The position numbers and the translations under genes were made by a program. From Lachnospiraceae bacterium (GTDB lineage Bacteria; Bacillota; Clostridia; Lachnospirales; Bianqueaceae): a stretch of 64,000 nt of DNA. The stretch lies in contig JAAWDX010000001.1 of the NCBI GenBank assembly GCA_022794035.1, forward strand, positions 209,936 through 273,935. Reading direction: 5' to 3'. Shown here in pieces: positions 1-64,000 of the stretch; within the stretch, counting starts at the first letter, position 1, and each line of letters begins with the position of its first letter. The notes below the pieces were generated by a model. That model was not told the DNA's origin. It worked only from the letters and a program-made list of their open reading frames with translations, and ran no database searches.

Positions 1-959
1 CGGAGGCTTATACAGGAGACTTTGAGGTTCCCTTTTCAACCAACGCGCAGATCACATGCCTGAAGCAAGAAAGGCTGTATTGGGAAAATTCAGAGGATCG
101 CTATGGCGACCTTATGGTACAGGAAGGGCAGGAGGTCAAAAAGGGGGATGTGCTTGCTACCTTTGAAGTGACGTCAGTGAGTGACGCTGATATTTTAGAA
201 AGGGAGCTGGCGATTCAAAATGCAGAGACTTCGCTGGCAAAAGTTCACACACGGTATCAGGAGGCCATTGAAAGCAAGCAGGAAAGCTTAAAGACATTGA
301 CATCCTATGAGTATCAGATTGCAGAGCTGGAGTTAGAAAAGCTTAAAAGCGAATATGCGCAGCAGGTAGCAGAAACAGAACGGCAAGCTGAGACGCTGCG
401 CAAAAGCCTGCAGGAGCTTCGGGAGAGAAAAGAGGGCGGCCGCATGATTGCGCCATTTGACGGCAGGGTGCAGTCGGTGAGCCGAAGCTTCCAAAAAGGG
501 AATAAGGTCGTCGCCTACGAGACGCTGATTGTGCTGGAGGACACAAGCAGCAGAGCGATTTGCTTTGTCAATAACAGTGCCTTCGGTACAGTGCCCTATT
601 TGAGTAAGGTGGAGCTGTACGACAAATGGGCGAAAAAAAGCTATACCGGAACCGTTGTCAGCTGCGCGCATGTGACAGGTCAGAAAATGGATGAGGTGGT
701 TGTGCAGCCTGATGATGCAGGCATTATGCTGGCTGACAGCGTGGGATTTTTAGAAGTGACGGGTAATTTAATTAGAAAATCCGATGTAATTTTGGTCGAC
801 AGTAAGGCCGTCAAAAAAGAGGGAACCAGCTACTACGTGTTTGTGCTAGGAGAAAACAATAGTATGCAAAAGGTTTATATCTCTGTCGGCGGTGAAAATG
901 CAGGCGTCACATGGGTAACAGAAGGTCTGGAGCCAGGCCAGACGGTAGTCTTAGAATAA
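1..959 (+). CDS. HlyD/MacA-family efflux transporter periplasmic adaptor (membrane-fusion protein), 5'-truncated by the window edge
   Basis: The reading frame of the 114..959 ORF stays open back to nt 3 with no stop, so the gene starts outside the window. The translation shows a lipoyl-like hairpin (VQEGQEVKKGDVLATF), a long coiled coil (ELELEKLKSEYAQQVAETERQAETLRKSLQELRER) and a beta-rich C-terminus ending GLEPGQTVVLE. These are typical of HlyD-family adaptors. An ABC permease gene follows 13 nt downstream. Confidence 0.8.
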   Translation, partial: EAYTGDFEVPFSTNAQITCLKQERLYWENSEDRYGDLMVQEGQEVKKGDVLATFEVTSVSDADILERELAIQNAETSLAKVHTRYQEAIESKQESLKTLTSYEYQIAELELEKLKSEYAQQVAETERQAETLRKSLQELRERKEGGRMIAPFDGRVQSVSRSFQKGNKVVAYETLIVLEDTSSRAICFVNNSAFGTVPYLSKVELYDKWAKKSYTGTVVSCAHVTGQKMDEVVVQPDDAGIMLADSVGFLEVTGNLIRKSDVILVDSKAVKKEGTSYYVFVLGENNSMQKVYISVGGENAGVTWVTEGLEPGQTVVLE

Positions 960-972
960 GGGGGGTGGGGCC

Positions 973-3783
973 ATGCTGGGATTTGTAAAGAATAAATTAT
1001 TCAGTAAAAAATGGATGGTTCTCAGTCTCTTGATTGGCAATATCCTGCTGATTAGCATTGCTGCATGCAGTCCCATGTATTCGGACGCAGTGCTGCAGCG
1101 GATGCTGTATAAAAACCTGACGCATCTTATGGAGACAGGGGATCGCTATCCGGGAACGCTTGAATTCAGAGCGATCTACAGCACAAAAGCACTGGATCGG
1201 ACACCGTATGAAAATTTGGAAAAATTAGAGACGCTCCGCAACGAATTTGTGCAGGAATGTCCCATTCCGATTGCGGAAACCGTGACAGAATATTATAAGT
1301 CAGATGTAGTGGTAAGGCATGAGGCAGAGGGAGGCACCTATAAAGACAGTTTTAATGCACGTCTTGAAGGGCTGGAACGATTAGGAGAGCATGTAAATAT
1401 CGTATCAGGAAGGCTCCCGGAGACTGTGCAGGATCCACTGGTTTTAGAGGCAGTTGTCAGCCAGAAGACGCTCATGGAGAGTGGTCTGGTGGTAGGTGAG
1501 CTGCTGACATTGGAGAAGCTGATCAACGTCAAAACAGAAAAACCGTATCAGGTGCTGATTACTGGGGTGATCGAGCCTAAAAATCAGACAGACCCGTACT
1601 GGTTTAACAATCCCAATCGTCTCAAAAACTACCTCTTTGTCGATCAAAACGATTTTGTAAAAAAGATGGTAGAGGATGCAGAAAACAGACAGAGCTTTGG
1701 CCGCGCGCAGCACATCATGCTGGATTATCAGCAGCTTAAGGGCGGGCAGGTATATGACCTGCTAGAACTGTGCGATGTCTATACCGAAAAAGCAGATGCC
1801 CTGTATTCGCACGGCTTTAGCGCCGTTTTCTATGATACGCTCGATGCTTATCTGGTGAGTGCAGATAAGCTTGACGTCACGCTGGTGGTGCTTCAGATTC
1901 CTGTCTTCTTGCTGCTGATGGTATTTATCTTTATGGTATCTGGGCAGATGCTGGGCATGGAACAAAATGAGATTGCCATGATCAAAAGCAGAGGAGCCTC
2001 CCGAAAGCAAATTTTGACCATATATTTACTGCAGAGCACACTCATCGCCGCCGTATCATTTGTGATTGCACTGCCGCTCTCATACCTGATTTGTCAGATC
2101 GTAGGCTCCGCCAATGCATTTTTGGAGTTTATTCAGAGAACGGCGCTGCCGGCGCGCTTTTATCTGCCAGTATGGCTGTTTGGTTTGGGAGCCGCTGTTC
2201 TCTCCGTTTTAACGATGGTACTGCCGGCTGTGCAGTATTCTAAAGTAGGAATTGTTGATCATAAGCGCCGAAACCATAAAAAGAAAAAGCCCCTGTGGCA
2301 GAAGCTTTTCGTGGATGTGCTGCTGCTGAGTGTATCGCTGTACGGCCTGTATTCCTATCATAATCAGGCCGCCTATCTTGCAGAGCGGGTAGAAGGAGGC
2401 GCCGCGCTGGATCCGCTTCTTTACATATGCAGTTCTATGTTTATTCTGGGATGTGCGCTATTCATCGTAAGGCTTTTCCCCATTCTGATCAAGATCGTCT
2501 TTCATACCTTCAAAAAATTATGGTCTCCGGCTCTGTACGCCTCTTTTTTAAGGATGCTGCGCAGCCGCGATAATCAAAACTTTATTATGGTATTTTTAAT
2601 TCTGACGATGGCACTGGGGATTTTCAGCGCCGAGACAGCGCATACCATCAATAATAATGCAGAAGAAAAAATCCGCTATATCAACGGCGCCGATGTAATG
2701 GTCATGGAGAGCTGGGGCAGCCGCAAATTTGGTTCCACCGGCGCCATGAGCACAGAAGAAACAGAAGAGGTCTTCATCGAGCCCGATTACAGCAAATATG
2801 CCTTCCTCGAAGGGGCAGAAGCCGTGACAAAGGTAATGGTGCGGGGCAGCACCCGAGTCGTTGGCGGCAGCAGCCGGATCAACAAGGTTACGCTCATGGG
2901 GATCAACACCAAGGAATTCGGTCAGGTCGCGTATATGAAGGACGGACTGCTGCCGGAGCATTGGTACCATTATCTAAACGCCATGTCACAGGATCCGGAA
3001 GCCGTGCTGGTGTCAACCAGCTTCCGCGACAAGCTGGGCTATAAGCTGGGCGAACGCATCAGCTACGAAGAAAACGGCAAGTCCACGATACGAGGCGTCA
3101 TCTACGGCTTTGTCGACTATTGGCCGGGCATGATACCGCCCGAGGCGGAAGAAAACGGCGAATCCTATTTTATCGTAGCGCATCTGTCACAGCTTCAGCT
3201 GAAGTGGGGAGTCCTGCCATATCAGATCTGGATGAAGAATGCAGGAGATTCCTCTCGCTATATCTATGATTTTGCAGAGCAGCAGGAAGTCGCATTTGAT
3301 CTATTTATAGATACCAATGCTGATTTGATTGATTTAAAGAACGATCCGGTGTTTCAGGCCACAAACGGAATCCTGACCGTTGGTTTTATCGTGGTACTGG
3401 TGCTTTGCAGCGTAGGCTTTTTGATCTACTGGATCCTGTCGATTCAGTCCAGAGCGCTCCAATTCGGCATCTTCCGGGCAATGGGAATGGCCATGAAAGA
3501 GGTGCTGGGAATGCTGATTAACGAACAGGTCTTTATGTCAGGAATCTCCATTGTGACCGGAGCCATGGTAGGCAAGCTCGCCGCACAGCTTTATGTGCCG
3601 CTCATTCAAATGGCATACAGCAGTGCAGATCAGCTTATTCCGCTCGAAATCAGCGGTGCAGGAGGCGATCAGTTTAAGCTGTATTTGGTGGTCGCGGTTG
3701 TGATGATTAGCTGCATGATCATTCTAGGATGGATGATTAAAAAGATTAAGATCGCGCAGGCGCTCAAGCTAGGGGAGGACTAA
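973..3783 (+). CDS. ABC transporter permease with two FtsX/MacB-type domains and two large extracytoplasmic domains (936 aa)
   Basis: There is an N-terminal TM helix (WMVLSLLIGNILLISIAACS). Two blocks then follow, each a soluble domain of about 270 aa plus a 3-TM FtsX module (MIKSRGASRKQILTIYLLQSTLIAAV... and IFRAMGMAMKEVLGMLINEQVFMSGISIV...). Its stop overlaps the start of the next gene (TAATG at 3781-3785). Confidence 0.85.
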   Translation: MLGFVKNKLFSKKWMVLSLLIGNILLISIAACSPMYSDAVLQRMLYKNLTHLMETGDRYPGTLEFRAIYSTKALDRTPYENLEKLETLRNEFVQECPIPIAETVTEYYKSDVVVRHEAEGGTYKDSFNARLEGLERLGEHVNIVSGRLPETVQDPLVLEAVVSQKTLMESGLVVGELLTLEKLINVKTEKPYQVLITGVIEPKNQTDPYWFNNPNRLKNYLFVDQNDFVKKMVEDAENRQSFGRAQHIMLDYQQLKGGQVYDLLELCDVYTEKADALYSHGFSAVFYDTLDAYLVSADKLDVTLVVLQIPVFLLLMVFIFMVSGQMLGMEQNEIAMIKSRGASRKQILTIYLLQSTLIAAVSFVIALPLSYLICQIVGSANAFLEFIQRTALPARFYLPVWLFGLGAAVLSVLTMVLPAVQYSKVGIVDHKRRNHKKKKPLWQKLFVDVLLLSVSLYGLYSYHNQAAYLAERVEGGAALDPLLYICSSMFILGCALFIVRLFPILIKIVFHTFKKLWSPALYASFLRMLRSRDNQNFIMVFLILTMALGIFSAETAHTINNNAEEKIRYINGADVMVMESWGSRKFGSTGAMSTEETEEVFIEPDYSKYAFLEGAEAVTKVMVRGSTRVVGGSSRINKVTLMGINTKEFGQVAYMKDGLLPEHWYHYLNAMSQDPEAVLVSTSFRDKLGYKLGERISYEENGKSTIRGVIYGFVDYWPGMIPPEAEENGESYFIVAHLSQLQLKWGVLPYQIWMKNAGDSSRYIYDFAEQQEVAFDLFIDTNADLIDLKNDPVFQATNGILTVGFIVVLVLCSVGFLIYWILSIQSRALQFGIFRAMGMAMKEVLGMLINEQVFMSGISIVTGAMVGKLAAQLYVPLIQMAYSSADQLIPLEISGAGGDQFKLYLVVAVVMISCMIILGWMIKKIKIAQALKLGED

Positions 3784-4469
3784 TGCGGATGGATACAAAA
3801 AATATGATCATCGTAAAAAACGTCTCCCGGGGCTTTGAGGTAGGAGGAGACGATCTGTTCTGGGCGCTTAAGCATATCGATATGGAAATCCCCAGAGGGA
3901 AGCTGACAATCCTCAAAGGGCGCTCCGGCTCGGGTAAAACGACGCTCATGAACATTTTAAGCGCACTGGATCAGCCCACAGAAGGAACCGTATTTTTAGG
4001 CGATAATGAGCTTACGAAAATGTCTGAAAAGCAGAGGACCCATCTGCGGCGTAAAGAGGTAGGCTATATCTTTCAGTCCGTAGCGCTGATTCCGATGATG
4101 ACGGCCTATGAAAATGTAGAGTTTAGTCTTCGGCTTGCCGGCTACGAGGAAAACTGGAAGGAGCGGGTCACTAAATGCCTGCATATGGTGGGGCTGGGCG
4201 CTCGGATGCAGCATATGCCGCAGGAGCTTTCCGGCGGTGAGCAGCAGCGTGTGGCCATTGCCAGGGCGGTGGCGCATAAGCCTGCGGTCTTATTTGCCGA
4301 TGAACCTACGGCAGAGCTGGATACCAATACAGGACTACAGGTAATGAAAATTTTTAAAGATCTTTGCCAGGATGAAGGAGTCACGGTCATCATGACGACG
4401 CATGATACGGGGCTGATGGAGATCGGCGATCAGGTCTATGAGCTGGAGGATGGTGAGATCATTGGCTGA
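3783..4469 (+). CDS. ABC transporter ATP-binding protein (MacB/LolD-like NBD 1)
   Basis: Walker A GRSGSGKTT, Q-loop, ABC signature LSGGEQQRVAIARA, Walker B VLFADEPT and H-loop TTHD. Confidence 0.93.
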   Translation: MRMDTKNMIIVKNVSRGFEVGGDDLFWALKHIDMEIPRGKLTILKGRSGSGKTTLMNILSALDQPTEGTVFLGDNELTKMSEKQRTHLRRKEVGYIFQSVALIPMMTAYENVEFSLRLAGYEENWKERVTKCLHMVGLGARMQHMPQELSGGEQQRVAIARAVAHKPAVLFADEPTAELDTNTGLQVMKIFKDLCQDEGVTVIMTTHDTGLMEIGDQVYELEDGEIIG

Positions 4470-4473
4470 AAAT

Positions 4474-5394
4474 ATGATTGAGTGCGAGAATCTGGTCAAA
4501 ATTTATAAGACAGAAGACATAGAGGTACTGGCGCTGCAGGGGCTGGAGCTTACTGTGCAGAAGGGCGAGCTGATGGCGATCATCGGCAACAGCGGCAGCG
4601 GTAAGTCGACCTTTTTGAATATGATTGGCGGGCTGGACCGCCCTTCGGCCGGACGTCTGTATGTGGATGGCCTGGATCTGTTTAAGCTTTCAGAAGCAGA
4701 GCTGGTGGCTTATAAGCGTGACATAGTTGGCTTTGTCTGGCAAAACAACGCCCGTAACCTAATGCCCTATTTAACCGCGCTGGAGAATGTGCAGATGCCG
4801 ATGATGTTTACGACCAGGCGGCGGCAAAGGGAGCGCGCAATGGAGCTTTTGGAGCTGGTAGGCCTCGGGCATCGTAAAAACAGTAAGCTAAGCTCCCTTT
4901 CCGGCGGAGAACAGCAGCGTGTGGCCATTGCCATTGCGCTGGCAAACGATCCCAAGCTGCTGCTTGCGGATGAGCCTACTGGCAGCGTAGACGTGAGAAC
5001 GAGCGATTATCTACTGGATACATTCCGTGCGCTGAATGAAGAGCTCGGACTTACGATTGTGATTGTAACGCATGACCGTCATTTGGCGAAGAAGGTCAAC
5101 CGTGTGGTTTCCATCCGCGATGGAAAGACCAGCAGTGAGATGATCATGCGGCAGAGCTATCGGGAGCGCATGAAGGAGCTGGATGGGCTGGACGATGGCA
5201 TGGCAGAGGCGATGGCGGAAGCAGCACATGAAGAATTCACAGTGCTGGACAGGGCCGGCAGGCTGCAGATTCCTTCGCAGATGCTGGATGAGATCGGCGC
5301 AACCAGCCACAAGGTTAAATTAGAGGTTGTCGATGGCCGGATTGTCATTGCTCCGGAAGAACAGGAGAATACAGAGGATAAGGAACAAGCATAA
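4474..5394 (+). CDS. ABC transporter ATP-binding protein (NBD 2) with a C-terminal extension of about 90 aa
   Basis: Walker A GNSGSGKST, signature LSGGEQQRVAIAIA, Walker B LLLADEPT and H-loop VTHD. I prefer the ATG at 4474 (MIECENLVKIY, just after the upstream stop) over the ORF-track start at 4438, which overlaps the previous gene. The tail contains RLQIPSQMLDEIGATSHKVKLEVVDGRIVIAPEE. Confidence 0.9.
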   Translation: MIECENLVKIYKTEDIEVLALQGLELTVQKGELMAIIGNSGSGKSTFLNMIGGLDRPSAGRLYVDGLDLFKLSEAELVAYKRDIVGFVWQNNARNLMPYLTALENVQMPMMFTTRRRQRERAMELLELVGLGHRKNSKLSSLSGGEQQRVAIAIALANDPKLLLADEPTGSVDVRTSDYLLDTFRALNEELGLTIVIVTHDRHLAKKVNRVVSIRDGKTSSEMIMRQSYRERMKELDGLDDGMAEAMAEAAHEEFTVLDRAGRLQIPSQMLDEIGATSHKVKLEVVDGRIVIAPEEQENTEDKEQA

Positions 5395-5396
5395 AT

Positions 5397-5450
5397 AAAA
5401 CACCCCAATGCATAAATTGTACTATATTATGGATTGGGGTGTTTTATTTA
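5397..5450 (+). terminator. Putative intrinsic terminator of the ABC operon
   Basis: Inverted repeat AAAACACCCCAAT (5397-5409) / ATTGGGGTGTTTT (5433-5445), followed by a T-rich tail. The loop is long (23 nt), which lowers confidence. Confidence 0.45.
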
Positions 5451-5707
5451 TGGGAGCTAGATGGATGGTAGAGGCTATGATTATTTTATTATCGCTTTCC
5501 GTGGTGATGATCATATGGCCGGGAATGAGGAAATTTATTTTGGGCTTTGTCCGCAATGCAGCAGTAGGGCTCTGTTTATTACAGCTGGCTGCTGTCGCGT
5601 TCGGACCGCAGCTTCAGGTAGGCCTTAACCTGCTGACGGGAGGAATTTGCGGTCTGTTTGGACTGCCGGGCACGGCCATGCTCTTAATTTTAAAAGGGGT
5701 GATGTAA
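5450..5707 (+). CDS. bofA: BofA-family (pro-sigma-K processing inhibitor-like) small membrane protein
   Basis: Small two-TM protein whose C-terminal half (GLNLLTGGICGLFGLPGTAMLLILKGVM) matches the BofA-family signature as I remember it. The ORF-track start (5408) lies inside the upstream hairpin, so ATG 5450 or ATG 5465 (GGGAG 8 nt upstream) is more plausible. Confidence 0.5.
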   Translation: MGARWMVEAMIILLSLSVVMIIWPGMRKFILGFVRNAAVGLCLLQLAAVAFGPQLQVGLNLLTGGICGLFGLPGTAMLLILKGVM

Positions 5708-5756
5708 AGGTTCGGATAAAAGTTTCTTTAAAGTGTGAATTTTTAAAAAAACAATA

Positions 5757-5785
5757 TTGACAAGTTGAAGCATAATTTATATTAT
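5757..5785 (+). promoter_or_regulatory. SigA-type promoter of the giant surface-protein gene
   Basis: TTGACA (5757-5762), 17-nt spacer, TATTAT (5780-5785). About 95 nt of leader follow, then AGGAG 8 nt before the ATG at 5881. Confidence 0.6.
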
Positions 5786-5880
5786 GACTATGTATAGCTT
5801 TTTGGTATAGCACATACTACAGGGGCGTCACGGGGACGTCTGATCAAACTTATATATCATTCTTACAAAGGAGAAAGTTT

Positions 5881-8800
5881 ATGAACGGAAGACATTGCAA
5901 ACAGATAAAAAAAGTAATGGCGATGTTGTTATGCGCAGTGATGATGCTGGGCGATATGTCCAGTGTGATGACTGCTGGCGGAATTATGCCTGCTGCCCTT
6001 TCTGCGCAGCTTTCCTCTGAGGAAGGCAGCAGCGACGCTTCTGCAGAAACTGCGCAGGACAAGCTGCAATTTACGGCGGTACCCAGCTATCAGCCAGAGG
6101 AGGGAGAAGAGCTTCCGGAAGGGGCTCAGATAACCTATACATATAGCTGGCAGTATGCGGAGCGTAAATATGATAGATGGGGCAATGAGCAGGAGCTTAC
6201 AGAAGCTGACTGGAAAACATGCGTCATTGGAGGAGAGGAAAAGCCTGACGGTACGTTTAATCCATTCTGCACAGCAGCAGAGCAGGGAGTCACAGCAGAG
6301 GACGGCAGCAGTGTCGGCCGCATGCTTCTTGTTTCGGTGCCGGATGGCATAGATCGCCGTACGCAGCTTTCCAAGATGACGGTACGCTGCGTTGTGGGAG
6401 CAACAGTTCAGGATGGAGAAGGCAATGAGCTGGAGGAGCTTTCCAAGACGATCGTTACGAATAGGACCAATATCCGCATGGATGCAGCGCTGCTTGCTTG
6501 TGACCTTACGGTTACCTATACAGAGAATACAGTGCTGACGGTGTCGGCGCCGGATCTTAGCTATGAGGCAGTGCCTGCGGTGGCTAATGCGCCTGTTGAC
6601 AGTGATATTACATATACCTATACATGGCAGTATTATGATACTTCGGGATGGCGCGGACAGTGGAGAGATATTACCTATCGAAATTCTCCTCTTAAAAATG
6701 CAGTTGTTTCGGATGGTACGTTGATGCTGACCTTGCCGGCAACGATAGCAGAGAGGAAAAAGCTAGACGGCCTGCGGGTACAGTGTAAGGTGACGGCGAC
6801 AGCAGACGGATATACGATCGGCAATTCGCCAACTGGTTTTTATGAATTCGGGACGGTTTCCGTTGACAGCAGCCTGCTGCAGTATGGTCTTTTGGTGAGG
6901 AGCGACAATACAGCGGCGCAGATCAAGGATGCCAGTGATATTTTAAGCTTTAAGGTAACGCCCGCTCTGAGCGGCGCTGATGCGTCCTTCAATAATTATC
7001 AATACGATTGGCAGTATCTGGATGCTGAGGGCAACTGGACAAGTATTAGCCGCAGCGATGAAAACTGTCCATTGCGGTATGCTACCAGTACATCAGGAGC
7101 AGATTCTGTGTTATCGATGCCTTTGCCGGAAAATGTGGATTCGCGCAGAGCGCTTAATCAGACGAAGGTTCGCTGCGTTGTTTCGGTAAACGGTGTCAGT
7201 CCGGTCAATCCGCCGCAGGTGATTGGCGAGGAAGCAGTCGTAGAAATTGCTCCGGAGCTTTTGACAGAGTTTAGTTTGATTATGACGGCGTCGCCATCGA
7301 ACAGCAGCCGGATTGACTACCCTGGGCAGAGTATGTCCATTGGCTATGAAACGGCAGTGGATGGTCTGCATGCAGATGAGGCAGTTATAAAATATATTTG
7401 GGAATACAAGGCAAAGGGGGCTTCTGTCTTTCAGCCGCTGAGCGCAGCCTCTGGCATATTCCAAGGCGGCGTATTCAGCGAAAGCGGAAATAGCTTTAGC
7501 TTCAATAATACAGGGTCCAGCAATAAAGCGAATCTTAAGGCGATGGACGGAGCGACGATTCGCTGCACGGCCGAGCTATATGCCAACGGAGATGCGGCCG
7601 CAAACGGAGATCCCTATGAGATCAGCCGCTCAAAGGAAGTTACGGTAAGCATCAACGAAGCGCTCATTTCCGAGTATGGTCAGTCGTCATGGCTGCAGAA
7701 TGCATGGCTTGAGGTGGATGCAATCAATGAGCTGAATACCTTTGCAACAGGAAATGAAATATTGACCGTTCGTGCAACGGCTAGGGCAGAGGCGGATGAA
7801 TTTAATCTTCCTGACGGAGCCATAGCTGGTGATTATGCTTTAGGTGTTGACCCCAATTATGGCGGCGGCTATCAGCATGTATGGGAATATAGAGAGAACG
7901 GCAGTGAGGAATGGAAGCCCATCAGCACGCTTGAGAGCGCTGTGCTCGATTATATTACCATTACGGATGGCACGGATGATACGGAAAATACCAGTGTCTT
8001 AGAAATAGAGCTGCCCGAAACCTATGCCGGCCGTATGCGGCTGACGGGTATGTCCTTCCGCTGCATCAGCTCGGCGATTGCTACGGCGAACCATCTGAGT
8101 GAGGTTACGCGCTGGGGATTCATCTCGGCGAGCACACCGGATGATGCGTTTACGGTTTTGGTAAATCCAAAGCTGCTGCGCAGTCAGGCCTCCAGCACGC
8201 GCAGAATCATTGCGTTCCTTACCGCAGAGGAAGCAGAGCGCTATCTGGCGGATCCGGAAAACTTTGATGTCAGCACGGCGCAGCAATATGATTATACGAG
8301 ATCCTATCTGGTTGAATACTTTGCTGATGGTGTCAGAGAAGAGCGCGCTATCGCAAACTTCCCTGAAAGCGTGGTTGCGATTTATGAATATCAGGTAGAA
8401 AAGGATATTGAGACCGTTGAAACCAAGCTGGGCGCGGTGGAGATCCCTGTGCCCTGGAGATTTATTGTTCAGAACGGAAAACAATACAATCTAAGCAGTA
8501 CAAAAGCAGAATACCGGTATGATGCTGTATTTGCACAGATCATTCCGCAGTGGAATGCAGAGGAGCTGCAGAAATATATTGATGAGCATCCAGATCCGAA
8601 TGCGCTGGATTATGATGAAGATGATGCCGTTAAATGGGTGATTGCGGCCGGTCTGAACGGACGTTTTCCGCATATCAAGGTTTGCTGGAATACCGAGCTT
8701 AAAGGTTTGGCGAACAATGCAGATTATGTAAAATATAACGGTATGTACGGAGCCTCTGGCAGTGCAGAGGAAAAAGCCAAGGTAGCAGAGCTGGCAGGAG

Positions 8801-11800
8801 CGCCTAATAATCCTTATTGGAAACAAACCTATAGTGACTGGTTCTTTAAATCGAATAATGAGTTTAATGGAGACTTGCCTACGGCTGCCCAAAAGGCAGA
8901 GGGAAATAATGAGGCGGCTGCTGAAGCAGAGCAGCTGGCCTGGTTAAATGCGCACTATGGAACCGTTAAAGTCATGATGGATGATGTGCGTTCAGAGGAA
9001 AGTGATCCTACGCCCATTGTCATGGAGCTGCCTGTTACATGGGAAAAATATACAGTTGATGAATACGATACGGCTTCGCAGAGCATGACAGCCCGTTGGA
9101 TGGGCGGCGCCGCCGTGGCCAATATGCAGGGAGCACGTGCACCGGCCGCTAAATGGGTATGGCGTGCAAAGATCGACGCAGTAGAGCAAGGACAATATGT
9201 TCTGGCAGATGCATTCCGCTATACGAACATTGAAGCCAATATTTATTGGAGCCGCGTAATTGACAGTATTGTGGGCGCACTGATTAGTGAAACGGATGCC
9301 GCGACTACAAGCTTTGTTGCGCTCAGCAACGCCGCGCAGCTTAGCAGCAAAATCCCAACCGCGCTGCGCGTCGAGCTTAAGGATGCGAACGGCGGTCTGA
9401 ATATTACTGATACGATCACGATTGACGGCAGCAACTGGAAGCTGATCGAAGGCAGCGTATATGATGCGAGCCAGCAGTATCACTGGAGAGCGTTAAATGC
9501 AAATGCCGCTTCTATTGTAGATGAGGTAGGCACTGGATCGGCAGCAGGCTTTGTTGCGATCGAGCCGACGCTTAGCGGATATACCTTTACAGAAAATGCA
9601 GACACCGAAATGGCCAGAGTCTGGTATCAATGGGGTACGATCATCACCGGACTGAAAAAGGACGGCGGTGCTGATTTTGATGCGATTGCGGCTGCCAAAA
9701 CACCGATCATTAAGGTGCCGACGATTGGCGGGACCAATCAGTCGGCGGTGACATGGGGGAATTTACTCACCCAATTGAATAAGCCGTTTGGTGTAACCCT
9801 TTTAGATAAATCGAATACTACCGGCTTTAAGCAGAGCACCATTACGCCCTCATGGACACAGCCAGCCTATGATGCGACGGCGCCTGCCGGCAGAATCCAG
9901 CCGGCTGCTCAATTTGAAAGACCAGCCTCCGGCGTGGTATTTGGCGAGGATCTTGTGCGTGAGTTTAATGGGCGTGAGCCGTACGGAGAAATCAGCTGGA
10001 ATATTAATCCTCCCTCAAAGACCTCAGGCAGCACAAACTTCATTAAATATAATATAGTAAGCAATCAGCCTCATGTTACAGGTGCTGCGGGGCAAAAAAC
10101 AGTTTATGCGGATAAGCCTTGGGAGTGTTATTATACAGCTAGCTCCTCTCCGACTGTCAGTCAGAAAACAACCAATTTTGGCGCTCAGGATGTTTGGCAG
10201 GATGCCGGCGAGAGCGTAAAATACATGGTCAAAACCAGCGAACGCGGCGGCGGCGCTTTTGTAGAGTATAGCGTCACCTTCCGCAACGACAGCACCGGCA
10301 CGCGCTATGTAGGCCTGTCCTATGGTTCTGACGTTATGATCCACAACAATGACAGAGCGCCTCTGACTGTTACCAGCAATGGTATCAAGATGGAAGAGGC
10401 AAGCGGTGATATGTGCCAGTTTAATATCAATACCACTACAGCCACGGCCGGTATCAGCGTTTCGGCAGACGGCTATTGGATTGGCGTTTACAGCGGCCGT
10501 CAGCACTGGCAGTCCACGGTTGCCGGGGATGGCAATAAGAAAATCAATGCGAATGGCGAGGCCTATGTGACGGGTATTGACTCTGGTCTGACCTTTAGCT
10601 GGGTGCCGCAGAAGCATCCGCTTGCGCCCGGTGAGTCGGTCACCTTTACCTGCCAGTTTGGTATTGGTAAGATGTCCGAGCCGCCGCGCATTGTGCCGCA
10701 TTATGACAGCGGCAGCGGCAGAAGCACCAACGTGACGTTAAATGGCAGCAATCTGGATATCAGCGCATGGGTGGCCGGCGAAGCGGCATATCCGCTCAGA
10801 CTTTACTATGTTCTGGATGAAGGGCTGCCCACACAGCAAAGTGAGGCCTCCCTGGGCAACAAGGTAAACGCACAGGGCGTTGTCTCGGCAGCCACCTTCC
10901 GCGGCTATAGCGCAGCGCAGCAAACAGCATATTTCAGAACCGGAACAGAGAATCATTTTGTCAATATAACTGGTACAGTAGAAAAGCCCAGAGACTGGGT
11001 CGCGGGTGAATATCATTCTATCACGGTATATGGACTTTCCGATGCAGGTCTCATGACAGATTCTGTGCGCTTCCCTCTCTATGTAGATGAGAACGAAGAC
11101 GGTGAAGAAATCTTTGTAGAAGCCACCGATGCGACTGTCAATTTCAATAGGGGAGCCGGCAGCGGTACGGCGCCTGCATCGCAGACGGCTCACATGCAGG
11201 AGCCCATTGTCCTGCCTAAGGGTGACAAGCTGACGCCACCCAGCGGCCAAAAGTTTGTTGGATGGAGCTATACGGAGGATAATGGTAAAACAACGATTTA
11301 TCCTGCCGAGAACTATTTCTATGTTGAGAAAAACCCGACCACGCTTACCGCCCGCTATATCCCAACCAGCCAGACAATGTATCTGGTCGAGACCTATATG
11401 CAAAATGCAAACGGCGATTACGAGCAGGAGGATACAGAGGTTCGGATTGATACGGCAACATCCGGCAACATCGTCTTTACACCAGACCCGATGCCCGGGT
11501 ATACGGTCAATACCAGCAAATCAAAGCTCAGCGTGACCAGAAACGACGGCGCAATTGTCCAGGTATATTATGACATCAATCATTATGATGTAGTTTATAA
11601 CCTCAACGGCGCTCCCGGCGGCGATGAAAATGGAATCTTCAAAACGGTGCAGGTAGCCTACGGCGGCAACGTCAGCGGCGTGCCCAATGCCGCCGCCCTA
11701 AATGCCGGTCAGAACAATCAGTTCTTCCGCTTCAGAGGATGGTTTGAAAACGCCGATCCCGAGGACCCCGGCAATATCATCGACACCGACACCGTGGTGG

Positions 11801-14800
11801 ATGAGACTACGCTTGATACAATTGAACCAGGCGGCAAACTCATTGCTTATGCGCACTGGCAGCCTCTGGGCAACGCACAGGCCACCTTTGACTATAATTA
11901 TCAGAACCACGCGCAGGGCGCGTCACGTTCCGATAAAATTGCCCTTGACCCCATTGTCAGCGAGAGCGGACGGTATGGGTATAGCTCTAAACCGCGCAGA
12001 CTGCCTGCCACGCCAAGCGCGTGGAAGGATACCGAGGGTAAGGTATACACCTTCCTAGAGTGGCGTTTGGTGGAAAATGGCGAGATGACGGAAACCGTCG
12101 TCACTAAGGATACCATTCTGCCCAATTATGAGAATGTGACGATCAAAGCACTGTGGACAGAGTCCTATTCTGTCAGCCGCAGTTCTCAGGGTGACGGTAC
12201 GATCTGGGATATCAACGATCCTGCCGGCGGCGAACGCTCGTATGCGCCGGGAGATACAGTGGATATCCGCTGGAGAGCAAATCCGGGCAGCTATGTGCAG
12301 CATGTGTACATCGATAATGTCCTGAGCGATGATCTGATTAAAAATGGCGGATGGCATCTGGAGGATATTCGCGAGAATCACAGCGTATATGTTGTCTTCG
12401 GCTTCGGCGAAGGAGACAGCGGCATTGAAGAAGAAACGACCTATAATATAACGGCGACGCCTGTAGGCGGCGTTGCATTTGACGTGCCGGAAAGAGGCGG
12501 TACCTATAAAGCGCAGTATGGCGAGGACTATACGGTAAAATGGAGAATTTCTCCCGGATATACGCTGTCCTCCGTGACCATCAACGGACTGCCGATGGAT
12601 ATCAGCGAAAGCGATAACAGCTATACCTTCAACAATATCCATATTGATCAGGAAATCAAGGTTACGGCAGTGCGCGGCAGCGGCGGCATCTCTGGCGGTG
12701 GTACAGTAAACAGAGGACCCTATACCATTTCGACTAAAATAGGACGCGGTACAGAAATCACGCCTAACCAGACAGTTGCCTACGGCGACAGCAGTACGAT
12801 TACATGGAAGGTTCCGTATGGATTTGTAGTTGACAGCGTGCTGATCAACCGTGTGCCGCTGGCAACACCACCGCAGAATAATACCTATGTATTCCGCAAT
12901 GTCACACAGAACAGCTCGATTATCGTTATGTGCAAGCCCGATCCGAGCTTGCCTCCTGATACCATTTATGTCACCACAACGATCGATGATCACGGCAGCA
13001 TTACGCCTACCACACCGATCGGGCAGCTGGCCAAGGGAGATAATCATACCGTAACATGGAGCGCAGACAGCGGCTACTATGTGTCGGCAGTTTATATCGA
13101 TAATGTACTGCAGAAGACTGATTCAGGCGCCAATAAAATATTCTACAGCTATACCTTTACGAATTTGCAGACCAACCATGACGTGGTGGTAGAGGTGAAA
13201 CCGGTTGAGTCCTCCGGCGGCGATACGCCGGCTCCGGCGCTGCATGCGATCACGACATCAATGGAAAACGGCGGTACGATCGACAAACCCGGCAGCGTGC
13301 CGAATGGCTCGGATGTAACTGTTACTTGGCGCATGGCGCCAAACCACCGGGTTGTCGGCGTCTATCTTGACGGCGAGCTGGTGGATGATTATAACGCAGA
13401 GACGAATGGCAACAGCTATACGCTGCGCAATATTACGGCAGCACACACCCTCAAGGTGGTATGTGAGCGTGTTATTTCTGATATTGATCTGACGGGCAAG
13501 CATATTGTGACAACGACCATCAATCTGGGTGCGTCCGACGGTCAGAAGATTGTTAACGACGGCGAAAGCTGTACCGTGAGCTGGACGCCGCCAAAGGGCT
13601 ATCATGTGAGCAGTCTGAAGGTGGATGGAGTCGAGCAAAGCTATGTGGACGGCAATAGCTGGACGATTGATCATGTAACGAAGGATATCACGATCGCCGT
13701 TACGGTGGAAAAGGATTCCGAACAAAACTATAAGATTGCTGCCAATATTGTAAATGGCGGTACGGTTTCCGGCGGCGGTACGGTGAATGTAGGCAAGGGA
13801 GCGATCCTGCGCTGGACCGTTGCCGACGGCTTCCGCGTGAGCGATATCACGATCGACGGTGTGTCGGTATCCGGCATTGACCTGGAAAATGACCGAAGCT
13901 ACAGCTTCCCGGCTAGTCAGGGAGCAGCCGGCCAGACCTATCAATTTAATGTGATTTGTACGCCCAAGCTGTACTATCATGTGCGGCCGACAGGCACAGG
14001 CTGTGAGAATCTGAGCGCCAGCGCAGATCCTTATGTGGGGGATGCCTATACGGTGAGCTGGAAGGCAGCAGAAGGCTACCGATTCAAGAGTGTAACGATA
14101 AACGGAACGGAAGTCACGCCGGTGCTGAAGGACGGCGTATACAGCTATACCTTTGACAGCAGCAATACAGCAGCAAACGGAACCTATCAGGTAGAGGTAC
14201 TCTGTGATAAGATTCGTTCCTATACCATTACAACGGGACGCAACAGCGGAGGCGTTGTCTCTGCTTCTAAAACGCTGTATGAGACGGATGCAGAAAAATC
14301 CTACACTGTTACATGGAGCGCCAGCTCTGGCTATCGTGTCAAGGCGGTTACGGTGGACGGCATGCCGTATACAGGCGAGAGCTATGTCTTTAATTATGAA
14401 GACGGCAAGGATGTAACACTACGGGTGGAATTTGAGCCGCAGAAATATTATACAGTTAAAGCGATTGGCAAAAATACCGGTATTACGGCCGGAAACGGCA
14501 CCTATACCATCGACACCGATACAACGGTTAAATGGACGGCGCCGGAAGGCTTTGTTTTATCTTCTGTTACGATAGATGGGACAGAGGTTACGGTGGCTGC
14601 CGATCAGACGGAATATACATTTGATCATACAACGGGACTCACAGCCGGTCATACCTATGAGATCATTGTGACTTATGTAGCAGAAGGTGCCGGCGGCGAG
14701 GAGCCGGAGGAGCCCGATCAGTTCTATACGGTACAGACGGCAGGCGTGTTTACACGCACTATCTCTGAGAGCGCGGCCCGCAAGCTGGGCGAGGATTATC

Positions 14801-17800
14801 TGGTGCTGTGGACAGTGCTGGACGGCTATCAGCTGCAAAGTGTTAAGGTAAACGGCACAGCCGTAACAAATTATACGGCGCAGCTGGGCGGCTACAGTCT
14901 GCTGATTTCCGGTGCCGATAAGACAGCGGACGAGGTTGTGACGGTTGAAGTCATTTGCGAGAAGATTCAGCCCGGTCAGCCTGGCGGCGGCGGATCTGTG
15001 ATTACGCCATATTCGGTATATGCATATACCAATGATGCGGCGCTTGGAACGGTAACGCCTTCGGCAGCTACCTTAAAGGAAGACGGTGCCGAGGCTGCTG
15101 TGAAATGGGATGCCAAACAGTATTGCCATATTGTGAGCGTGACGGTTTCCGATTATCCGGATCGAAGCAATCCCGTACTGCTTACAGAAGAACAGGCAGC
15201 GGCTGGGGTGTATACCTTTGCCTATGATGATCATACCGATAAGATTGTTGATGTAGTGTTTGAGCGGGATCCGCAGTATGCGGTGAGCTCCGCTGCGGCG
15301 GGCAATCTGGGAGAAGGATGCACGGTTACCGGCAGCGGCGTGCTGAAGCAGGCCGGTGATGAATGCACGGTAAGCTGGACAGTTTCTGCCGGATACCGGA
15401 TTGAAAGCATTGTGATAGCAGATGCGGACGGTCAGAATGCGCAGACGCTGGATGCAGCAGCAATGGCAAGAGGATCACTGACGCTGCGCTATGCGGATCT
15501 GAGTGCAGACCGTAAAGTAACCGTTACTTATGAGAAAAATACGACCGGCAGTGCATGGCGTACGGTTCATGCACAGGTAAACGATGCAGCCATGGGCACG
15601 GTGACGCCTTCTGTCAAGAGCCTGACAGCAGCCGGCAGCACCTGCAGCATTGCATGGACAGCCAATCCGGGCTTCCGTGTAAGAAGCGTGATTGTTTCTA
15701 ATTATCCGGATGGCAGCGATGCGCGTGCGCTCAGCCGTGAGGAGCTGGCCGAAGGGCAGTATACCTTTGCCTATAATGACGGCAAGGATCAGCATGTATA
15801 TGTGGTATTTGAACAGGATCCTGCCTATGAGATCAGCATTATAGGCGTAGACGGCGGCGCAGGCAGCACGGTAACTGGCGGCAAGACGCTGACGGCAAGC
15901 GGACAGAGCCATATGGTAACATGGGCGGCCGGAGCCGGATATCAAGTGAAGAGCGTTGTGATCGCCAATACCGATGGTACAAATACACAGACGCTCAGCG
16001 CCGAAGAAGCAGCGAGAAACAGCTATACCTTTGAATATGATACGATGACGGCCAGCCGTAAGGTAACAGTCACCTTTGAAAAGGCGATTCCTTCAGTATA
16101 TTCTGTAGTCACTTCCGTGAACGATGAGAGCATGGGCTGGATCAGTCCGTCGGCTGACCTGTATGCAGAAGGGGCGGAATATACAGTTAGCTGGGGCGCT
16201 CATGAGGGATATTATGTCAAGAGCGTGACAGTTAACGGAGCAGATTATACAGGAAATACGTATACCTTCCGCTATAGCGGACATCAGGATGCAGCTGTTC
16301 AGGTTGTCTATGAAAAATACCCTGAATTTGTGATCAGCACAGAAAAGGTGGGCGGCGGCGCTAATAGCAGTGTCCGCAGCGGAGCAACGCTGACGCGCAG
16401 CGGAGAAACCTATGCGGTTACCTGGTCTGCGGACAGCGCGTTCAAGGTGGACAGCGTTGTGATCACGGATGCAGCGCAGCAGGTTGTAAAGACGCTGAGC
16501 GAGACGGAGATCGCAGCCGGCAAGTATACCTTTGCCTATGATCAGATGAGCTCCGATCAGAAGCTGACAGTAGTATTTGCTACAGACACTTCTTCCGGCG
16601 GCGGTGCAGGCACGCTTCCCTATTCGGTGACGACCTCTGTCAATGATGAAGCGATGGGCAGCATTGATCCGTCTGCTACGCTGAGAAGGCCTGATGCGGA
16701 GTATACGGTCACTTGGAGTGCCAAATCAGGCTATCAGGTCAAGAGCGTGACCATAGATGGTCAGACCTATACGCGCGCAGAGGGAAATCTCCCCAGCTCC
16801 TATACCTTTAAATATAATGATCACAAGGATGTAGCCGTGAGCGCTATGTTTGAGCAGGAGCCTCAGTATGTGATTACGACGGAGCAGAAAGGAAACGGCG
16901 GCGCGGGCAGCTTTGTCAGCGATGGCGCTGTACTTTCTCAGCCGGGACAGGCACATACGGTTACCTGGTTTGCGGACGAGGGCTTCCATGTGAAGAGCGT
17001 GGTGGTTTCCAAGCCGGACGGCAGCGATAGAATTACGCTGGATGCAGCAGCCATTCAGCTGGGCAGCTATACCTTTACCTATGAGGGGGTGGGTGCTTCT
17101 GACCGTAAATTGGTAGTGACCTTTGAAAAGGATGAAGATACAACGCCCGGCGGCGGTGGCAGCATTCCGGCGACGCCGTATACCGTGACCACGTCGGTGA
17201 ATGATGAAACGATGGGAACGGTGAGCCCGTCTATGACGCTCAAGGAGGCCGGCGCAACCTATGAGGTTACCTGGAGTGCCCATGAGGGCTATTATGTCAA
17301 GAGCGTTTCGATAGATGGCAGAGGATATGCTCCAGGCAGCTATACCTTTGCATATGACGAGTATAAGGATGTAACTGTGAAGGTCACCTTTGCTCCCAAT
17401 CAGGAATATACCGCATCGGCAGTCATGGTGGGCGGCGGTGCAGGCAGCAGAGTGCTTCCGGCAAGCGGTACGCTCAGCGAGTCCGGCGATACCCATACGG
17501 TCAAATGGACAGCGGATGAAGGGTATAAGGCCACGAGTGCAGTCGTAACGAATGCAAAGGGCAAGGTCGTATGGACCTGTGACGAAACAGAGCTGGCAGC
17601 CGGTCAGTATACCTTCTCTTATGATGAGATGACCTCTGATCAGACGATTACCGTTACCTTTACCAAGGAAAATGCAGATGCGCAGATCTATGCCATTAAC
17701 ACATCCGTCAATGATGCCGCCATGGGCTGGGTAAGCCCGTCTGTTACACTCAGAGCGGCAGGAGAGAGTACAATCACATGGGGTGCCAATACCGGCTACC

Positions 17801-20800
17801 GTGTGAAGAAGGTGACGATCTCGGATCCTGACGGAGGTAATGCAAGAGAGGCCTCGGCAGAGGAGCTTACCAGCAGTCGATTCGTTTTCCGCTATGCGGA
17901 CAAAAAGGATCTGGCACTGCATGTAGAGCTGGAGCCCATACCGAGCTATGAAATAACAGTAGAAAAGATCGGCGGCGGTGCAAAAAGCACAGCAGAGCCT
18001 GCAAGTGCGGTTCTCAGTCAGACAGGCGACCGCCAGACGGTTACGTGGAATGCCGATACGGGCTATCATGTAGAAAGTGTTGTGATTTCCAGACCGGACG
18101 GCAGTGACAGGACGGTGCTGGATGCGGCAGCCATTGCCGCAGGCAGCCATACCTTCACCTATGCATCCATGGGCGGATCTGACAGAAAAATTACGATTAC
18201 CTTTAAAAAGGATGAAACACCGGGCGGGTTGACGGCTGTGCCGTATTCCATCGGAACGAGCAAGATCGGCTCCGGCATCGTGACGGCGCCTAAGACGTTG
18301 TATCATGAGGGCGAGACCCATGTGGTAGCATGGACGCCGGAGGCTGGCTGGCATGTGGCTGAGGTTACGATCAATGGTGTGCCGTACCGCGGTGCGGATA
18401 ACCAGATTCCGACCAGCTATGAGTTTAAGTATGATGATCATAGAGATGCGGCGCTCATTGTGACGTTTGCTGAGAATGACAAGCGGACGATTACGACGGT
18501 GATGAGCGGCGTATATGGCCCTGGCAGCCGGGTGAGCGAAGGCGGTACCCTGAAGCTGGATGGCCAGACGCATACGGTGACATGGACGGCTGAAGAGGGC
18601 TATGAGGTTGTGAGCGTAACGGATTCTAAGCCGGATGGCAGTGATGCCAAGACGGTGGATGCCGCCAGCGGCAGCTATACCTATCAGTATGAGGCGCTGG
18701 ATTCAGACCGGCTGCTTACCGTGACCTTTGCTAAGCAGGAGGGCACTCCGGTATATTCTGTCATCACCGGTGTCAATGATACGGCGATGGGTACGGTCAC
18801 ATCCGGTGCGACGCTGAAGGCCTCTGGCGAGACAGCAGAGATCGTATGGTCGGCTAAGCCTGGCTATCATGTGAGAGAGGTTGTTTATAAGCTGGACGGA
18901 GCCGTGCAGGCAGATGCACCGGCCAGTCCGTACACCTTCCGTTATGATGATGGCCACGACGCAGAGCTTTATGTTGTCTTTGAGCGCAATACCGGTTATA
19001 CGGTGAATGTGAATCCGGTTGGCAGCGGTACGGCGGCCAATCCGAAGACGATGTACGGCGTGGGCGAGCAGTACGAGGTATGGTGGAAGCCAAATGAAGG
19101 CGCAGAGCTGGTGTCCGTAACCGTATCTGGATATGCGCCGCTTGGCGAGAGCAAGGTGCTGACGGCAGACGACTGGACCTATGATGCAGCCTCCGGCCGC
19201 TATGGATATACATTTGAATATGACAAGATGGCAGCGGATGCCACCATCGATATCGTATTTAAAGATAAAGATTATTACTATATCACAACCTCTGCGCAGA
19301 ATGTGCAGAGCATCACGGCAGCGCCGGAGCAGTGCGAGCTCACGCAGAGCAGCACCATTCAGTGGGTCCCGGCAGAAGGCGCTGTGCTGCAGGCGATCAA
19401 GATCGACGGCGTTTCGCAGGCGATCACAGATCCGAATCAGACGGAGCTGATCTTTACTCCTGACAGTCCGGCGGCGAATCAGATCTATCTCATCGAAGTG
19501 ATCTACGAGCTGCAGACGGAGGAGGAGCCGGCACAGCCGGAATACAGGATCAATGTTTCCAAGGAAGGCAGCGGCACAGTGACAGGAGCGGGCATCCTTC
19601 GTCAGGAGGATGCGGACAGCGAGAATCATGCGGTGACATGGACGGCTGCGGAAGGCTGGCATGTGAGCAAGGTTGTGGTTGACCGCACGCGTCTTTCCGA
19701 TGAGGAAGCGGCAAGCGGAAGCTATACCGTGAAATACAGCGAGCTGACAGGCGATGTCAATATCAAGGTAGTCTTTGAACGAGATCAGATTATTGCGCCG
19801 CCTGCGGAGGAGAACCGGTTTACGGTCTCTACAGAATATGAAGGAAACGGTACGATTAGCAACGGAGCTACCCTGAGCGAGGGCGAGGAGCCTTATACCG
19901 TGACATGGGCTGCCGGCGATGGCTGGTACGTGAAGTCAGCGCAGCTGATCAAGACGGAGGATGGTACGGTGATCCAAAGCCTTGACGAAAGCAGCTATCT
20001 CTTCTCTTATGAGGTGGGACAGAATGTTACAGTGAAGGTTGTCTTTGAGAAGGAAGCCCAGTACAGCATCACGGCGGTGATCGATGCAGGCGGAAGCATC
20101 AGCCCTGCGGCGGCTACGCTGAGAAAGGGAGATGCGCCAGCTGAGATTATATGGTCGATCAGTGACAGCGAAAAGTTCTCATTGAAGAGCGTTACCATAA
20201 ATGGTACGGCGCTTTCCGCATCGGAGTACACGAAGGCAGACGGCAGTTATGGATATACTTTTGTATATGACGATCTGTTTGCTGCGGGAATGCCCGAAAA
20301 TATTGTGCTGAAGGTGGAGCTGGATGAGGCAGAGCAGCCGGCACAACCGCAGCAGTACCTGATCAGTACAGGCATTACGCCCAGTATAGCCGGTACCATC
20401 AGCGCGGCGGCCATGGTTGCCGAAAATGGCAGCTATATCGTGACCTGGAATGCCAAATCGGATTACCGTGTGACGAAGATAGAGGTAACAGAAAACGGAA
20501 CAACCCGTGAGCTGACAGCAGCCGACAGCGGGCTCTATGCCTTTACCAATGTGACGGGGAACTGCTCGATCATGGTTTCCTGTGAAGAAAGAAGCCAGAT
20601 TGATTTAGGCGGCGACGAAAGATTCTATGAGATCGTTACCGGTATCAATGGCGGCAGCATGGATGACGGCAAAACAGTGCGCTCCGTTAGAGAAGGAGAT
20701 TCCTATACGGTGAGCTGGACGCCGGATCCGGGCAGCTATGTTGCCAGTGTGGTAGTAGACGGAGCACAGGTTCCCGTTTGTACGGAATATACGTTTAACG

Positions 20801-23800
20801 ATATCAGCAGTGACCATACGGTTCAGGTAACCTGCCTGAGCATGGCTGTAAGCGAGATCTATTATGTTGATGTTACGCCGGGCAGTGCGATAGCCAGCGG
20901 CAACTGTGAAGTACAGGTAGGGACGGATCATACCGTTACCTGGAAGCCTGCAGCAGGCGAGCATATTGTTTCGGTAACGGTAAATGACCAGCCGGTGGAT
21001 ATCGGAAATGCCAATACCGGCGGCAGCTATACGATTACGGGGGCGGCTAAGGATGAGGTATTCCATGTGGTGATCACCTCTGAACAAAATGCTGACACTC
21101 CGGAAGAGGAAGTTTACTTTGACGTAGCTGTGACAGCGAAAAACTGTACGGTGAGCGGTCAGACGCATGTTAAGGCCGGAGAGTCTACAACGATTGCCTG
21201 GGAGCCTGAGTTTGGCTATGAGGTCAAGTCTATTATCATTGATGATTCTGCCAGACCGGTTACACTGGAGTCGTTCACATTTGATGCTATGAGCAGTGAT
21301 CACAGTGTGATCATTGTCTGCGAACGAATCGGCAGTGAGGATCCGGATCCGGAAGCGGCCTATACGATCAGTACGCGGATTACCGATGGCGGTACGATTA
21401 CGGCTCCGGTTACAGTAAGCACACCTGAGGAAAAGCAGAGCCAGACGATTGCCTGGAGCGCACCGGAAGGCTTCCGGGTAGCGCAGGTGAAGATTGACGG
21501 CGTGCAGCGACCTGAGCTTACAGAAGCAGGCAGCGTGACCTTTACGGATATTGCCGCCGATCATAGCGTGGATGTAGAGTGCCGGCAGATCGAGAAGCAT
21601 ACGATTACGGTTTCAAACGATAACGGAACCATCAGCGCGGCTCCGGCTCTGGTAGAAGACGGCGGCAGCAGCGTTGTGACATGGAGCGGCATGGCAGGCT
21701 TTGTGCTTAAGTCGGTACAGATGAATGGGATTTCGTTAAGTGCGGATGCATATACGGATCATGGCGACGGCAGCTACAGCCTGACGCTTCAGAATGTCAT
21801 CTCAGATCATGTGATTGTTGTAGAGTATGAGCCGGATGCATCGCTGGATCCGGGCAATACGAAAAACTATATTTATACGCATATCGATCATGGAACGATT
21901 ACACCGACGGTTACGCTGACAAGCGCAGCCGATAGGGCATACCAAAAGATCGAGTGGACGGTGGCCGAGGGGTATCGTATCACAAGAGTACTGGTTGATG
22001 ATCAGGCTGTTTCGGCAGCAGGCATGGTTGAACTGACGAATATTGCCGGTGACCATACAGTGAGCGTAGAATGTGAAAAGATTCCTGCGTATACCGTGGC
22101 AACGGATGCGAAGAATGTGACCATGATTACGCCCACCAAAACAGATATACCAGAAGGCAGCGCGCATAGCGTTTCTTGGAAGCATGAAGACAATCTGGTG
22201 CTGAAGGTATTTAAGGTTGATAATGTAGAGGTGGCACTGGCAGAGGGAATAACCTCCTATGAGTTCACGGATGTCCGTGAGAATCATACGGTCTATGTGG
22301 AATATGGACCTCAAGATGAGCCAGAGAAGCCGGATAAGGTAGAAATTTCGGTTATGGTAACCAATGGTACCAAGACAGGCGGCGGTACGCTGAATTATGG
22401 TACCAAGAGTCACACCGTGACATGGACGCCCAACGCAGGCTATGAGGTCAAGAGTGTTATCATTGACAGCGTAGCGATGGCAGAGGAGCAGATCAAGAAA
22501 ACAGGAGACAGCCTGACCTTTACGGATATCACCGGCAGTCATAGCATTGTTGTTGTATGTGAAATCCCGAAGACGGGCGAGGATCCAGAGCCGGATGAAA
22601 AGGTATATCTGGAGGCCAATATCATCAACGGTACTTTTGAACCGGAAAATGAGTTTGGCGTATATGAACTGGAAAAGGGTACGGATTTTGAAATCAGCTG
22701 GACGCCGCAGGAGGGCTATCATGTGGTCAGCGTTAAGCTGGATCAGGTAGAACGGCCGGATCTGCTAGCAGATGGCCGGCTGAAGCTCATTGGCATCAGC
22801 GGCGATCATGTGCTGACGGTGGAATGCAGGGATGAAGAAGAGGAGCCTAACGAGGGACCGTTTACGATCACAACCTCGATCGATCATGGCAGTATCAGCG
22901 AATCCTTCACCACAGATGAAGAGCATTCATCTTATACGGTAAGCTGGACGGTGGACAGCCGCTATGAGATTGTTTCTGTTATGGTGGACGGTAACCCATA
23001 CGCCAATGCGGCGGATGGCTATATCGATTTTAATCCGATCAGAGCCAATCACACCGTGGATGTACGCAGTCAGCTGAAGGATCAGCCAGTCAATACACAT
23101 GTGATCAATGTCATAGTGGATAACGGCGGTACGCATGCCGTGATCGTGGATGGAAATCCTGCAGAGTATGTAGAGGATGGCGGTTCAGCCAAAGCTACAT
23201 GGCAGGCGGCCGATGGCTATGATGTAACCAGAATCGTCATTGACGGCGTGAGCTATAACAGCCTGCCGGGCTGTGATGCGCAGAAGGGTGAGTATACCTT
23301 CAACAATGTGACCAAGGACCATGAGATTATTGTGTATACGGGTAAGCATGTGGAAAAGGAGCCTGTATATTACGGCATTACCATTTTGCCGCACGGTGAT
23401 CCCAGCGGGCTAGAGCTGAGTGAGTCGCTGCCGTCGGTGCTGGAAGGAACAGAAATTGCTGTTACGTGGAAAGCTAAACCCGGCTGGCAGATCGATAAGG
23501 TGACGCGAAACAATAACATCATGTCAGCAGCGGATATGGCCGCAGGCATGACGGAGGACGGCTTTACGTTTACTGTCAATGCAAACAATGATTTTGTTGT
23601 ATATGTCAGCAAGCAGGGGCCGGCGGATGATAGCTTTGTTACGGTTACAACGGAGATCAACAGCGGCTGGATCAGCAATGGCGGTTCCGTTAAGAAAGGA
23701 AGCAGCTTTGAGGTAGCATGGCGGCCGGGCGACGGATATACGGTTGATCAGGTGACGATCACCGATGCAGATGGCAATAAAACGGTGCTCACGGAAGGGC

Positions 23801-26800
23801 TTGACAATGCGCAGAACTGGAAGCATACGCTTGACAGTATCACGGCGAATACATTGATTCAGGTTAGCTGTGTGAAGCAGCCGGATGATGAGCCTCCGCT
23901 GATCTATTCCTATCAGATCGATACGCAGGCAACCAATGGTGTGATTACCGGCGGCGGTACAGTAACAGCAGGAACCGATCGCGAAATTACATGGGCTGCG
24001 GCGGATGGATGCAGCATCAAGAGTGTCATGCTGTATGAAATCAGCAGAGAAGATGGATCGCGCACCGAGATGGATATCTCAGATGCGGAAAATAACCGGT
24101 ACACGATTCAGAATATCGATGCAGACTATTTGGTTGTTTTGATCTGCGAGAATGAAATGCAAAGCGATGATGATTTCTTCTATGACATCTATACCCAAAT
24201 CACCAATGGTACAATCAATGGCCCGTTCCTTAATCTCAGGAAGGCTGATCAGGCGGTGGTGAGCTGGACGCCGGCAGAAGATTGCTATGTGAAGGCTGTA
24301 TTGGTCGATGGCAAGGCTGTGAGCATTCCGGCAGATCATCAGCTTGAGGTATTGGTAGAGGGTGATGACCATGTGGTGGAAGTCATCTGCGAGAAGAAAA
24401 AGCCGGTAGAAATTCCGGATGATGTAACGCCATATACGATTGAAACCTATATCTATGATGGTCTGGGCGAGATTACGCCTAAGACAGCAGCACTTCCTGG
24501 TTCGGATGTCACCGTGCAGTGGAAGGGCGATGCGAATAATCATTATAAGGTGGATCGAGTCTATGTAGACGGTAAGAGCATTGAGATTCCGTCAAATAAT
24601 ATGTTTACCTTTACAAATCTGGATCAGAACCACAAGATCGAAGTATACCTTGCGGAAAATCTGGTCAATGTAGAAGTAAGCTATGAAGGAAATGGCGAGG
24701 TTGTAAAATCTGGTACGGTATACTGGGGAGAAAACTTTGGTATCGTTCGCGGTTTGCCGAATGAGGGATACCGGCTGGAGAGCGTGATTTTGAATGGCAA
24801 GCTTCTGCAGCAGGGAGAGATCATCCCCGAGCTTCTTCCGGATCCGGATATGCCTTTGCCAGGAGAACCGACAGAGGAAGAGCAGCCGGCAGCGAGAATG
24901 CTCAGAAGAGCAGGACGCAGGCTGGCGGCGCCCACTGCGCTGCTTAGCGCAAGGGCAGAAGACTATACGAAATTCACGGAAAATGAGTTCCAGAATACAT
25001 TCTATTTCCGTGATGTAACGCAGCAGCAAAGCGTGAAATATGTCTTTGTAGATAATAATGGCACAAGTGATTATGCGCCTTATCAGGTTAACGTTGAGCT
25101 GGTCGACGGACGAGGAGAGCGGGAGGTTGCAAAGAATGTGGCCGCTGGCTCGGATACATCGATTGGCTGGACGCTCGATGAAGGATATTACGTAGATCAT
25201 ATCAGCGTAGTACGCAACAATCTGGAAAGCGATATCAATGATCTGGAGGATGCAAATCTGCAAGGCGATAGCCGTGTAGGGCTAACCAATGTGCAGGCCA
25301 ATACAACGGTTAAGGTTTATCTCAAACGCGGTACGCCACCGGATCCGCAGGATGCCAATGATTTCTCGCTTAGCATCGATGTAGTAGGTCCTGGAAGCAA
25401 CGATCCGGATATCCGTGTCTATGGTGCAGGCCGAGGCATGGCGGCCGGCGCGCATGAAGCCAGCTGGGCCGTTGGGGATCATAAGGTCACAATGGTGAAG
25501 GTGGATGGCGCAGTGCGCGAGGATTTGATTGGCAAGACCAGCACAGTGATTCAAATGAACCGAGAGGATGTTAAGCGCGATCATCATGTTATTGTATATT
25601 TGGATGGCGTGGTGCTGCCGGGTCTTGAAAAACAGGCAGGCGGCGGCGGAGCAACCGTTGGTGATGTGATTCCGTATACCATTAGCGTATGGAATGATAC
25701 CGATCAGGCGATCTGGGAAAATGTCACGCTGAGTGATGTGATTCCCGCAGGTCTGAAGGTGGATACAGCATCTATGAAGCTTTACAGGGTGAATGCGGAT
25801 GGCAGCAAAACGCAGATCACAAGCGTCCTGCCAGTATACGATGCTGCTACGCGCACGATCAGTGCTTCGCTGGGAGACATGACAAAGGCAGATAAGTTTG
25901 AGCTTGACTTTAATGCAGAGGTTGAGCCGGAAGCTGCCGGTCAGGATATTGGTAACGCGGTTAAGGCCGTGGGAACCAATTCAGGTACAACGGACCGGGA
26001 TCCGCAGCACATTGTGGAAGCGGTGACGGAGAAGGTATACCCTGGCGGTACGACCTCCGTGCTTCCGAAAGCGCCGGCTCCGCATCTGACGAAAACTGTT
26101 TCCAACAATAGCGCCCATCCAGAGCATACCCGTGTTGGCGATACACTGACCTATACGATCGATGCCTGGAACAGTGAGCCGGGGGCTGTTTGGAAGAATG
26201 TTAAGATCAAGGATGATGTTCCGGAAGGGCTAGAGGTTCTGGAAAGCAGTATAGAGCTGAGTGAAATCATTGGCAGCAGCAAGCTGCCGGCACCAGAGGA
26301 TCTGAGCGTTCAGTATGATGCTGTCAATCGAAGCCTTACGGTGAATTTGGGCGATGTGCAGTACAATCAGCATTATCAGATCAGCTTTAAGGTCTTGGTT
26401 CTGCCGGAGGCTGTTGGTAATGATATTGGTAACGTCGCTTTGGCGGCCGGTACGGCGCCTGATAAGACACCTGTCAGCGAGGAAACGGCTCCTGTGTACC
26501 CGAGCGATTTGGATAAACCGGATCAGGACGGCGTTTTGCCGGCTGCGCCGGCGCCGCTGGTGGAAAAGACGGCTCATAATCTGGACCGCACGGATGAGCA
26601 GAGCAAGGTCGGCGATACGATTGAGTATACGCTGACTGTGAAGAACACTAAGGCGGGCTCAACGTGGAAGGATGCTGTCCTGCGCGACCGGATTCCGGAG
26701 GGACTTGAACTGGATACTGCAAACATCGTTTTGCGGACACCGGACGGAGATATCACGCTGGATGCCGCGGTCTATGATGAGACCAGCCGAATCATTTCGG

Positions 26801-27693
26801 TGTATCTGGGAGACGTGACTTCGGAGCAGCCGTATCAGCTGGTATTTACGGCGAAGCTGGTGGGCAGTCCTCAGGATTATAATATTGGTAATATCGCATG
26901 GGCGAATGGTAAGGATCCTTCCTTGCCGGGCAGTGATCAGCCGACGCCTGGGGTCGATGAGAATACCGAGCCGGGTGACCCGTACTTCCCGCCGGAGGAC
27001 GACTGGGTGGATGAAGGCGGCCCGACGACGGAGAAGGTGTATCCGGATGAGAAGGACAGACCGCTGACACCAGGACCAAAGCTGACGAAGACGTCGCGCA
27101 ATCTGACGCATCCGGCCAGCAAGCTGGAAATTGGCGATGTGCTTGAATATGAGCTAGAGATTGCCAATACGCAGCTGGGTTCGGTATGGCGGAATGTGAC
27201 AGTTACCGATACGCTGCCTGAGCAGCTGGCACTGCAGCCTGATGGGTGGATGCTGATTCATCCGGATGGAACGGTAGAGCCGCTGCAGATTGAGAATATC
27301 TACGATGAGGAGACGCATAGCTTTACGGTTGTGCTTCCGGAGGCAGTTCTCACGGGAGGAACCTATTGGCTGCGGTATCAGATGGCGGTTTCTGGTGAAG
27401 GCTTGGGAGATGCGCCGGTGGTGGATATTACAAATAAAGCGACGGCGACTGGTACAGATATTGATGGTCATATCGTGGCGGTAGAAGCGGCTGACATCGT
27501 TCAGTATGAGAAACCAGCTGCGCCAGAAGAGCCTGCAGAGCCAAAACCACAGGAGCCGGAGAACAGCGGTTCCGGTGGAATTCAGACAGGCGATTCTGCG
27601 AATGCAGCGCCGTATCTGGTGGTGCTGCTGACAGCAGTTATCTTGCTTGCTGTGATTGTGATTCTGAGAGTGCAGAAGAGTAAGAAGAAATAA
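5881..27693 (+). CDS. Giant (7,270 aa) secreted, probably sortase-anchored cell-surface repeat protein / adhesin
   Basis: A single uninterrupted 21.8-kb ORF with a strong RBS. N-terminal signal peptide (KQIKKVMAMLLCAVMMLGDMSSVMTAGG...ALSAQ). Listeria-Bacteroides-repeat-like segments (e.g. FNRGAGSGTAPASQ...FVGWSY). Many ~90-aa modules with the signature (Y/H)TVTW.A..GY.V.SV.(V/I)(D/N)G. Four DUF11-type repeats. C-terminus ...PQEPENSGSGGIQTGDSANAAPYLVVLLTAVILLAVIVILRVQKSKKK, i.e. a sorting-like motif, a hydrophobic helix and a basic tail. Confidence 0.95.
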   Translation: MNGRHCKQIKKVMAMLLCAVMMLGDMSSVMTAGGIMPAALSAQLSSEEGSSDASAETAQDKLQFTAVPSYQPEEGEELPEGAQITYTYSWQYAERKYDRWGNEQELTEADWKTCVIGGEEKPDGTFNPFCTAAEQGVTAEDGSSVGRMLLVSVPDGIDRRTQLSKMTVRCVVGATVQDGEGNELEELSKTIVTNRTNIRMDAALLACDLTVTYTENTVLTVSAPDLSYEAVPAVANAPVDSDITYTYTWQYYDTSGWRGQWRDITYRNSPLKNAVVSDGTLMLTLPATIAERKKLDGLRVQCKVTATADGYTIGNSPTGFYEFGTVSVDSSLLQYGLLVRSDNTAAQIKDASDILSFKVTPALSGADASFNNYQYDWQYLDAEGNWTSISRSDENCPLRYATSTSGADSVLSMPLPENVDSRRALNQTKVRCVVSVNGVSPVNPPQVIGEEAVVEIAPELLTEFSLIMTASPSNSSRIDYPGQSMSIGYETAVDGLHADEAVIKYIWEYKAKGASVFQPLSAASGIFQGGVFSESGNSFSFNNTGSSNKANLKAMDGATIRCTAELYANGDAAANGDPYEISRSKEVTVSINEALISEYGQSSWLQNAWLEVDAINELNTFATGNEILTVRATARAEADEFNLPDGAIAGDYALGVDPNYGGGYQHVWEYRENGSEEWKPISTLESAVLDYITITDGTDDTENTSVLEIELPETYAGRMRLTGMSFRCISSAIATANHLSEVTRWGFISASTPDDAFTVLVNPKLLRSQASSTRRIIAFLTAEEAERYLADPENFDVSTAQQYDYTRSYLVEYFADGVREERAIANFPESVVAIYEYQVEKDIETVETKLGAVEIPVPWRFIVQNGKQYNLSSTKAEYRYDAVFAQIIPQWNAEELQKYIDEHPDPNALDYDEDDAVKWVIAAGLNGRFPHIKVCWNTELKGLANNADYVKYNGMYGASGSAEEKAKVAELAGAPNNPYWKQTYSDWFFKSNNEFNGDLPTAAQKAEGNNEAAAEAEQLAWLNAHYGTVKVMMDDVRSEESDPTPIVMELPVTWEKYTVDEYDTASQSMTARWMGGAAVANMQGARAPAAKWVWRAKIDAVEQGQYVLADAFRYTNIEANIYWSRVIDSIVGALISETDAATTSFVALSNAAQLSSKIPTALRVELKDANGGLNITDTITIDGSNWKLIEGSVYDASQQYHWRALNANAASIVDEVGTGSAAGFVAIEPTLSGYTFTENADTEMARVWYQWGTIITGLKKDGGADFDAIAAAKTPIIKVPTIGGTNQSAVTWGNLLTQLNKPFGVTLLDKSNTTGFKQSTITPSWTQPAYDATAPAGRIQPAAQFERPASGVVFGEDLVREFNGREPYGEISWNINPPSKTSGSTNFIKYNIVSNQPHVTGAAGQKTVYADKPWECYYTASSSPTVSQKTTNFGAQDVWQDAGESVKYMVKTSERGGGAFVEYSVTFRNDSTGTRYVGLSYGSDVMIHNNDRAPLTVTSNGIKMEEASGDMCQFNINTTTATAGISVSADGYWIGVYSGRQHWQSTVAGDGNKKINANGEAYVTGIDSGLTFSWVPQKHPLAPGESVTFTCQFGIGKMSEPPRIVPHYDSGSGRSTNVTLNGSNLDISAWVAGEAAYPLRLYYVLDEGLPTQQSEASLGNKVNAQGVVSAATFRGYSAAQQTAYFRTGTENHFVNITGTVEKPRDWVAGEYHSITVYGLSDAGLMTDSVRFPLYVDENEDGEEIFVEATDATVNFNRGAGSGTAPASQTAHMQEPIVLPKGDKLTPPSGQKFVGWSYTEDNGKTTIYPAENYFYVEKNPTTLTARYIPTSQTMYLVETYMQNANGDYEQEDTEVRIDTATSGNIVFTPDPMPGYTVNTSKSKLSVTRNDGAIVQVYYDINHYDVVYNLNGAPGGDENGIFKTVQVAYGGNVSGVPNAAALNAGQNNQFFRFRGWFENADPEDPGNIIDTDTVVDETTLDTIEPGGKLIAYAHWQPLGNAQATFDYNYQNHAQGASRSDKIALDPIVSESGRYGYSSKPRRLPATPSAWKDTEGKVYTFLEWRLVENGEMTETVVTKDTILPNYENVTIKALWTESYSVSRSSQGDGTIWDINDPAGGERSYAPGDTVDIRWRANPGSYVQHVYIDNVLSDDLIKNGGWHLEDIRENHSVYVVFGFGEGDSGIEEETTYNITATPVGGVAFDVPERGGTYKAQYGEDYTVKWRISPGYTLSSVTINGLPMDISESDNSYTFNNIHIDQEIKVTAVRGSGGISGGGTVNRGPYTISTKIGRGTEITPNQTVAYGDSSTITWKVPYGFVVDSVLINRVPLATPPQNNTYVFRNVTQNSSIIVMCKPDPSLPPDTIYVTTTIDDHGSITPTTPIGQLAKGDNHTVTWSADSGYYVSAVYIDNVLQKTDSGANKIFYSYTFTNLQTNHDVVVEVKPVESSGGDTPAPALHAITTSMENGGTIDKPGSVPNGSDVTVTWRMAPNHRVVGVYLDGELVDDYNAETNGNSYTLRNITAAHTLKVVCERVISDIDLTGKHIVTTTINLGASDGQKIVNDGESCTVSWTPPKGYHVSSLKVDGVEQSYVDGNSWTIDHVTKDITIAVTVEKDSEQNYKIAANIVNGGTVSGGGTVNVGKGAILRWTVADGFRVSDITIDGVSVSGIDLENDRSYSFPASQGAAGQTYQFNVICTPKLYYHVRPTGTGCENLSASADPYVGDAYTVSWKAAEGYRFKSVTINGTEVTPVLKDGVYSYTFDSSNTAANGTYQVEVLCDKIRSYTITTGRNSGGVVSASKTLYETDAEKSYTVTWSASSGYRVKAVTVDGMPYTGESYVFNYEDGKDVTLRVEFEPQKYYTVKAIGKNTGITAGNGTYTIDTDTTVKWTAPEGFVLSSVTIDGTEVTVAADQTEYTFDHTTGLTAGHTYEIIVTYVAEGAGGEEPEEPDQFYTVQTAGVFTRTISESAARKLGEDYLVLWTVLDGYQLQSVKVNGTAVTNYTAQLGGYSLLISGADKTADEVVTVEVICEKIQPGQPGGGGSVITPYSVYAYTNDAALGTVTPSAATLKEDGAEAAVKWDAKQYCHIVSVTVSDYPDRSNPVLLTEEQAAAGVYTFAYDDHTDKIVDVVFERDPQYAVSSAAAGNLGEGCTVTGSGVLKQAGDECTVSWTVSAGYRIESIVIADADGQNAQTLDAAAMARGSLTLRYADLSADRKVTVTYEKNTTGSAWRTVHAQVNDAAMGTVTPSVKSLTAAGSTCSIAWTANPGFRVRSVIVSNYPDGSDARALSREELAEGQYTFAYNDGKDQHVYVVFEQDPAYEISIIGVDGGAGSTVTGGKTLTASGQSHMVTWAAGAGYQVKSVVIANTDGTNTQTLSAEEAARNSYTFEYDTMTASRKVTVTFEKAIPSVYSVVTSVNDESMGWISPSADLYAEGAEYTVSWGAHEGYYVKSVTVNGADYTGNTYTFRYSGHQDAAVQVVYEKYPEFVISTEKVGGGANSSVRSGATLTRSGETYAVTWSADSAFKVDSVVITDAAQQVVKTLSETEIAAGKYTFAYDQMSSDQKLTVVFATDTSSGGGAGTLPYSVTTSVNDEAMGSIDPSATLRRPDAEYTVTWSAKSGYQVKSVTIDGQTYTRAEGNLPSSYTFKYNDHKDVAVSAMFEQEPQYVITTEQKGNGGAGSFVSDGAVLSQPGQAHTVTWFADEGFHVKSVVVSKPDGSDRITLDAAAIQLGSYTFTYEGVGASDRKLVVTFEKDEDTTPGGGGSIPATPYTVTTSVNDETMGTVSPSMTLKEAGATYEVTWSAHEGYYVKSVSIDGRGYAPGSYTFAYDEYKDVTVKVTFAPNQEYTASAVMVGGGAGSRVLPASGTLSESGDTHTVKWTADEGYKATSAVVTNAKGKVVWTCDETELAAGQYTFSYDEMTSDQTITVTFTKENADAQIYAINTSVNDAAMGWVSPSVTLRAAGESTITWGANTGYRVKKVTISDPDGGNAREASAEELTSSRFVFRYADKKDLALHVELEPIPSYEITVEKIGGGAKSTAEPASAVLSQTGDRQTVTWNADTGYHVESVVISRPDGSDRTVLDAAAIAAGSHTFTYASMGGSDRKITITFKKDETPGGLTAVPYSIGTSKIGSGIVTAPKTLYHEGETHVVAWTPEAGWHVAEVTINGVPYRGADNQIPTSYEFKYDDHRDAALIVTFAENDKRTITTVMSGVYGPGSRVSEGGTLKLDGQTHTVTWTAEEGYEVVSVTDSKPDGSDAKTVDAASGSYTYQYEALDSDRLLTVTFAKQEGTPVYSVITGVNDTAMGTVTSGATLKASGETAEIVWSAKPGYHVREVVYKLDGAVQADAPASPYTFRYDDGHDAELYVVFERNTGYTVNVNPVGSGTAANPKTMYGVGEQYEVWWKPNEGAELVSVTVSGYAPLGESKVLTADDWTYDAASGRYGYTFEYDKMAADATIDIVFKDKDYYYITTSAQNVQSITAAPEQCELTQSSTIQWVPAEGAVLQAIKIDGVSQAITDPNQTELIFTPDSPAANQIYLIEVIYELQTEEEPAQPEYRINVSKEGSGTVTGAGILRQEDADSENHAVTWTAAEGWHVSKVVVDRTRLSDEEAASGSYTVKYSELTGDVNIKVVFERDQIIAPPAEENRFTVSTEYEGNGTISNGATLSEGEEPYTVTWAAGDGWYVKSAQLIKTEDGTVIQSLDESSYLFSYEVGQNVTVKVVFEKEAQYSITAVIDAGGSISPAAATLRKGDAPAEIIWSISDSEKFSLKSVTINGTALSASEYTKADGSYGYTFVYDDLFAAGMPENIVLKVELDEAEQPAQPQQYLISTGITPSIAGTISAAAMVAENGSYIVTWNAKSDYRVTKIEVTENGTTRELTAADSGLYAFTNVTGNCSIMVSCEERSQIDLGGDERFYEIVTGINGGSMDDGKTVRSVREGDSYTVSWTPDPGSYVASVVVDGAQVPVCTEYTFNDISSDHTVQVTCLSMAVSEIYYVDVTPGSAIASGNCEVQVGTDHTVTWKPAAGEHIVSVTVNDQPVDIGNANTGGSYTITGAAKDEVFHVVITSEQNADTPEEEVYFDVAVTAKNCTVSGQTHVKAGESTTIAWEPEFGYEVKSIIIDDSARPVTLESFTFDAMSSDHSVIIVCERIGSEDPDPEAAYTISTRITDGGTITAPVTVSTPEEKQSQTIAWSAPEGFRVAQVKIDGVQRPELTEAGSVTFTDIAADHSVDVECRQIEKHTITVSNDNGTISAAPALVEDGGSSVVTWSGMAGFVLKSVQMNGISLSADAYTDHGDGSYSLTLQNVISDHVIVVEYEPDASLDPGNTKNYIYTHIDHGTITPTVTLTSAADRAYQKIEWTVAEGYRITRVLVDDQAVSAAGMVELTNIAGDHTVSVECEKIPAYTVATDAKNVTMITPTKTDIPEGSAHSVSWKHEDNLVLKVFKVDNVEVALAEGITSYEFTDVRENHTVYVEYGPQDEPEKPDKVEISVMVTNGTKTGGGTLNYGTKSHTVTWTPNAGYEVKSVIIDSVAMAEEQIKKTGDSLTFTDITGSHSIVVVCEIPKTGEDPEPDEKVYLEANIINGTFEPENEFGVYELEKGTDFEISWTPQEGYHVVSVKLDQVERPDLLADGRLKLIGISGDHVLTVECRDEEEEPNEGPFTITTSIDHGSISESFTTDEEHSSYTVSWTVDSRYEIVSVMVDGNPYANAADGYIDFNPIRANHTVDVRSQLKDQPVNTHVINVIVDNGGTHAVIVDGNPAEYVEDGGSAKATWQAADGYDVTRIVIDGVSYNSLPGCDAQKGEYTFNNVTKDHEIIVYTGKHVEKEPVYYGITILPHGDPSGLELSESLPSVLEGTEIAVTWKAKPGWQIDKVTRNNNIMSAADMAAGMTEDGFTFTVNANNDFVVYVSKQGPADDSFVTVTTEINSGWISNGGSVKKGSSFEVAWRPGDGYTVDQVTITDADGNKTVLTEGLDNAQNWKHTLDSITANTLIQVSCVKQPDDEPPLIYSYQIDTQATNGVITGGGTVTAGTDREITWAAADGCSIKSVMLYEISREDGSRTEMDISDAENNRYTIQNIDADYLVVLICENEMQSDDDFFYDIYTQITNGTINGPFLNLRKADQAVVSWTPAEDCYVKAVLVDGKAVSIPADHQLEVLVEGDDHVVEVICEKKKPVEIPDDVTPYTIETYIYDGLGEITPKTAALPGSDVTVQWKGDANNHYKVDRVYVDGKSIEIPSNNMFTFTNLDQNHKIEVYLAENLVNVEVSYEGNGEVVKSGTVYWGENFGIVRGLPNEGYRLESVILNGKLLQQGEIIPELLPDPDMPLPGEPTEEEQPAARMLRRAGRRLAAPTALLSARAEDYTKFTENEFQNTFYFRDVTQQQSVKYVFVDNNGTSDYAPYQVNVELVDGRGEREVAKNVAAGSDTSIGWTLDEGYYVDHISVVRNNLESDINDLEDANLQGDSRVGLTNVQANTTVKVYLKRGTPPDPQDANDFSLSIDVVGPGSNDPDIRVYGAGRGMAAGAHEASWAVGDHKVTMVKVDGAVREDLIGKTSTVIQMNREDVKRDHHVIVYLDGVVLPGLEKQAGGGGATVGDVIPYTISVWNDTDQAIWENVTLSDVIPAGLKVDTASMKLYRVNADGSKTQITSVLPVYDAATRTISASLGDMTKADKFELDFNAEVEPEAAGQDIGNAVKAVGTNSGTTDRDPQHIVEAVTEKVYPGGTTSVLPKAPAPHLTKTVSNNSAHPEHTRVGDTLTYTIDAWNSEPGAVWKNVKIKDDVPEGLEVLESSIELSEIIGSSKLPAPEDLSVQYDAVNRSLTVNLGDVQYNQHYQISFKVLVLPEAVGNDIGNVALAAGTAPDKTPVSEETAPVYPSDLDKPDQDGVLPAAPAPLVEKTAHNLDRTDEQSKVGDTIEYTLTVKNTKAGSTWKDAVLRDRIPEGLELDTANIVLRTPDGDITLDAAVYDETSRIISVYLGDVTSEQPYQLVFTAKLVGSPQDYNIGNIAWANGKDPSLPGSDQPTPGVDENTEPGDPYFPPEDDWVDEGGPTTEKVYPDEKDRPLTPGPKLTKTSRNLTHPASKLEIGDVLEYELEIANTQLGSVWRNVTVTDTLPEQLALQPDGWMLIHPDGTVEPLQIENIYDEETHSFTVVLPEAVLTGGTYWLRYQMAVSGEGLGDAPVVDITNKATATGTDIDGHIVAVEAADIVQYEKPAAPEEPAEPKPQEPENSGSGGIQTGDSANAAPYLVVLLTAVILLAVIVILRVQKSKKK
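12160..25600 (+). repeat. In-frame tandem array of ~85-95-aa InlB-B-repeat-like (Ig-fold) modules inside the giant gene
   Basis: The recurring pattern (Y..T....GG.(I/V)......V..G....(V/I).W.(A/P)..G(Y/F).(V/L).S(V/I).(V/I)(D/N)G.......YTF..(V/I)..(D/N)H.(I/V).V.) is visible throughout about 4,480 aa. That gives on the order of 50 modules if the period holds. This is a by-eye estimate, not a computed count. Confidence 0.8.
25650..27480 (+). repeat. Four DUF11 / 'conserved repeat domain'-type modules at the C-terminus of the giant protein
   Basis: Four paralogous ~130-150-aa blocks begin GDVIPYTISVWN, GDTLTYTIDAWN, GDTIEYTLTVKN and GDVLEYELEIAN. Each is followed by W(E/K/R)NV.(L/I/V).D.(I/V/L)P.(G/Q)L... 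and a later IGN(A/V/I) motif. Confidence 0.7.
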
Positions 27694-27700
27694 AAAGAAA

Positions 27701-27749
27701 GAAGGGCTTCCTTAGGCTGCCAAGCGGCAGCTAAGGAAGCCCTTCTTTT
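27701..27749 (+). terminator. Intrinsic terminator of the giant gene
   Basis: Long stem GAAGGGCTTCCTTAG(G)CTGCC / GGCAGCTAAGGAAGCCCTTC with loop AAGC, followed by TTTT (27746-27749), starting 8 nt after the stop codon. Confidence 0.85.
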
Positions 27750-28063
27750 GCATGTTGGCGGGGGCGTGAGAATGATTATCACCAACATGCAAATGGTGGA
27801 TTTGCACGCCGGAGGCAGCGCAGGAATGATTGACATGGACATGCAAACAGTGGATTTGCATGCCGAAGGGGGCGCAGGAATGATTGACATGGGCATGCAA
27901 ACAGTGGATTTGCATGTCGGAGGGGGCGCAGGAATGATTGCCGCCAACATGCAAACAGTGAATTTGCATGTCGAAGGACGTTCGGGAATGATTGACATGG
28001 ACATGCAAACAGTGAATTTGCATGTCGATAGGAACCCGGGAATGATTATCACCAACATGCAAA
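27746..28063 (+). repeat. Tandem array with a 54-bp period: 5 full and 2 partial units, each with the palindrome ATGCAAA-N7-TTTGCAT
   Basis: Unit starts (ATGCAAA) fall at 27787, 27841, 27895, 27949, 28003 and 28057, exactly 54 bp apart. An example unit is ATGCAAACAGTGGATTTGCATGCCGAAGGGGGCGCAGGAATGATTGACATGGGC. The array fills the whole gap between the two convergent terminators. Confidence 0.95.
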
Positions 28064-28099
28064 AACAAGCCCTTCCGCAAATAATGCGGAAGGGCTTGT
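28059..28099 (-). terminator. Intrinsic terminator of gyrA
   Basis: On the minus strand, the stem ACAAGCCCTTCCGCA / TGCGGAAGGGCTTGT (28065-28099) is followed by TTTTT. It lies 20 nt after the gyrA stop. Confidence 0.85.
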
Positions 28100-28118
28100 T
28101 ATAAACTTGCTTTCAATT

Positions 28119-30596
28119 TTATTCCTCGGCGGAATCCTCTTCAATTTTCTCTTCGCGAATCTTCGCGATGCTGACGATCTTGGTGTCCTTATCAAGTCCC
28201 ATCAGCTTCACGCCGGAGGTCACGCGGCCGATCTCGCTGATATCCTGTACGCGCAGGCGGATGATAACGCCTCCGCTCGTAATCAGCATCAGATCCTGAT
28301 CCGGTGAAACCAGCTTAAAGCTAACCACATCGCCGGTCTTGGCGGTAATACGGTAATACAGATTGCCCTTGCCGCCGCGCTTTTGCACGGAAAACTCGGT
28401 CAGAGCCGTGCGCTTGCCCATACCGTTTTCGGTAACGGCCAGCGCGGAATCTCCCTGCGAGGTCAGCTGCACGCCGATCACTTCATCGCCAGCGCCGAGC
28501 GTAATACCCTTTACGCCCATGGAGCTGCGGCCGGTCGTACGCACATCAGTTTCGCGGAAGCGAATGATCTGGCCGCGCTTGGTGGCCATGAGCACTTCAT
28601 CCTTGCCGCTGGAGCGCTTAACCTCGATCAGCTCATCGCCCTCCTGAAGGGAAATAGCAATCAGTCCATTCGTACGAATATTGCTGTATTCAGCAAGATC
28701 TGTCTTTTTGATAATACCATTTTTGGTCGCCATCAGCAGATAGCCCTTATCGCGCTTTTCCTTCATCTGAATGGCAGCGCTGACCTGTTCGCCGCCGCTC
28801 AGCGACAGCAGGTTCACAATGGCCGTGCCGCGGGCCGTGCGGCCTGCCTCGGGGATCTCATAAGCCTTCATGCGGTATACGCGGCCCCAGTTGGTAAAGA
28901 ACAGCACATAATCATGCGAGGAAGCGATGAAGAGATGCTTTACAAAATCCTCTTCGCGGGTTTCGATACCCTTAATGCCCTTGCCGCCGCGGTTCTGGCT
29001 GTGATACATGTCTAAGGAGGTGCGTTTGATGTAGCCAAGATTGGTCATCGTGATGACGCAGCTCTCGTTTTTGATCAAATCCTCTAAGTTGATCTCGCCT
29101 TCCTCATAAGTAATATAGGTGCGGCGCGGATCTGCATATTTGGTTTTCAGTACCAGCAGCTCTTCCTTGATCACGCTGAACAGTATATTTTCATTTCCTA
29201 AAATGGCTAAATACTCCTGAATCTTTTCTGTCAGCTCATCATACTCATTTTGCAGACGGTCGCGCTCCAGTCCGGTCAGCGCACGCAGACGCATGTCCAC
29301 GATTGCCTGTGCCTGTGCATCGCTGAACTCAAAGCGGGCGATCAGGTTTGCCTTTGCCTCGGCCACGTTAGAGGAAGCACGGATAATGGAGATAATTTCA
29401 TCAATGTAGTCCAGCGCCTTTAAAAGACCCTCTAAGATGTGCGCACGCGCCTGTGCCTTATCCAGATCATACTGCGTACGGCGCGTTACAACCTCTTTCT
29501 GATGATCCAGATAGTAGGTGAGCATCTGCTTTAAATTCAGCACCTTAGGCTCATTATTCACAAGGGCCAGCATGTTGATGCTAAACGTATCCTGCAGGGG
29601 TGTATTTTTATAGAGCTGATTGATGATCAGCCGCGCATTGGCATCGCGCTTTAAATCAATCACGATCCGCAGACCGTTACGGTTGGTCTCATCGCGCAGA
29701 TCAGAAATCCCTTCAATTTTTTTGTCCTTAACCAGCTCAGCAATACGCTCGACCAAACGCGCTTTATTCACCTGATAAGGAATCTCGGAGACCACAATGC
29801 ACTGGCGGTGTCCCGGAAGCTCTTCGACCTCCATATTCGCGCGAACAACTGCGCGCCCGCGCCCGGTGCGGTAGGCCTGCTCAATATCGCGCACGCCGTA
29901 AATGGTTGCGCCGGTGGGGAAGTCAGGTCCCTTTACAATCTGCATCAGCTCGTCAATGGTGGTATCGCGGTCCTCGAGCATGTGGTTGTCGATGATTTTC
30001 ACAACCGCATCGATCACCTCGCCCAGATTGTGCGGGGGGATGCTGGTGGCCATACCAACGGCGATACCGCCGGTTCCGTTCACCAGCAGGTTGGGAAAGC
30101 GTGCGGGCAGCACGGTGGGCTCCTTTAAAGAGCCGTCAAAGTTGGCGGTAAAGTCAACGGTATTTTTATTGATATCCGAGAGCATCTCCATCGAAAGCTT
30201 GCTCAGGCGCGCCTCGGTATAACGCATAGCGGCAGCGCCGTCGCCGTCCATCGAGCCGAAGTTGCCGTGCCCGTCGACCAGCATATAGCGCGTGGAAAAG
30301 TCCTGTGCCAAGCGCACCATGGCTTCATAAATAGAGCTGTCGCCGTGTGGGTGGTATTTACCCATCGTATCGCCCACGATACGGGCTGATTTACGGTAGG
30401 ATTTGTCCGGGGATAAACCCAGCTCATTCATCGCGTGCAGAATGCGGCGCTGAACGGGCTTCATGCCGTCACGCACATCCGGCAGCGCACGCGTGGTAAT
30501 TACGCTCATGGCATAGTCAATAAAGCTGTCCTTCATCATTTTTTCCAGATTGACAATCTCAATCCGGTCATGCTGCGGCGTCTGATTTTCGTCCAT
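28119..30596 (-). CDS. gyrA: DNA gyrase subunit A
   Basis: 825 aa. N-terminus ...[32 protein letters not shown], the active-site region [10 protein letters not shown] and C-terminal beta-pinwheel repeats. Located directly downstream of gyrB, with its SD inside the gyrB 3' end. Confidence 0.98.
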
Positions 30597-30607
30597 AGTC
30601 TACCTCC

Positions 30608-32689
<2,082 letters not shown>

Positions 32690-32739
32690 CTAACATAACA
32701 TAAGTTCAGCGCGGAACACGCCGAACTTGTACCATTCCT

Positions 32740-32768
32740 AGTATATCATAAAAACCGCATAAACACAA
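32740..32768 (-). promoter_or_regulatory. Candidate gyrB promoter
   Basis: Minus strand: TTGTGT (32763-32768), 17-nt spacer, TGaTATACT extended -10 (hexamer at 32740-32745). Confidence 0.4.
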
Positions 32769-33077
32769 GGAAAACGCGCTTTTTAAATCAGGTTTTTTTA
32801 ATCAAATTCATGACGGGAAGGCAGGGGATTATTATCACCAGATACATACAAATCAGCGCTCCCGTCAGGCGTCGGATTGACAGATGCGTTTTGGGCTAGG
32901 CTTTGGGCTTGCGCTTCTGACATCGTATTTGTGGCCTGTATTTCTGGTCTGCGTTTCTGGCCTCGTTTTCAGCCGCCACTGGCGGAAGAGGACGATTTAG
33001 CTGAACTTTTTCCACCGTGTATAGCGGAACGGTCATGAAGTAGCTGAAAAATACCCGTTAGCAAGCGGCGCCAAATC

Positions 33078-33110
33078 AAAAATGGCGGAAAAAATTCCGC
33101 CATTTTAATC
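33078..33110 (-). terminator. Intrinsic terminator downstream of yitT (perfect palindrome, potentially bidirectional)
   Basis: AAAATGGCGGAA-AAAA-TTCCGCCATTTT has 12-bp arms and A/T runs on both sides. On the minus strand the hairpin is followed by TTTTT. Confidence 0.6.
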
Positions 33111-33228
33111 TAAGAGCCCGAGTGCGGAGGAAATTTCTCCGCCATTTTTTGGATTTCCGCCAGCGCTGACTAGGCTATGAAATACACAACGTCCACAGCA
33201 TCCACAGCATTCCCCCTGCAATATGTAC

Positions 33229-34101
33229 CTACTCAATATGATCCATGGAGAAAAAGCTGGTGCCGCGTCCATAGACGCCATTGACCGTAGTGATGGTCAA
33301 AAAGGCATGGGGATCCGTTTTTTTAACCAGTGCTTTTAAAGGAGACAGCTGATGCTTGCTGATCACGCAGTAAAGCATGTACCGTTCATCGCCGGTGTAG
33401 GCGCCGGTCGCCTTCATAATCGTGATGCCGCGGCCCAGGCCATCCATCAAAGCCTTAGAAAGGCTCTGCGGATTAGCCGTGATAATCGTGATAGCGCGGC
33501 GATGGTCAATCCCATCGATGACATAAGAGGTCACCTGAGAGCCAATGAACATAGCGCAGAGCGTAAGCACCGCCTGATCCAGACCATAGATCAGCATAGA
33601 AAGGGAGATAATAACGGCATTCACAAAAAGACCGGTGGTCGCCATGTTGATAGAAAAATATTTATGCAGTACCTTGGCAATGATGTCACTTCCGCCCGAG
33701 GAGGCACCGCTGCGGTAGATAATGCCCAATCCAAGTCCGGTTAATACACCGCCCAGTGCGACAGCCGTGAGAGGGCTTTCAAACGGGACGGAAAGCGGAT
33801 GTCCCAGCTGGAGGCAGAGGGAGAAAATACCCATTCCTGCAAGGCTATATAAAAAGAACTTGCGGCTGACAAATTTCCAGCCAATTAAAAAAAGCGGGAT
33901 ATTCAGTAAAATAATCATTAAAGAGATCGGCAGGCCAAACTGATAGTTAAGAAGCTGGGCAAAGCCGGTGACGCCGCCGCTAAGCAGGTGCTGTTTAGTA
34001 TAAAACAGGTTCATGCCGACAGAATAAATCAGACTGCCGATAACCATAAGAAGCAGAACACGCCCATGTGTTTTAATGGCTTCTCGTACTGATGATTTCA
34101 T
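33229..34101 (-). CDS. yitT: YitT-family membrane protein (DUF161 repeats plus a DUF2179 C-terminal domain)
   Basis: 290 aa and multi-TM. It shows the characteristic SGGVTGFAQLL and GASSGGSDIIA motifs and a soluble C-terminal domain (RGITIMKATGAYTGDERYMLYCVISKHQL). Confidence 0.8.
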   Translation of the reverse strand: MKSSVREAIKTHGRVLLLMVIGSLIYSVGMNLFYTKQHLLSGGVTGFAQLLNYQFGLPISLMIILLNIPLFLIGWKFVSRKFFLYSLAGMGIFSLCLQLGHPLSVPFESPLTAVALGGVLTGLGLGIIYRSGASSGGSDIIAKVLHKYFSINMATTGLFVNAVIISLSMLIYGLDQAVLTLCAMFIGSQVTSYVIDGIDHRRAITIITANPQSLSKALMDGLGRGITIMKATGAYTGDERYMLYCVISKHQLSPLKALVKKTDPHAFLTITTVNGVYGRGTSFFSMDHIE

Positions 34102-34238
34102 AATAGAAATTCCTCCCAGAATATAATTAGAAAAATATCCTTAATAAAGCCACTATAGTCTATCATAATTTCAAAGAAAAAGGAAGGTCATTTTAAAGGA
34201 ATAGTGACAATTTTAACGCCGCTTGTCAGCGGTTTTTA

Positions 34239-34267
34239 TTTACTTTCACTAAAAACAATGATACAAT
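34239..34267 (+). promoter_or_regulatory. Candidate promoter of the moxR operon
   Basis: TTTACT (34239-34244), 17-nt spacer, TGaTACAAT extended -10 (TACAAT at 34262-34267). AAGGAAGGA lies before the ATG at 34303. Confidence 0.5.
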
Positions 34268-34302
34268 AAAGAATAATTAACAAGAGAAGGAAGGATGTTT
34301 CA

Positions 34303-35274
34303 ATGCAAATTGCAGAAATTCAAGCACTTACCCAGAAAATAAAAGAAAATATGGAAAAGGTTGTCGTCGGCAAATCAGATAAGATCAATTTGATTTTGGC
34401 GGCGCTTTTGGCCAAAGGCCATGTGCTGCTGGAGGACGTGCCGGGCACCGGAAAAACCGTACTGGCTAAGTCACTGGCCAAGTCCTTGGATACCAAATTT
34501 AAACGGATTCAGTTCACGCCGGATCTGCTCCCCTCGGATCTGATCGGCATCAATTATTATAATCAAAAAGAAAGTGAATTTGTTTTCCGGGAGGGCGCGC
34601 TGTTTACCAACGTGCTGCTGGCCGACGAAATCAACAGAGCCACGCCCCGCACGCAGTCCAGTCTGCTGGAGAGCATGGAAGAAAAGCAAATCACCGTTGA
34701 CGGGCATACCTATGTACTGGAACAGCCCTTTTTTGTCATTGCCACAGAGAACCCGGTGGAGACGCAGGGCACATTTCCGCTGCCGGAGGCACAGCTTGAC
34801 CGGTTTTTGATGCAGCTTTCCATGGGGTATACGGAGAAGCAGGATACGCTTGAAATCCTGCGCCGGTTTGTGAATGAGGTGCCGGCTGAAGCGGTAGAGC
34901 CGGTCTGCACACGCGAGCAGCTTTTGGAAATGCAGGAAAGCGTTAAACAGGTCACCATCCATCCGGATATCGCGGCCTATACGGTGGATATTGTGGATAA
35001 AACGAGAACGGCTGACAGCGTGCAGCTGGGCGTGAGCCCGCGTGGCAATCTGGCGCTTCTGAAAACAGCGCAGGCACTGGCCGCCATTCAGGGCCGCAGC
35101 TATGTGATTCCGGATGATATCAAGGCGCTGGCCGTTCCTGTGCTGGGACACCGCATCATTTTGCGCGGCAGTCAGCGCAACAAATCGACGCAGATTGAAA
35201 CGCTGATTCAGGATATTTTAGAATCAGTGGAGGTGCCCACGGAGGAATGGAAGCTCTCGAAGCAGGAGGGATGA
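34303..35274 (+). CDS. MoxR-family AAA+ ATPase
   Basis: Walker A GVPGTGKT, Walker B LLADEINRA, and the ATENP....G.F.LPEAQLDRF motif diagnostic of the MoxR/RavA clade. Confidence 0.93.
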   Translation: MQIAEIQALTQKIKENMEKVVVGKSDKINLILAALLAKGHVLLEDVPGTGKTVLAKSLAKSLDTKFKRIQFTPDLLPSDLIGINYYNQKESEFVFREGALFTNVLLADEINRATPRTQSSLLESMEEKQITVDGHTYVLEQPFFVIATENPVETQGTFPLPEAQLDRFLMQLSMGYTEKQDTLEILRRFVNEVPAEAVEPVCTREQLLEMQESVKQVTIHPDIAAYTVDIVDKTRTADSVQLGVSPRGNLALLKTAQALAAIQGRSYVIPDDIKALAVPVLGHRIILRGSQRNKSTQIETLIQDILESVEVPTEEWKLSKQEG

Positions 35275-35281
35275 GGCTTCG

Positions 35282-36388
35282 ATGGCAGTATTAATTATTT
35301 TAATCGTGGTAGGCCTCATGCTGTGGATTCAAAAGAAGGTCTACCAAAAGTACTGGAATAAGCGACTAACGGCAGAAGTCAAGCTGCGCGATCAATACAT
35401 GTTTGAAGGGCAGGAGACAGAGCTGGTCGAAGTTATGACCAACAACAAGCTGCTGCCGCTGCCGTGGGTGCAGCTCAAGTTTCAGATCATCCGCAACGGC
35501 AAAACTGATAATCTGTTCAAAAGCGATATCTTTAATATTCTATTTCATCAGCAGATCACGCGCAAAAGCAAGCTGCTGCTCAAGCGGCGCGGCGTATATC
35601 AGATTCGCCAGCTGGATCTTTTGAGCTATGATATGTTCATCACCAGCAAATTTGTGAAAATAGTGGATAACCATGCGCAGATCACCGTGTACCCAGTCAG
35701 CATGGCCAAGGAAAACTTCGATGTGCCCTATGAAAAGATGATCGGAACCATGGCAACCAAGCGGTACACGCTGGAGGATCCGTTTTTATTCAAAGGCATC
35801 CGCGATTATCAGCCGCATGACAGCTTTAAGAGCATCAATTTCAAAGCCTCCGCCAGAGGCGGAAAATGGCTGGTGAACACGCATGAATATACCGTTGATC
35901 AAACGGTGCATGTGCTGCTGCTCACTGACAAAAGCACCAACTACTATGATGAGCCTGTGTATGAGGCGGGGCTGCGTTTAGCGGCTGCTATGATCAGCCG
36001 CCTGGAGCGGGACGGCGTGCCGGCAAGCTTTTACAGCAATGGGCAGGACAGCCTAGAGCAGCAGGAGCCGCGGGTCGGAGCAGGCTGCAGTGAAAATCAT
36101 ATTGATTCGGTGCTGGAGACATTGGCACGCCTAGATATGACCGTGACAGGGACGGCTGGGCCGCAGGTACTGGAAGATCTGCAGGAGAAGAGACAGGCAG
36201 AGGATTATTATGTGATCATCAGCGCCTGCTACAGCAAGGAGATGGTGCAGAAATACAATGAGCTGCGCAGCTATACGGATTCATGCATGTGGCTTGCGCC
36301 GATCTCAGAGATAGACTTTTTGGAGATGGAGCTTCGGGTGCAGAATCTGGAGAAAGACGTAGAAGATTTTTATTTCTTCAAGGTGTGA
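35282..36388 (+). CDS. DUF58 domain-containing protein (MoxR partner)
   Basis: N-terminal TM helix, then the conserved GIRDYQPHDSFKSINFKASAR segment (the DUF58 signature G.R.Y..GD....I.W). It has the canonical position immediately after moxR. Confidence 0.8.
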   Translation: MAVLIILIVVGLMLWIQKKVYQKYWNKRLTAEVKLRDQYMFEGQETELVEVMTNNKLLPLPWVQLKFQIIRNGKTDNLFKSDIFNILFHQQITRKSKLLLKRRGVYQIRQLDLLSYDMFITSKFVKIVDNHAQITVYPVSMAKENFDVPYEKMIGTMATKRYTLEDPFLFKGIRDYQPHDSFKSINFKASARGGKWLVNTHEYTVDQTVHVLLLTDKSTNYYDEPVYEAGLRLAAAMISRLERDGVPASFYSNGQDSLEQQEPRVGAGCSENHIDSVLETLARLDMTVTGTAGPQVLEDLQEKRQAEDYYVIISACYSKEMVQKYNELRSYTDSCMWLAPISEIDFLEMELRVQNLEKDVEDFYFFKV

Positions 36389-36398
36389 GGAGGTAGGG

Positions 36399-37628
36399 AT
36401 GAGCGAAACATATGGATATGATCGGGAAGCGATAAGCTACCGGAAAATTGTTCGGTATCCCAGCTGGGTAGAAGCGCTTAAGGTTTTTCTCTTATTCGCC
36501 CCCGCGGCCGTTTTGATTTGCTATGGAGCATATGATATCGGAAACGGATATCAGTATTTGTATTTTTCAATAGGCTTTTTCTTGATGCCCTGCCTCTCGA
36601 CTGTGCTGCGCCGGCATCTGCATAGCCTGATCCTCTTTATTTTAGTGCAGCTGGTACAGGCGGCATGGCTGCTGCTCTCGCCCGATCTCGTGCTGACAAC
36701 GTTGGGAATCGTCTACTGGCTTGCGCTGACGGTATACGGCGCGGTGCGGCAGGTTTCCAAGGAAAACGAGAGGGAGGCCTCGATGATGGTACTTTTGTTT
36801 TCTATGGTTGCCATGATCTGTATCTATATCCTCTCCGTGAGCCGTGAACGCGAAGGGTATGAGACGCTGCTGATCGTGCAGGCCTTTATCTATGCGGCGC
36901 TGTTTATGTACTACGAGCACTGGATCGGTGTGCATGATGCGCTGCGCAATATTGACAAAGAGGGCAATTTCTCACTGCGGCGCATGCTTCGCTTTAACAA
37001 TCAGATGCTATACGGCTATTTCGGCATTGCCGCTGCCGTATTTTTGGTGCTGTATCTGCTGGGACTGGGAGATATGCTTGGCCTGTTAGGCCAGAAGTCG
37101 CTGCTGATGCTGCGGAGAATGCTGCGGTATTTTGGCAGCATAGAGCCAACACAGGAGACGCTGGAAGAGGAGGCCGTGCAGGAGGAGACGATCAATGAGT
37201 CGTATGCCCAGATGTTTGGCACGATGGAGAGCGGGGTGATCTGGCTGATCCTTGAAAAGCTTCTTGAAATTATATTTGTGCTTCTGGTGCTGGGAGCGAT
37301 TGCAGCCATGATTTATTTTCTGGTGCGCAAGGTGGGCGAAGGAAGCCGCTATCAGGAACCTAATTATGAGGAGACGAAGGTCTTTTATAAAGAAGCGGCA
37401 AAGCCTAAAACACGCCGCCGCAGCTTTAAAGAGATTTTTGACAACAGTCCGGAAAATAAAATCCGCAAGCTGTACTATAAAAAGGTGAAGGGACAGATGG
37501 GCAAAAAGGTGCAGCCCTATGAGACCCCGCATGAGGTGGGAGAAGTTCTGCCGGACATTAAAGCGCTGGTGCATCAGTACGACGAGGCGCGCTACGCGGT
37601 GCAGAATATAAAAGACAGCGATAGATAA
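36399..37628 (+). CDS. Polytopic membrane protein with a DUF4129-like C-terminal domain
   Basis: Several TM helices in the N-terminal 320 aa. The cytoplasmic tail ...YETPHEVGEVLPDIKALVHQYDEARYAV resembles the DUF4129 motif (TP.E....L......L...YE.ARY). It is the third gene of the MoxR operon and has a strong SD (GAGGAGG). Confidence 0.6.
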   Translation: MSETYGYDREAISYRKIVRYPSWVEALKVFLLFAPAAVLICYGAYDIGNGYQYLYFSIGFFLMPCLSTVLRRHLHSLILFILVQLVQAAWLLLSPDLVLTTLGIVYWLALTVYGAVRQVSKENEREASMMVLLFSMVAMICIYILSVSREREGYETLLIVQAFIYAALFMYYEHWIGVHDALRNIDKEGNFSLRRMLRFNNQMLYGYFGIAAAVFLVLYLLGLGDMLGLLGQKSLLMLRRMLRYFGSIEPTQETLEEEAVQEETINESYAQMFGTMESGVIWLILEKLLEIIFVLLVLGAIAAMIYFLVRKVGEGSRYQEPNYEETKVFYKEAAKPKTRRRSFKEIFDNSPENKIRKLYYKKVKGQMGKKVQPYETPHEVGEVLPDIKALVHQYDEARYAVQNIKDSDR

Positions 37629-37665
37629 AAGCAAAGGGGGATTCGGTGCCCCTTTGCTTGTTTTT
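37629..37665 (+). terminator. Intrinsic terminator of the moxR operon
   Basis: AAGCAAAGGGG-ATTCGGTG-CCCCTTTGCTT followed by GTTTTT, immediately after the stop codon. Confidence 0.85.
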
Positions 37666-37688
37666 CATGTAAAGGAGAACGATAGATT

Positions 37689-38411
37689 ATGGCAGTGATT
37701 CAGATGGATTTCATGGCCAATACCATACAGCGGTTTACGGGCATTCACGTGATCCTTCCCTGCGATCAGGAGAAGGCGGTAGAGCAAGGGCCGTTTCCGG
37801 CGCTGTATCTGCTGCACGGTTATTTTGGCAACTATACAGACTGGCTTTATAACTCGCGGATTGCGCTGTGGGCGCAGCAGCGAAGGATCGCCGTCGTGAT
37901 GCCTTCGGGAGAAAATGCGTATTATCTGGATTATCCGGAGCGGGCCGAAAACTTTGAAAAATTTCTAGCGCAAGAGCTGGTGCAGCTTACGAGGAATGCA
38001 TTTCCGCTGTCACAAAAAAGAGAAGACACGTGGATTGCCGGACTTTCCATGGGCGGAGGCGGCGCCATCCGCTGCGCGCTGCATTATGGCGAGGTGTTTG
38101 GCAAGGCTGCTGGGCTTTCCGCCGGGCTGACGATTCATCAGGAGGCGGAGCAGCTGGGGCATAATGCGGATGTGATGCAGGCGCTCACAGAGGCGCTTCA
38201 GCAGAAAAAGCCGATTCCGCAGCTGTTTCTCAGCATTGGCACCGAGGATCCCCTGCTGGAGGATAACAGAGAGTATCACCGGTTTTTAAACGAGAACGGG
38301 GTCCCGCATCATTATGAAGAGCAGCCGGGAGGACATAACTGGACCTATTGGGACGGACATATATGCGATGTACTGGACTGGATGCAGGAGGGCAGATCAT
38401 GGCAATCTTAA
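37689..38411 (+). CDS. Esterase-family alpha/beta hydrolase ('putative esterase' / S-formylglutathione-hydrolase-like), paralogue 1
   Basis: 240 aa. YLLHG oxyanion region, nucleophile elbow GLSMGGGGA, and a C-terminal GGHNW(T)YW catalytic His region. Confidence 0.8.
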   Translation: MAVIQMDFMANTIQRFTGIHVILPCDQEKAVEQGPFPALYLLHGYFGNYTDWLYNSRIALWAQQRRIAVVMPSGENAYYLDYPERAENFEKFLAQELVQLTRNAFPLSQKREDTWIAGLSMGGGGAIRCALHYGEVFGKAAGLSAGLTIHQEAEQLGHNADVMQALTEALQQKKPIPQLFLSIGTEDPLLEDNREYHRFLNENGVPHHYEEQPGGHNWTYWDGHICDVLDWMQEGRSWQS

Positions 38412-39175
38412 AAATGGAGCTATACGCTAAGACCATGCGGCGCACAGTCACCGCTGCTGCAGTCCTGCCGGCAGAATCGCTAAAGAGAGGCCAGCGCTGC
38501 GCCTGCCTGTATCTGCTGCATGGCGTACAGGGCAGCTATATCAACTGGCTTACAGCCACCAATCTATTTCGGCTACTCGGACAGTATAATGCGGCCCACG
38601 AGAAAAAGCTGGCGATTGTGCTCCCCAGCGGGGGGAATGGATTTTATCATCCGGCCGCGGGCCGAAAAGAGGATTACGAACGCTTTGTTGGCGAAGAGCT
38701 GATAGAGCTTACCAGAGCCATGCTGCCGCTCTCTTCGTCCAGAGAAGACACGTGGATTGCCGGACTTTCTATGGGCGGCTATGGGGCCCTGCGGACAGGG
38801 CTGCTCTATCCGGAGGTTTTCGGCTTTGCCGGAGGGCTTTCTTCGGCGCTGCTGACGCAGGATATGGAGGGGCACTGCAGGGAGGACGGCGCGTTTTTTG
38901 AGAGGCCGGAGTTTTTGCAGGAGATTTTTGGAGATTTGCAGGCGGCGGCGGACAGCGTGCATGATGTGCGGACATTGAGCCATCTGGCTGAGCGGCTGCC
39001 GAAGCTGTATCTGGCCTGTGGTAAGCAGGATGGGCTGCTGGATTTGACGAGGGGGCTGCATGAGGATTGGCAGCGCTCGGGGATCGAGCATGTGTATGAG
39101 GAGCATGACGGCGGTCATGACTGGGCCTTTTGGGAATGGGGCTTGCAGAGAATTTTGAAGCTGAGAGGGGAGTGA
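38399..39175 (+). CDS. Esterase-family alpha/beta hydrolase, paralogue 2
   Basis: YLLHG, GLSMGGYGA and GGHDWAFW motifs. Its N-terminus MAILKMELYAKTMRR parallels paralogue 1 (MAVIQMDFMANTIQR), so I prefer ATG 38399 (a 13-nt overlap with the upstream gene) over the ORF-track start at 38348. Confidence 0.8.
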   Translation: MAILKMELYAKTMRRTVTAAAVLPAESLKRGQRCACLYLLHGVQGSYINWLTATNLFRLLGQYNAAHEKKLAIVLPSGGNGFYHPAAGRKEDYERFVGEELIELTRAMLPLSSSREDTWIAGLSMGGYGALRTGLLYPEVFGFAGGLSSALLTQDMEGHCREDGAFFERPEFLQEIFGDLQAAADSVHDVRTLSHLAERLPKLYLACGKQDGLLDLTRGLHEDWQRSGIEHVYEEHDGGHDWAFWEWGLQRILKLRGE

Positions 39176-39181
39176 GGCGCG

Positions 39182-39991
39182 ATGGGTATTTTTGACGGAT
39201 ATTTGATCTGCACGGACTGTGATGGCACGATGACAAACAGAAAAGGGGAGCTTTCGCGGGAGAATGCGGAGGCGATCCGCTATTTTCAGCGCGAGGGAGG
39301 GCTGTTCACGGTGGCAACGGGACGGTTCCCTAAGCATGTGGGACAGTTTGAGGCAGATTTTAGGCCCAATACATATCAGGTGGTAGGAAATGGAACGACC
39401 ATTTATGATGTGGAGACGGGCAGGGTGCTGCACGAGGTCACGATGGAGCCGCCGGAGGAGGCGGTGCGGTATGTGGTAGAGCAGGGGCTCTGTCATCTGA
39501 TCTTTGTGGATCATCTGCACCATTCGGTGCGATGGAGCGATGGAAAGATCGGGCGGCTGGACATGCCCGCCAGCGATATAGAGGAGCTGTTTCGGCCGGA
39601 GGAAGAGAGCTGGCATAAGGTCAATTTTTGTTTTGATACGCCGGAGGAGACGGTGCGTGTACAGCAGCTGATGAAGGAGAAGTTTCCGCAGTACAAATTT
39701 GAGAGAAGCTGGGCGACAGGGATGGAGCTGCTGCCTGCGGAAGGCGGCAAGGGTCCGGCGATCCTGCGGCTGAAGGCGATCTTGGGGGATCGGGTGCGCC
39801 GGGTGATTGGCGCAGGCGATTATGAAAATGACGTATCGATGCTGCAGGTGGCAGACGTGGGCTATGCCGTGGCCAATGCGGCGGAGCTTTGCCGGGAGGC
39901 AGCGGACCGGATCACGGTAGATTGTGACCATCATGCGATAGCGGCGATCATACGAGAGCTGGAGCAGGAAGCAAAGGAGACTCTAAGATGA
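39182..39991 (+). CDS. Cof-type HAD-IIB family hydrolase (sugar phosphatase-like)
   Basis: Motif I DCDGT, TVATGR, and motif IV GAGDYENDVSMLQVADVGYAVANA. Confidence 0.88.
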   Translation: MGIFDGYLICTDCDGTMTNRKGELSRENAEAIRYFQREGGLFTVATGRFPKHVGQFEADFRPNTYQVVGNGTTIYDVETGRVLHEVTMEPPEEAVRYVVEQGLCHLIFVDHLHHSVRWSDGKIGRLDMPASDIEELFRPEEESWHKVNFCFDTPEETVRVQQLMKEKFPQYKFERSWATGMELLPAEGGKGPAILRLKAILGDRVRRVIGAGDYENDVSMLQVADVGYAVANAAELCREAADRITVDCDHHAIAAIIRELEQEAKETLR

Positions 39992-41322
39992 AAGATATGA
40001 CAAAGGGGAGTCCGCTGCGGATTATCCTGAGCTTTGCGGTCCCGATGATTTTGAGCGGCATGCTGCAGCAGTGCTATAATATTGCGGACAGCATTATCGC
40101 CGGGCAGTATGCGGGCGTGAATGCGCTGGCTGCTGTGGGCGTGTCGAATCCGATTACTTCATTGTTTGTCAGTCTGGGTACTGGTGCAGGCATGGGCTGC
40201 AGTGTGGTGATTTCGCAGCTGTTTGGCGCAAAAGAAATGAAGAAGCTGAAAACGTCTATTTATACGGCGGTTTTGTCTTTTGTGGTGCTGAGTTTGACGC
40301 TGATGCTGGTGGGACAGGGCTTTGCTGGTCCGCTGACGCATCTGATGAATACGCCGGAGGAGATCTACGAGGACGCTCTTTCGTATCTGCGTATCTATAT
40401 GTGGGGCCTGCCGTTTTTGTTTTTATATAATATCGCCAATGCCGTCTTTAATGCGCTGGGCGATTCTAAAAAGCCACTGTATTTTCTGATGTTTTCCACT
40501 GTTTTTAATATTGGACTGGATATCTTTTTTGTAGCAGTGCTGCACTGGGGCGTGCGCGGCGTGGCATGGGCAACCTTTATTGCGCAGGGGCTCGCGTCTG
40601 CTCTGGCAATCGGTGTATTGCTGTTTAAGGTGCGGCGGCTGGAAGAGAAGGTTTCGTATTTCGATAAAAAGCTTCTGGCCGGCATGAGTAAGGTGGGGAT
40701 CCCCACAATGCTGCAGATGTCGATTGTGAGCATTGGCAATCTGTTTGTGCAGGCATTGGTCAATACCTATGGTTCTGATTTTATTGCCGGATATTCCGCT
40801 GCGCTTAAGATCAGCGGGTTCTTCACCGTGGTCATTGCCACGATGGGAACGGCTGTGGCGACTTTTACAGCTCAGAATATTGGCGCGGGCCGGATGGAAC
40901 GTCCCGGACAAGGTCTGCGGGCAGGGATGCTGATGAACTTTGTGTATTGCACGGCAGCGGTGATCCTGGTGTTTGTCTGCGGCCGTCAGCTCATTGGCCT
41001 GTTTGTGGATGAGACGGCGTCGGCAGAGGTGTATCAGGCGGGAGTAGGGTATCTCAGGGTAGTGGTGAGCAGCAGCTTCTTTTTTGTAGTTTTAAATAAC
41101 ACCTGCGCGGTTAGCCGCGGGGCTGGATATATGGTTGCCTTTACCTCTACTACGCTTGTCGATCTGGTAATTAGAGTCGTGTCTGCTTATGCGCTGAGCG
41201 GTGTGATAGGCAGCGGCTCTGTGTACTGGTCCGTGGGGATCGGCTGGCTTGTGGGTGCTGTGATGGGAGCCTATTTTTATCGAAGCGGCAAGTGGAAGCA
41301 GGTTAAATTGCTTAAAGAATGA
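39988..41322 (+). CDS. MATE-family efflux transporter
   Basis: 444 aa with 12 predicted TM helices. N-terminus MTKGSPLRIILSFAVPMILSGMLQQCYNIADSIIAG is typical of MATE/NorM-like pumps. Its ATG overlaps the HAD stop (ATGA). Confidence 0.9.
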   Translation: MKDMTKGSPLRIILSFAVPMILSGMLQQCYNIADSIIAGQYAGVNALAAVGVSNPITSLFVSLGTGAGMGCSVVISQLFGAKEMKKLKTSIYTAVLSFVVLSLTLMLVGQGFAGPLTHLMNTPEEIYEDALSYLRIYMWGLPFLFLYNIANAVFNALGDSKKPLYFLMFSTVFNIGLDIFFVAVLHWGVRGVAWATFIAQGLASALAIGVLLFKVRRLEEKVSYFDKKLLAGMSKVGIPTMLQMSIVSIGNLFVQALVNTYGSDFIAGYSAALKISGFFTVVIATMGTAVATFTAQNIGAGRMERPGQGLRAGMLMNFVYCTAAVILVFVCGRQLIGLFVDETASAEVYQAGVGYLRVVVSSSFFFVVLNNTCAVSRGAGYMVAFTSTTLVDLVIRVVSAYALSGVIGSGSVYWSVGIGWLVGAVMGAYFYRSGKWKQVKLLKE

Positions 41323-41359
41323 GAAGAGCGCTAAGGTTTTTGAAAAATTTGAAAAAATG

Positions 41360-41388
41360 TTGACTAGAGAAACGGAAGAGGGTATCAT
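41360..41388 (+). promoter_or_regulatory. Candidate nagAB promoter
   Basis: TTGACT (41360-41365), 17-nt spacer, TATCAT (41383-41388). Confidence 0.55.
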
Positions 41389-41447
41389 AAGAGAGAAGTT
41401 GCATTGTGAGATGCGATTAAAAATCCGAAGAAAAGAGGGGTTTTTGA

Positions 41448-42608
41448 ATGAAATGTATTATCAACGGCAAGATCATTCTGCCGGATCAGATTGTAGAAGG
41501 AAAAGCGCTCGTATTTGATCAAAAGATCGAAGCGATTGTAGCGCCTTCTGAGCTGGATCAGTATGAGAATTTAGAGATGATAGATGCGGAGGGACGGTAT
41601 GTTTCTCCCGGTTTGGTCGATGTGCATATCCATGGCTGCGGCGGAGAGGATACGAGTGATAATAAGCCCGGCGCAATTCAGAAGATGAGCCGGATGATTA
41701 CTCAATTTGGCGTGACCTCCTGGCTGCCGACCTCGATGACGCTGCCGGCAGAGCATTTGGCGCAGACGTTTGAAATGGTGCGCGAGGCCAAAAAAGCCAG
41801 CGAGCAGGACCCGGAGAGTTGGGGCGGCGCGCAGGTGCTGGGCGTGAATATGGAGGGACCCTATATCAATGTTGAGCGTAAAGGGGCGCATGTAGCAGAA
41901 TATATTCAGGCGCCGGATGTAGAGTTTACCAAACAGTTTGCCGATGTAATTAAATTAGTGACAATTGCGCCGGAGGTGCCCGGCGGCATGGAATTTGTGG
42001 AGCGGATTTCGAAGGAAACGGATATCGTGTGTTCTCTGGGACATACAGCGGCGGATTATAAGACAGCAAAGGAATGCTTTGCAAGGGGCTGCAATCATGT
42101 GACGCATTTATTTAATGCGCAGACAGGCCTGCACCACCGGGATCCCGGTGTAGTAGGCGCCTCCCTTACCAGTCCGGAGGTATATACAGAGATGATCTGT
42201 GATACCTTCCATATCCATGCAGGTGTATTCCAGCTGGTAGCTGACTGCAAAAAGGACAAATTAGTGCTGATCACCGACTGTATGCGTGCCGGCGGATTAC
42301 CGGACGGAGAGTACAGCTTAGGCGGGCAAAAGGTGTTTGTAAAGGGCATTGAATGCCGGCTGGAAAGCGATACGATCGCCGGCAGCGTGCTGCGCCTTCA
42401 TAAGGCGGTGCAGAACATCGTGAAGCATACGACTTGGTCGCTTCCGCAGGCAGTAGCGGCAGCGAGCCTGTCTCCGGCACAGTCGATTGGCATGGGTGAC
42501 AGAAAGGGCTCTTTGGAAGTAGGAAAAGATGCGGATATTTTGTTGGCAGATGCCGACTTTGAAATTATCAAAACATTTGTAGGAGGCAAACAGGTTTATG
42601 GAAACTAA
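41448..42608 (+). CDS. nagA: N-acetylglucosamine-6-phosphate deacetylase
   Basis: 386 aa. GLVDVHIHGCGG metal-binding motif, later HLFN and the GSLEVGKDADI motif typical of NagA amidohydrolases. nagB follows directly. Confidence 0.93.
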   Translation: MKCIINGKIILPDQIVEGKALVFDQKIEAIVAPSELDQYENLEMIDAEGRYVSPGLVDVHIHGCGGEDTSDNKPGAIQKMSRMITQFGVTSWLPTSMTLPAEHLAQTFEMVREAKKASEQDPESWGGAQVLGVNMEGPYINVERKGAHVAEYIQAPDVEFTKQFADVIKLVTIAPEVPGGMEFVERISKETDIVCSLGHTAADYKTAKECFARGCNHVTHLFNAQTGLHHRDPGVVGASLTSPEVYTEMICDTFHIHAGVFQLVADCKKDKLVLITDCMRAGGLPDGEYSLGGQKVFVKGIECRLESDTIAGSVLRLHKAVQNIVKHTTWSLPQAVAAASLSPAQSIGMGDRKGSLEVGKDADILLADADFEIIKTFVGGKQVYGN

Positions 42609-43380
42609 TGCAAAATGGTACACCAATGGCAAGAACAAAAATGTAAAGGTCTTAGTCTGCAAGGATTATGAGACATTGAGCAAAAAAGCAGCAGCCATTC
42701 TGGCCGGTATTGTCAATGTAAAGCCGGATGCAATTTTAGGACTGGCAACGGGTTCTTCTCCGGTCGGCACCTATCAGGAGCTGATCCGCATGTACGAGGC
42801 AGGCATGCTGGATTTCAGTCAGGTGAAAACGTATAATCTGGATGAGTATTATCCGCTGGAGCCGACTAATGATCAAAGCTATCATTATTTTATGGATGAA
42901 AATCTGTTTAATCATGTCAATATTGATAAAAATCAGGTGCATGTTCCGGATGGAAATGCAGAAGACATGAATGAAGCATGCGAATCCTATGAGGCTATGC
43001 TGAATGAAATCGGCGGCGTTGACATTCAGGTGCTGGGAATCGGCGGCAACGGTCATATTGGATTCAATGAGCCGGCTGATACATTTGTTGGCCCCACACA
43101 TGTGGTTGCGCTTACGGAGAGCACAATTCAGGCTAACTCCCGTTTCTTTGAAAAGATTGAGGATGTACCCACCAAGGCGATCAGCATGGGTATCGGTTCG
43201 ATCATGAAAGCGAAAAAAATTCTGCTCGTAGCTAACGGAGAAGGAAAGGCAAAGGCCATTGCGGCTACGCTGGAAGGTCCGATCACACCTCAGGTGCCGG
43301 CTTCTGTCCTGCAGCTGCATCCGGATGTTACGATCATTATTGATGAGGCGGCGGCAGCAGATCTTAAAGAATACAAGTAA
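42598..43380 (+). CDS. nagB: Glucosamine-6-phosphate deaminase
   Basis: LGLATGSSP, GIGGNGHIGFNEP and SMGIGSIMKAKKILLVANGE motifs. It overlaps nagA by 11 nt. The first ~15 aa form an extension relative to the usual MK(I/V)(I/L)V start. Confidence 0.93.
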   Translation: METNAKWYTNGKNKNVKVLVCKDYETLSKKAAAILAGIVNVKPDAILGLATGSSPVGTYQELIRMYEAGMLDFSQVKTYNLDEYYPLEPTNDQSYHYFMDENLFNHVNIDKNQVHVPDGNAEDMNEACESYEAMLNEIGGVDIQVLGIGGNGHIGFNEPADTFVGPTHVVALTESTIQANSRFFEKIEDVPTKAISMGIGSIMKAKKILLVANGEGKAKAIAATLEGPITPQVPASVLQLHPDVTIIIDEAAAADLKEYK

Positions 43381-43404
43381 AATTTAATGTTTGTTCACAA
43401 TTTG

Positions 43405-43445
43405 AGCGCCGGGAACGCTTGTAAGTTCCCGGCGCTTAGTTTATA
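43405..43445 (+). terminator. Intrinsic terminator after nagB
   Basis: AGCGCCGGGAAC-GCTTGTAA-GTTCCCGGCGCT followed by a T-rich stretch (TAGTTTAT). Confidence 0.7.
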
Positions 43446-43495
43446 ATAGAATATACCGAAATAATGGATCTGCGTAATGCGTAGGAGGGTTTTGT

Positions 43496-44317
43496 ATGAC
43501 TTTTAAGGAAGCAGTCGGAATTGACGGCCCATTTTCGCGAATTGGTACGTTGATATTTGAAATAATATATTGCAATATGCTGTGGCTTTTATTCGGAGGG
43601 CCGATCGCGGTCGTTGTTTTAAGCTATCTGCCGATCGTAACAAATCAGGTGACATACATTCTTAATCTGGTTCTTACGGTTATTTGTTTTTTGCACATGG
43701 GCCCGGCGACAACCGCTGCTTTTTCAGCGCTGGGCAAGCGCCAGAGAAAAGAAGAGACCTATACGTTCCGGGACTTTTGGCATTCCTATAAGCAAAATTA
43801 TAAGCAGGGGATGATAGTTTCCCTGATCTTTACTGCTGTGAGCGGACTTCTGGGGTATGCGATCTGGCTGGAAGTGACCAACATAGGGCTATACGGAAAG
43901 ATGATGTATATTGTGCTTCCGGTACAGGGCTTTGCAATCATAGAGTTGATATTTATTTTCACCTATATTTTTGCGCTGCTGGCGCGGTTTGAGATGTCCA
44001 CCAAAAACTTATTTAAGTATGCTTTTATGATGGCGAATAAGCATCTGCCTACCACACTGCTGTGTGCAGCGCTTTTAATTGCCAGCGTAGCTGCTTTTCT
44101 ATTCTGGAACATGCTTTCCAGTGTGTTTATGTTTGGACTTTGCTTTTATTTTTCTGCCATGCTGCTTGAAAGAGTATTTCGGAATTATATGCCGGATGAG
44201 GATGAGGCTCTGGCAGAGGAAGAAGTGGAGAACTATAATCTGGATGCAGAGCGGCAGGCGATTATCGATCGGTACACGGGTAAGCTGAGTCAGCAGGAGG
44301 AGCAGCCTAAAGAATAA
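43496..44317 (+). CDS. YesL-family (DUF624) membrane protein
   Basis: 273 aa. The N-terminal FSRIGTLIFEIIYCNMLWLLFGGPI pattern and six TM helices resemble DUF624/YesL. The C-terminal tail is acidic. Confidence 0.55.
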   Translation: MTFKEAVGIDGPFSRIGTLIFEIIYCNMLWLLFGGPIAVVVLSYLPIVTNQVTYILNLVLTVICFLHMGPATTAAFSALGKRQRKEETYTFRDFWHSYKQNYKQGMIVSLIFTAVSGLLGYAIWLEVTNIGLYGKMMYIVLPVQGFAIIELIFIFTYIFALLARFEMSTKNLFKYAFMMANKHLPTTLLCAALLIASVAAFLFWNMLSSVFMFGLCFYFSAMLLERVFRNYMPDEDEALAEEEVENYNLDAERQAIIDRYTGKLSQQEEQPKE

Positions 44318-44339
44318 TTTGAAAAATTTGCTTGGATTA

Positions 44340-44375
44340 CCCCGAGAAAGTATTTGTATTTTCTCGGGGTTTTTG
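44340..44375 (+). terminator. Intrinsic terminator
   Basis: CCCCGAGAAA-GTATTTGTAT-TTTCTCGGGG followed by TTTTTG. Confidence 0.85.
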
Positions 44376-44403
44376 TTATAGTAAATAATCAGAGGGGTGC
44401 ATT

Positions 44404-45063
44404 ATGTCATATGTGATTGCATTTTTAGAGGGGATGATTACCTTTATTTCCCCGTGCTTATTGCCCATGCTACCGGTATATGTTTCGTATTTTGCCGGCG
44501 GTATGCAGAGGGATATCAAAGGCACGTTGAAAAATGCGTTAGGATTTATAGCCGGCTTTACAACGGTCTTTGTCCTGCTTGGCGCGCTGGCCGGTACGGT
44601 AGGGCAGATTTTGAATGAATTTAAAACGCTTGTCAATCTGATTACAGGCGTGATTGTCATATTTTTTGGTCTTTGTTATCTTGGCTTTTTTAAGCTTAGC
44701 ATTTTTAGAGGGATAAGGTTTTCTAAAACAGAGCAGCTTGGCTTTTTTTCAGCCTTTTTGTTTGGCATGGTGTTCTCCGTTGGCTGGACGCCCTGTGTGG
44801 GAGTGTTTTTAGGCTCGGCGCTGATGCTTGCTGCAAGCGAGGGGGCTTTTTTAACAGGCGTTATGATGCTCCTTCTCTATTCTCTGGGCTTGGGAATTCC
44901 CTTTCTAATCAGTGCTATTTTGATTGATCAGCTGAAGGGAGTATTTCAGAGCATTAAAAGGCACTACAGAGGCATTCAGATTGTGTGTGGATCACTGCTT
45001 GTGTTGGTTGGGCTTTTAATGGCGCTTGGACTATTTGATCGGTTTTTAAATTTACTTTCATAG
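44404..45063 (+). CDS. ccdA: Cytochrome c biogenesis protein CcdA / DsbD-family thiol-disulfide transporter
   Basis: 219 aa with 6 TM helices. The conserved FISPCLLPMLP and GWTPCVG cysteine motifs are present. Confidence 0.9.
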   Translation: MSYVIAFLEGMITFISPCLLPMLPVYVSYFAGGMQRDIKGTLKNALGFIAGFTTVFVLLGALAGTVGQILNEFKTLVNLITGVIVIFFGLCYLGFFKLSIFRGIRFSKTEQLGFFSAFLFGMVFSVGWTPCVGVFLGSALMLAASEGAFLTGVMMLLLYSLGLGIPFLISAILIDQLKGVFQSIKRHYRGIQIVCGSLLVLVGLLMALGLFDRFLNLLS

Positions 45064-45071
45064 GGGGATTT

Positions 45072-45656
45072 ATGAAAAAAGGCAGTGTCAAATGGATTGC
45101 CGGCTTGATTTTATTGGTAGTCCTTATTGCAGGAGCTTTGTTTTTATATCATAAGCTAAGTCAGGAGTATAAAGGGGACAATCTGAGGCAGAATATTGCA
45201 GATGGAGCATCGAGTGAGGAAAGTGAGGCAGTGCCAAGTACAGTACAGGCGCCGGATTTTACAGTTTTGGATGCAGAAGGAAATGAGGTTAAGCTTTCCG
45301 ACTATATAGGAAAGCCGATTGTGCTTAATTTCTGGGCTACATGGTGCTATTATTGTAAAGAAGAAATGCCTGATTTTAATACAGCCTATGAGAAATATCC
45401 CGAAATTCAGTTTTTGATGATCAATGCAACCGACGGCAATAGAGAGACTGTGGACGGCGCCAAGGCATATATTCAGGAGCAAGAGTTTGACTTTGAGGTG
45501 CTGTTTGATACCAAAAGAGAGGCGGTCAGCGCCTATTATGTGACCAGCTTTCCAACGACTTATTTTATAGATAAAAGTGGAGCTCTCATTGCGAGAGGCA
45601 GTGGAATGATGGACTTAAATACCCTGGAAAAGGGAATTAAAATGATAAGCGAATAG
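45072..45656 (+). CDS. TlpA/ResA-family membrane-anchored thiol-disulfide oxidoreductase
   Basis: N-terminal anchor helix and a thioredoxin fold with NFWATWCYYCKEEMP (CxxC). Confidence 0.88.
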   Translation: MKKGSVKWIAGLILLVVLIAGALFLYHKLSQEYKGDNLRQNIADGASSEESEAVPSTVQAPDFTVLDAEGNEVKLSDYIGKPIVLNFWATWCYYCKEEMPDFNTAYEKYPEIQFLMINATDGNRETVDGAKAYIQEQEFDFEVLFDTKREAVSAYYVTSFPTTYFIDKSGALIARGSGMMDLNTLEKGIKMISE

Positions 45657-45669
45657 GAGGAAGGAAACT

Positions 45670-46122
45670 ATGCTAGAAGTGGGACAAAAGGCACCCGAAT
45701 TTACCTTAAAGGATAAAGACGGAAAGGATGTTTCTCTATCGGATTTTAGAAATAAAAAGGTCGTGATTTATTTTTATTCCAGAGATAACTCACCCGGATG
45801 TACGCGTCAGGCCTGTGCATATGCAGGGCTGTATACAGAGTTTAGGAGTAAGGGCGCAGAAGTCATTGGCATCAGTAAGGACAGCATAGAAGCGCATGCA
45901 AAATTTGCGCAGAAGAATAGCCTGCCGTATATTCTCCTGTCAGATCCTGATCTCAGTGTAATTAAGGCGTACGGGGTATGGAAGGAAAGAAAACAGAATG
46001 GTAAGCTGGGGATGGGGGTAGAACGCTCCACCTTTGTCATTGATGAACAGGGCAATATTGAAAGGATTATGTCAAAGGTTAAGCCAGATACGAACGCAGT
46101 GGATGTGTTGATACAGCTGTAA
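45670..46122 (+). CDS. bcp: Thioredoxin-dependent thiol peroxidase (Bcp / peroxiredoxin Q)
   Basis: 150 aa. GQKAPEFTL...VVIYFYSRDNSPGCTRQAC, with the peroxidatic Cys in the PGCT context. Confidence 0.92.
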   Translation: MLEVGQKAPEFTLKDKDGKDVSLSDFRNKKVVIYFYSRDNSPGCTRQACAYAGLYTEFRSKGAEVIGISKDSIEAHAKFAQKNSLPYILLSDPDLSVIKAYGVWKERKQNGKLGMGVERSTFVIDEQGNIERIMSKVKPDTNAVDVLIQL

Positions 46123-46192
46123 AAAGCTGTGCTTTTGTGCAGACAGATTATGTGAGCCAATATATTTATTCAGGTACTACTATAAACAAAGC

Positions 46193-46221
46193 GACCCCCT
46201 TCATTAAAAGGGGGTCATTTT
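46193..46221 (+). terminator. Intrinsic terminator after bcp
   Basis: GACCCCCTT-CATTAA-AAGGGGGTC followed by ATTTT. Confidence 0.85.
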
Positions 46222-46305
46222 AGTCTGCCTGTATCAATCCTCATTCCGTGTGAAAAATGCACGAAAAGTCATATAATCTTAATAAAACTTTAAGGGTTTA
46301 CTATA

Positions 46306-46334
46306 TTGGATTTTAAAAAGAAAGGTGGCATAAT
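46306..46334 (+). promoter_or_regulatory. Candidate promoter of the two-component/GT2 operon
   Basis: TTGGAT (46306-46311), 17-nt spacer, CATAAT (46329-46334). Confidence 0.45.
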
Positions 46335-46360
46335 ACAGGGGAGTTTGGAAGGAGTCTGTG

Positions 46361-47053
46361 ATGTATAATATTTTGATCTGTGATGACGAGCGGGACATTG
46401 TGTCTGCTCTTAAGATTTATCTTACGTCTGCTGAATATCAAACCTTTGAGGCCTACACCGGCAAGGAGGCAATTGATCTGGTGCGTGAGCAGGACATTCA
46501 TCTGGTGCTGATGGATGTGATGATGCCGGAAATGGATGGCATTTCAGCCATGGTAGCCATCCGCGAATTCAGCAATGTGCCGGTTATTTTATTAACAGCC
46601 AAGAGTGAGGATACCGATAAGATACTTGGGTTAAACGTGGGAGCCGATGATTATATTACCAAACCATTCAATCCGGTAGAGGTGCTGGCAAGAGTGAAAT
46701 CACAGCTCAGGCGTTATGTACAGCTCGGAAGCGCTGTGAAAAAAGAATCCATACTTCGCATAGGAGCCATAGAGCTGGACGATGAGGCAAAGGTTGTGCG
46801 GCTTGACGGTGAAATAGTCAATTTGACAAGAACTGAATATGAAATTCTTAAGCTATTGATGCAGGAGCCCGGAAAGGTATTTTCATCAAAAGTAATTTAT
46901 AATAAAGTGTGGGAGGATAATCCGTACGGCGCAGAAAATACAGTGGCCGTACATATCCGGCATTTGAGGGAGAAGATCGAGATCAATCCCGCAGACCCAA
47001 GATATCTAAAGGTGGTATGGGGACAAGGATACAAGATCGAGAGAGGTATATAA
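46361..47053 (+). CDS. OmpR/PhoB-family response regulator
   Basis: Receiver domain (ILICDDE...LVLMDVMMPEMDG...LTAK) plus a winged-helix output domain (LTRTEYEILKLLM...YLKVVWGQGYK). The ATG at 46361 is 6 nt after GGAAGGAG. The ORF-track GTG at 46358 is an alternative. Confidence 0.93.
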   Translation: MYNILICDDERDIVSALKIYLTSAEYQTFEAYTGKEAIDLVREQDIHLVLMDVMMPEMDGISAMVAIREFSNVPVILLTAKSEDTDKILGLNVGADDYITKPFNPVEVLARVKSQLRRYVQLGSAVKKESILRIGAIELDDEAKVVRLDGEIVNLTRTEYEILKLLMQEPGKVFSSKVIYNKVWEDNPYGAENTVAVHIRHLREKIEINPADPRYLKVVWGQGYKIERGI

Positions 47054-47054
47054 A

Positions 47055-48965
47055 GTGAAGGGCATTATTTACAGCTGGCCTATTAAAATTACAGCTGTCA
47101 TTTTAAGCCTGCTGATGTGCATTGTGTCGACAGCCAGCATCATGGGTACGGCGGTTTTTATGAGCATGGGGCTTTACAGCCAGCAAGAATGGAATTACTA
47201 TGCCACCAGCCTCTGTGAGAACAGAACCTATTACAATGCCAGGATGGTAATATATGAATACTATCTAGCATATCAGATGTATGAGAAGGAAGGTGCCGGC
47301 GACAGAAGCAGGCAACAGGAGCTGGAGTGGTATGAAAAGAAGTTCAGCAATGAAAATACAAATTTCCGTTTCCGCATAGAGGAAGAGGGCGGAGAGGCAA
47401 TATCAACGTATCAGGACGACGAGTCATATGGATTTGAGACGGAGTATATGTTTGAAATATATAGCGAAGAATTAGGGAAAGATATACAGCATACCATTCA
47501 TTGCTATGTAGTGGATCCAATGACGGCGAATGATGAATATCAAACGGATATGTATTGGTACGGAGAGGGATTCCGGTATCGCTATACGGTATTAAATCTG
47601 GCAATTGCTGCATCGGTATTTTTGATTGTTTTGTGCATCTATCTAATCTGTGCGGCAGGGCACAAACGCGGGACAGAGGAGATCTATGCAGGAGGTCTGC
47701 ATAAGCTTCCCTTTGATTTTTTGACGGGACTGGTTATACTGGGCGGCTTTTGCTTGATGGGGCTGCTGGAAACAATGAACGGGTATGGAGATCTGCTAAC
47801 AGACCTGATCAGAGCCTGCGTCGGCGTTACAGGGATATTTGCATTGGGACTTTTCTATGTAATGAGTTTGGCAGTGCGCTGCAAAAATCATTATTTATGG
47901 AAAGGGACGATAGTTTACCGGTGTTATCGCGGGATAAAAGAAATGATCATTCGACTATATCAAAATCGTTCTTTTTTAGGCAAGGCTCTCCTGTGGATTT
48001 TGCTTGCAGGGGCAAGTACCTTTATCATCGGCGTTATGTGTATCGATGAAAACAGCGCAGGCGCTTTTCTGTTTTATATTCTGTTTGCATGCGTTGTAGC
48101 GGCAAGTCTGGCCATGGCGTTCCAGCTTCGGTATAAGAAGATCCGGCAGGGGATCCAAAAGATCGCGTTGGGGGATTTGAATGCGCGGGTGGATACAAAA
48201 GGGCTTTATGGGGAGCTCAAGGAGCAGGCAGAAAATTTGAACAGCATCAATGAGGCTGTGCGGGCGGCTGTAGAGAAGCAGCTGAAAAGCGAGCGCATGA
48301 AAACAGAGCTGATCACCAACGTATCGCATGATATTAAGACGCCGCTCACCTCGATTGTCAATTATGTGGATCTTTTAAAGAAACAGGAAGTTCAGGATGA
48401 GACAGCAAAGGAATATATTGAAGTATTGGAGAGACAATCCATTCGGCTGAAAAAGCTGATTGAAGATTTAATTGAGGCTTCCAAAGCTTCCAGCGGTAAC
48501 ATTGCAGTGAATATGGGCAGGCTGGATATGACAGAGCTTTTAAAGCAGCTTTTGGGCGAATACAGCGATCGGCTCAAAGAGCATAATCTGGAGCTGGTGC
48601 TTACAGCGCCGGAGTATGAAATGCCCGTCATGGCGGATGGACAGCTTTTATGGCGTGTCTTTGATAATCTTCTCAGCAACGTACAGAAATATTCACAGGC
48701 GGGTACGCGGGTGTATCTGGATGTGAAGGAGGAGGAGGGATGTGCGGTCATTACGTTTCGCAACATATCGCGGTATGCGCTCAACATTTCCGGTGAGGAA
48801 TTGATGGAGCGGTTTGTCCGAGGGGACAGCTCGCGGCATACTGAAGGAAGCGGACTGGGGCTTTCCATTGCGAAAAGCCTGACAGAGCTTATGAACGGAC
48901 GGTTTGACATTCTAGTAGACGGAGATCTGTTTAAAGTGCAGGTTATATTTAATAAATTAGTATAA
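47055..48965 (+). CDS. Sensor histidine kinase (GTG start)
   Basis: 636 aa. An N-terminal TM helix and a large extracytoplasmic segment, further TM helices, a HAMP-like region, the H-box ELITNVSHDIKTPLTSI, and N/G boxes (NLLSNVQKYS, GSGLGLSIAKSL). Confidence 0.92.
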   Translation: MKGIIYSWPIKITAVILSLLMCIVSTASIMGTAVFMSMGLYSQQEWNYYATSLCENRTYYNARMVIYEYYLAYQMYEKEGAGDRSRQQELEWYEKKFSNENTNFRFRIEEEGGEAISTYQDDESYGFETEYMFEIYSEELGKDIQHTIHCYVVDPMTANDEYQTDMYWYGEGFRYRYTVLNLAIAASVFLIVLCIYLICAAGHKRGTEEIYAGGLHKLPFDFLTGLVILGGFCLMGLLETMNGYGDLLTDLIRACVGVTGIFALGLFYVMSLAVRCKNHYLWKGTIVYRCYRGIKEMIIRLYQNRSFLGKALLWILLAGASTFIIGVMCIDENSAGAFLFYILFACVVAASLAMAFQLRYKKIRQGIQKIALGDLNARVDTKGLYGELKEQAENLNSINEAVRAAVEKQLKSERMKTELITNVSHDIKTPLTSIVNYVDLLKKQEVQDETAKEYIEVLERQSIRLKKLIEDLIEASKASSGNIAVNMGRLDMTELLKQLLGEYSDRLKEHNLELVLTAPEYEMPVMADGQLLWRVFDNLLSNVQKYSQAGTRVYLDVKEEEGCAVITFRNISRYALNISGEELMERFVRGDSSRHTEGSGLGLSIAKSLTELMNGRFDILVDGDLFKVQVIFNKLV

Positions 48966-48979
48966 AAGGAAGAAAGAGT

Positions 48980-50254
48980 ATGGAAGCATTACAAATTTTT
49001 AATACCTTTGTAAAGGTGATGTTCTTTTTGTTTTATGCCTATCAGTTTTTCTATATTCTGGTTGCAGTCATTAAGAAGCCAAAGCGTTTTAATCATTTGG
49101 AAGCACAGGGCAAGCTGAAAATGCATCGTTTTGCAGTGATGATTTCAGCAAGAAATGAGGAAGCCGTCATCGGTCAGCTGCTGGAAAGCATCAACCGACA
49201 GACCTATCCCAGAGAACTGGTTGATGTCTTTGTAGCAGCAGATAACTGCAGCGATCACACGGCGCAGGTGGCAGCCGAATATGGCGCTAAGGTATATAAG
49301 CGCTATAATCAGACAAAAGTCGGCAAGGGCTATGCGCTGGAAATGCTGTTTAATCTGGTGCGAGAGGATTATGGACATGATTATTACGACGGATATTTTG
49401 TATTTGATGCCGACAATCTGCTGGATCCTCATTATATAGAAGAAATGAACAAGACCTTTTCCGCCGGCTATCGTGTGCTGACCAGCTACCGTAATTCTAA
49501 GAACTATGGCAGCAATTGGATCTCAGCCGGATATGCATTGTGGTTTCTGCGCGAGGCCAGACATCTGAACAATGCACGCATGATTTTAAATACCAGCTGC
49601 GCGATTTCCGGTACGGGCTTTTTGCTGTCGCGTGAAATCGTTGAGAAAAATGACGGATGGAAGCATTTTCTCCTCACAGAGGACATTGAGTTCACAGTCG
49701 ACAGCGTATGTCAGGGCGAAAAAATCGGCTACTGTCATGATGCCATGCTGTATGACGAGCAGCCGGAAACCTTTGAGCAGTCCTGGACACAGCGTCTGCG
49801 CTGGGCCAAAGGCTATTATCAGGTGTTTTATAATTACGGCAAGAACCTGCTGGCGGGTATTTTCTGCAAAGCCAGCTTCTCCTGCTTTGATATGTGTATG
49901 ACCATCATGCCCGCGCTGTTCTTATCGCTGCTCACGATGCTGGTCAACGGAAGCGCCATGATTTATGCCCTGATCAACGAGACGGGGCAGTTCGAAGGAA
50001 TGTTCATTTCCATGCTCATCATGATGGCCAGCGTGTACGGCATGTTTATCATCGTCGGACTCTTTACGCTGGTTACAGAATGGAAAAATATCTGCTGCAG
50101 CACAGGCAAAAAGATAAAATATCTATTTACATTTCCGATCTTCATGCTCACCTATATTCCCATTTCCATCACCGCATTATTTAGGAAAATTGAATGGAAG
50201 CCCATTACACACAACGTTGCCATTTCCATCGATCAAATGAAAATGGGCGAGTAA
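48980..50254 (+). CDS. Membrane-embedded family-2 glycosyltransferase with a processive-type QxxRW motif
   Basis: 424 aa. An N-terminal TM helix, a GT-A core (VMISARNEE...FVAADNCSD...VFDADN), TEDIEF and QRLRWAKG, followed by four C-terminal TM helices. Confidence 0.85.
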   Translation: MEALQIFNTFVKVMFFLFYAYQFFYILVAVIKKPKRFNHLEAQGKLKMHRFAVMISARNEEAVIGQLLESINRQTYPRELVDVFVAADNCSDHTAQVAAEYGAKVYKRYNQTKVGKGYALEMLFNLVREDYGHDYYDGYFVFDADNLLDPHYIEEMNKTFSAGYRVLTSYRNSKNYGSNWISAGYALWFLREARHLNNARMILNTSCAISGTGFLLSREIVEKNDGWKHFLLTEDIEFTVDSVCQGEKIGYCHDAMLYDEQPETFEQSWTQRLRWAKGYYQVFYNYGKNLLAGIFCKASFSCFDMCMTIMPALFLSLLTMLVNGSAMIYALINETGQFEGMFISMLIMMASVYGMFIIVGLFTLVTEWKNICCSTGKKIKYLFTFPIFMLTYIPISITALFRKIEWKPITHNVAISIDQMKMGE

Positions 50255-50286
50255 AAATAAAAATTTGTCATAGAGGAGTAGAATGC

Positions 50287-50315
50287 TTGACATTCTTGGA
50301 ATATTTTGCTACAAT
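50287..50315 (+). promoter_or_regulatory. Near-consensus SigA promoter with no downstream ORF
   Basis: TTGACA (50287-50292), 17-nt spacer, TGcTACAAT extended -10 (TACAAT at 50310-50315). Confidence 0.65.
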
Positions 50316-50321
50316 ATAACA

Positions 50322-50434
50322 GTCTTCTATCGTTCTAGTAATGATAGAAATTGCTCACCTCGGTTTAATAAGAACCCCCGTTTTCTTATTAAACACTTTC
50401 AGCCGGTTGTAGAGATGCAGCCGGTTCTTTTTTT
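50322..50434 (+). ncRNA. Candidate small non-coding RNA (~113 nt, unknown family)
   Basis: It lies between the orphan promoter and an intrinsic terminator (AGCCGGTTGT-AGAGAT-GCAGCCGGTT at 50401-50426, with G-U pairs that only work on the + strand, followed by CTTTTTTT). Internal hairpins are TTCTATC/GATAGAA and TTAATAAGAA-CCCCCGTT-TTCTTATTAA. There is no RBS-preceded ORF. Confidence 0.45.
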
Positions 50435-50437
50435 GTC

Positions 50438-51328
50438 TTATTCTGAGAAAAGTCCCAGATCCGCCGCCGCTTGCAGCCATATAGCTTGAGGGATTTCCGG
50501 CAAAGCAAGGTCCATTCCGGGGTGCTGCGCGGCAGCAAGAAGGCGTGTGCGCTTCAGCAGCTTCAGGATATAATTGTGGCCGGTGGCAAGGAACCGGCAA
50601 TTAGCGTGTGACCATCCGGGCGCCATTTCCATGAGCTCACTGTGATGATAAGCCCTTAGGATGGCATCCACATCATAGGGGATGGAAAGCAGCTGAATTT
50701 GCCAGTCAGCAGCTTCATTTTGATGCAGCAGGGCCGCCCTAGCAAGGCAGTCGTGATTGTGCGGCAGTCCGGCGGAACCTGCACCGAGGATCGTACGGCC
50801 GTTAGCGCGGGAGATGCCCTGACGATGAGTATGGCCGCATATCAGCAGCGGCTTTTGGATTTGCCGGAGCCATTTGGCGGTGGTTTCATCGGCAGTAGAG
50901 TTGGTGCCGTCTACATTTAGCAGCTCATTGACCCTGCTGGGCGAACCGTGGCAAAGGATGACATCCTTGAGGCTGTGACAGATGGGCATAGAGCGAAACC
51001 AGTCGAGGTCTTGCGCCGTAAGGCGCTGGTAGGTGTACAAAAGCGCACCCTGCGCGGGGCCCGGTTTCCAGACCTGCTCAGGGTGATTGGCGTGGTCGAT
51101 GAGATATTGTTCCCGGTTGCCACGGATGAAAAGGACGGAAAAGTGCTGGGCTGCCTGGCGCAAAAGAGCGAGCGTGCGCTGCGGCTCGGGACCGTCGGTG
51201 ATATAATCGCCGAGAAAATAAAGGGTGTCGACCTGTTCATGGGCCATATGTTCGAGTATGGCTTCTAAGGCGGGGTAATTGCCGTGAATATCGCTGATGA
51301 TACCGATGGTTTGCATATGATTTTTCAT
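50438..51328 (-). CDS. Metallophosphoesterase-family protein (calcineurin-like phosphoesterase)
   Basis: Motifs ISDIHGN, LGDYITDGPEP, GNRE and CGHTH. Confidence 0.85.
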   Translation of the reverse strand: MKNHMQTIGIISDIHGNYPALEAILEHMAHEQVDTLYFLGDYITDGPEPQRTLALLRQAAQHFSVLFIRGNREQYLIDHANHPEQVWKPGPAQGALLYTYQRLTAQDLDWFRSMPICHSLKDVILCHGSPSRVNELLNVDGTNSTADETTAKWLRQIQKPLLICGHTHRQGISRANGRTILGAGSAGLPHNHDCLARAALLHQNEAADWQIQLLSIPYDVDAILRAYHHSELMEMAPGWSHANCRFLATGHNYILKLLKRTRLLAAAQHPGMDLALPEIPQAIWLQAAADLGLFSE

Positions 51329-51333
51329 GAGAG

Positions 51334-51756
51334 TTACCCGACTTCACGCTGGACGGTGAGCGACTTTTCGTAAAAGTAGCGAATGATGTCGCTGCGTTTG
51401 ACAAGGCCGATGAAGGCCTGCGTGTCATCTACAACGGGTACGAAGCTTTGACGGTAGGCTGTGTGAATCAGGCTGTCCATGGACTGATCGATGGCGACGG
51501 TGTCATAATGGAAATGGCGGGCGATATCCGAGAGCATCATCTTTTCTGCTTCGGCAAAGGTAAAGCCCGGATAGTTTTTGAAGGCCCAAAGCAGATCGCC
51601 TTCGGTGACGACGCCGGCATATTTGCCGTCTGATGTGAGAACGGGCAGGCTCTGGTAGCGGTGGAATTCCATTTTTTCCATGGCCTGCCGCAGCGTCATA
51701 TCTGTATATAAATAAACAATTTCATTTTTAGGAGATAGGAAAAAGGCAACGTTCAT
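51334..51756 (-). CDS. CBS domain-pair protein
   Basis: About 140 aa, two CBS motifs (LPVLTSDGKYAGVVTEGDLL; FVPVVDDTQAFIGLVKRSDII). The start at MNVAFF (51756) has GAGGA 8 nt upstream. The ORF-track start is 51771. Confidence 0.8.
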   Translation of the reverse strand: MNVAFFLSPKNEIVYLYTDMTLRQAMEKMEFHRYQSLPVLTSDGKYAGVVTEGDLLWAFKNYPGFTFAEAEKMMLSDIARHFHYDTVAIDQSMDSLIHTAYRQSFVPVVDDTQAFIGLVKRSDIIRYFYEKSLTVQREVG

Positions 51757-51991
51757 ATCAAATATCCTCATTTCTTAATATTCGTGCAAATGATCGGCTA
51801 AAGGCTGTTAAGCTCGACCTTAGTCGAACATATGGTATCATGCAAATATGACAAAAAAATGAACGAGGCGTTAAGAAACGGTAGCATAATATTTAAACGG
51901 AAAGTAACCCGGTGTACATAATTTGTTCACAATTTTAGGCTATGATAAGACCATAGTTTTTTCATGTTTAATTAATTTTCTCCTCCTTTTG

Positions 51992-52022
51992 TAAGAGCTG
52001 ATTTGGTCAGCTCTTATTTTTT
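51992..52022 (+). terminator. Strong terminator-like hairpin with no obvious upstream + strand gene
   Basis: TAAGAGCTGA-TTTGG-TCAGCTCTTA (10-bp perfect stem) followed by TTTTTT on the + strand. Confidence 0.5.
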
Positions 52023-52091
52023 GTGTTGGCGGCGCTTGAGCGGGGTATAGAAAGCACTGCCATGACATAAACTGGTATTAAATATAAGAAG

Positions 52092-52589
52092 GTGGGAAAT
52101 GGAAAGGTGACGAATAAAATATGGAAAACGATCCAGCCCTTTTTGGTTGCGATAGGACTCACTTTTTTGGTAGGCGGCCTTTCTTATCTGGCATCAGGGG
52201 GAAACAATCAGGAATTATATGAAAGCCTAGTGCTGCCCAAAGGGGCGCCGCCGGCGCAGCTGTTTGGCGTTGTCTGGCCCCTGTGGTATCTGCTTTTAGG
52301 CATTGCTGCCGCGCTGGTGTATCGTTCGGAGCCATCGGTGGCTAAATCAGAAGGACTGCGATTTTATGAGCTGCAGCTTCTGATTTTGTTTACCTGGCCA
52401 ATTGTATTTTTCCGGCTGCAGTCCTATTGGGCGGCCTTTACGCTGCTGCTTCTGCTTGTTTTTGTGCTGTATGTTATGCTGGACCGGTATCGGAAGGCAA
52501 GTCCGGCCGCCTTTTGGCTGCTGCTTCCGTACGCAGCATGGATTTTGTATGCGCTGTGGCTCAATCTGCGCGTTGCTATGCTTAATTAA
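52092..52589 (+). CDS. tspO: TspO/MBR-family tryptophan-rich sensory protein
   Basis: 165 aa with 5 TM helices and Trp-rich conserved stretches (VWPLWYLLLGIA; LLILFTWPIVFF; LLLPYAAWILYALWLN). GTG start at 52092 (or 52107). Confidence 0.85.
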   Translation: MGNGKVTNKIWKTIQPFLVAIGLTFLVGGLSYLASGGNNQELYESLVLPKGAPPAQLFGVVWPLWYLLLGIAAALVYRSEPSVAKSEGLRFYELQLLILFTWPIVFFRLQSYWAAFTLLLLLVFVLYVMLDRYRKASPAAFWLLLPYAAWILYALWLNLRVAMLN

Positions 52590-52640
52590 AAAATCGCCCT
52601 TGCTTTTGCAGTTTGCTGCAGCAGCAGGGCGATTTTTTTA
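52588..52640. terminator. Bidirectional intrinsic terminator shared by tspO (+) and thrS (-)
   Basis: AAAAA-ATCGCCCTTGCT...AGCAGGGCGAT-TTTTTT. The stem is flanked by an A-run and a T-run between the convergent genes. Confidence 0.8.
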
Positions 52641-52643
52641 GTA

Positions 52644-54548
52644 TCAGCTCTTGCGAGTCTGAATTTCCTCTTTAATCTTGGCAATAAATTCATCCAGCGT
52701 CATGGTCAGGTTCTCGCCGGAATCACGCAGGCGGATGCCGATTGTCTGCGTCTCTTCCTCCTTGGCGCCCACAATGATCATGTAGGGAACCTTCTCGAGC
52801 TGTGCTTCGCGAATCTTGTAGCCGATCTTCTCCGCGCGGTCATCATACTCTGTACGGATGCCGGCGCTGCGCAGAGCTGCATAAACCTTTTGCGCGTAAG
52901 CGCTGTTCTTATCGGAGATCGGCAGCACCTTGGCCTGAACGGGCGCGAGCCAGGTGGGGAATTTGCCGGCATAGTGCTCGATCAGGATGCCGATGAAGCG
53001 CTCGATAGAGCCAAAAACAACGCGGTGGATCATGATGGGACGGTGCTTTTCGCCGTCCATGCCGGTGTAATCGATGTCGAAGCGCATGGGCAGCTGGAAG
53101 TCAAGCTGAATGGTGCCGCACTGCCAGGTGCGTCCCAGCGAATCTTCCAGATGGAAATCGATCTTCGGACCGTAGAAGGCTCCGTCCCCTTCATTGACAA
53201 CATAGGAGAGCTCCATCTCATCCAATGCTGCGCGCAGGCCGTTTGTCGCCATCTCCCAATCCTCATCGCTGCCGATGCTGTTTTCGGGCCGCGTGGATAA
53301 TTCCACATGATATTTGAAGCCAAACAGGCTGTATACTTCATCGATGAGGCGGGCCACGCCCTTGATCTCATCGGTGATCTGCTCTGGCATCATGAAGATA
53401 TGCGCATCATCCTGCGTGAAGAGGCGTACGCGCATGAGGCCGTGCAGCGCGCCGGATTTTTCGTGGCGGTGCACCAAGCCGAGCTCACCCATGCGAAGCG
53501 GCAGATCGCGGTAGGAATGCGGCTGCGATTTGTAGACCAGCAGACCGCCCGGGCAGTTCATTGGTTTTAAAGCAAAGTCCGTATCATCAATGACGGTGGT
53601 ATACATATTTTCTTTATAATGATCCCAGTGGCCGGAGGTCTCCCAAAGCTGGCGGTTGAGCATAATGGGAGTGGCAATTTCCTGATAATTTTCACGCGTA
53701 TGGATCTCGCGCCAGTAGTCGATGAGCGTATTTTTCACGGTCATGCCCTTGGGCAGGAAGAACGGAAAACCGGGGCCCTCGTCAGCCATCATAAAGAGAC
53801 CCAGCTCCTTGCCCAGCTTGCGGTGATCGCGCTTTTTCGCCTCTTCCAAGCGCTCCAGATATTCCTCCAGATCGCTCGCCTTGGTAAAGGCCGTGCCATA
53901 GATGCGGGTAAGCATTTTATTCTTTTCATTGCCGCGCCAGTATGCGCCTGCAATGGATGTCAGCTTAAAGGCTTTAACCGGCTTGGTGCTCAAAAGATGC
54001 GGCCCTGCGCACAGATCCACATACTCGCCCTGCCGGTAGAAGCTCAGTTCGGCATCCTCCGGCAGATCCTCGATGAGCTCCACCTTATAAGGTTCGCCCT
54101 TTTCTTGCATCAGCTGGATTGCTTCGGCCCGCGGAAGCGTAAAGCGCTCCAGCGCCAAATTCTCTTTCACAATTTTTTTCATTTCGGCTTCCAGCGCCGT
54201 CAAATCTTCTGGTGTAAACGGCTCCTCACGGTCAAAGTCATAGTAAAAGCCATTTTCGATGGCCGGTCCAATCGCAAGTTTAGTTTCAGGATACAGGCGT
54301 TTTACTGCCTGTGCCAAAATATGCGCCGCCGTGTGGCGGAAAGCCAGACGACCCTCCTCATCCTGGAAGGTCAGGATTTCAACGTCGCAGTCTTTATCTA
54401 CGATGGTGCGCAGGTCTGCCTCTTCGCCGTTAACCTTGCCGGCGCAGGCATTGCGGGCCAGCCCCTCGCTGATCGATTTAGCGATGTCAAGCACGCTCAT
54501 GGCGCTGTCGTATTCTTTTACAACGCCGTCTTTTAAGGTAATCTTCAT
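52644..54548 (-). CDS. thrS: Threonine--tRNA ligase
   Basis: 634 aa. TGS domain (MKITLKDGVVKEYD), editing-domain HTAAHILAQAV, class II core (FRHEKSGALHGLMRVRLFTQDDAHIF; GTIQLDF), and a C-terminal anticodon-binding domain. Confidence 0.97.
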   Translation of the reverse strand: MKITLKDGVVKEYDSAMSVLDIAKSISEGLARNACAGKVNGEEADLRTIVDKDCDVEILTFQDEEGRLAFRHTAAHILAQAVKRLYPETKLAIGPAIENGFYYDFDREEPFTPEDLTALEAEMKKIVKENLALERFTLPRAEAIQLMQEKGEPYKVELIEDLPEDAELSFYRQGEYVDLCAGPHLLSTKPVKAFKLTSIAGAYWRGNEKNKMLTRIYGTAFTKASDLEEYLERLEEAKKRDHRKLGKELGLFMMADEGPGFPFFLPKGMTVKNTLIDYWREIHTRENYQEIATPIMLNRQLWETSGHWDHYKENMYTTVIDDTDFALKPMNCPGGLLVYKSQPHSYRDLPLRMGELGLVHRHEKSGALHGLMRVRLFTQDDAHIFMMPEQITDEIKGVARLIDEVYSLFGFKYHVELSTRPENSIGSDEDWEMATNGLRAALDEMELSYVVNEGDGAFYGPKIDFHLEDSLGRTWQCGTIQLDFQLPMRFDIDYTGMDGEKHRPIMIHRVVFGSIERFIGILIEHYAGKFPTWLAPVQAKVLPISDKNSAYAQKVYAALRSAGIRTEYDDRAEKIGYKIREAQLEKVPYMIIVGAKEEETQTIGIRLRDSGENLTMTLDEFIAKIKEEIQTRKS

Positions 54549-54565
54549 GTGACTCCTCCTTCTTT

Positions 54566-54835
54566 ATAATAAAAAATCCCGAATAAACACACTGTTTATT
54601 CGGGGGTACATACAAGTACGGTTCCACCTCGATGTTTCACTTTAGGACGGCATCCGGCATCTAAGCATGCGCGGTGCGATCCCTTTGACCGATAACGAGG
54701 TCAGTCGCCTGCCTTATATCAGCAGGGGCTCGGGAGTGGTTTTCATTATGAGCTGACCATAAAAAGCTTGCAGCCAAAGGCCTTTTTTCTCTGTCTGGCG
54801 TTCATAACTACTCGTTCCGTCTTTGCACTTTGTGT
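54566..54835 (-). promoter_or_regulatory. T-box riboswitch leader (Thr) of thrS
   Basis: Minus strand: a T-box-like sequence GAGGTGGAACCGTAC (complement of 54616-54630) sits immediately before a terminator CCCGAATAAACA-GTGTG-TTTATTCGGG + ATTTTTT (54571-54605). A candidate ACC specifier lies in GAAAACCAC (complement of 54738-54740). thrS is a classic T-box-regulated gene in Firmicutes. Confidence 0.75.
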
Positions 54836-54840
54836 TTCAT

Positions 54841-54869
54841 ATTATACGCAGGCAGCGCAGAATTGTCAA
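54841..54869 (-). promoter_or_regulatory. Consensus SigA promoter of the thrS leader
   Basis: Minus strand reads TTGACA (54864-54869), 17-nt spacer, TATAAT (54841-54846). Both hexamers match consensus perfectly. Confidence 0.8.
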
Positions 54870-54873
54870 GGCT

Positions 54874-55623
54874 TTAATTCGGTAAACGGCTTAAATGCAG
54901 GGCCTTGATTTTAAATAGCGCGTCGAGCTCGTCAAAAACGCCGTTTCGATCCTGTGTGATGACAAGTCCGTTCCCTTCTGAAATTTGGTGCATGGTGTAG
55001 AAACGGTTTTTTTCTGCCCATTTTTGCGCATAGCTTTTAATATGAAGCATCCCCAGATGTTCCCAATATATTTCATGGCCGTCCGGTCCGATAAGTGTGA
55101 AATCGGGGAGAACCATGCGGCCGTTTAAAATCAGGGTTTTTTCATATTGATAGGGAATGTTATGATAATAGAAAATATTAGCGAGTAAGGCTTCTGACTT
55201 GGAACGTACATATTCGCCGCGCAGCGTGAGGTGCTTTAAGTTCTCAGGGTATACGGCAGAAGAGGGGATAACAGGTGATGGGCTTTCTGTAGCTGAAAGC
55301 TGCTGAGGGTCAAGATGAAGTGTTTTGAGGCATTTTTTCACAAGAGTTAATTTTTTTCTTGTAATGCGCAGATCTGCTTCTATATTTTGGAGTCTGCGGA
55401 TTTCTTGTTCATAAGTAGAAATTTCGTCTGCCGGGACCTTTTTCGTGTGCCGCTTTCCGTGAGTATAAAAGCAGTAATATATTTCGGGTTGTTTACGGCT
55501 TTTACGAGTTTCCAGCCTGCCGGGGCTGTGAATGCGTTTTTGGAGAAGAGTTTGCTGCATGTTGGTTAGTTCCTGATAGGCCTGTGATAGCAGATTTTCA
55601 ATATCCCATAATCCTAAATTCAT
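54874..55623 (-). CDS. Hypothetical protein with a PD-(D/E)XK-nuclease-like C-terminal half
   Basis: I chose the start at MNLGLWDIENLL (ATG 55621-55623, GGAGG 7 nt upstream). The ORF-track extension to 55815 runs into the repeat array. The C-terminal pattern VRSKSEALLANIF...YQYE...LPDFTLIGPDGHEIYWEHLG fits an E / PD / E.. restriction-endonuclease-like core. I do not recognise a specific family. Confidence 0.55.
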   Translation of the reverse strand: MNLGLWDIENLLSQAYQELTNMQQTLLQKRIHSPGRLETRKSRKQPEIYYCFYTHGKRHTKKVPADEISTYEQEIRRLQNIEADLRITRKKLTLVKKCLKTLHLDPQQLSATESPSPVIPSSAVYPENLKHLTLRGEYVRSKSEALLANIFYYHNIPYQYEKTLILNGRMVLPDFTLIGPDGHEIYWEHLGMLHIKSYAQKWAEKNRFYTMHQISEGNGLVITQDRNGVFDELDALFKIKALHLSRLPN

Positions 55624-55720
55624 TGATGTACCTCCGAAAATGATTTTTATATTATTAGTATCGGAGTTTTTTAGTGAAAAGCACAGCCTACTTTGGAAAT
55701 TTATTATTTTTAGAGAAACT

Positions 55721-55985
55721 TGCATGTCGGCAGTGGATACGGCAGAGAGGAAATCGGCGTGCATGCGGTTAAAATGCATGTCGGTGATGACTTGATTTTG
55801 GCAGAGAATCAACATGCAAAATTAAGAAAAGCATGCTGGTTTAAGTGACGGTAGAACGGAAATCAGCATGCAAATTGATTAAATGCATGCTGGTAGACAT
55901 GCAGTCTGATGGGCCTACCGGCATGCAAATGAATAGGGTGCATGCTGGTGAGCTAAAATCGAGTATAAAAACCGACATGCAATAA
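55721..55985 (+). repeat. Second, diverged copy of the ~54-bp-period palindrome array (about 5 units)
   Basis: ATGC(A/G) unit starts fall at 55763, 55814, 55868, 55923 and 55977, giving spacings of 51, 54, 55 and 54 bp. The cores are ATGCAAATTGATTAAATGCATGCTGG, ATGCAAATGAATAGGGTGCATGCTGG, ATGCAAAATTAAGAAAAGCATGCTGG and ATGCGGTTAAAATGCATGTCGG. The 10-mer TGCATGTCGG is shared with the 27.8-kb array. Confidence 0.85.
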
Positions 55986-56013
55986 AAGAAGGAATCAGAA
56001 AATAAACAAGCTA

Positions 56014-56043
56014 TTGACAAAATACAGTTTTTGGTCATAGTAT
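56014..56043 (+). promoter_or_regulatory. Candidate promoter of the LysR-family regulator gene
   Basis: TTGACA (56014-56019), 18-nt spacer, TAGTAT (56038-56043). Confidence 0.5.
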
Positions 56044-56083
56044 GATGCCTAGGGCTTTTAATATAAGAAATGAGGCAGGGCTT

Positions 56084-57013
56084 ATGACATTACAGCAATT
56101 GCATTATGTGATTACGATATCGGAAACAGGATCCTTCAATAAGGCAGCGGAGCTTTTATATGTAGCACAGCCTTCGTTGACGAGTTCAATAAAGGAGCTC
56201 GAAAAAGAGCTAGGAATTGCCATTTTTCATCGCAGCGGCCGCGGTATCTCGCTGACTAGTGACGGCCTTGAATTTATGATTTATGCAAGACAGGTATATC
56301 ATCAATATGAAGTGCTGAGAGATAAATACGGAAGAGCGGGAGAGCGAAAAAAGAAGTTTGGCGTTTCCACGCAGCACTATTCCTTTGCCATTAAAAGCTT
56401 TGTGGAGATGGTGAAGCAATTTGACACAGAGCAATATGAATTTGCGATTAGAGAGACCAAAACAAAGGAAGTGATTGACGATGTGATCACCTCTAAAAGC
56501 GAAGTCGGGATTTTATATTTGAATGATTTTAACCGTAAAGCGATTGAAAAACTGTTACGGACCAATCAGCTCGAGTTTCACAAGCTGATTGACTGCGAGG
56601 CCTATGTTTATCTTTGGAAAGGACATCCGCTTGCAAAAAATAAGCAGATTTGCTTTGAAGAGCTTGTTGACTATCCATGCCTTTCTTTTGAGCAGGGCGC
56701 GGAAGGATCCTTTTATTTTGCCGAGGAAATCCTTTGTACCAATGAGTATACAAGAATGATTAAAGCAACCGACAGAGCCACCATGTTAAATTTGATGATC
56801 GGGTTAAATGGCTATACGCTGTGCTCCGGAATTATCTGTGAAGAGCTTAACGGCTCAGATTATACGGCAGTTCCCTTTAAAATAGAGGAAGATATGGTGG
56901 GAGGCCGGATGGAGATTGGATATATTGTAAAAAGCAATATGATTTTAAGCAGTATGGGGCAGTTGTACACCCAGGAGCTCAAACGGTATTTGCAGCAGCA
57001 TCACAGCAAATAG
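56084..57013 (+). CDS. LysR-family transcriptional regulator (likely sulfur-amino-acid regulator, CmbR/MetR/CysL-like by context)
   Basis: The N-terminal HTH MTLQQLHYVITISETGSFNKAAELLYVAQPSLTSSIKELEKELG is a canonical LTTR signature. I prefer ATG 56084 over the ORF-track start at 56042. It is adjacent to a sulfhydrylase gene. Confidence 0.88.
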   Translation: MTLQQLHYVITISETGSFNKAAELLYVAQPSLTSSIKELEKELGIAIFHRSGRGISLTSDGLEFMIYARQVYHQYEVLRDKYGRAGERKKKFGVSTQHYSFAIKSFVEMVKQFDTEQYEFAIRETKTKEVIDDVITSKSEVGILYLNDFNRKAIEKLLRTNQLEFHKLIDCEAYVYLWKGHPLAKNKQICFEELVDYPCLSFEQGAEGSFYFAEEILCTNEYTRMIKATDRATMLNLMIGLNGYTLCSGIICEELNGSDYTAVPFKIEEDMVGGRMEIGYIVKSNMILSSMGQLYTQELKRYLQQHHSK

Positions 57014-57060
57014 CAGGCAGCATATAGATTTTACCTATTACTCAGTATATAAAGGGAGTA

Positions 57061-57090
57061 TTGGACACCGGATAGTGTGCGATATATAAT
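57061..57090 (+). promoter_or_regulatory. Candidate promoter of the sulfhydrylase gene
   Basis: TTGGAC (57061-57066), 18-nt spacer, TATAAT (57085-57090). An upstream ATAG-N7-CTAT dyad around 57024-57038 could be an LTTR box. Confidence 0.45.
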
Positions 57091-57160
57091 CAGGTCATCA
57101 GATCAAACAACTTGGCCGGTTATAGATCCATTACTAATTAAGAAAAGAGGTAAAATCATC

Positions 57161-58444
57161 ATGAGTAGTTATAAATTTGAAACATTGCAGCTTCACGTAG
57201 GGCAGGAACAGCCGGATCCGGCAACCGACGCAAGGGCGGTTCCCATCTATCAGACAACCTCCTATGTTTTTAAAAATTCAGCACATGCCGCTGCGCGGTT
57301 TGGTCTTGCGGATGCCGGCAATATTTATGGAAGACTGACAAATTCAACGCAGGATGTACTGGAAAAGAGAATTGCAGCACTCGAGGGAGGCGTGGCTGCG
57401 CTGGCGGTGGCTTCCGGAGCTGCCGCCATTGCGTATACCATTGAAGCGTTGGCGCAAAAGGGCGATCATATTGTAGCACAGAAAACAATTTATGGCGGCA
57501 GCTATAATCTGCTGGCCCATACACTTACCAATTATGGTATCGAGACAACATTTGTAGATATTCATAATCTGGCAGAAACGGAAGCGGCAATCCAGGAAAA
57601 TACAAAGGCAATCTTTATCGAAACGCTGGGTAATCCCAATAGCGATATTCCGGACATAGAGGCCATTTCTAAAATTGCGCATCAGCATGGGATTCCGGTG
57701 GTGATTGATAATACCTTTGGCACGCCCTATCTGATCCGGCCCATTGAGCATGGCGCGGATATTGTTGTACACTCCGCTACAAAATTTATAGGCGGTCACG
57801 GAACAACCCTGGGGGGAATCATTGTAGATTCTGGTAAGTTTGACTGGAAGAAAAGCGGAAAATATGCGCCGATTGCAGAAGCGAATCCAAGCTATCATGG
57901 GGTATCCTTTGCAGAGGCAGCAGGCCCGGCTGCTTTTGTAACTTATATTCGCGCCATTCTGCTGCGCGATACCGGCGCAACGATTTCACCCTTTAATGCA
58001 TTTCTGCTCCTGCAGGGCGTAGAGACGCTTTCGCTTCGCCTAGAGCGCCACGCAGAAAATACAAAGAAGGTCATCGAATATTTGAATAGTCATCCGCTGG
58101 TAGAAAAAGTGAATCATCCTTCCCTGCCGGATCATCCGCAAAATGAACTTTATAAACGCTATTTTCCGAATGGAGGAGGATCCATCTTTACCTTTAATAT
58201 AAAGGGCGGCCAAAAAGAAGCGCATCAATTTATCGATCATCTGGAGATCTTTTCCCTGCTTGCCAATGTTGCAGATGTAAAATCGCTGGTGATTCATCCG
58301 GCAACAACCACGCATTCTCAGCTGACAGAGGAAGAGCTGCAGGATCAGGGCATTCAGCAAAATACCATCCGCCTGTCCATCGGTACGGAGCACATTGACG
58401 ATATCATTGCCGATTTAGAAAAAGGCTTTGCCGCGTTAAATTAA
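57161..58444 (+). CDS. metY: O-acetylhomoserine aminocarboxypropyltransferase / sulfhydrylase (PLP-dependent, Cys/Met metabolism family)
   Basis: MSSYKFETLQLHVGQ...AVPIYQTTSYVF..., the PLP-lysine motif HSATKFIGGHG, and a C-terminal IRLSIGTEHIDDIIADL. The start at 57161 has AAGAGG upstream. The ORF-track start at 57077 adds an unlikely extension. Confidence 0.92.
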   Translation: MSSYKFETLQLHVGQEQPDPATDARAVPIYQTTSYVFKNSAHAAARFGLADAGNIYGRLTNSTQDVLEKRIAALEGGVAALAVASGAAAIAYTIEALAQKGDHIVAQKTIYGGSYNLLAHTLTNYGIETTFVDIHNLAETEAAIQENTKAIFIETLGNPNSDIPDIEAISKIAHQHGIPVVIDNTFGTPYLIRPIEHGADIVVHSATKFIGGHGTTLGGIIVDSGKFDWKKSGKYAPIAEANPSYHGVSFAEAAGPAAFVTYIRAILLRDTGATISPFNAFLLLQGVETLSLRLERHAENTKKVIEYLNSHPLVEKVNHPSLPDHPQNELYKRYFPNGGGSIFTFNIKGGQKEAHQFIDHLEIFSLLANVADVKSLVIHPATTTHSQLTEEELQDQGIQQNTIRLSIGTEHIDDIIADLEKGFAALN

Positions 58445-58555
58445 TATACTAATTCTGCCAAACTCATGATATAATAAAGAAACAGAACGACTGCAAGAAT
58501 CCCGGAGGGATTACTTGCTAAGTTCGACGCCAGCCGAACTTATAGGAGGTTTAAA

Positions 58556-59062
58556 ATGGCAGAAACACTCATCCAATGGTTTACAGATACGCTCGGCGGG
58601 GTCGTATCAAAGGAAATATTGGTTTTTATCATATCTATGGTTCCCATTCTCGAGCTGCGCGGCGGTCTCATCGCCGCGCGGCTGTTTGACATTCCTTATC
58701 TGCAGGCACTCGGCATCTGTATCGGCGGCAATCTGCTACCGACACCGTTCATCCTGCTTCTTATTACGCCGCTTTTTAATTGGCTTAAAACAACCAGACC
58801 TTTCCGGCCGCTCGTTGAAAAGCTGGAAAAGCGCGCCATGGGCAAAAGCGACAAAATCAGCAAATACGAATTTTGGGGGCTCGTTTTATTCGTCGGCATC
58901 CCCCTGCCGGGAACCGGTGCATGGACCGGCGGCCTCATCGCTTCCCTTCTCGGCATTAAATTCAAAAAAGCCTTTCCCGCCATCGTGCTCGGTCTCTTAT
59001 TGGCCAGCGCCATCATGAGCATCGTCACCTATGTTATTCCGTGGGTTATTTCTCTGTTTTAA
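58556..59062 (+). CDS. Small membrane protein, 'small multidrug export'-like (COG2426 / PF06695-like)
   Basis: 168 aa with 4 TM helices. Motifs VPILELRGGLIAA and GIPLPGTGAWTG are as I recall them for this family. AGGAGG lies 7 nt before the ATG. The overlapping ORF at 58515..59018 is in another frame and looks spurious. Confidence 0.55.
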   Translation: MAETLIQWFTDTLGGVVSKEILVFIISMVPILELRGGLIAARLFDIPYLQALGICIGGNLLPTPFILLLITPLFNWLKTTRPFRPLVEKLEKRAMGKSDKISKYEFWGLVLFVGIPLPGTGAWTGGLIASLLGIKFKKAFPAIVLGLLLASAIMSIVTYVIPWVISLF

Positions 59063-59143
59063 AAAAAGCGCCGCAAAATCATGCAGTCAGATGATGAAGC
59101 GGCGCGCTTATATTTTCAACATAACACAGAAAGGGGTACAGTT

Positions 59144-59608
59144 ATGCCAAAGCAAATCCGCACATCCTCAAAAGCAGTGATCATTCAAAACGGTAAATTG
59201 CTTACAATCAAGCTAAATGACGGCAATGAGGAGTGGTACATTCTGCCCGGCGGCGGTCAGGAAGGCGAAGAAACGCTTCCACGGGCTGTTGAACGGGAAG
59301 TCAAAGAAGAGACAGGGCTAGATATCATCTGTAAAGAACTTCTTTTTGTGATAGAAGGGGTCAACGGCGAAAGGTTTCACCGGATTGATCTGGTATTTTC
59401 ATGCGATTGCTTAGGAAAAGCGGAAAACGCAGAACGCCATAATGATGTCAATCAGGTCGGAGTTGAGTGGCTGGACATATCCACATTAAATGGATTACCC
59501 TTATTTCCGTCAAAGCTGCGCCGCCCGATCATGAATTTTTACGAAGGAAAAGAATATGCCAAGTACCTTGGAAATGAAGAGATAGGTGATCCGGAATGCT
59601 TAGAATAG
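59144..59608 (+). CDS. NUDIX hydrolase
   Basis: Nudix box GGGQEGEETLPRAVEREVKEETGL. The start at MPKQIR (ATG 59144, AAAGGGG upstream) is preferred over 59081. Confidence 0.88.
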   Translation: MPKQIRTSSKAVIIQNGKLLTIKLNDGNEEWYILPGGGQEGEETLPRAVEREVKEETGLDIICKELLFVIEGVNGERFHRIDLVFSCDCLGKAENAERHNDVNQVGVEWLDISTLNGLPLFPSKLRRPIMNFYEGKEYAKYLGNEEIGDPECLE

Positions 59609-59622
59609 AAAAATGCCCCGGA

Positions 59623-60549
59623 TCACTTTTTCACATGTTTGCGCGGTTTGCGCACAGAAGAAGGCGGAACCAAGAAGCGAATCGCCCGTTGATGCGTGTG
59701 AATATGCACGGTCTGATGCAGCCCGCCATATTCACCGTCAAGTGTCCAGGGGATGGGCTGCGGGCTGCGCAGCACAATATCCTGTGCCTTTAAATATACA
59801 AACCGATCCGAGGTAAAATCCTGCGCCACCACGGCCGAAAAAATTGCGGCCAGATTCAGCGGCGCCGAAGAGGCCTTCACCAAAATGACCTCCGACAGCC
59901 CGTCGATCAGGCTGATATCATGAGCGCGCACGCGGATGCCGCCGATCGAGGTAGTATTAGCCACCATGCCAAATAAAAAGTCGCCCTCCACAGTCGTATC
60001 AGCCGTTTCCACCGTAAGGTGGTAGGATTTTAGAGAGGGCAGGCGCTTCATAACCTCGAAAATATAGGCCATGCTGCCAAACATATTTTTGCTCTCCTGT
60101 GAGGTGTCGTAGGCCACGTCGGTAAAGGCGCCGAAGGCCGCCACATAGGCGAAAAACGAATCCTCAAAGCCGCCGACGTCACAGGGCAGCGCCGCACCGC
60201 GCATGATATCGGCCGCGGCGGCAAGCGTTTTTTTGGAGATGTGGTGGCTGGCAGCAAAATCATTCATTGTGCCTGAAGGTATATACCCCACTGGCGGACG
60301 CTGCTGCGGCGGAAGCGCCATCAGCGCGCGCACCGATTCGTTCAGCGTGCCGTCGCCGCCGCTCACCACCAGCAGGTCATAGGCCGAGGCCTGATTGCGG
60401 ATGGTTTCGTAGGCGTCAAGCCGGCGCTGCGTCGGGTGCACCGCCAGCTCATAGCCGTGCTGCGCAAAAATATTCAGGATTTCCATCAGATCAGCCGCCA
60501 GATGCTCGCGGCCGGACTTAGGGTTAAACACAAATAATAGCTTTTTCAC
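59623..60549 (-). CDS. dagK: Diacylglycerol kinase-family lipid kinase (DagK/YegS-like)
   Basis: MKKLLFVFNPKSG..., VVSGGDGTLNE and IPSGTMNDFA motifs. Confidence 0.88.
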   Translation of the reverse strand: MKKLLFVFNPKSGREHLAADLMEILNIFAQHGYELAVHPTQRRLDAYETIRNQASAYDLLVVSGGDGTLNESVRALMALPPQQRPPVGYIPSGTMNDFAASHHISKKTLAAAADIMRGAALPCDVGGFEDSFFAYVAAFGAFTDVAYDTSQESKNMFGSMAYIFEVMKRLPSLKSYHLTVETADTTVEGDFLFGMVANTTSIGGIRVRAHDISLIDGLSEVILVKASSAPLNLAAIFSAVVAQDFTSDRFVYLKAQDIVLRSPQPIPWTLDGEYGGLHQTVHIHTHQRAIRFLVPPSSVRKPRKHVKK

Positions 60550-60610
60550 ATTGCCGTCTCCTTGTTAGAATAAGGTTATCATACCAGATTTTGGATTTGA
60601 TTGCAATGTC

Positions 60611-60640
60611 TTGACTTTGGCGTGTGAAATTCATTATAAT
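60611..60640 (+). promoter_or_regulatory. Candidate promoter of the DAHP synthase gene
   Basis: TTGACT (60611-60616), 18-nt spacer, TATAAT (60635-60640). Confidence 0.6.
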
Positions 60641-60680
60641 AAATCATTAGCCGGCCAGCCGGCAAAATAGGAGGATTTGT

Positions 60681-61712
60681 ATGAGTTTTGTATTTGAGCG
60701 CGAGCTGCCGTCAGCGCAGCATCTGAAGGAACTGCTTCCGGTGGACGAAAAAGCTGCCGCGATGCGTGAGCGCCGTATTGCGCTGATGAAAAAAATTATG
60801 GAAGGCGAATATGACCGGCTGATGGTCATTGTTGGACCATGTTCAGCTGATAATGAAGAAGCCGTACTGGATTATATGCACCGGCTAGCAAAAGTGCAGG
60901 AAAAGGTTGCCGACAAGATTTTCATTGTACCGAGAGTATACACCAACAAGCCCCGTACAACGGGCGAGGGCTATAAGGGCATGATGCATCAGCCCGATCC
61001 CACGCAAAAACCGAATGCCTTTGAGGGTCTCAAAGCCATTCGGCATATGCACATTCGGGTGATGCAGGAGACCGGGCTGGTTGCCGCTGATGAGATGCTG
61101 TATCCGGGCAACTATGCTTTTCTGGATGATGTGTTGGGGTATGTGGCTGTGGGCGCGCGTTCTGTAGAAAATCAGCAGCACCGCCTGACCTGCAGTGGTC
61201 TTGACATCCCGGTGGGGATGAAAAACGGCACGGGCGGCGATGTGGATATCATGTTTAATGCTATCCGGGCCGCGCAGAGCGGGCATGATTTTATTTATCA
61301 GAACTGGGAGGTTGCCACAGAGGGCAATCCGTATGCCCATGCGGTGCTGCGCGGCGGTGTGGACTCCCGAGGACTTACCATCCCTAATTATCATTTTGAG
61401 GATCTTCTGCGCATTGCGCAGGAATATCAGGCAAGGGGACTGAGTAACCCTGCTATTATTGTGGATACCAATCACAGCAATTCGGCCAAGCAGTATGAGC
61501 AGCAGCCGCGCATTGCCTCGGAGGTCATGCACAGCATGAAGTATGATCCGATTCTGCGGAGCATGGTGAAAGGCTTTATGATCGAAAGCTATATTGAGCC
61601 TGGTGCGCAGAAAATCGATGATCATCAGATCTATGGCAAATCGATCACCGATCCCTGCTTGGGCTGGAAGGAAACGGAACGCATGATTTACGAGATGGCA
61701 GAAAAATTTTAA
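60681..61712 (+). CDS. aroG: 3-deoxy-7-phosphoheptulonate (DAHP) synthase, class I
   Basis: 343 aa. IVGPCSADNEEA, RVYTNKPRTT..GYKGM, GARSVENQQHR and IVDTNHSNS motifs. Confidence 0.92.
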   Translation: MSFVFERELPSAQHLKELLPVDEKAAAMRERRIALMKKIMEGEYDRLMVIVGPCSADNEEAVLDYMHRLAKVQEKVADKIFIVPRVYTNKPRTTGEGYKGMMHQPDPTQKPNAFEGLKAIRHMHIRVMQETGLVAADEMLYPGNYAFLDDVLGYVAVGARSVENQQHRLTCSGLDIPVGMKNGTGGDVDIMFNAIRAAQSGHDFIYQNWEVATEGNPYAHAVLRGGVDSRGLTIPNYHFEDLLRIAQEYQARGLSNPAIIVDTNHSNSAKQYEQQPRIASEVMHSMKYDPILRSMVKGFMIESYIEPGAQKIDDHQIYGKSITDPCLGWKETERMIYEMAEKF

Positions 61713-63478
61713 GCCTCCACTGACTTTAAGAGCTGCTCGGCAAGAGAACAGCTTTCTGTATCCAGCGTTTCTGCCCGTTCAAGGAGCCGGACCTGTTCCT
61801 GCCGTGAGGCGGGCAGCTCCGCAGCAGGGGCTGTCAGCGTATTATAAGAGAGGCGGCATCCGCTTAGGCGGCTGCGAAAATCGGCAGCCATATCGGCAAT
61901 GTTTTGACAGTTAGCCGCAATTTTGGCGAGCGTCTCCTGCAGTGGTGAGGGGAGCAGATCCATACTCTCCCGCAGATATCCGGCGGCGCAGCGGCGAGAA
62001 TCGATGAGATGGCAAAGCATATTATCGTTGACGCTGAGCCGGCGCAGGGCGTTTTCTCTGTCTTTTTCAAGGCAGAAGTCAGAGTCCTTGGCTAGGGCCT
62101 GCATCCATACCTCATAGGCGGCTTTTCCCTGATGATAGCCGCCGCAGCTTTCAGCATAAAAGGAGCGAAGCAGGATGGAGAGAGAGGTTTTTAAAATTTC
62201 GAGCGGCTGCGGCCGCTCCTTTTTTTCATCAAAATGAAGGATAAGAAAGGGCCAGAAATCATTGAACAGATAGCCTTCATTTTGTTCTGTGATCATTTGC
62301 TGATCCGCTTCAGAAAGCACAGCCGCCTGATCAAAATAGGTGCGGCATAAAAAGCGTTTGCCATGCTCCAGATAGCCAGTAATCAGTCCCCATTCGGGAG
62401 CCACGCGCAGGTTGATGGCGAGTACGGGCTTGCCGTTTTGAATATCGGTCATGATCGCTTGGCGTTCTGCGCTTCGCTCCGCTTTTTGCAGCCGTGCTGC
62501 CATGTGAAAATGGTAGCCGATGGCATCAAAAAGGGGCTGAGCATAGTCGAAGGCTACGAGTGCATCGGTGCAGCTATAATCCCAGACGTCGGTGAAGCAG
62601 ATGCGGTAGCAGGCACCGCTCATGCCCATGATCTGCTGATAGGTGTAGGGGTCGTTCATATATTGCAGGGCGGCACACAGTGCACCCGCCCAAGGGCAGT
62701 CCATACCGTTTCCGAAGGCTAAGGGCATGACATTTTTTAGAATATGCTTTGCATGATCCTCAAGGGCAAGATGCGTACGGTGATGCGTATAAATCATGCT
62801 TTCGCCTTCGGGGCAGCAGATCGTATGGATGCCGTCGGCATTGGTGTAGATGATGGTCAGATATTCGGTGGTATCGCTGGCAGAGCTGCTGGGAAAGGTT
62901 TCGTGATTAACAGGAATCTGCTGCCAGTTGAAATATTCATAGTGGTGAATTTTCTGCATGGCAGAGGTATACTCCGCTGCGTTTCCGTAATAAGCGCCGA
63001 TGATCTCAAACAGCTGCTCATTCAGGTAGCCGTTTGACTCCGGCGTTAAAAACAGCTCTTCATTTTCAAGGGCGTAGGAGAAGAAAATGCCCTTGGATGT
63101 TTGAAATTTAACTGTCAAAAGTTTGAGCCGGTCCCCCTCCAGAGCTGCTCCAATCAGCTGCGGGTGAACATAGAGCTGCAGCCGGTCAGAGCGTATCATA
63201 GTGTTTAACAGCTGCGTGACTGAAATCTGCGCGCGGCCGTCTGTATAAAACGCCTCCAAAATCAGAAGCTCCTTAGGCTGCAGCAGACTATCGATGCTGC
63301 AGTCAAGCGCCTGAGCCAGTGCAGGCAGAATAGCCGTTTCGGGGAGGCATTTGGCGTTTTCCCATTTGGAAACGGCCTGCGGACTTACATGAAGCTTCTC
63401 AGCAAGTGCCTCGCCGGTGTAGCCGCGTTCTTTGCGCAAAAATGCGATTTGCTGCGCGATTTTCTTAGAATCAATCAT
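61709..63478 (-). CDS. XRE-family helix-turn-helix protein with a large (~520 aa) uncharacterised C-terminal region
   Basis: N-terminus IAFLRKERGYTGEALAEKLHVSPQAVSKWENAKCLPETAILPALAQAL is a Cro/C1-type HTH. It is followed by an ILEAFYTDGRAQISVTQLL beta-domain and a Cys/Trp-rich domain that I cannot assign. Confidence 0.7.
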   Translation of the reverse strand: MIDSKKIAQQIAFLRKERGYTGEALAEKLHVSPQAVSKWENAKCLPETAILPALAQALDCSIDSLLQPKELLILEAFYTDGRAQISVTQLLNTMIRSDRLQLYVHPQLIGAALEGDRLKLLTVKFQTSKGIFFSYALENEELFLTPESNGYLNEQLFEIIGAYYGNAAEYTSAMQKIHHYEYFNWQQIPVNHETFPSSSASDTTEYLTIIYTNADGIHTICCPEGESMIYTHHRTHLALEDHAKHILKNVMPLAFGNGMDCPWAGALCAALQYMNDPYTYQQIMGMSGACYRICFTDVWDYSCTDALVAFDYAQPLFDAIGYHFHMAARLQKAERSAERQAIMTDIQNGKPVLAINLRVAPEWGLITGYLEHGKRFLCRTYFDQAAVLSEADQQMITEQNEGYLFNDFWPFLILHFDEKKERPQPLEILKTSLSILLRSFYAESCGGYHQGKAAYEVWMQALAKDSDFCLEKDRENALRRLSVNDNMLCHLIDSRRCAAGYLRESMDLLPSPLQETLAKIAANCQNIADMAADFRSRLSGCRLSYNTLTAPAAELPASRQEQVRLLERAETLDTESCSLAEQLLKSVEA

Positions 63479-63498
63479 GAGAGATCTCCTTTCTGCTT

Positions 63499-64000
63499 TT
63501 AAATATCACAATAGCACCGGCCGTCCGCGTCTTTGGTATAGATTCTGTGCCGATGGATGTCTTTATATTCCGGCAAAGTGCCAAGCGCATTTCTCAGGAT
63601 GTATTTGCCCATTTCGTTATAGGTATCGCCCTCTGAGATTTTCCCGTTTGACAGGCGGCCGGTAATCCACGGCCTGCGCAGCAGAGCCAACAGCCAGTCC
63701 TTTTTTTGTGCAATAAAATCGCGGGTGGCGTCGTTTTGCAGGTCCGCAAATGCCATCAGCAGATAAGAGAGCGGAATACCGTTTTGCGTCGCGGCTTGTC
63801 CGGGGCCAAAGGTCAAAAACTGTCTGCCAAGCGGCTGCAGCAATGCCTCAATCCACTTCGTATCGTTTGGCTGCACGGCAGCAAGAAGACGAAGTACGCT
63901 GATGCCGGTCGCGATGCACTCACCCTGCAGGCAGGAATTGGCAAAGCAGGTGTTTTTCAATCGGCGCAGTGTGTGGAGGATCATGGCATTCACTTCCGGA
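63499..64000 (-). CDS. Hypothetical protein, probably 5'-truncated by the window edge
   Basis: The ORF is open to the last base of the window. The ORF-track start is a GTG at 63993, and no stop follows it toward the window edge. It lies 20 nt upstream of the XRE-HTH gene on the same strand. I recognise no motif. Confidence 0.45.
   Translation of the reverse strand, partial: PEVNAMILHTLRRLKNTCFANSCLQGECIATGISVLRLLAAVQPNDTKWIEALLQPLGRQFLTFGPGQAATQNGIPLSYLLMAFADLQNDATRDFIAQKKDWLLALLRRPWITGRLSNGKISEGDTYNEMGKYILRNALGTLPEYKDIHRHRIYTKDADGRCYCDI

Follow-up and report, generated by a model that had tools for sequence, protein, structure and literature searches.

The window analysed here, a 64-kb stretch of DNA from an uncultured Lachnospiraceae bacterium, contains a giant open reading frame on the forward strand (5881..27693, +), which comprises 7,270 codons plus stop, begins with ATG and runs without interruption to a sole stop codon at its 3' end. 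The 7,270-residue product of this 21.8-kb gene is acidic, rich in Thr, Val, Ala and Gly and poor in Cys (0.6%), and thus shows the compositional signatures quoted for giant surface proteins (PMC10756260). Its mature form, computed on residues 42-7236, has a mass of ~777 kDa and a pI of ~4.5. The exact protein is already available from NCBI (MCI8632062.1), and the name attached to it in the public NCBI and IMG records, 'isopeptide-forming domain-containing fimbrial protein', covers only its last 9%. The start codon is preceded, at a distance of 7 nt, by a probable ribosome-binding site read from the sequence (AAAGGAG; 5867..5873, +) and, ~95 nt upstream, by a sigma-70-type promoter-like site (TTGACA-17 nt-TATTAT; 5757..5785, +), which is putative and identified by its consensus match alone (11 of 12 positions). 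The intact reading frame and both of these signals had been listed in a preliminary description of the locus and are recovered in our analysis. Two promoter-like sites were found in this region, compared with 1.6 expected from shuffled sequences, so that only the quality of the single 11/12 match counts, and not the number of sites, which does not exceed expectation. Directly 3' of the stop codon lies a predicted intrinsic terminator, in which a long hairpin with a bulge precedes a U-run (27697..27749, +; -43 kcal/mol, z = -7.0) and whose folding energy was equalled by none of 200 shuffled sequences. A simple terminator scan had missed it because of the bulge, and it is also absent from the preliminary description. 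Judging from these signals, the gene is monocistronic, with a terminator of its own. A search of positions 5300-28200 yielded no Rfam family at the gathering threshold.

Given the size and repetitive architecture of the gene, the preliminary description had warned of repeat collapse or expansion during assembly. This concern can be set aside. Tandem Repeats Finder did not report any tandem repeats in the stalk-encoding DNA, and the longest direct DNA repeat in this region measures 84 nt at ≤70% identity. The stalk units are, therefore, too divergent to be collapsed by an assembler. All available assemblies are short-read metagenomes, among which six independent ones are 100% identical across the covered 3' 9,575 nt, and full-length calls of 7,270 residues were obtained from NCBI, ENA, IMG and Logan sources. 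The assemblies originate from samples ERR9852904, SRR11450203/4, SRR24991840 and SRR11195279. The suggested comparison of repeat copy number among strains revealed no change: five full-length strain variants (≥90% identity) differ by 0-52 substitutions and show zero internal indels, and an orthologue with 76% identity is collinear, with gaps in only 33 of 7,282 alignment columns, so that the number of repeats is the same in all of them. A relative with 59% identity, by contrast, differs in the number of its stalk units (19 units). Comparison with the relative L007 over 3,727 codons gave a dN/dS ratio of ~0.05 (pN 0.05, pS 0.59), and similar values of ~0.05 were obtained in every region tested. 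The giant gene is, thus, intact and under strong purifying selection and, considering its length of 21.8 kb, presumably important to the organism. An in-frame TAG codon in the distant relative L009 indicates that members of the family can decay. A metagenome scan with the single protein as a query returned one locus, and a literature search for the sample accessions produced no match.

The N-terminal part of the protein is largely uncharted. It starts with a predicted Sec signal peptide (residues 1 to ~31; 5881..5973, +), composed of a basic n-region and a hydrophobic core (~13-24), as previously proposed. Cleavage probably occurs after VMTA, with a matching site following AMA in the orthologue P0003 and VMA in L007, in both cases before an alanine. 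Hydrophobic stretches are confined to the two ends of the protein, and the combination of signal-peptide features with a lack of internal hydrophobic segments points to an extracellular protein, as defined for fibrillar adhesins (PMC8286594). The preliminary description mentioned about 1,000 residues resembling nothing recognizable, which proved to be an understatement, with residues 1-1745 lacking any significant Pfam, NCBIfam or PDB sequence match. The signal peptide is followed by five modules of ~125-160 residues (residues 58-778; 6052..8214, +), delineated by an iterative HMM, which share an invariant Trp and Cys and are also present in five copies in the orthologue P0003. They constitute the region least conserved between orthologues (68%) and form a family that is described in none of the libraries searched and has no significant Pfam or PDB match. 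The best hit of their profile among PDB sequences was an 'Ig-like domain-containing protein' at a non-significant E value of 0.2; the pattern of the invariant Trp and Cys residues suggests that they may adopt an Ig-like fold.

Adjacent to these modules lies an orphan region of mixed alpha/beta character (residues 779-1385; 8215..10035, +), likewise without a Pfam, NCBIfam or PDB sequence match. When 1.84 billion representatives were searched exhaustively with HMMER, which provides a reliable measure of rarity, this region turned up in only about six close relatives. The outer region has very few relatives. Little weight should be given to the corresponding word-index searches, which returned only two fragments for the orphan region plus head, missing the query protein itself, and nothing for the stalk and N-terminal module profiles. 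The AlphaFold model of the orphan region (residues 766-1385, 7 sequences) was poor (pLDDT 48.9), and a PDB fold search with this model gave nothing below an E value of 0.38.

Structural prediction was more informative for the following segment, a beta-supersandwich that we refer to as the head (residues 1386-1605; 10036..10695, +) and consider a candidate binding domain. Its AlphaFold model is confident (pLDDT 90.1, pTM 0.88) and includes an Ig-like beta-sandwich directly downstream (residues 1606-1745; 10696..11115, +), which also accompanies the head in relatives. In a Foldseek search, its structural neighbours (E down to 7e-6) were N-terminal sandwich domains from carbohydrate enzymes, namely GH94 phosphorylases, GH15 glucodextranase and a polysaccharide lyase, and no match worth noting was obtained in a viral structure library (TM ≤ 0.25). 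The similarity to these enzymes is modest (TM ~0.4, ~10% identity) and concerns non-catalytic, structural domains, so that by itself it would not imply binding. The head family is absent from Pfam and occurs at the N-terminus of ~25 clusters of small proteins, many of which feature a signal peptide and a sorting signal. One of them, P0015 (391 residues), consists of a signal peptide, the head and then only an Ig-like domain and an anchor, leaving the head as its sole candidate functional domain. In the giant protein, the head is the part best conserved between orthologues (90-93%), and the strain variant P0043 shows 0 substitutions in it. Conserved positions in alignment A1 (A1 numbering) are D105, I108, D112, A114, W154, G156, Y158, D188 and W195. 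With 1,385 residues on its N-terminal side, it is not located at the extreme tip. Known adhesive domain families were not detected anywhere in the protein, including the ~2,000-residue non-stalk N-terminal region that contains the conserved head; in fibrillar adhesins, the adhesive part is usually terminal (PMC8286594).

The transition to the repetitive part of the protein is made by a segment of weak Flg_new-like (Listeria-Bacteroides repeat) units (residues 1746-2094; 11116..12162, +), which scored below threshold for both Flg_new (21.2 bits, cut-off 27) and TIGR02543 (16.4 bits, cut-off 20.95) and gave only weak matches to an HMM built from confirmed Flg_new repeats. By eye, it also includes a MucBP-like segment. 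The stalk itself (residues 2095-6577; 12163..25611, +) accounts for 62% of the protein and is composed of 51 tandem units of ~75-93 residues, which were delineated by an iterative HMM, conform to the consensus Y.I.t...Gtis...G...tVtW.a..GY.V.sV.iDG...Y.F....d..v.V. and map one-to-one onto the 76%-identical orthologue. Their mean pairwise identity is 25%, with a maximum of 60%. Together with four CLIPPER domains, they represent the kind of stalk-like tandem-domain array considered in the definition of fibrillar adhesins (PMC8286594). According to the unit alignment, two sub-types alternate in a sub-region of 16 units (residues 3043-4464; 15007..19272, +), producing a di-domain super-repeat in which the direct-repeat families D1, D3 and D4 cluster. 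Unit 49 carries an insertion of 81 residues (residues 6319-6399; 24835..25077, +), which is kept in the orthologue P0003 and holds the Arg-rich stretch AARMLRRAGRRLAAPTALLSARAED. Within Pfam, the stalk unit is matched best by Flg_new_2 ('divergent InlB B-repeat', PF18998), which has a similar motif layout (G..V...G..VtltA.p..GY.F). This link is marginal, with one 2,200-residue segment reaching 24.1 bits against a cut-off of 23.6; scanned singly, 10 of 49 units matched at E ≤ 0.1 (best 6.7e-5), and most units score under the curated threshold. A relationship to canonical Flg_new was rejected, given an hhalign probability of 0.5% against the profile of confirmed repeats, and searches of PDB sequences with the stalk profile produced only marginal matches (Tie2 Fn3, E = 0.005). 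Our results support the notion of at least five repeat classes put forward in the preliminary description if each of the two alternating sub-types of stalk unit is taken as a class; otherwise, there are four clear classes, namely the five N-terminal modules, the weak Flg_new-like units, the 51 stalk units and the four CLIPPER domains.

The C-terminal end of the stalk adjoins four CLIPPER/DUF11 (CnaA-like) domains (residues 6581-7215; 25621..27525, +), which were identified by both PF01345 (80.1 bits, cut-off 24.6) and TIGR04226 (126.9 bits, cut-off 30), with four matching stretches each. All four contain a complete Lys-Asp-Asn isopeptide triad in a conserved context (K in [LV][ET]K[QT], D in x-D-x-[IVL]-P-x-x-L, N in [DN]I[GT]N) that aligns with structure 9IFR. 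The isopeptide bonds of CLIPPER domains have been shown experimentally to confer resistance to heat and proteases, and the domains are typical of adhesin stalks (PMC12617251). The protein ends with a predicted sorting signal (residues 7233-7270; 27577..27690, +), in which the motif GIQTGD, starting at residue 7233 and thus 38 residues from the end, is followed by an 18-residue hydrophobic helix (7245-7262) and the basic tail RVQKSKKK. This arrangement corresponds to the motif-helix-tail layout used as a criterion in previous work (PMC4155245). In view of these features, the earlier characterization of the C-terminus as 'wall-sorting-like' was well chosen, although the canonical anchor HMMs do not match it.

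Collectively, these features make it likely that the product is a fibrillar adhesin, made of a single chain and belonging to a Gram-positive Lachnospiraceae bacterium that probably forms spores. As far as can be judged from its sequence, its overall design is that of a standard Gram-positive fibrillar adhesin (PMC8286594). The precursor would be exported via the Sec pathway by means of its N-terminal signal peptide and then be kept at the cell by way of the C-terminal sorting signal, most likely through sortase cleavage between T and G of the GIQTG motif and attachment to peptidoglycan. Next to the wall, the four CLIPPER domains are predicted to lock themselves by Lys-Asn isopeptide bonds, generating a base that may resist pulling forces and proteases. 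The 51 non-identical beta-rich units could then make up a rod of about 200 nm in length, lifting the N-terminal ~2,000 residues past the cell envelope, where the distal region, comprising the five modules, the orphan region and the head with its Ig-like partner, would bind its target. Considering the fold of the head, the ligand may be a glycan on the surface of a host, a food particle or a neighbouring cell.

The most serious alternative concerns the mode of anchoring. In this scenario, which we deem unlikely without wishing to dismiss it, the C-terminal helix would retain the protein in the membrane, with GIQTGD as a relic that is never processed by sortase, giving rise to a membrane-anchored surface protein. 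Indeed, Leu-Pro, as present in LPXTG, is missing from the motif, and neither Gram_pos_anchor (PF00746) nor TIGR01167 match the C-terminal 691 residues even at E ≤ 1. GIQTG also falls outside the motifs considered for fibrillar adhesins (LPxTG, LPxTA, NPxTG, LAxTG, NPQTN, LPxGA; PMC8286594) and the (S/P)PxTG motif (PMC4155245), and the similar motif NVQTG was not cleaved by C. difficile SrtB in vitro (PMC4155245). Moreover, there is no sortase gene (TLxTC-containing ORF) in the 64-kb window, but such genes are not necessarily linked to those of their substrates. Against membrane retention, conservation extends to the T-G-D core, the distance of 38 residues from the C-terminus, the hydrophobic stretch and the basic tail alike, and the motifs of relatives grade into canonical ones, with a series leading from LPKTGD via APKTGD, VPRTGD and AVKTGD to GIKTGD and with LPQTGD as another canonical variant, some of them matching Gram_pos_anchor. 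Covalent attachment to the wall would also best fit a load-bearing fibre of 777 kDa with an isopeptide-locked base.

Rather than mediating adhesion, the protein could serve as a spacer, a protective coat or a cohesion scaffold in aggregates or biofilms, with the length of the stalk as its functional property. The dominance of the stalk, the strict conservation of its unit number between orthologues and the lack of recognised adhesive domains would be in line with such a role, and a review of rod-like surface proteins has pointed out that stalks may have poorly studied roles beyond scaffolding (PMC9704523). However, conservation is strongest in the non-repetitive head block and weaker in the stalk, and the head family is also found in short proteins without a stalk, which argues for the head, not length, as the primary function and renders this possibility quite improbable.

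The Foldseek matches of the head to the carbohydrate enzymes named above could be taken to suggest a surface-tethered carbohydrate-active enzyme or enzyme scaffold. Yet, they are limited to the non-catalytic N-terminal beta-sandwich of these enzymes, and searches of Pfam, NCBIfam and PDB sequences failed to detect any catalytic family, including an (alpha/alpha)6 domain, in the giant protein; the orphan region (residues 779-1385), which could conceivably harbour one, does not carry an enzyme signature either. With the sandwich matched but no catalytic domain to go with it, we reject this very doubtful interpretation. Even harder to sustain is the idea, conveyed by the automated NCBI and IMG names, that the protein serves as a fimbrial building block, linked into pili by a pilus-specific sortase. 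TIGR04226, from which this designation derives, matches four times, but these matches are restricted to residues 6581-7215, the YPK[NDG] pilin motif is absent from the whole protein, and the monocistronic gene is not adjacent to a sortase gene or other pilin genes, as would be expected for a pilus locus served by its own sortase. To our knowledge, a pilin of 7,270 residues would be unprecedented. In addition, published work assigns CLIPPER domains to the stalks of fibrillar adhesins consisting of a single chain (PMC12617251), and we therefore reject this reading as well. Finally, the long reading frame might result from assembly errors, with repeats collapsed, expanded or joined into chimeras, or might belong to a silent gene in decay, as could be suspected from the exclusive use of short-read metagenomes and the in-frame stop in L009. 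This view is so strongly disfavoured by the short and dissimilar DNA repeats, the agreement of the assemblies over the 3' 9.6 kb, the collinear orthologue and the low dN/dS ratio that it can be discarded.

For the fibrillar adhesin favoured here, it is tempting to speculate that its ~1,700 outer residues comprise three families as yet missing from curated libraries, with the head representing a new adhesive family and the orphan region a new fold, and that its stalk acts as a ruler. The conjunction of these proposals is tentative, and we regard it as possible at best. If it were true, the head would found an adhesive family that has so far gone unrecognised, probably binds glycans and is common to a few dozen small sortase-type proteins of Clostridia, the 600-residue orphan fold would have a function of its own, such as a second binding or an enzymatic activity, and the 51-unit stalk would be a fixed-length molecular ruler, a strategy opposite to that of the variable-length Periscope proteins.

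Lachnospiraceae feature prominently in anaerobic communities, which are often associated with hosts, and surface attachment of their uncultured representatives is almost undescribed. The gene analysed here provides a well-supported example of a giant protein, probably an adhesin, with a fixed rather than variable length, as well as a confidently modelled head family missing from Pfam that could be added to catalogues of adhesins. The public 'fimbrial protein' name, which covers just the last 9% of the protein, serves as a warning. General principles are unchanged. The protein follows the textbook design of Gram-positive fibrillar adhesins. What sets it apart is chiefly its size, the rigid conservation of its stalk of 51 units and the ~1,700 outer residues not covered by any curated database.

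The systems most closely comparable to the giant protein are the fibrillar and fibrillar-adhesin-like proteins of Gram-positive bacteria (Monzon et al., PMC8286594, PMC9210967), with which it shares, as predicted from its sequence, a signal peptide, a single-chain organization, a non-repetitive N-terminus distal to the anchor, a tandem beta-rich stalk and a C-terminal sorting signal. It differs from the catalogued members in that it lacks the listed adhesive domains, Pfam has no entry for its stalk unit or three N-terminal domain types, and its length of 7,270 residues is extreme for the group. Similarly, CLIPPER/DUF11 adhesins (PMC12617251; 9IFR) have in common with it four tandem CLIPPER domains, the Lys-Asp-Asn triad and a stalk position adjoining the anchor. 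In the giant protein, however, these domains, with their predicted bonds, form a short wall-proximal base corresponding to 9% of the protein rather than the main stalk.

A parallel in terms of scale is Salmonella SiiE, a giant non-fimbrial adhesin of 5,559 residues whose 53 BIg domains form a fibre roughly 200 nm long. Both proteins comprise ~50 non-identical tandem domains of the beta-sandwich type, with the ~200-nm length being a prediction in our case. SiiE is a Gram-negative protein that is type I secreted and rigidified by calcium. The giant fibre, by contrast, is predicted to be exported via Sec, has a putative sorting signal and is built from another repeat family. SiiE is also cited in a study of Ca. 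Epulopiscium viviparus (PMC10756260), which has proteins of 5,500-6,900 residues with tens of Ig-fold domains. These giants, two of which have 31 and 21 Ig-fold domains and were reported to lack secretion signals (PMC10756260), share with our protein the family Lachnospiraceae and an acidic, Thr/Ala-rich composition with few Cys residues, a likeness judged by size, domains and composition. Giant1-5 of the Bacillota symbiont Apilactobacillus kunkeei are described as extracellular surface proteins of 3,000-8,000 residues (PMC12863079); these are comparable by description only and differ in stemming from another lineage and being encoded by a cluster of five consecutive genes.

Finally, Periscope proteins (SasG, Rib, Sgo0707; PMC9704523) display a rod-like single-chain stalk on the Gram-positive surface, as predicted for the giant fibre. 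They are defined by highly identical repeats and by strain-to-strain variation in repeat number (PMC9704523), neither of which applies to the giant fibre. Its repeats average 25% identity and do not exceed 60%, and their number is invariant, both among the five variants at ≥90% identity, which are free of internal indels, and in the 76%-identical orthologue.

The giant gene had been described as one uninterrupted ORF equipped with a consensus-like promoter, an RBS and a signal peptide, and each of these features was borne out. The frame spans positions 5881-27693 (+) and comprises 7,270 codons, with an ATG start and its sole stop at the end. Upstream lies the sequence TTGACA-17-TATTAT (5757-5785), which matches the promoter consensus at 11 of 12 positions; because the number of promoter-like sites in this region (2 found, 1.6 expected) is not above chance, evidence comes only from how closely this one site fits the consensus. 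An AAAGGAG motif ends 7 nt 5' of the ATG. Right after the stop codon, a long bulged hairpin with a U-run (-43 kcal/mol, z = -7.0, equalled by 0 of 200 shuffles), absent from the results of a simple terminator scan, forms the terminator, and the convergent gyrA gene has its own, a second strong hairpin (-34 kcal/mol). With its own promoter-like site, RBS and terminator, the giant gene thus represents a self-contained, monocistronic unit, flanked by a BofA gene and a MacB-type ABC exporter upstream and by gyrA/gyrB downstream. The GyrA protein of the window is identical to MCI8632064.1 from a 'Lachnospiraceae bacterium' MAG in NCBI. In one public call of the giant protein (P0045, 7,258 aa), translation starts at Met-13 rather than Met-1 (5881-5919); we favor the longer form because of the GGAG located 7 nt upstream of Met-1. 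Many long antisense ORFs, reaching 615 aa (16726-18573), are found within the gene (7999-27111, -), but these most likely reflect its skewed codon composition and do not represent genes.

The preliminary description had also raised the possibility of a mis-assembled repeat region, a concern that is largely dispelled, even without long reads, by the divergence of the repeats, the agreement between assemblies and a collinear orthologue. The 51 stalk units, old and divergent repeats, share a mean pairwise protein identity of 25% (maximum 60%). Tandem Repeats Finder reported no repeat within the ORF, and the longest direct DNA repeat measures 84 nt, with identities of at most 70%, leaving nothing for an assembler to collapse. 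Sequence from six independent assemblies, namely one NCBI MAG and five Logan runs, agrees with the window at 100% of the 9,575 nt covered, a 3' portion of the gene that includes half of the stalk as well as the base and anchor. NCBI nr contains the exact 7,270-aa protein (MCI8632062.1), whose 90% cluster has additional full-length members from ENA, IMG and Logan with 0, 1, 1 and 52 substitutions; a comparison of repeat copy number, as proposed earlier, revealed no internal indels in these variants and hence an unchanged number of units. The 76%-identical orthologue P0003 (7,261 aa) aligns end to end, with gaps in only 33 of 7,282 columns and a counterpart for every stalk unit. Across the first 3,727 codons, comparison with the related locus L007 (82.7% nucleotide identity) yielded a pN of 0.052, a pS of 0.59 and a dN/dS of ~0.05, a figure that is approximate because dS is near saturation; by region, the ratio stays between 0.02 and 0.14 throughout. 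Judged by these substitution patterns, the reading frame as a whole is undoubtedly under purifying selection. The gene is real, intact and selectively maintained. The perfect identity of the six assemblies (L001-L006), which derive from different sequencing runs, over this 3' part also indicates that the same clone recurs across samples; possible settings are an animal colony common to several samples or a defined community.

The protein starts with a signal peptide (residues 1 to ~31) that has a basic n-region and a hydrophobic core (13-24) and is probably cleaved after VMTA, given the AMA↓A and VMA↓A sites of orthologues. It is followed by five modules of 125-160 aa (residues 58-778) with an invariant Trp, an invariant Cys and the pattern Y.Y.WQY ... 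L.L.LP...R..L.G..VRC.V. They had no match in any library searched; their residue pattern might, at a guess, reflect an Ig-superfamily-like fold. An orphan region (779-1385) without Pfam, NCBIfam or PDB matches comes next, whose structure was poorly predicted (pLDDT 48.9) because it has too few homologues. By contrast, residues 1386-1745 were modeled with high confidence (pLDDT 90.1, pTM 0.88) as a large all-beta domain, the head, and an adjoining Ig-like sandwich. The next region (1746-2094) has two to three Flg_new-like units, all weak, and a stretch resembling MucBP; none of these reaches its curated threshold. Three domain families of the outer end are absent from curated libraries, one of them now with a confident predicted fold.

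Several observations single out the head block as the probable functional end. It is the best conserved part between orthologues (90-93%; the N-terminal 800 residues reach 49-72% and the base 67%), has no substitutions in the most divergent strain variant and recurs in small proteins: in ~25 clusters, the head directly follows the signal peptide, and in many of these proteins nothing comes after it except the Ig-like partner, an LPxTG-type anchor and, in some, Flg_new repeats, with P0015 (391 aa) consisting essentially of head, Ig-like domain and anchor. Foldseek retrieved the N-terminal beta-supersandwich domains of GH94 phosphorylases, GH15 glucodextranase, cyclic-glucan synthase and a polysaccharide lyase as neighbors of the head (E down to 7e-6, probability 1.0, 260-285 aligned columns, ~10% identity), with TM scores of 0.36-0.41 when normalized on the whole 381-residue query. 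This accessory fold of carbohydrate enzymes suggests a glycan ligand, which is the weakest step of our explanation, as the similarity is modest and the matched domains are structural, not proven binding modules. No catalytic domain accompanies the head in Pfam, NCBIfam and PDB sequence searches, and a carbohydrate-active enzyme was rejected since none of its detectable hallmarks was found. It is rather less likely than not that the protein combines a new adhesive head family, an orphan region with a new fold and a stalk acting as a 'molecular ruler'.

The stalk (residues 2095-6577; 12163-25611) comprises 51 units, with two sub-types alternating between residues 3043 and 4464. The units have only marginal likeness to Flg_new_2, and their profile showed no relationship to canonical Flg_new. 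There is clear evidence, from sequence comparison, that the stalk represents a fixed-length structure. Beta-sandwich domains typically measure 3.5-4 nm, and the 53 BIg domains of SiiE span ~175 nm; on this basis, the 51 units and ~15 other domains would add up to an estimated fibre length of the order of 200 nm. Low identity between neighbors is a known means against inter-domain misfolding in long tandem arrays of the titin type, and the stalk may avoid misfolding in the same way. An insertion of 81 aa (24835-25077), conserved in the orthologue P0003, splits unit 49; it contains a Pro/Glu-rich segment and then the Arg-rich AARMLRRAGRRLAAPTALLSARAED, and might serve as a hinge, protease site or interaction site.

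The base (residues 6581-7215) contains four CLIPPER/DUF11 domains that score far over threshold (PF01345, 80.1 bits; TIGR04226, 126.9 bits). All four retain the Lys, Asp and Asn residues that form or catalyze the intramolecular isopeptide bond, in a motif context that aligns with crystal structure 9IFR. By profile score and triad, the protein is a true CLIPPER-domain carrier. For 9IFR, bond formation was shown to shift the melting temperature from ~45 to ~80 °C and to protect against proteinase K (PMC12617251). A locked base adjoining the wall would be sensible for a long lever under shear.

The C-terminus (7233-7270) had been likened to a wall-sorting signal, and its architecture supports this notion, with GIQTGD, an 18-residue hydrophobic helix and the tail RVQKSKKK, whereas the motif itself is non-canonical and anchor HMMs gave no match. 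Simple membrane retention, involving no sortase step, is favored by the latter two features, by the lack of a sortase gene within the 64-kb window and by the finding that the closest published counterpart, the NVQTG motif of C. difficile CbpA, was not cleaved by SrtB in vitro (PMC4155245). However, the position, helix and basic tail agree with the usual criteria for sorting signals, and the relatives display a continuous motif series (LPKTGD, LPQTGD, APKTGD, TPETGD, VPRTGD, AVKTGD, GVKTGD, AVRTGD, GIKTGD, GIQTGD) whose canonical end matches Gram_pos_anchor. Sortase anchoring is therefore considerably likelier than membrane retention. The mature protein (residues 42-7236) has a computed mass of ~777 kDa and an acidic pI of 4.5; Thr, Val, Ala and Gly are abundant in it, and Cys makes up 0.6%.

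The outer region is rare and, by the searches conducted, very narrowly distributed. Among all 1.84 billion cluster representatives, residues 780-1760 found 33 matches and residues 780-1380 only ~6 close relatives. Only 2 of 185,579 species-representative genomes, both 'uncultured Clostridia bacterium' MAGs, contain a relative. L007 shows 92% identity and is truncated by a contig end; L008, at 52% identity, has an ORF of >5,394 aa that extends beyond the locus. A scan of JGI metagenomes added one locus, L009 (contig ULWX01026048.1; 59% identity), which has a VRTGD anchor and only 19 stalk units. Its gene is split into ORFs of 1,459 and 2,629 aa by a single in-frame TAG (5082-5084, GGC TAG GCC) at the position of a Glu in the window protein (…REPYG-E-ISWNI…); this codon may reflect a nonsense mutation, a read-through site or an error in sequencing. 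Thus, over deep divergence stalk length does change, and the family can decay, whereas neither is seen among strains or between sister species.

The surroundings of the gene show several further features. The spacer between its terminator and that of gyrA (27747-28063) holds a 54-nt unit repeated in tandem ~5.4 times (81-85% matches), each copy with a palindromic core, CATGCAAA-N7-TTTGCATG, that occurs five times in the spacer and nowhere else in the window (0.01 expected). This repeat has no Rfam match, is unlike CRISPR because the whole unit repeats, and carries a spurious 92-aa ORF placed there by gene callers. An 85-aa membrane protein (5450-5707, +) matches BofA (34.1 bits, cut-off 26.1), an inhibitor of pro-sigma-K processing, implying that the organism is probably an endospore former. 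This gene and a terminator-like hairpin separate the giant gene from the MacB-type export system just upstream (114-5394, +), composed of an HlyD/RND-adaptor-like protein, a 936-aa FtsX-family permease and two separate ABC ATPase genes. Downstream of gyrB, a MoxR-type AAA ATPase, a weak DUF58-like protein and an unannotated 409-aa protein (34303-37628, +) form a typical MoxR/DUF58 cluster unrelated to the giant gene.

Among known systems, a pilin, as implied by the public name, was rejected, as there is no pilin motif in the protein or pilus gene cluster nearby and the gene is monocistronic, and so was a Periscope protein, with neither near-identical repeats nor a variable repeat number found (PMC9704523). 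The giant protein belongs to the size class of 'huge proteins' (>5,000 aa; PMC11573180) and resembles, in a comparison by composition alone, the giant genes of Ca. Epulopiscium viviparus, also a member of the Lachnospiraceae (PMC10756260). Its parts follow the standard order of Gram-positive fibrillar adhesins, namely export signal, distal functional region, stalk and C-terminal anchor (Monzon et al., PMC8286594). Two of the five defining features were found, an extracellular location predicted from sequence features and a stalk of tandem domains, with the adhesive region and the anchor motif standing as candidates only. Collectively, the protein is most likely a surface fibre of the fibrillar-adhesin type, a kind already known, whose sequence has already been deposited under a misleading automated name.

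Follow-up and report, generated by a model that had tools for sequence, protein, structure and literature searches.

A 47-bp element with 12-bp terminal inverted repeats forms tandem arrays at gyrA and at a LysR locus in an uncultured clostridial lineage

The array between two convergent terminators

What is a run of regularly spaced palindromes doing between two converging genes? In the window (the whole stretch of 64,000 nt analysed here), 425 bp separate the stop codon of an ORF for a 7270-aa surface protein (5881-27693, plus strand) from that of gyrA (28119-30596, minus strand), confirmed as such by its Pfam domains. Between the terminators of these two genes lies an array, here called A, of six units in exact 54-bp register (27747-28063). 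It might be a small gene, a structured RNA, a set of sites for protein binding or recombination, or part of a dispersed repeat family. The last is the probable answer: array A is best read as a cluster of a lineage-specific, non-coding, interspersed repeat, and as a new family of the kind represented by BIME or REPIN clusters, BOX and NIMEs. Mosaic repeats of this sort are poorly catalogued in the group of Clostridia concerned, and the family would be a previously undescribed one, from an uncultured gut-type lineage near Bianquea and Acutalibacteraceae (GyrA 81% identical to that of Bianquea renquensis; LysR 84% identical to that of an Acutalibacteraceae MAG).

The original prediction of a 54-bp palindrome array between convergent terminators is borne out by TRF (period 54, 4.5-5.4 copies, 81-85% matches, essentially without indels, span 27770/27785-28028/28063) and by counts of the 21-nt dyad ATGCAAACAGTGGATTTGCAT, which is present five times with zero to three mismatches, at 27787, 27841, 27895, 27949 and 28003, where chance would give 0.01. 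The box GGAATGATT, rightly singled out as conserved, also occurs five times (1.0 expected) and only in array A. That the array begins and ends within terminator T-runs is likewise so. The terminator hairpin of the 7270-aa gene (27697-27749, plus strand) has a stem of about 24 bp, from sequence and RNA fold, and the left arm with which the array opens overlaps its T-run, CTTTTGCATG; that of gyrA (28064-28100, minus strand), from sequence and folds, has a 16-bp stem and a 5-nt loop, with the array ending in its A/T-run. The terminal arms of the array thus supply the U-runs of both terminators. Neither hairpin is on the list from a simple terminator scan; both are strong and are visible in folds, as stems of 16-24 bp.

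Other details fared less evenly. The 7-bp inverted repeat assigned to each unit is there in five dyads, but unit 1 deviates (loop TGGTGGA, 3′ arm TTTGCAC) and the arms reach 9-13 bp rather than 7; the first of the partial units exists, but carries AGAATGATT. The outermost units do resemble each other more than their neighbours, both having ATTATCACCAAC, and the same holds in a second strain. What fails is the placing of all dyads on one side of the helix: at 10.5 bp per turn 54 bp is 5.14 turns, a rotation of about 51 degrees per unit, so that the dyads are not strictly on one helical face.

The repeating element

The natural unit is not the hairpin first described but an element of 47-48 bp bounded by 12-bp inverted repeats, TTTGCATGYYGG ... 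CCRRCATGCAAA. Its left arm is (T/A)(T/A)TGCATGYYGG, its right arm, CCRRCATGCAAA, is the inverted complement of this, and the interior of about 23 nt between them varies freely. Elements joined head to tail through 7-nt linkers give the 54-55-bp period, and the dyad of the original prediction straddles a junction, running from the right arm of one element through the linker into the left arm of its neighbour. The main reason for taking the element rather than the dyad as basic is that the start of the left arm and the end of the right arm are common to array A, to arrays B and C and to a solitary copy in a sister species, L176.

Array A opens with TTTGCATG and closes with CATGCAAA, and is parsed on the plus strand as six 47-bp elements and five 7-nt linkers. 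A0 (27747-27793), of terminal type, has left arm TTTGCATGTTGG, an interior with AGAATGATTATC and right arm CCAACATGCAAA, the arms being complementary at 12 of 12 positions. The internal-type elements are A1 (27801-27847), identical to unit 1 of strain L161, A2 (27855-27901), with one difference from unit 4 of that strain, and A4 (27963-28009), with two differences from its unit 6; A3 occupies 27909-27955. A5 (28017-28063) is again of terminal type, and on the minus strand its right arm, CATGCAAAAA, provides the gyrA terminator with its U-run. The linkers, to which no strand is assigned, begin at 27794 (27794-27800), 27848, 27902, 27956 and 28010, and read TGGTGGA once and CAGTGGA and CAGTGAA twice each. 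Within A0, TGAGAATGATTATCA (27767-27781) agrees at 14 of 15 positions with what is taken here to be the Bacillus Fur-box 7-1-7 consensus, TGATAATNATTATCA. Since the internal units do not match, this is probably coincidence, and it was set aside together with a resemblance of the linker to a DnaA box, neither being a feature of the whole family.

The arms are A+T-rich, with a self-complementary core (CATG/GCATGC) of just 4-6 bp, and are complementary at 8-12 of their 12 positions; single elements fold as DNA with -5 to -13 kcal/mol. Pairing between arms scores 10.5 and 9.75 of 12 within an element and 9.8 and 8.9 across a junction, as against 9.8 and 9.1 for arbitrary arms of the same array, and arms taken from different arrays pair equally well. 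As pairing within elements or at junctions is no better than that of arbitrary or cross-array arms, it is the sequence of the arms, and not their pairing, that is conserved.

A second array, and the search for others

A relaxed search for the dyad picked out, near 55.9 kb, a pair of sites separated by 55 bp, and these led to array B, about 28 kb from array A. It has five elements on the plus strand (55719-55983 overall; 55719-55765, 55773-55820, 55828-55874, 55882-55929 and 55937-55983) with a period of 54/55/54/55 and linkers of 7-9 nt; the arms are those of array A and the interiors are unrelated to it. Array B is flanked by two divergent promoters, that of a 249-aa nuclease-like gene and that of a LysR-family gene directly upstream of which it lies; no ORF spans it. 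A pattern made from the arms and spacing of array A (TGCATGYYGG-N20-27-RCATGCAA) matches three of the elements of array B, where 0.00 are expected and none of 100 shuffles gives a match. With a whole-unit profile built from array A alone, the units of arrays B and C are not significant (E of 1 or more), and the relationship of A to B accordingly rests on arms and spacing, the interiors being unrelated. An HMM of the family detects the solitary copy in L176, which was absent from the model, at E=0.004.

At least two loci of the host genome, and their orthologues in the sister species, carry the family. Extension of the window by 10 kb to the right and about 2 kb to the left revealed no further arrays, and nhmmer, run on the window, its 10-kb extension and the loci in relatives, added only the one solitary element; the count is two loci and 11 elements within the approximately 74 kb of genome read. 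Further afield, a scan of GTDB species genomes with CATGCAAANNGTGNATTTGCA, too specific a pattern, yielded 19 single matches in unrelated taxa, about the number due to chance, and the three among them from Clostridia proved on inspection to be in coding sequence or a lone palindrome. The matches listed for a two-junction pattern in metagenomes are eukaryote-like microsatellites. Two scans of viral contigs gave one chance match and then zero, and blastn of array A against plasmid and phage records gave none. The metagenome scan also brought up, by chance, an unrelated array of bacterial appearance on two soil contigs (L050, approximately 4100-4400, and L114, approximately 430-800); its period is about 75 bp, and each unit has several CATGCA-type dyads.

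The gyrA and LysR loci in relatives

Conservation in related strains, proposed as a check in the original prediction, turns out to be graded. Ten contigs with identical GyrA all have an identical array A. Strain L161, with flanks 98.1-98.4% identical (gyrA DNA 98.4%), has eight units to the window's six, again in exact 54-bp register, the number between the two terminal ones being six as against four in the window. Three of the inner units are orthologous, with 0, 1 and 2 differences, and the terminal ones, which share ATTATCACCAAC in both strains, are more diverged. Copy number thus changes by whole 54-bp steps between strains. Three other relatives, L033, L030 and L034, have GyrA proteins 97-98% identical and gyrA DNA 85-88% identical. 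At this locus L033 has two diverged elements with family arms, unrelated interiors and a second terminator of its own, and L030 has three units of 53-56 bp with dyads altered on both arms (ACATGTACGCAA / TTGCGTACATGT), for which the family likeness is in architecture only (nhmmer E>1). L034 has no array; a single bidirectional terminator is followed by TTTTGCATGTTATGA. The difference between L033 and L034, whose gyrA genes are 91% identical and whose giant-gene 3′ ends are 95% identical, is a 167-bp block with a TTTGCAT direct repeat at either end. Neither the giant gene nor the array is present in relatives at 89% GyrA identity, where bofA abuts gyrA.

The 7270-aa protein itself has DUF11, Cna-B-like and pilin-like Ig domains and a C-terminal membrane anchor, and its gene (region 5408-27693) sits as a lineage-specific insertion with a bofA-like gene (5408-5707) on one side and gyrA on the other. 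In L030, at approximately 4590-4640, the stem of the gyrA terminator, AACCGGCATGA-ATTTTA-TCATGTCGGTT, is made of sequence resembling the family arms (CCGRCATG / CATGYCGG), a hint, from sequence, that junction hairpins may be recruited as terminators.

At the LysR locus the sister species L176 (LysR 88% identical) has an orthologue of the fifth element of array B, preceded by a remnant of the second. The CATG core is mutated in both (to CACG and CCAG) and the promoter of the LysR gene is conserved; the 249-aa gene is absent. The solitary element there has no complete dyad. The family is inherited vertically at the gyrA and LysR loci and in some lineages is deleted or decaying. By the original prediction, dispersal of the unit as an extragenic repeat family, or absence of the array from close relatives, would have told against it, and in substance both are found, the family being dispersed and L034 being a close relative without the array.

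Coding and RNA readings

At first sight there is some reason to think of a small repeat protein. The plus-strand ORF 27772-28104 would encode 110 aa (146 aa in L161) made of 18-residue repeats, MQTVDLHxxGGxGMIDMD; gene callers place an ORF of 92-146 aa on every contig; 54 bp is 18 codons, so changes in copy number keep the frame; and L161 has GGAGGAG 8 nt before the ATG. Against this, the three codon positions contribute evenly to the differences among 14 units (27/33/36), three of the six frames are open, and there are stop codons in arrays B, C and D. The ORF, moreover, begins inside one terminator and runs through the other. Its exact sequence is absent from a collection of 15 billion proteins, and a search of 1.84 billion representatives found no real homologue, only four weak repeat-on-repeat matches. 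The coding reading is largely refuted and must be considered extremely improbable; the earlier judgement that the array is not a normally translated gene agrees with its lack of a coding signature. The 92-146-aa ‘genes’ that gene callers place on the array are almost certainly false annotations.

A transcribed, multi-hairpin RNA, acting for instance as a protein sponge through GGA motifs or as a source of processed hairpin RNAs, is very unlikely, even if somewhat less so. Folding predictions do give very stable structures (-182 and -186 kcal/mol; z = -10.4 and -12.6), and GGA motifs occur in the GGAATGATT box and in the loops of three of the five junctions. However, the stability is equal on both strands, and for inverted repeats it is a trivial consequence. 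The array is also enclosed between two terminators, with no promoter-like site found. Tests for hairpin covariation and for G-U strand bias gave no signal beyond the consensus: mismatches are of both A-C and G-T type with no G-U versus A-C asymmetry, and compensatory pairing is lacking. A CsrA sponge in particular was rejected, as conservation of the GGA motifs does not extend to arrays B and C. The search of Rfam that had been recommended matched no family to the array, the only real match in the region being a sub-threshold T-box upstream of thrS. CRISPR was also considered and rejected, the segments between the dyads of array A being near-identical and the window's proteins including no cas domains.

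Protein binding and recombination

The original prediction likened the array to plasmid centromeres and to arrays of operator sites. Sites for a dimeric protein, one on each 12-7-12 junction palindrome, could through their regular spacing build a higher-order nucleoprotein complex, whether centromere, operator or decoy. Consistent with this are the regularity of the palindromic junctions and the fixed 54-55-bp period at two loci, the conservation of the arm sequence itself across arrays A, B and C (with cross-array complementarity equal to that within arrays), and the position of array B directly upstream of a gene for a LysR-family regulator. But the arrays end in half-sites, the solitary element in L176 lacks a complete dyad, and at the LysR locus of that species the cores are mutated even though the LysR promoter is conserved, for which reason a LysR operator was rejected. 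One close relative, L034, does without the array and copy number is polymorphic, and the rotation of successive sites by about 51 degrees (5.14 turns per 54 bp) is also unfavorable. Overall, a protein-binding array is an unlikely reading.

The centromere version has the further difficulty of its surroundings. F sopC consists of 43-bp tandem direct repeats, each with a 7-bp inverted repeat, and tandem repeats each with a dyad are what is found here. Unlike sopC, which adjoins sopAB and is a single plasmid site, there are here two arrays on a chromosome segment that bears gyrB and gyrA. The Pfam matches of the window include no dedicated partition ATPase, no ParA/ParB or ParB-type family and no other partner gene, the neighbours of array A being the surface-protein gene and gyrA/gyrB. 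A centromere should be conserved, and required, in related replicons; array A is polymorphic in copy number, absent from L034, replaced in L030 and L033 and absent from the relatives at 89% GyrA identity. The half-dyad ends, the decay in the sister species, the absence in L034 and the lack of a partition or dedicated regulator gene nearby leave the centromere and operator readings unsupported.

The same 12-7-12 geometry is that of the core sites of tyrosine recombinases, such as lox, FRT or dif, and the arrays might on that ground mark places where DNA is captured or exchanged. In keeping with this, direct repeats resembling the arms flank the L033/L034 indel, and both arrays abut lineage-specific genes, the giant gene absent at 89% GyrA identity and the 249-aa gene absent from L176. 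Yet the window has no recombinase or integrase gene, and the four spacers of array B are all different, which would block recombination between its sites, where identical spacers would be looked for. As is known for Cre/loxP, 54 bp is too short a distance for synapsis of adjacent sites, and adjacent sites here are just that far apart. Nor is there arm-like sequence at the other boundary of either inserted gene. Site-specific recombination is a decidedly doubtful explanation, and it and protein binding are kept at low probability mainly on account of the otherwise unexplained constancy of linker and unit length.

An interspersed mosaic repeat

The reading of array A as a cluster of an interspersed mosaic repeat draws together its occurrence with its kin at several intergenic sites, changes in copy number by whole units, presence in some strains and absence in others, persistence by vertical descent accompanied by decay, ends that are conserved around interiors free to vary, and terminal units distinct from the rest. 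It was the REP/BIME-like resemblance, the third of those suggested from the outset, that gained from the second array 28 kb away, the difference in copy number between strains and the absence or replacement in close relatives.

On this reading arrays would grow and shrink through slipped-strand mispairing or unequal recombination between units. A trans-acting protein that recognizes the arms, putatively a transposase or recombinase, may seed or homogenize copies, a suggestion prompted by the conservation of the arms while the interiors diverge. Elements would persist where they do no harm, past two convergent terminators in one case and between two divergent promoters in the other, and any cellular role would be secondary; for instance, a read-through transcript would fold very stably and could in that way block 3′ exonucleases or act as a buffer in convergent transcription. 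There are no transposase, RAYT or recombinase genes among the window's proteins, and no target-site duplication at array A (flanks CCCTTCT / AACAAGC), at array B or at the L176 solitary copy.

Simple slippage does not account for a constant 7-nt linker and units of 53-56 bp in arrays whose interiors are unrelated, and a constraint on spacing may be involved. A 47-bp element with 12-bp arms, a constant 7-nt linker and orthologous persistence makes a compact case for that question. One proposal is that the arms are recognized by a host protein dedicated to them and passed on vertically, which would be a domesticated transposase or recombinase of RAYT-like kind and would maintain the arrays with their fixed 7-nt linker, in a REPIN-RAYT-like partnership of new architecture in Clostridia, possibly marking sites of capture of lineage-specific genes such as the giant adhesin gene and the PD-(D/E)xK nuclease-like gene. 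It is quite unlikely, and a new kind of system would be at hand only if the dedicated partner protein were found. A practical consequence of such arrays is that they break short-read assemblies, contigs L162 and L176-L181 ending inside repeats.

Relation to known repeat systems

REPIN clusters consist of tandem, ordered, near-identical units that include a flanking linker (PMC3116915), and BIMEs, together with NIMEs, have been reviewed by Delihas (PMC3184786). With the REPIN clusters and BIMEs of Pseudomonas and enterobacteria the present family has in common that its elements are short and extragenic, with inverted arms able to form a hairpin, that they are single or in tandem, with sites between convergent genes favoured, and that they are vertically inherited, with singlets decaying (PMC3116915, PMC3184786). 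The two-arm hairpin of REPs and REPINs has its counterpart in 12-bp arms around about 23 nt. However, each REP is a 20-40-nt, G+C-rich, imperfect palindrome, and the arms here are 12 nt long and A+T-rich. Also different are the length of the whole element, only 47 bp, and the clostridial host. REPs number tens to hundreds of extragenic copies per genome, with a single-copy RAYT (Y1 transposase) gene flanked by the repeats; the approximately 74 kb read here have two loci with 11 elements, and the window's proteins include no Y1_Tnp or other transposase domain. Terminal inverted repeats like those of MITEs are present (TTTGCATGYYGG / CCRRCATGCAAA in arrays A, B and C and in the solitary copy), but a target-site duplication is not, and the approximately 74 kb of sequence read holds no parent IS with matching inverted repeats.

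In pneumococcal BOX, which has the organization boxA-boxB(n)-boxC, the number of boxB modules varies between strains (Croucher et al., PMC3049150). The parallel is that both are composite intergenic repeats in which terminal modules of their own kind enclose a varying number of internal ones; length varies between strains, more so in longer arrays, and strong folding is predicted for any transcript (PMC3049150). Unlike BOX, in which the terminal inverted repeats are only on boxA and boxC, every unit here has both arms; the unit is 54 bp rather than the 45 bp of boxB, and no relation in sequence is apparent. NIMEs, similarly, are intergenic arrays of variable units delimited by short conserved inverted repeats (PMC3049150, PMC3184786), but their units are of 50-150 bp and from many families, and the taxon is unrelated. 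The dRS3 dyad that delimits them is ATTCCC-N8-GGGAAT.

Neighbouring features

The 249-aa hypothetical protein whose gene (54874-55623, minus strand) adjoins array B has no Pfam or NCBIfam match. Its C-terminal half matches the C-terminus of a PADLOC candidate defence protein, PDC-S68 (E=8e-34), and also a PD-(D/E)xK nuclease model.

A T-box leader lies upstream of thrS (54599-54832, minus strand; 58.5 bits, E=9e-12) and is about 90% conserved in the sister species. It was missed at the default threshold because its score is well below the Rfam gathering score of 93. In the 550-bp region upstream of gyrB there is a tandem repeat with a period of 13 bp (32915-32970; about four copies, 72-80% matches).

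A distinct tandem repeat of 43 bp, with inverted ends GTTCAGTGRT ... AYCACTGAAC, is present in L176 (5614-5711), right after the terminator downstream of an Sm_multidrug_ex gene. It recurs at the ends of contigs L177, L178, L180 and L181, so that five independent contigs terminate inside it. As the sister species thus has a different family after another terminator, palindrome-ended arrays are a habit of the lineage.

Follow-up and report, generated by a model that had tools for sequence, protein, structure and literature searches.

A long-period palindrome array beside a gene for a small protein with a predicted PD-(D/E)XK nuclease domain

The closest known systems to the locus described here include, among others, the REP/BIME and REPIN-RAYT systems of Proteobacteria (Bertels and Rainey 2011, PMC3116915; PMC3337134). 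The locus, array 2, lies directly upstream of a gene for a 249-aa protein in a window of 64 kb, by which we mean the whole stretch of DNA analyzed; a related array, array 1, lies 28 kb away. Common to these arrays and to the REP/BIME and REPIN-RAYT systems are extragenic palindromes in alternating orientation, arrays with fixed linker lengths, a lineage-specific repeat sequence, and orphan arrays at convergent gene ends, and, as in REPIN-RAYT, every repeat family has as its partner a single-copy protein gene that is inherited vertically and lies next to its cognate repeats. Unlike RAYT, an IS200/IS605-type HUH tyrosine transposase, the partner here is a PD-(D/E)XK-domain protein; the window protein had no Pfam match that would place it with RAYT/HUH Y1, and its fold is PD-(D/E)XK. 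The repeats of REPIN-RAYT are two-sided, whereas half-sites were found here only upstream of the gene, with a thrS T-box leader downstream. REPINs number tens to hundreds of dispersed copies per genome; in about 76 kb examined here, there were two arrays and no singletons above chance, a very low copy number for the available DNA. The 53.5-bp period, conserved across lineages, is a further difference from REPIN-RAYT.

Type III toxin-antitoxin systems (ToxIN, CptIN, and TenpIN) likewise have short tandem repeats directly upstream of a small nuclease gene and a unit length typical of the family, and the nuclease domain of the 249-aa protein is related to candidate phage-defence proteins. A Pfam search gave no match to ToxN, CptN, or TenpN, and PADLOC returned only PDC-S68, PDC-S69, PD-DEXK, and, for one homologue, a weak Cas4d match. 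In place of the type III order of promoter, repeats, terminator, and toxin, no terminator was found, no promoter was seen on the far side of the repeats, and promoter-like sites lie between the array and the gene. Unlike the near-identical direct repeats of type III systems, the units of array 2 are diverged outside the palindrome arms (17-39% identity), the strand orientation varies with respect to the gene, and a second, unlinked array is present.

Phased operator and iteron arrays include the plasmid iterons with Rep, the parC-type centromeres with ParR, and the Bacillus subtilis Ter sites beside rtp. Shared with these are multiple sites at a fixed helical phase directly upstream of a putative binding-protein gene, extra copies of the site elsewhere on the replicon, and a site and protein that change together. 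The differences are a period of 53.5 bp rather than 11-22 bp, interrupted palindromes, a nuclease domain that is apparently active, and the lack of a recognized DNA-binding fold in the N-terminal domain; in addition, unlike plasmid origin and partition arrays, the context here is chromosomal and housekeeping. With CRISPR loci, the array has in common regular, partly palindromic repeats, dissimilar segments of constant length, and a nuclease gene of a Cas4-like fold class, but the 54-bp period is too short, the repeat loops vary, and the apparent spacers are diverged copies of each other (72% identity across 47 nt when offset by 109 bp) that are nearly identical in array 1. No CRISPR repeat family matched at a meaningful score, and blastn searches of 55700-56000 against phages and plasmids gave only matches with E >= 3. 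Because the spacers are related to one another and no phage or plasmid matches the array region, a CRISPR-like reading was rejected. The array-plus-protein module fits no known family tested, and the comparisons below indicate a conserved gene-plus-array module that is undescribed: literature searches yielded REPIN/RAYT and type III toxin-antitoxin work only, with no account of the module, although this does not prove novelty.

Structure of the two arrays

The repeat array at 55720-55985 proved to be real and, in its structure, essentially as the initial annotation had described it, with respect to both coordinates and motif. It consists of a lone half-site, four interrupted palindromes, and another lone half-site, with a spacing of 54-55 bp between centers, a dyad consensus of ACCRRCATGCA-N11-TGCATGYYGGT, and a purine-rich + strand. 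Its features, for which no strand is assigned, are the following:

55720..55985, no strand: array 2, comprising the lone proximal half-site, 4 dyads, and the lone distal half-site
55720..55730, no strand: lone gene-proximal half-site TTGCATGTCGG, overlapping the candidate minus-strand -35 CCGACA
55753..55785, no strand: dyad 1, ATCGGCGTGCA-N11-TGCATGTCGGT, with a degenerate left arm (3 transitions relative to the right arm)
55807..55840, no strand: dyad 2, AATCAACATGCA-N11-AGCATGCTGGT
55861..55894, no strand: dyad 3, AATCAGCATGCA-N11-TGCATGCTGGT, with 11-nt arms
55916..55949, no strand: dyad 4, TACCGGCATGCA-N11-TGCATGCTGGT, with 11-nt arms
55970..55982, no strand: lone distal half-site AACCGACATGCAA, the perfect inverted partner of 55720-55730

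The half-sites at the two ends (55720-55730 and 55972-55982, the latter read as CCGACATGCAA) are 100% complementary. The dyads noted earlier were all present but are longer than had been proposed, with 11-nt arms in ATCAGCATGCA-N11-TGCATGCTGGT and ACCGGCATGCA-N11-TGCATGCTGGT, and the 10-mer TGCATGTCGG was found where it had been placed, at 55721 and 55775, and also at 27911 in array 1. The ATG of the 249-aa ORF is 98 bp from the array and the TTGACA of a candidate LysR promoter 29 bp from it, distances that likewise agreed with the initial annotation.

The pattern ATGCR-N8-12-GCATGYYGG had seven matches in the 64-kb window, all seven of them within arrays 1 and 2, compared with an expectation of 0.06 from 100 dinucleotide shuffles; the shorter motif GCATGYYGG occurred 14 times (4.3 expected), with 12 of the 14 occurrences inside the two arrays. 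Autocorrelation over 55624-56083 gave top lags of 54 (31 windows), 109 (29 windows), and 55 (20 windows), for which the 95th percentile of the shuffle maximum was 9. The shuffled-sequence control that had been suggested with the first description thus placed both the ATGC...GCATG motif and the lag-54 periodicity far above chance. Tandem Repeats Finder reported array 1, with a period of 54; array 2 is too diverged and was not reported. Identity between the units of array 2 was 78-81% in the arms, 39% in the loop, and 17-32% in the spacers. The earlier view that only the arms and the period are conserved was therefore correct for the arms and the period, but the spacers are not wholly unrelated: the 72% identity over 47 nt between units 109 bp apart, a likeness at a two-unit offset, shows that array 2 is an old tandem duplication of which only the arms and the register have been kept.

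Array 1 is situated between the terminator hairpins of an ORF for a putative 7270-aa surface protein and of gyrA:

27747..28063, no strand: array 1, five dyads CCRACATGCAAA-N7-TTTGCATGYCGR with an exact 54-bp period and lone inverted half-sites at both bounds

Its units are young and nearly identical, and its half-site is common to array 2. The arms of the two arrays were ~70% identical and the remainder 23-34% identical, the core spacing of N11 (CATGCA to TGCATG) was equal, and both arrays were purine-rich on the + strand, with GC skews of +0.27 and +0.28. These values bear out the proposals that array 2 represents a second, diverged member of the repeat family of array 1 and that it has the same orientation. 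Neither a third array, searched for up to ~12 kb past the window ends, nor single repeat copies above chance were found in the about 76 kb covered; nor did the 249-aa gene have a second copy in the window or a paralogue near array 1.

At the end of the 7270-aa ORF (5881-27693, + strand), a hydrophobic segment precedes basic residues (...VVLLTAVILLAVIVILRVQKSKKK), and its product has the look of a giant cell-surface protein; array 1 directly follows its terminator hairpin. A period of 54 bp corresponds to 18 codons, so that several reading frames stay open through array 1 and give spurious ORFs of 118-158 aa at 27748-28104 (+), 27582-28058 (-), and 27712-28080 (-).

Gene neighborhoods and arrays in relatives

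Array 2 is flanked by the 249-aa ORF (54874-55623, - strand) on one side and a LysR-family gene (56084-57013) on the other. Beyond these neighbors are a metY-like Cys/Met PLP enzyme gene, after the LysR gene, and thrS, past the 249-aa ORF. Promoter-like sites were identified as follows:

56014..56043, + strand: lysR promoter-like site, TTGACA-16/18-CATAGT/TAGTAT, 29 bp past the end of array 2
55651..55680, - strand: promoter-like site of the 249-aa gene, TTTTCA-18-AATAAT, in a block, CGATACTAnTAnTATAAA, that is conserved in L027 and L029
55730 to 55703, - strand: second minus-strand promoter-like site, CCGACA-16-AATAAT, the -35 of which overlaps the lone proximal half-site

The minus-strand sites sit between array 2 and the 249-aa gene, and the location of one of them within the conserved block places array 2 upstream of it; no terminator-like site was found in the same interval. 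On the downstream side of the 249-aa gene, a full-length T-box leader was detected upstream of thrS (54599-54832, - strand; 58.5 bits; E 2.4e-12; below the Rfam gathering score of 93). It begins only 42 bp past the stop codon of the 249-aa gene, implying that the thrS promoter lies in or just after this gene or that thrS is partly cotranscribed with it.

Seven loci of the close clade were compared, with proteins 40-66% identical to the window protein, on Lachnospiraceae-type contigs from gut or rumen Firmicutes. Homologues were found only in metagenome or MAG data, with Butyrivibrio and Pseudobutyrivibrio among them as the named genera. The loci, their half-sites, and their top autocorrelation lags (in base pairs) were as follows:

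L027, protein P0003: half-site GTACGCAA, some TGCATGCA; top lags 54, 107, 53
L029, protein P0004: half-site GTGACTAA; top lags 26, 53, 107
L028, protein P0009: half-site CTGTGCG; top lags 107, 54, 53
L030, protein P0011: half-site CATGTAG; top lags 107, 54, 53
L031, protein P0014: half-site GGGTGA, mostly direct repeats; top lags 105, 53, 52/54
L155, protein P0015: half-site GTTTGCA; top lags 54, 108, 53
L153, protein P0002: half-site GGATGCC; contig cut 179 bp upstream, with a trace at 54

The intergenic region upstream of the gene was long in each locus. Six of the seven loci (L027, L028, L029, L030, L031, and L155) had a clear periodic array directly upstream of the gene, and across the uncut loci, the top lags were 53-54 bp or the doubles of 105-108 bp, despite unrelated half-sites. 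These loci lend strong support to the view that the dyad arms and the period are the conserved features. Together with CATGCAA in the window genome, eight different half-sites were present over eight loci, and even between the window and its syntenic orthologue L027, the half-site shifted from CATGCAA to TACGCAA. The conservation of the lags alongside unrelated half-sites points to a constraint on the spacing and to a joint change of site and protein. In a sliding scan of 122 kb (window plus loci), the lag-53/54 signal was confined to the gene-linked arrays, array 1, and a single two-hairpin spot in L031. The more distant relatives of ~260 aa (L032 and L034) had no 54-bp array, although short repeated motifs were present in L034; contigs L001-L009, from the same species, showed 100% identity across the entire intergenic region and so carried no comparative information.

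In the wider motif search that had been recommended, a two-unit pattern gave 16 single matches in genome contigs and 92 in metagenome contigs, which is the estimated chance level; since the half-sites of relatives are different, this outcome leaves the finding intact. The loci with multiple matches, L037 and L112, contain unrelated low-complexity repeats and were rejected as further arrays, and L011 contains a different repeat, a 20-bp tandem repeat, GGATAGGCATGCAATCTAC, of about 5 copies at 290-400 (- strand) in an intergenic gap of a Lachnospiraceae MAG, where the pattern match is due to chance.

The neighborhoods of these loci bear on which gene the array accompanies. The initial annotation had presented array 2 as lying upstream of a LysR promoter. 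In L027, thrS, TspO, DAHP synthase, and a small multidrug export gene are all present as in the window, and the array is kept beside the orthologue of the 249-aa gene, but lysR and the metY-like PLP gene are missing. Upstream neighbors in other loci differ each time (folC/Mur ligase, DUF1177, a Cys/Met PLP enzyme, and peptidase M42), and a LysR neighbor was absent from L027 and from the other six homologue loci examined, so that the array and a LysR regulator gene did not co-occur in any of them. Retention of the array in L027 and the changing neighbors elsewhere tie the array to the 249-aa gene; to judge from this synteny, array 2 goes with the nuclease-domain gene rather than with the LysR gene, and the earlier framing was abandoned. 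The lysR promoter-like site is a neighbor and lies outside the conserved module. Through its proximity to the -35, at 29 bp, the array may incidentally affect lysR transcription in this genome.

Several minor features of the relatives' loci were recorded. The L027 orthologue (L027:4001-4764) is split by a frameshift near 4573, just ahead of the WEH motif, and is either a pseudogene or the product of an assembly error. The L027 array mixes two half-site types, with TGCATGCA close to the gene and GTACGCAA further off. Genome GCA_052834405.1, which contains both L028 and L031, has two paralogues, P0009 and P0014, each with its own array and half-site (CTGTGCG and GGGTGA, respectively), and the purine-rich strands of the two arrays are opposite relative to the gene. 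The two-hairpin spot in L031 (L031:5515-5600) lies after a fumarase gene, 1.8 kb downstream of the P0014 gene, and consists of GTAAGAAACG-N4-CGTTTCTTAC and GAAAGAAACA-N4-TGTTTCTTTC, 54 bp apart; its sequence is unlike both arrays known in that genome, and it may be a minimal third array or merely a pair of tandem terminators.

The 249-aa protein

The start of the 249-aa ORF was set by alignment of homologues:

54874..55623, - strand: 249-aa partner gene, with an N-terminal domain at residues 5-101 and a C-terminal PD-(D/E)XK domain at about residues 130-245

An upstream ATG gives a 313-aa version (54874-55815, - strand) that overlaps array 2 and is used by the JGI gene call in L149. The protein belongs to no Pfam or NCBIfam family, none of 31 family members had a Pfam match at a meaningful E-value, and a profile search of PDB sequences gave no match. 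In the AlphaFold model (pLDDT 88.9), an N-terminal helix is followed by a three-stranded sheet and a helix of 37 residues, and a linker modeled with low confidence leads to a C-terminal alpha/beta domain. Foldseek matches of the C-terminal domain were weak yet consistent (R2 RLE, VRR-NUC, NucS, Card1/Cdn1, and McrC; E 0.02-0.25), and PADLOC matched the C terminus of PDC-S68 at 1e-34 and HEAT_CxxC_PD-DEXK at 5e-4, in addition to PDC-S69 and, for one homologue, the weak Cas4d model. Residues R140, S141, K142, E144, E161, P173, D174, F175, W187, E188, and H189 were invariant in the homologue alignment, and these nuclease-motif residues indicate an active site that looks intact. On the basis of the model, the Foldseek and PADLOC matches, and the invariant acidic residues, with a core of alpha-beta-beta-beta-alpha-beta and the series E ... 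PD ... ExK-like, the C-terminal domain is assigned to the PD-(D/E)XK (restriction-endonuclease-like) nuclease superfamily.

The superfamily of this nuclease domain is large, with 5184 clusters at E <= 1e-3, of which only 8 remained at E <= 1e-30. In viral contigs, the domain forms the C terminus of proteins of 660 to about 1140 aa, most of them >1000 aa, or occurs in cut ORFs; the small stand-alone form was not found there. Three of the large viral proteins were scanned against Pfam and were SF1 or RecQ-type helicases, and the position of the domain at the end of such helicase-nucleases suggests an enzyme that acts on DNA.

Evolution of the N-terminal domain is about twice as rapid as that of the nuclease domain, with 26-43% identity within the family compared with 52-63%; between the L027 orthologue and the window protein, the values were 64% and 89%, respectively. 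Its strand (sheet) region is strongly basic, with a pI of 10.45. Fold searches with the N-terminal domain alone (PDB and BFVD) gave no significant structural neighbor, and a DNA-binding role for it therefore stays putative. Low-probability similarity to dsRBD and SRP14 in the full-length fold search was not confirmed with the N-terminal domain alone and was discarded.

Possible roles of the arrays

The palindromes could act as sites on duplex DNA or as hairpins in RNA. With every array oriented on its purine-rich strand, the stem positions were counted, and the arm pairs across arrays comprised 300 Watson-Crick pairs, 13 G·T pairs, 13 A·C pairs, and 17 other mismatches. On a strand that folds, whether as RNA or as single-stranded DNA, G·U should be tolerated but A·C should not, and the equal counts show no wobble bias of the kind that would mark a folded strand; by this comparison, the arms are conserved as sequence within a genome and not merely as pairing. 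Duplex recognition is also consistent with the N11 spacing common to both arrays, the position of the promoter, the terminators around array 1, and the Rfam results: no family reached its gathering score in the window, the array 2 region had no match at E <= 1, and around the arrays, only terminator hairpins gave generic subthreshold matches, apart from a subthreshold CRISPR-DR25 match in the array 1 region but outside the array (28110-28127; E 0.91). Other features count against duplex recognition. The arrays are 58-71% purine on one strand, a skew strong enough to suggest a strand-specific role such as transcription, and this strand flips between clades, being antisense to the gene in the window, L027, L028, and L029 and sense in L030 and L031. 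Moreover, the loop between the arms varies from 5 to 13 nt across loci, a variation that hairpins accommodate more readily than a dimer of fixed geometry would. Favorable RNA folding also counts against it, although the folding was far better than that of shuffles on both strands (z -4.8 to -9.9) and so does not discriminate, and AA/TT helical-phase periodicity was mixed and confounded by repeat harmonics. No promoter-like site was found reading into array 2 on its purine-rich strand or, likewise, into array 1 on the + strand.

We tentatively interpret array 2 as a set of phased docking or operator sites on duplex DNA for the neighboring 249-aa protein, an interpretation to which we give nearly even chances. 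The comparisons show the arrays with their period, their linkage to this gene family, a half-site that changes with the protein, and the nuclease fold; from the linkage, this covariation, and the absence of a strand bias, we infer binding, its target being duplex DNA rather than RNA, dimerization, and the effect of binding. The module would have two parts, a ~250-aa protein with a basic N-terminal domain and a PD-(D/E)XK domain and, upstream of its promoter, palindromes spaced at 53.5 bp. Dimers of the protein would bind each palindrome through the fast-evolving N-terminal domain, which would read the half-site, ACCRRCATGCA in this genome. A register of 53.5 bp corresponds to ~5.1 helical turns, so that successive dimers would lie nearly on one face of the helix and could assemble into one higher-order complex. 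Such a complex might reach the lone half-site over the candidate -35 of the protein's own gene, resulting in autoregulation, and might hold the nuclease at fixed positions. The protein would have a second docking site, one without a partner gene, in array 1 at a distance of 28 kb. The complex on array 2 would stop 29 bp short of the lysR -35 in this genome, with a possible incidental effect on lysR. Certain observations sit less easily with docking: at least five sites exceed the need of simple autoregulation, an intact nuclease site beside its own predicted binding sites would need a safeguard, the repeats in L031 are mostly direct rather than inverted, and L032 and L034 lack the 54-bp array.

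Other readings account for parts of the same evidence. The tandem array directly upstream of a small nuclease-domain gene, with its unit length kept across the family, would also be expected if the repeats acted as RNA, each unit of ~54 nt with hairpins and purine-rich linkers being bound and perhaps processed by the nuclease and keeping it inactive, as in type III toxin-antitoxin systems or in a sponge. The purine skew, the variable loop length, the folding of both strands, the complete change of stem sequences between loci with pairing kept, and the nuclease domain common to the defence candidates PDC-S68 and PDC-S69 would all suit such an RNA, but we consider it unlikely, since G·U pairs were no commoner than A·C pairs and were accompanied by 17 nonwobble mismatches, the purine-rich strand is antisense in some loci and sense in others, no promoter-like site reads into the array on that strand, and no terminator separates array and gene. 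The location of array 1 between two terminators, the identity of only 17-39% outside the arms of array 2, the lack of an Rfam match, and the lack of a Pfam match to a ToxN-type RNase also argue against a repeat RNA. The genome-specific pairing of a repeat sequence with a protein variant has a different explanation if the palindromes are selfish or domesticated elements of the REP, BIME, or REPIN type, copied or expanded by the nuclease in a RAYT-like role, with array 1 as a daughter array at a harmless site between convergent genes. Several features speak for this origin: the orphan array 1 has near-identical young units and lies where two genes converge at their 3' ends, as REP/BIME elements typically do; both arrays have lone half-sites at their bounds, inverted in the manner of terminal inverted repeats; and the gene is single-copy in the window and keeps its position between related species. 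It is nevertheless distinctly improbable, because there are two arrays only and no single copies beyond chance in about 76 kb, the repeats flank the gene on a single side, an HUH/Y1 transposase domain is absent from the protein, and no target-site features were seen; in addition, the units of array 2 are old and diverged, yet their arms and period are kept, which indicates selection for a function in place and not turnover.

LysR-type regulators bind interrupted dyads, and array 2 ends 29 bp ahead of the -35 of the candidate lysR promoter, features that would agree with the earlier proposal of a regulatory element of the lysR/metY-like operon, for example multiple LysR operators. With the array kept beside the 249-aa orthologue in L027 without lysR and the metY-like gene, the other six loci lacking a LysR neighbor, and array 1 near no LysR-regulated promoter, this proposal is very hard to credit. 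A further, somewhat unlikely reading is that the locus represents a new class of protein-repeat partnership in Lachnospiraceae-type Firmicutes, in which a small PD-(D/E)XK nuclease with a fast-evolving recognition domain maintains, copies, or is checked by its own 53.5-bp arrays. If so, the class would be either a REPIN-like replicator with a non-HUH enzyme or a nuclease toxin neutralized by a DNA or RNA decoy array.

If the protein does bind the arrays as in the docking interpretation, the module would be a compact natural system in which a nuclease-domain protein coevolves with a long-period array of sites. It could then offer a readable protein-DNA recognition code for an N-terminal domain without a recognized fold, a test case for the selection of an exact spacing of about five helical turns, and possibly a Firmicute counterpart to REP/RAYT or type III toxin-antitoxin biology with a different enzyme. 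The arrays also have practical consequences for genome data. Two contigs end within an array (L028:1-330 and L153:1-110), indicating that the repeats break short-read metagenome assemblies, and the protein-array family is probably underrepresented in metagenome bins. Gene callers are misled as well, as seen in the 313-aa call that overlaps array 2 and the 118-aa ORF that runs through array 1.
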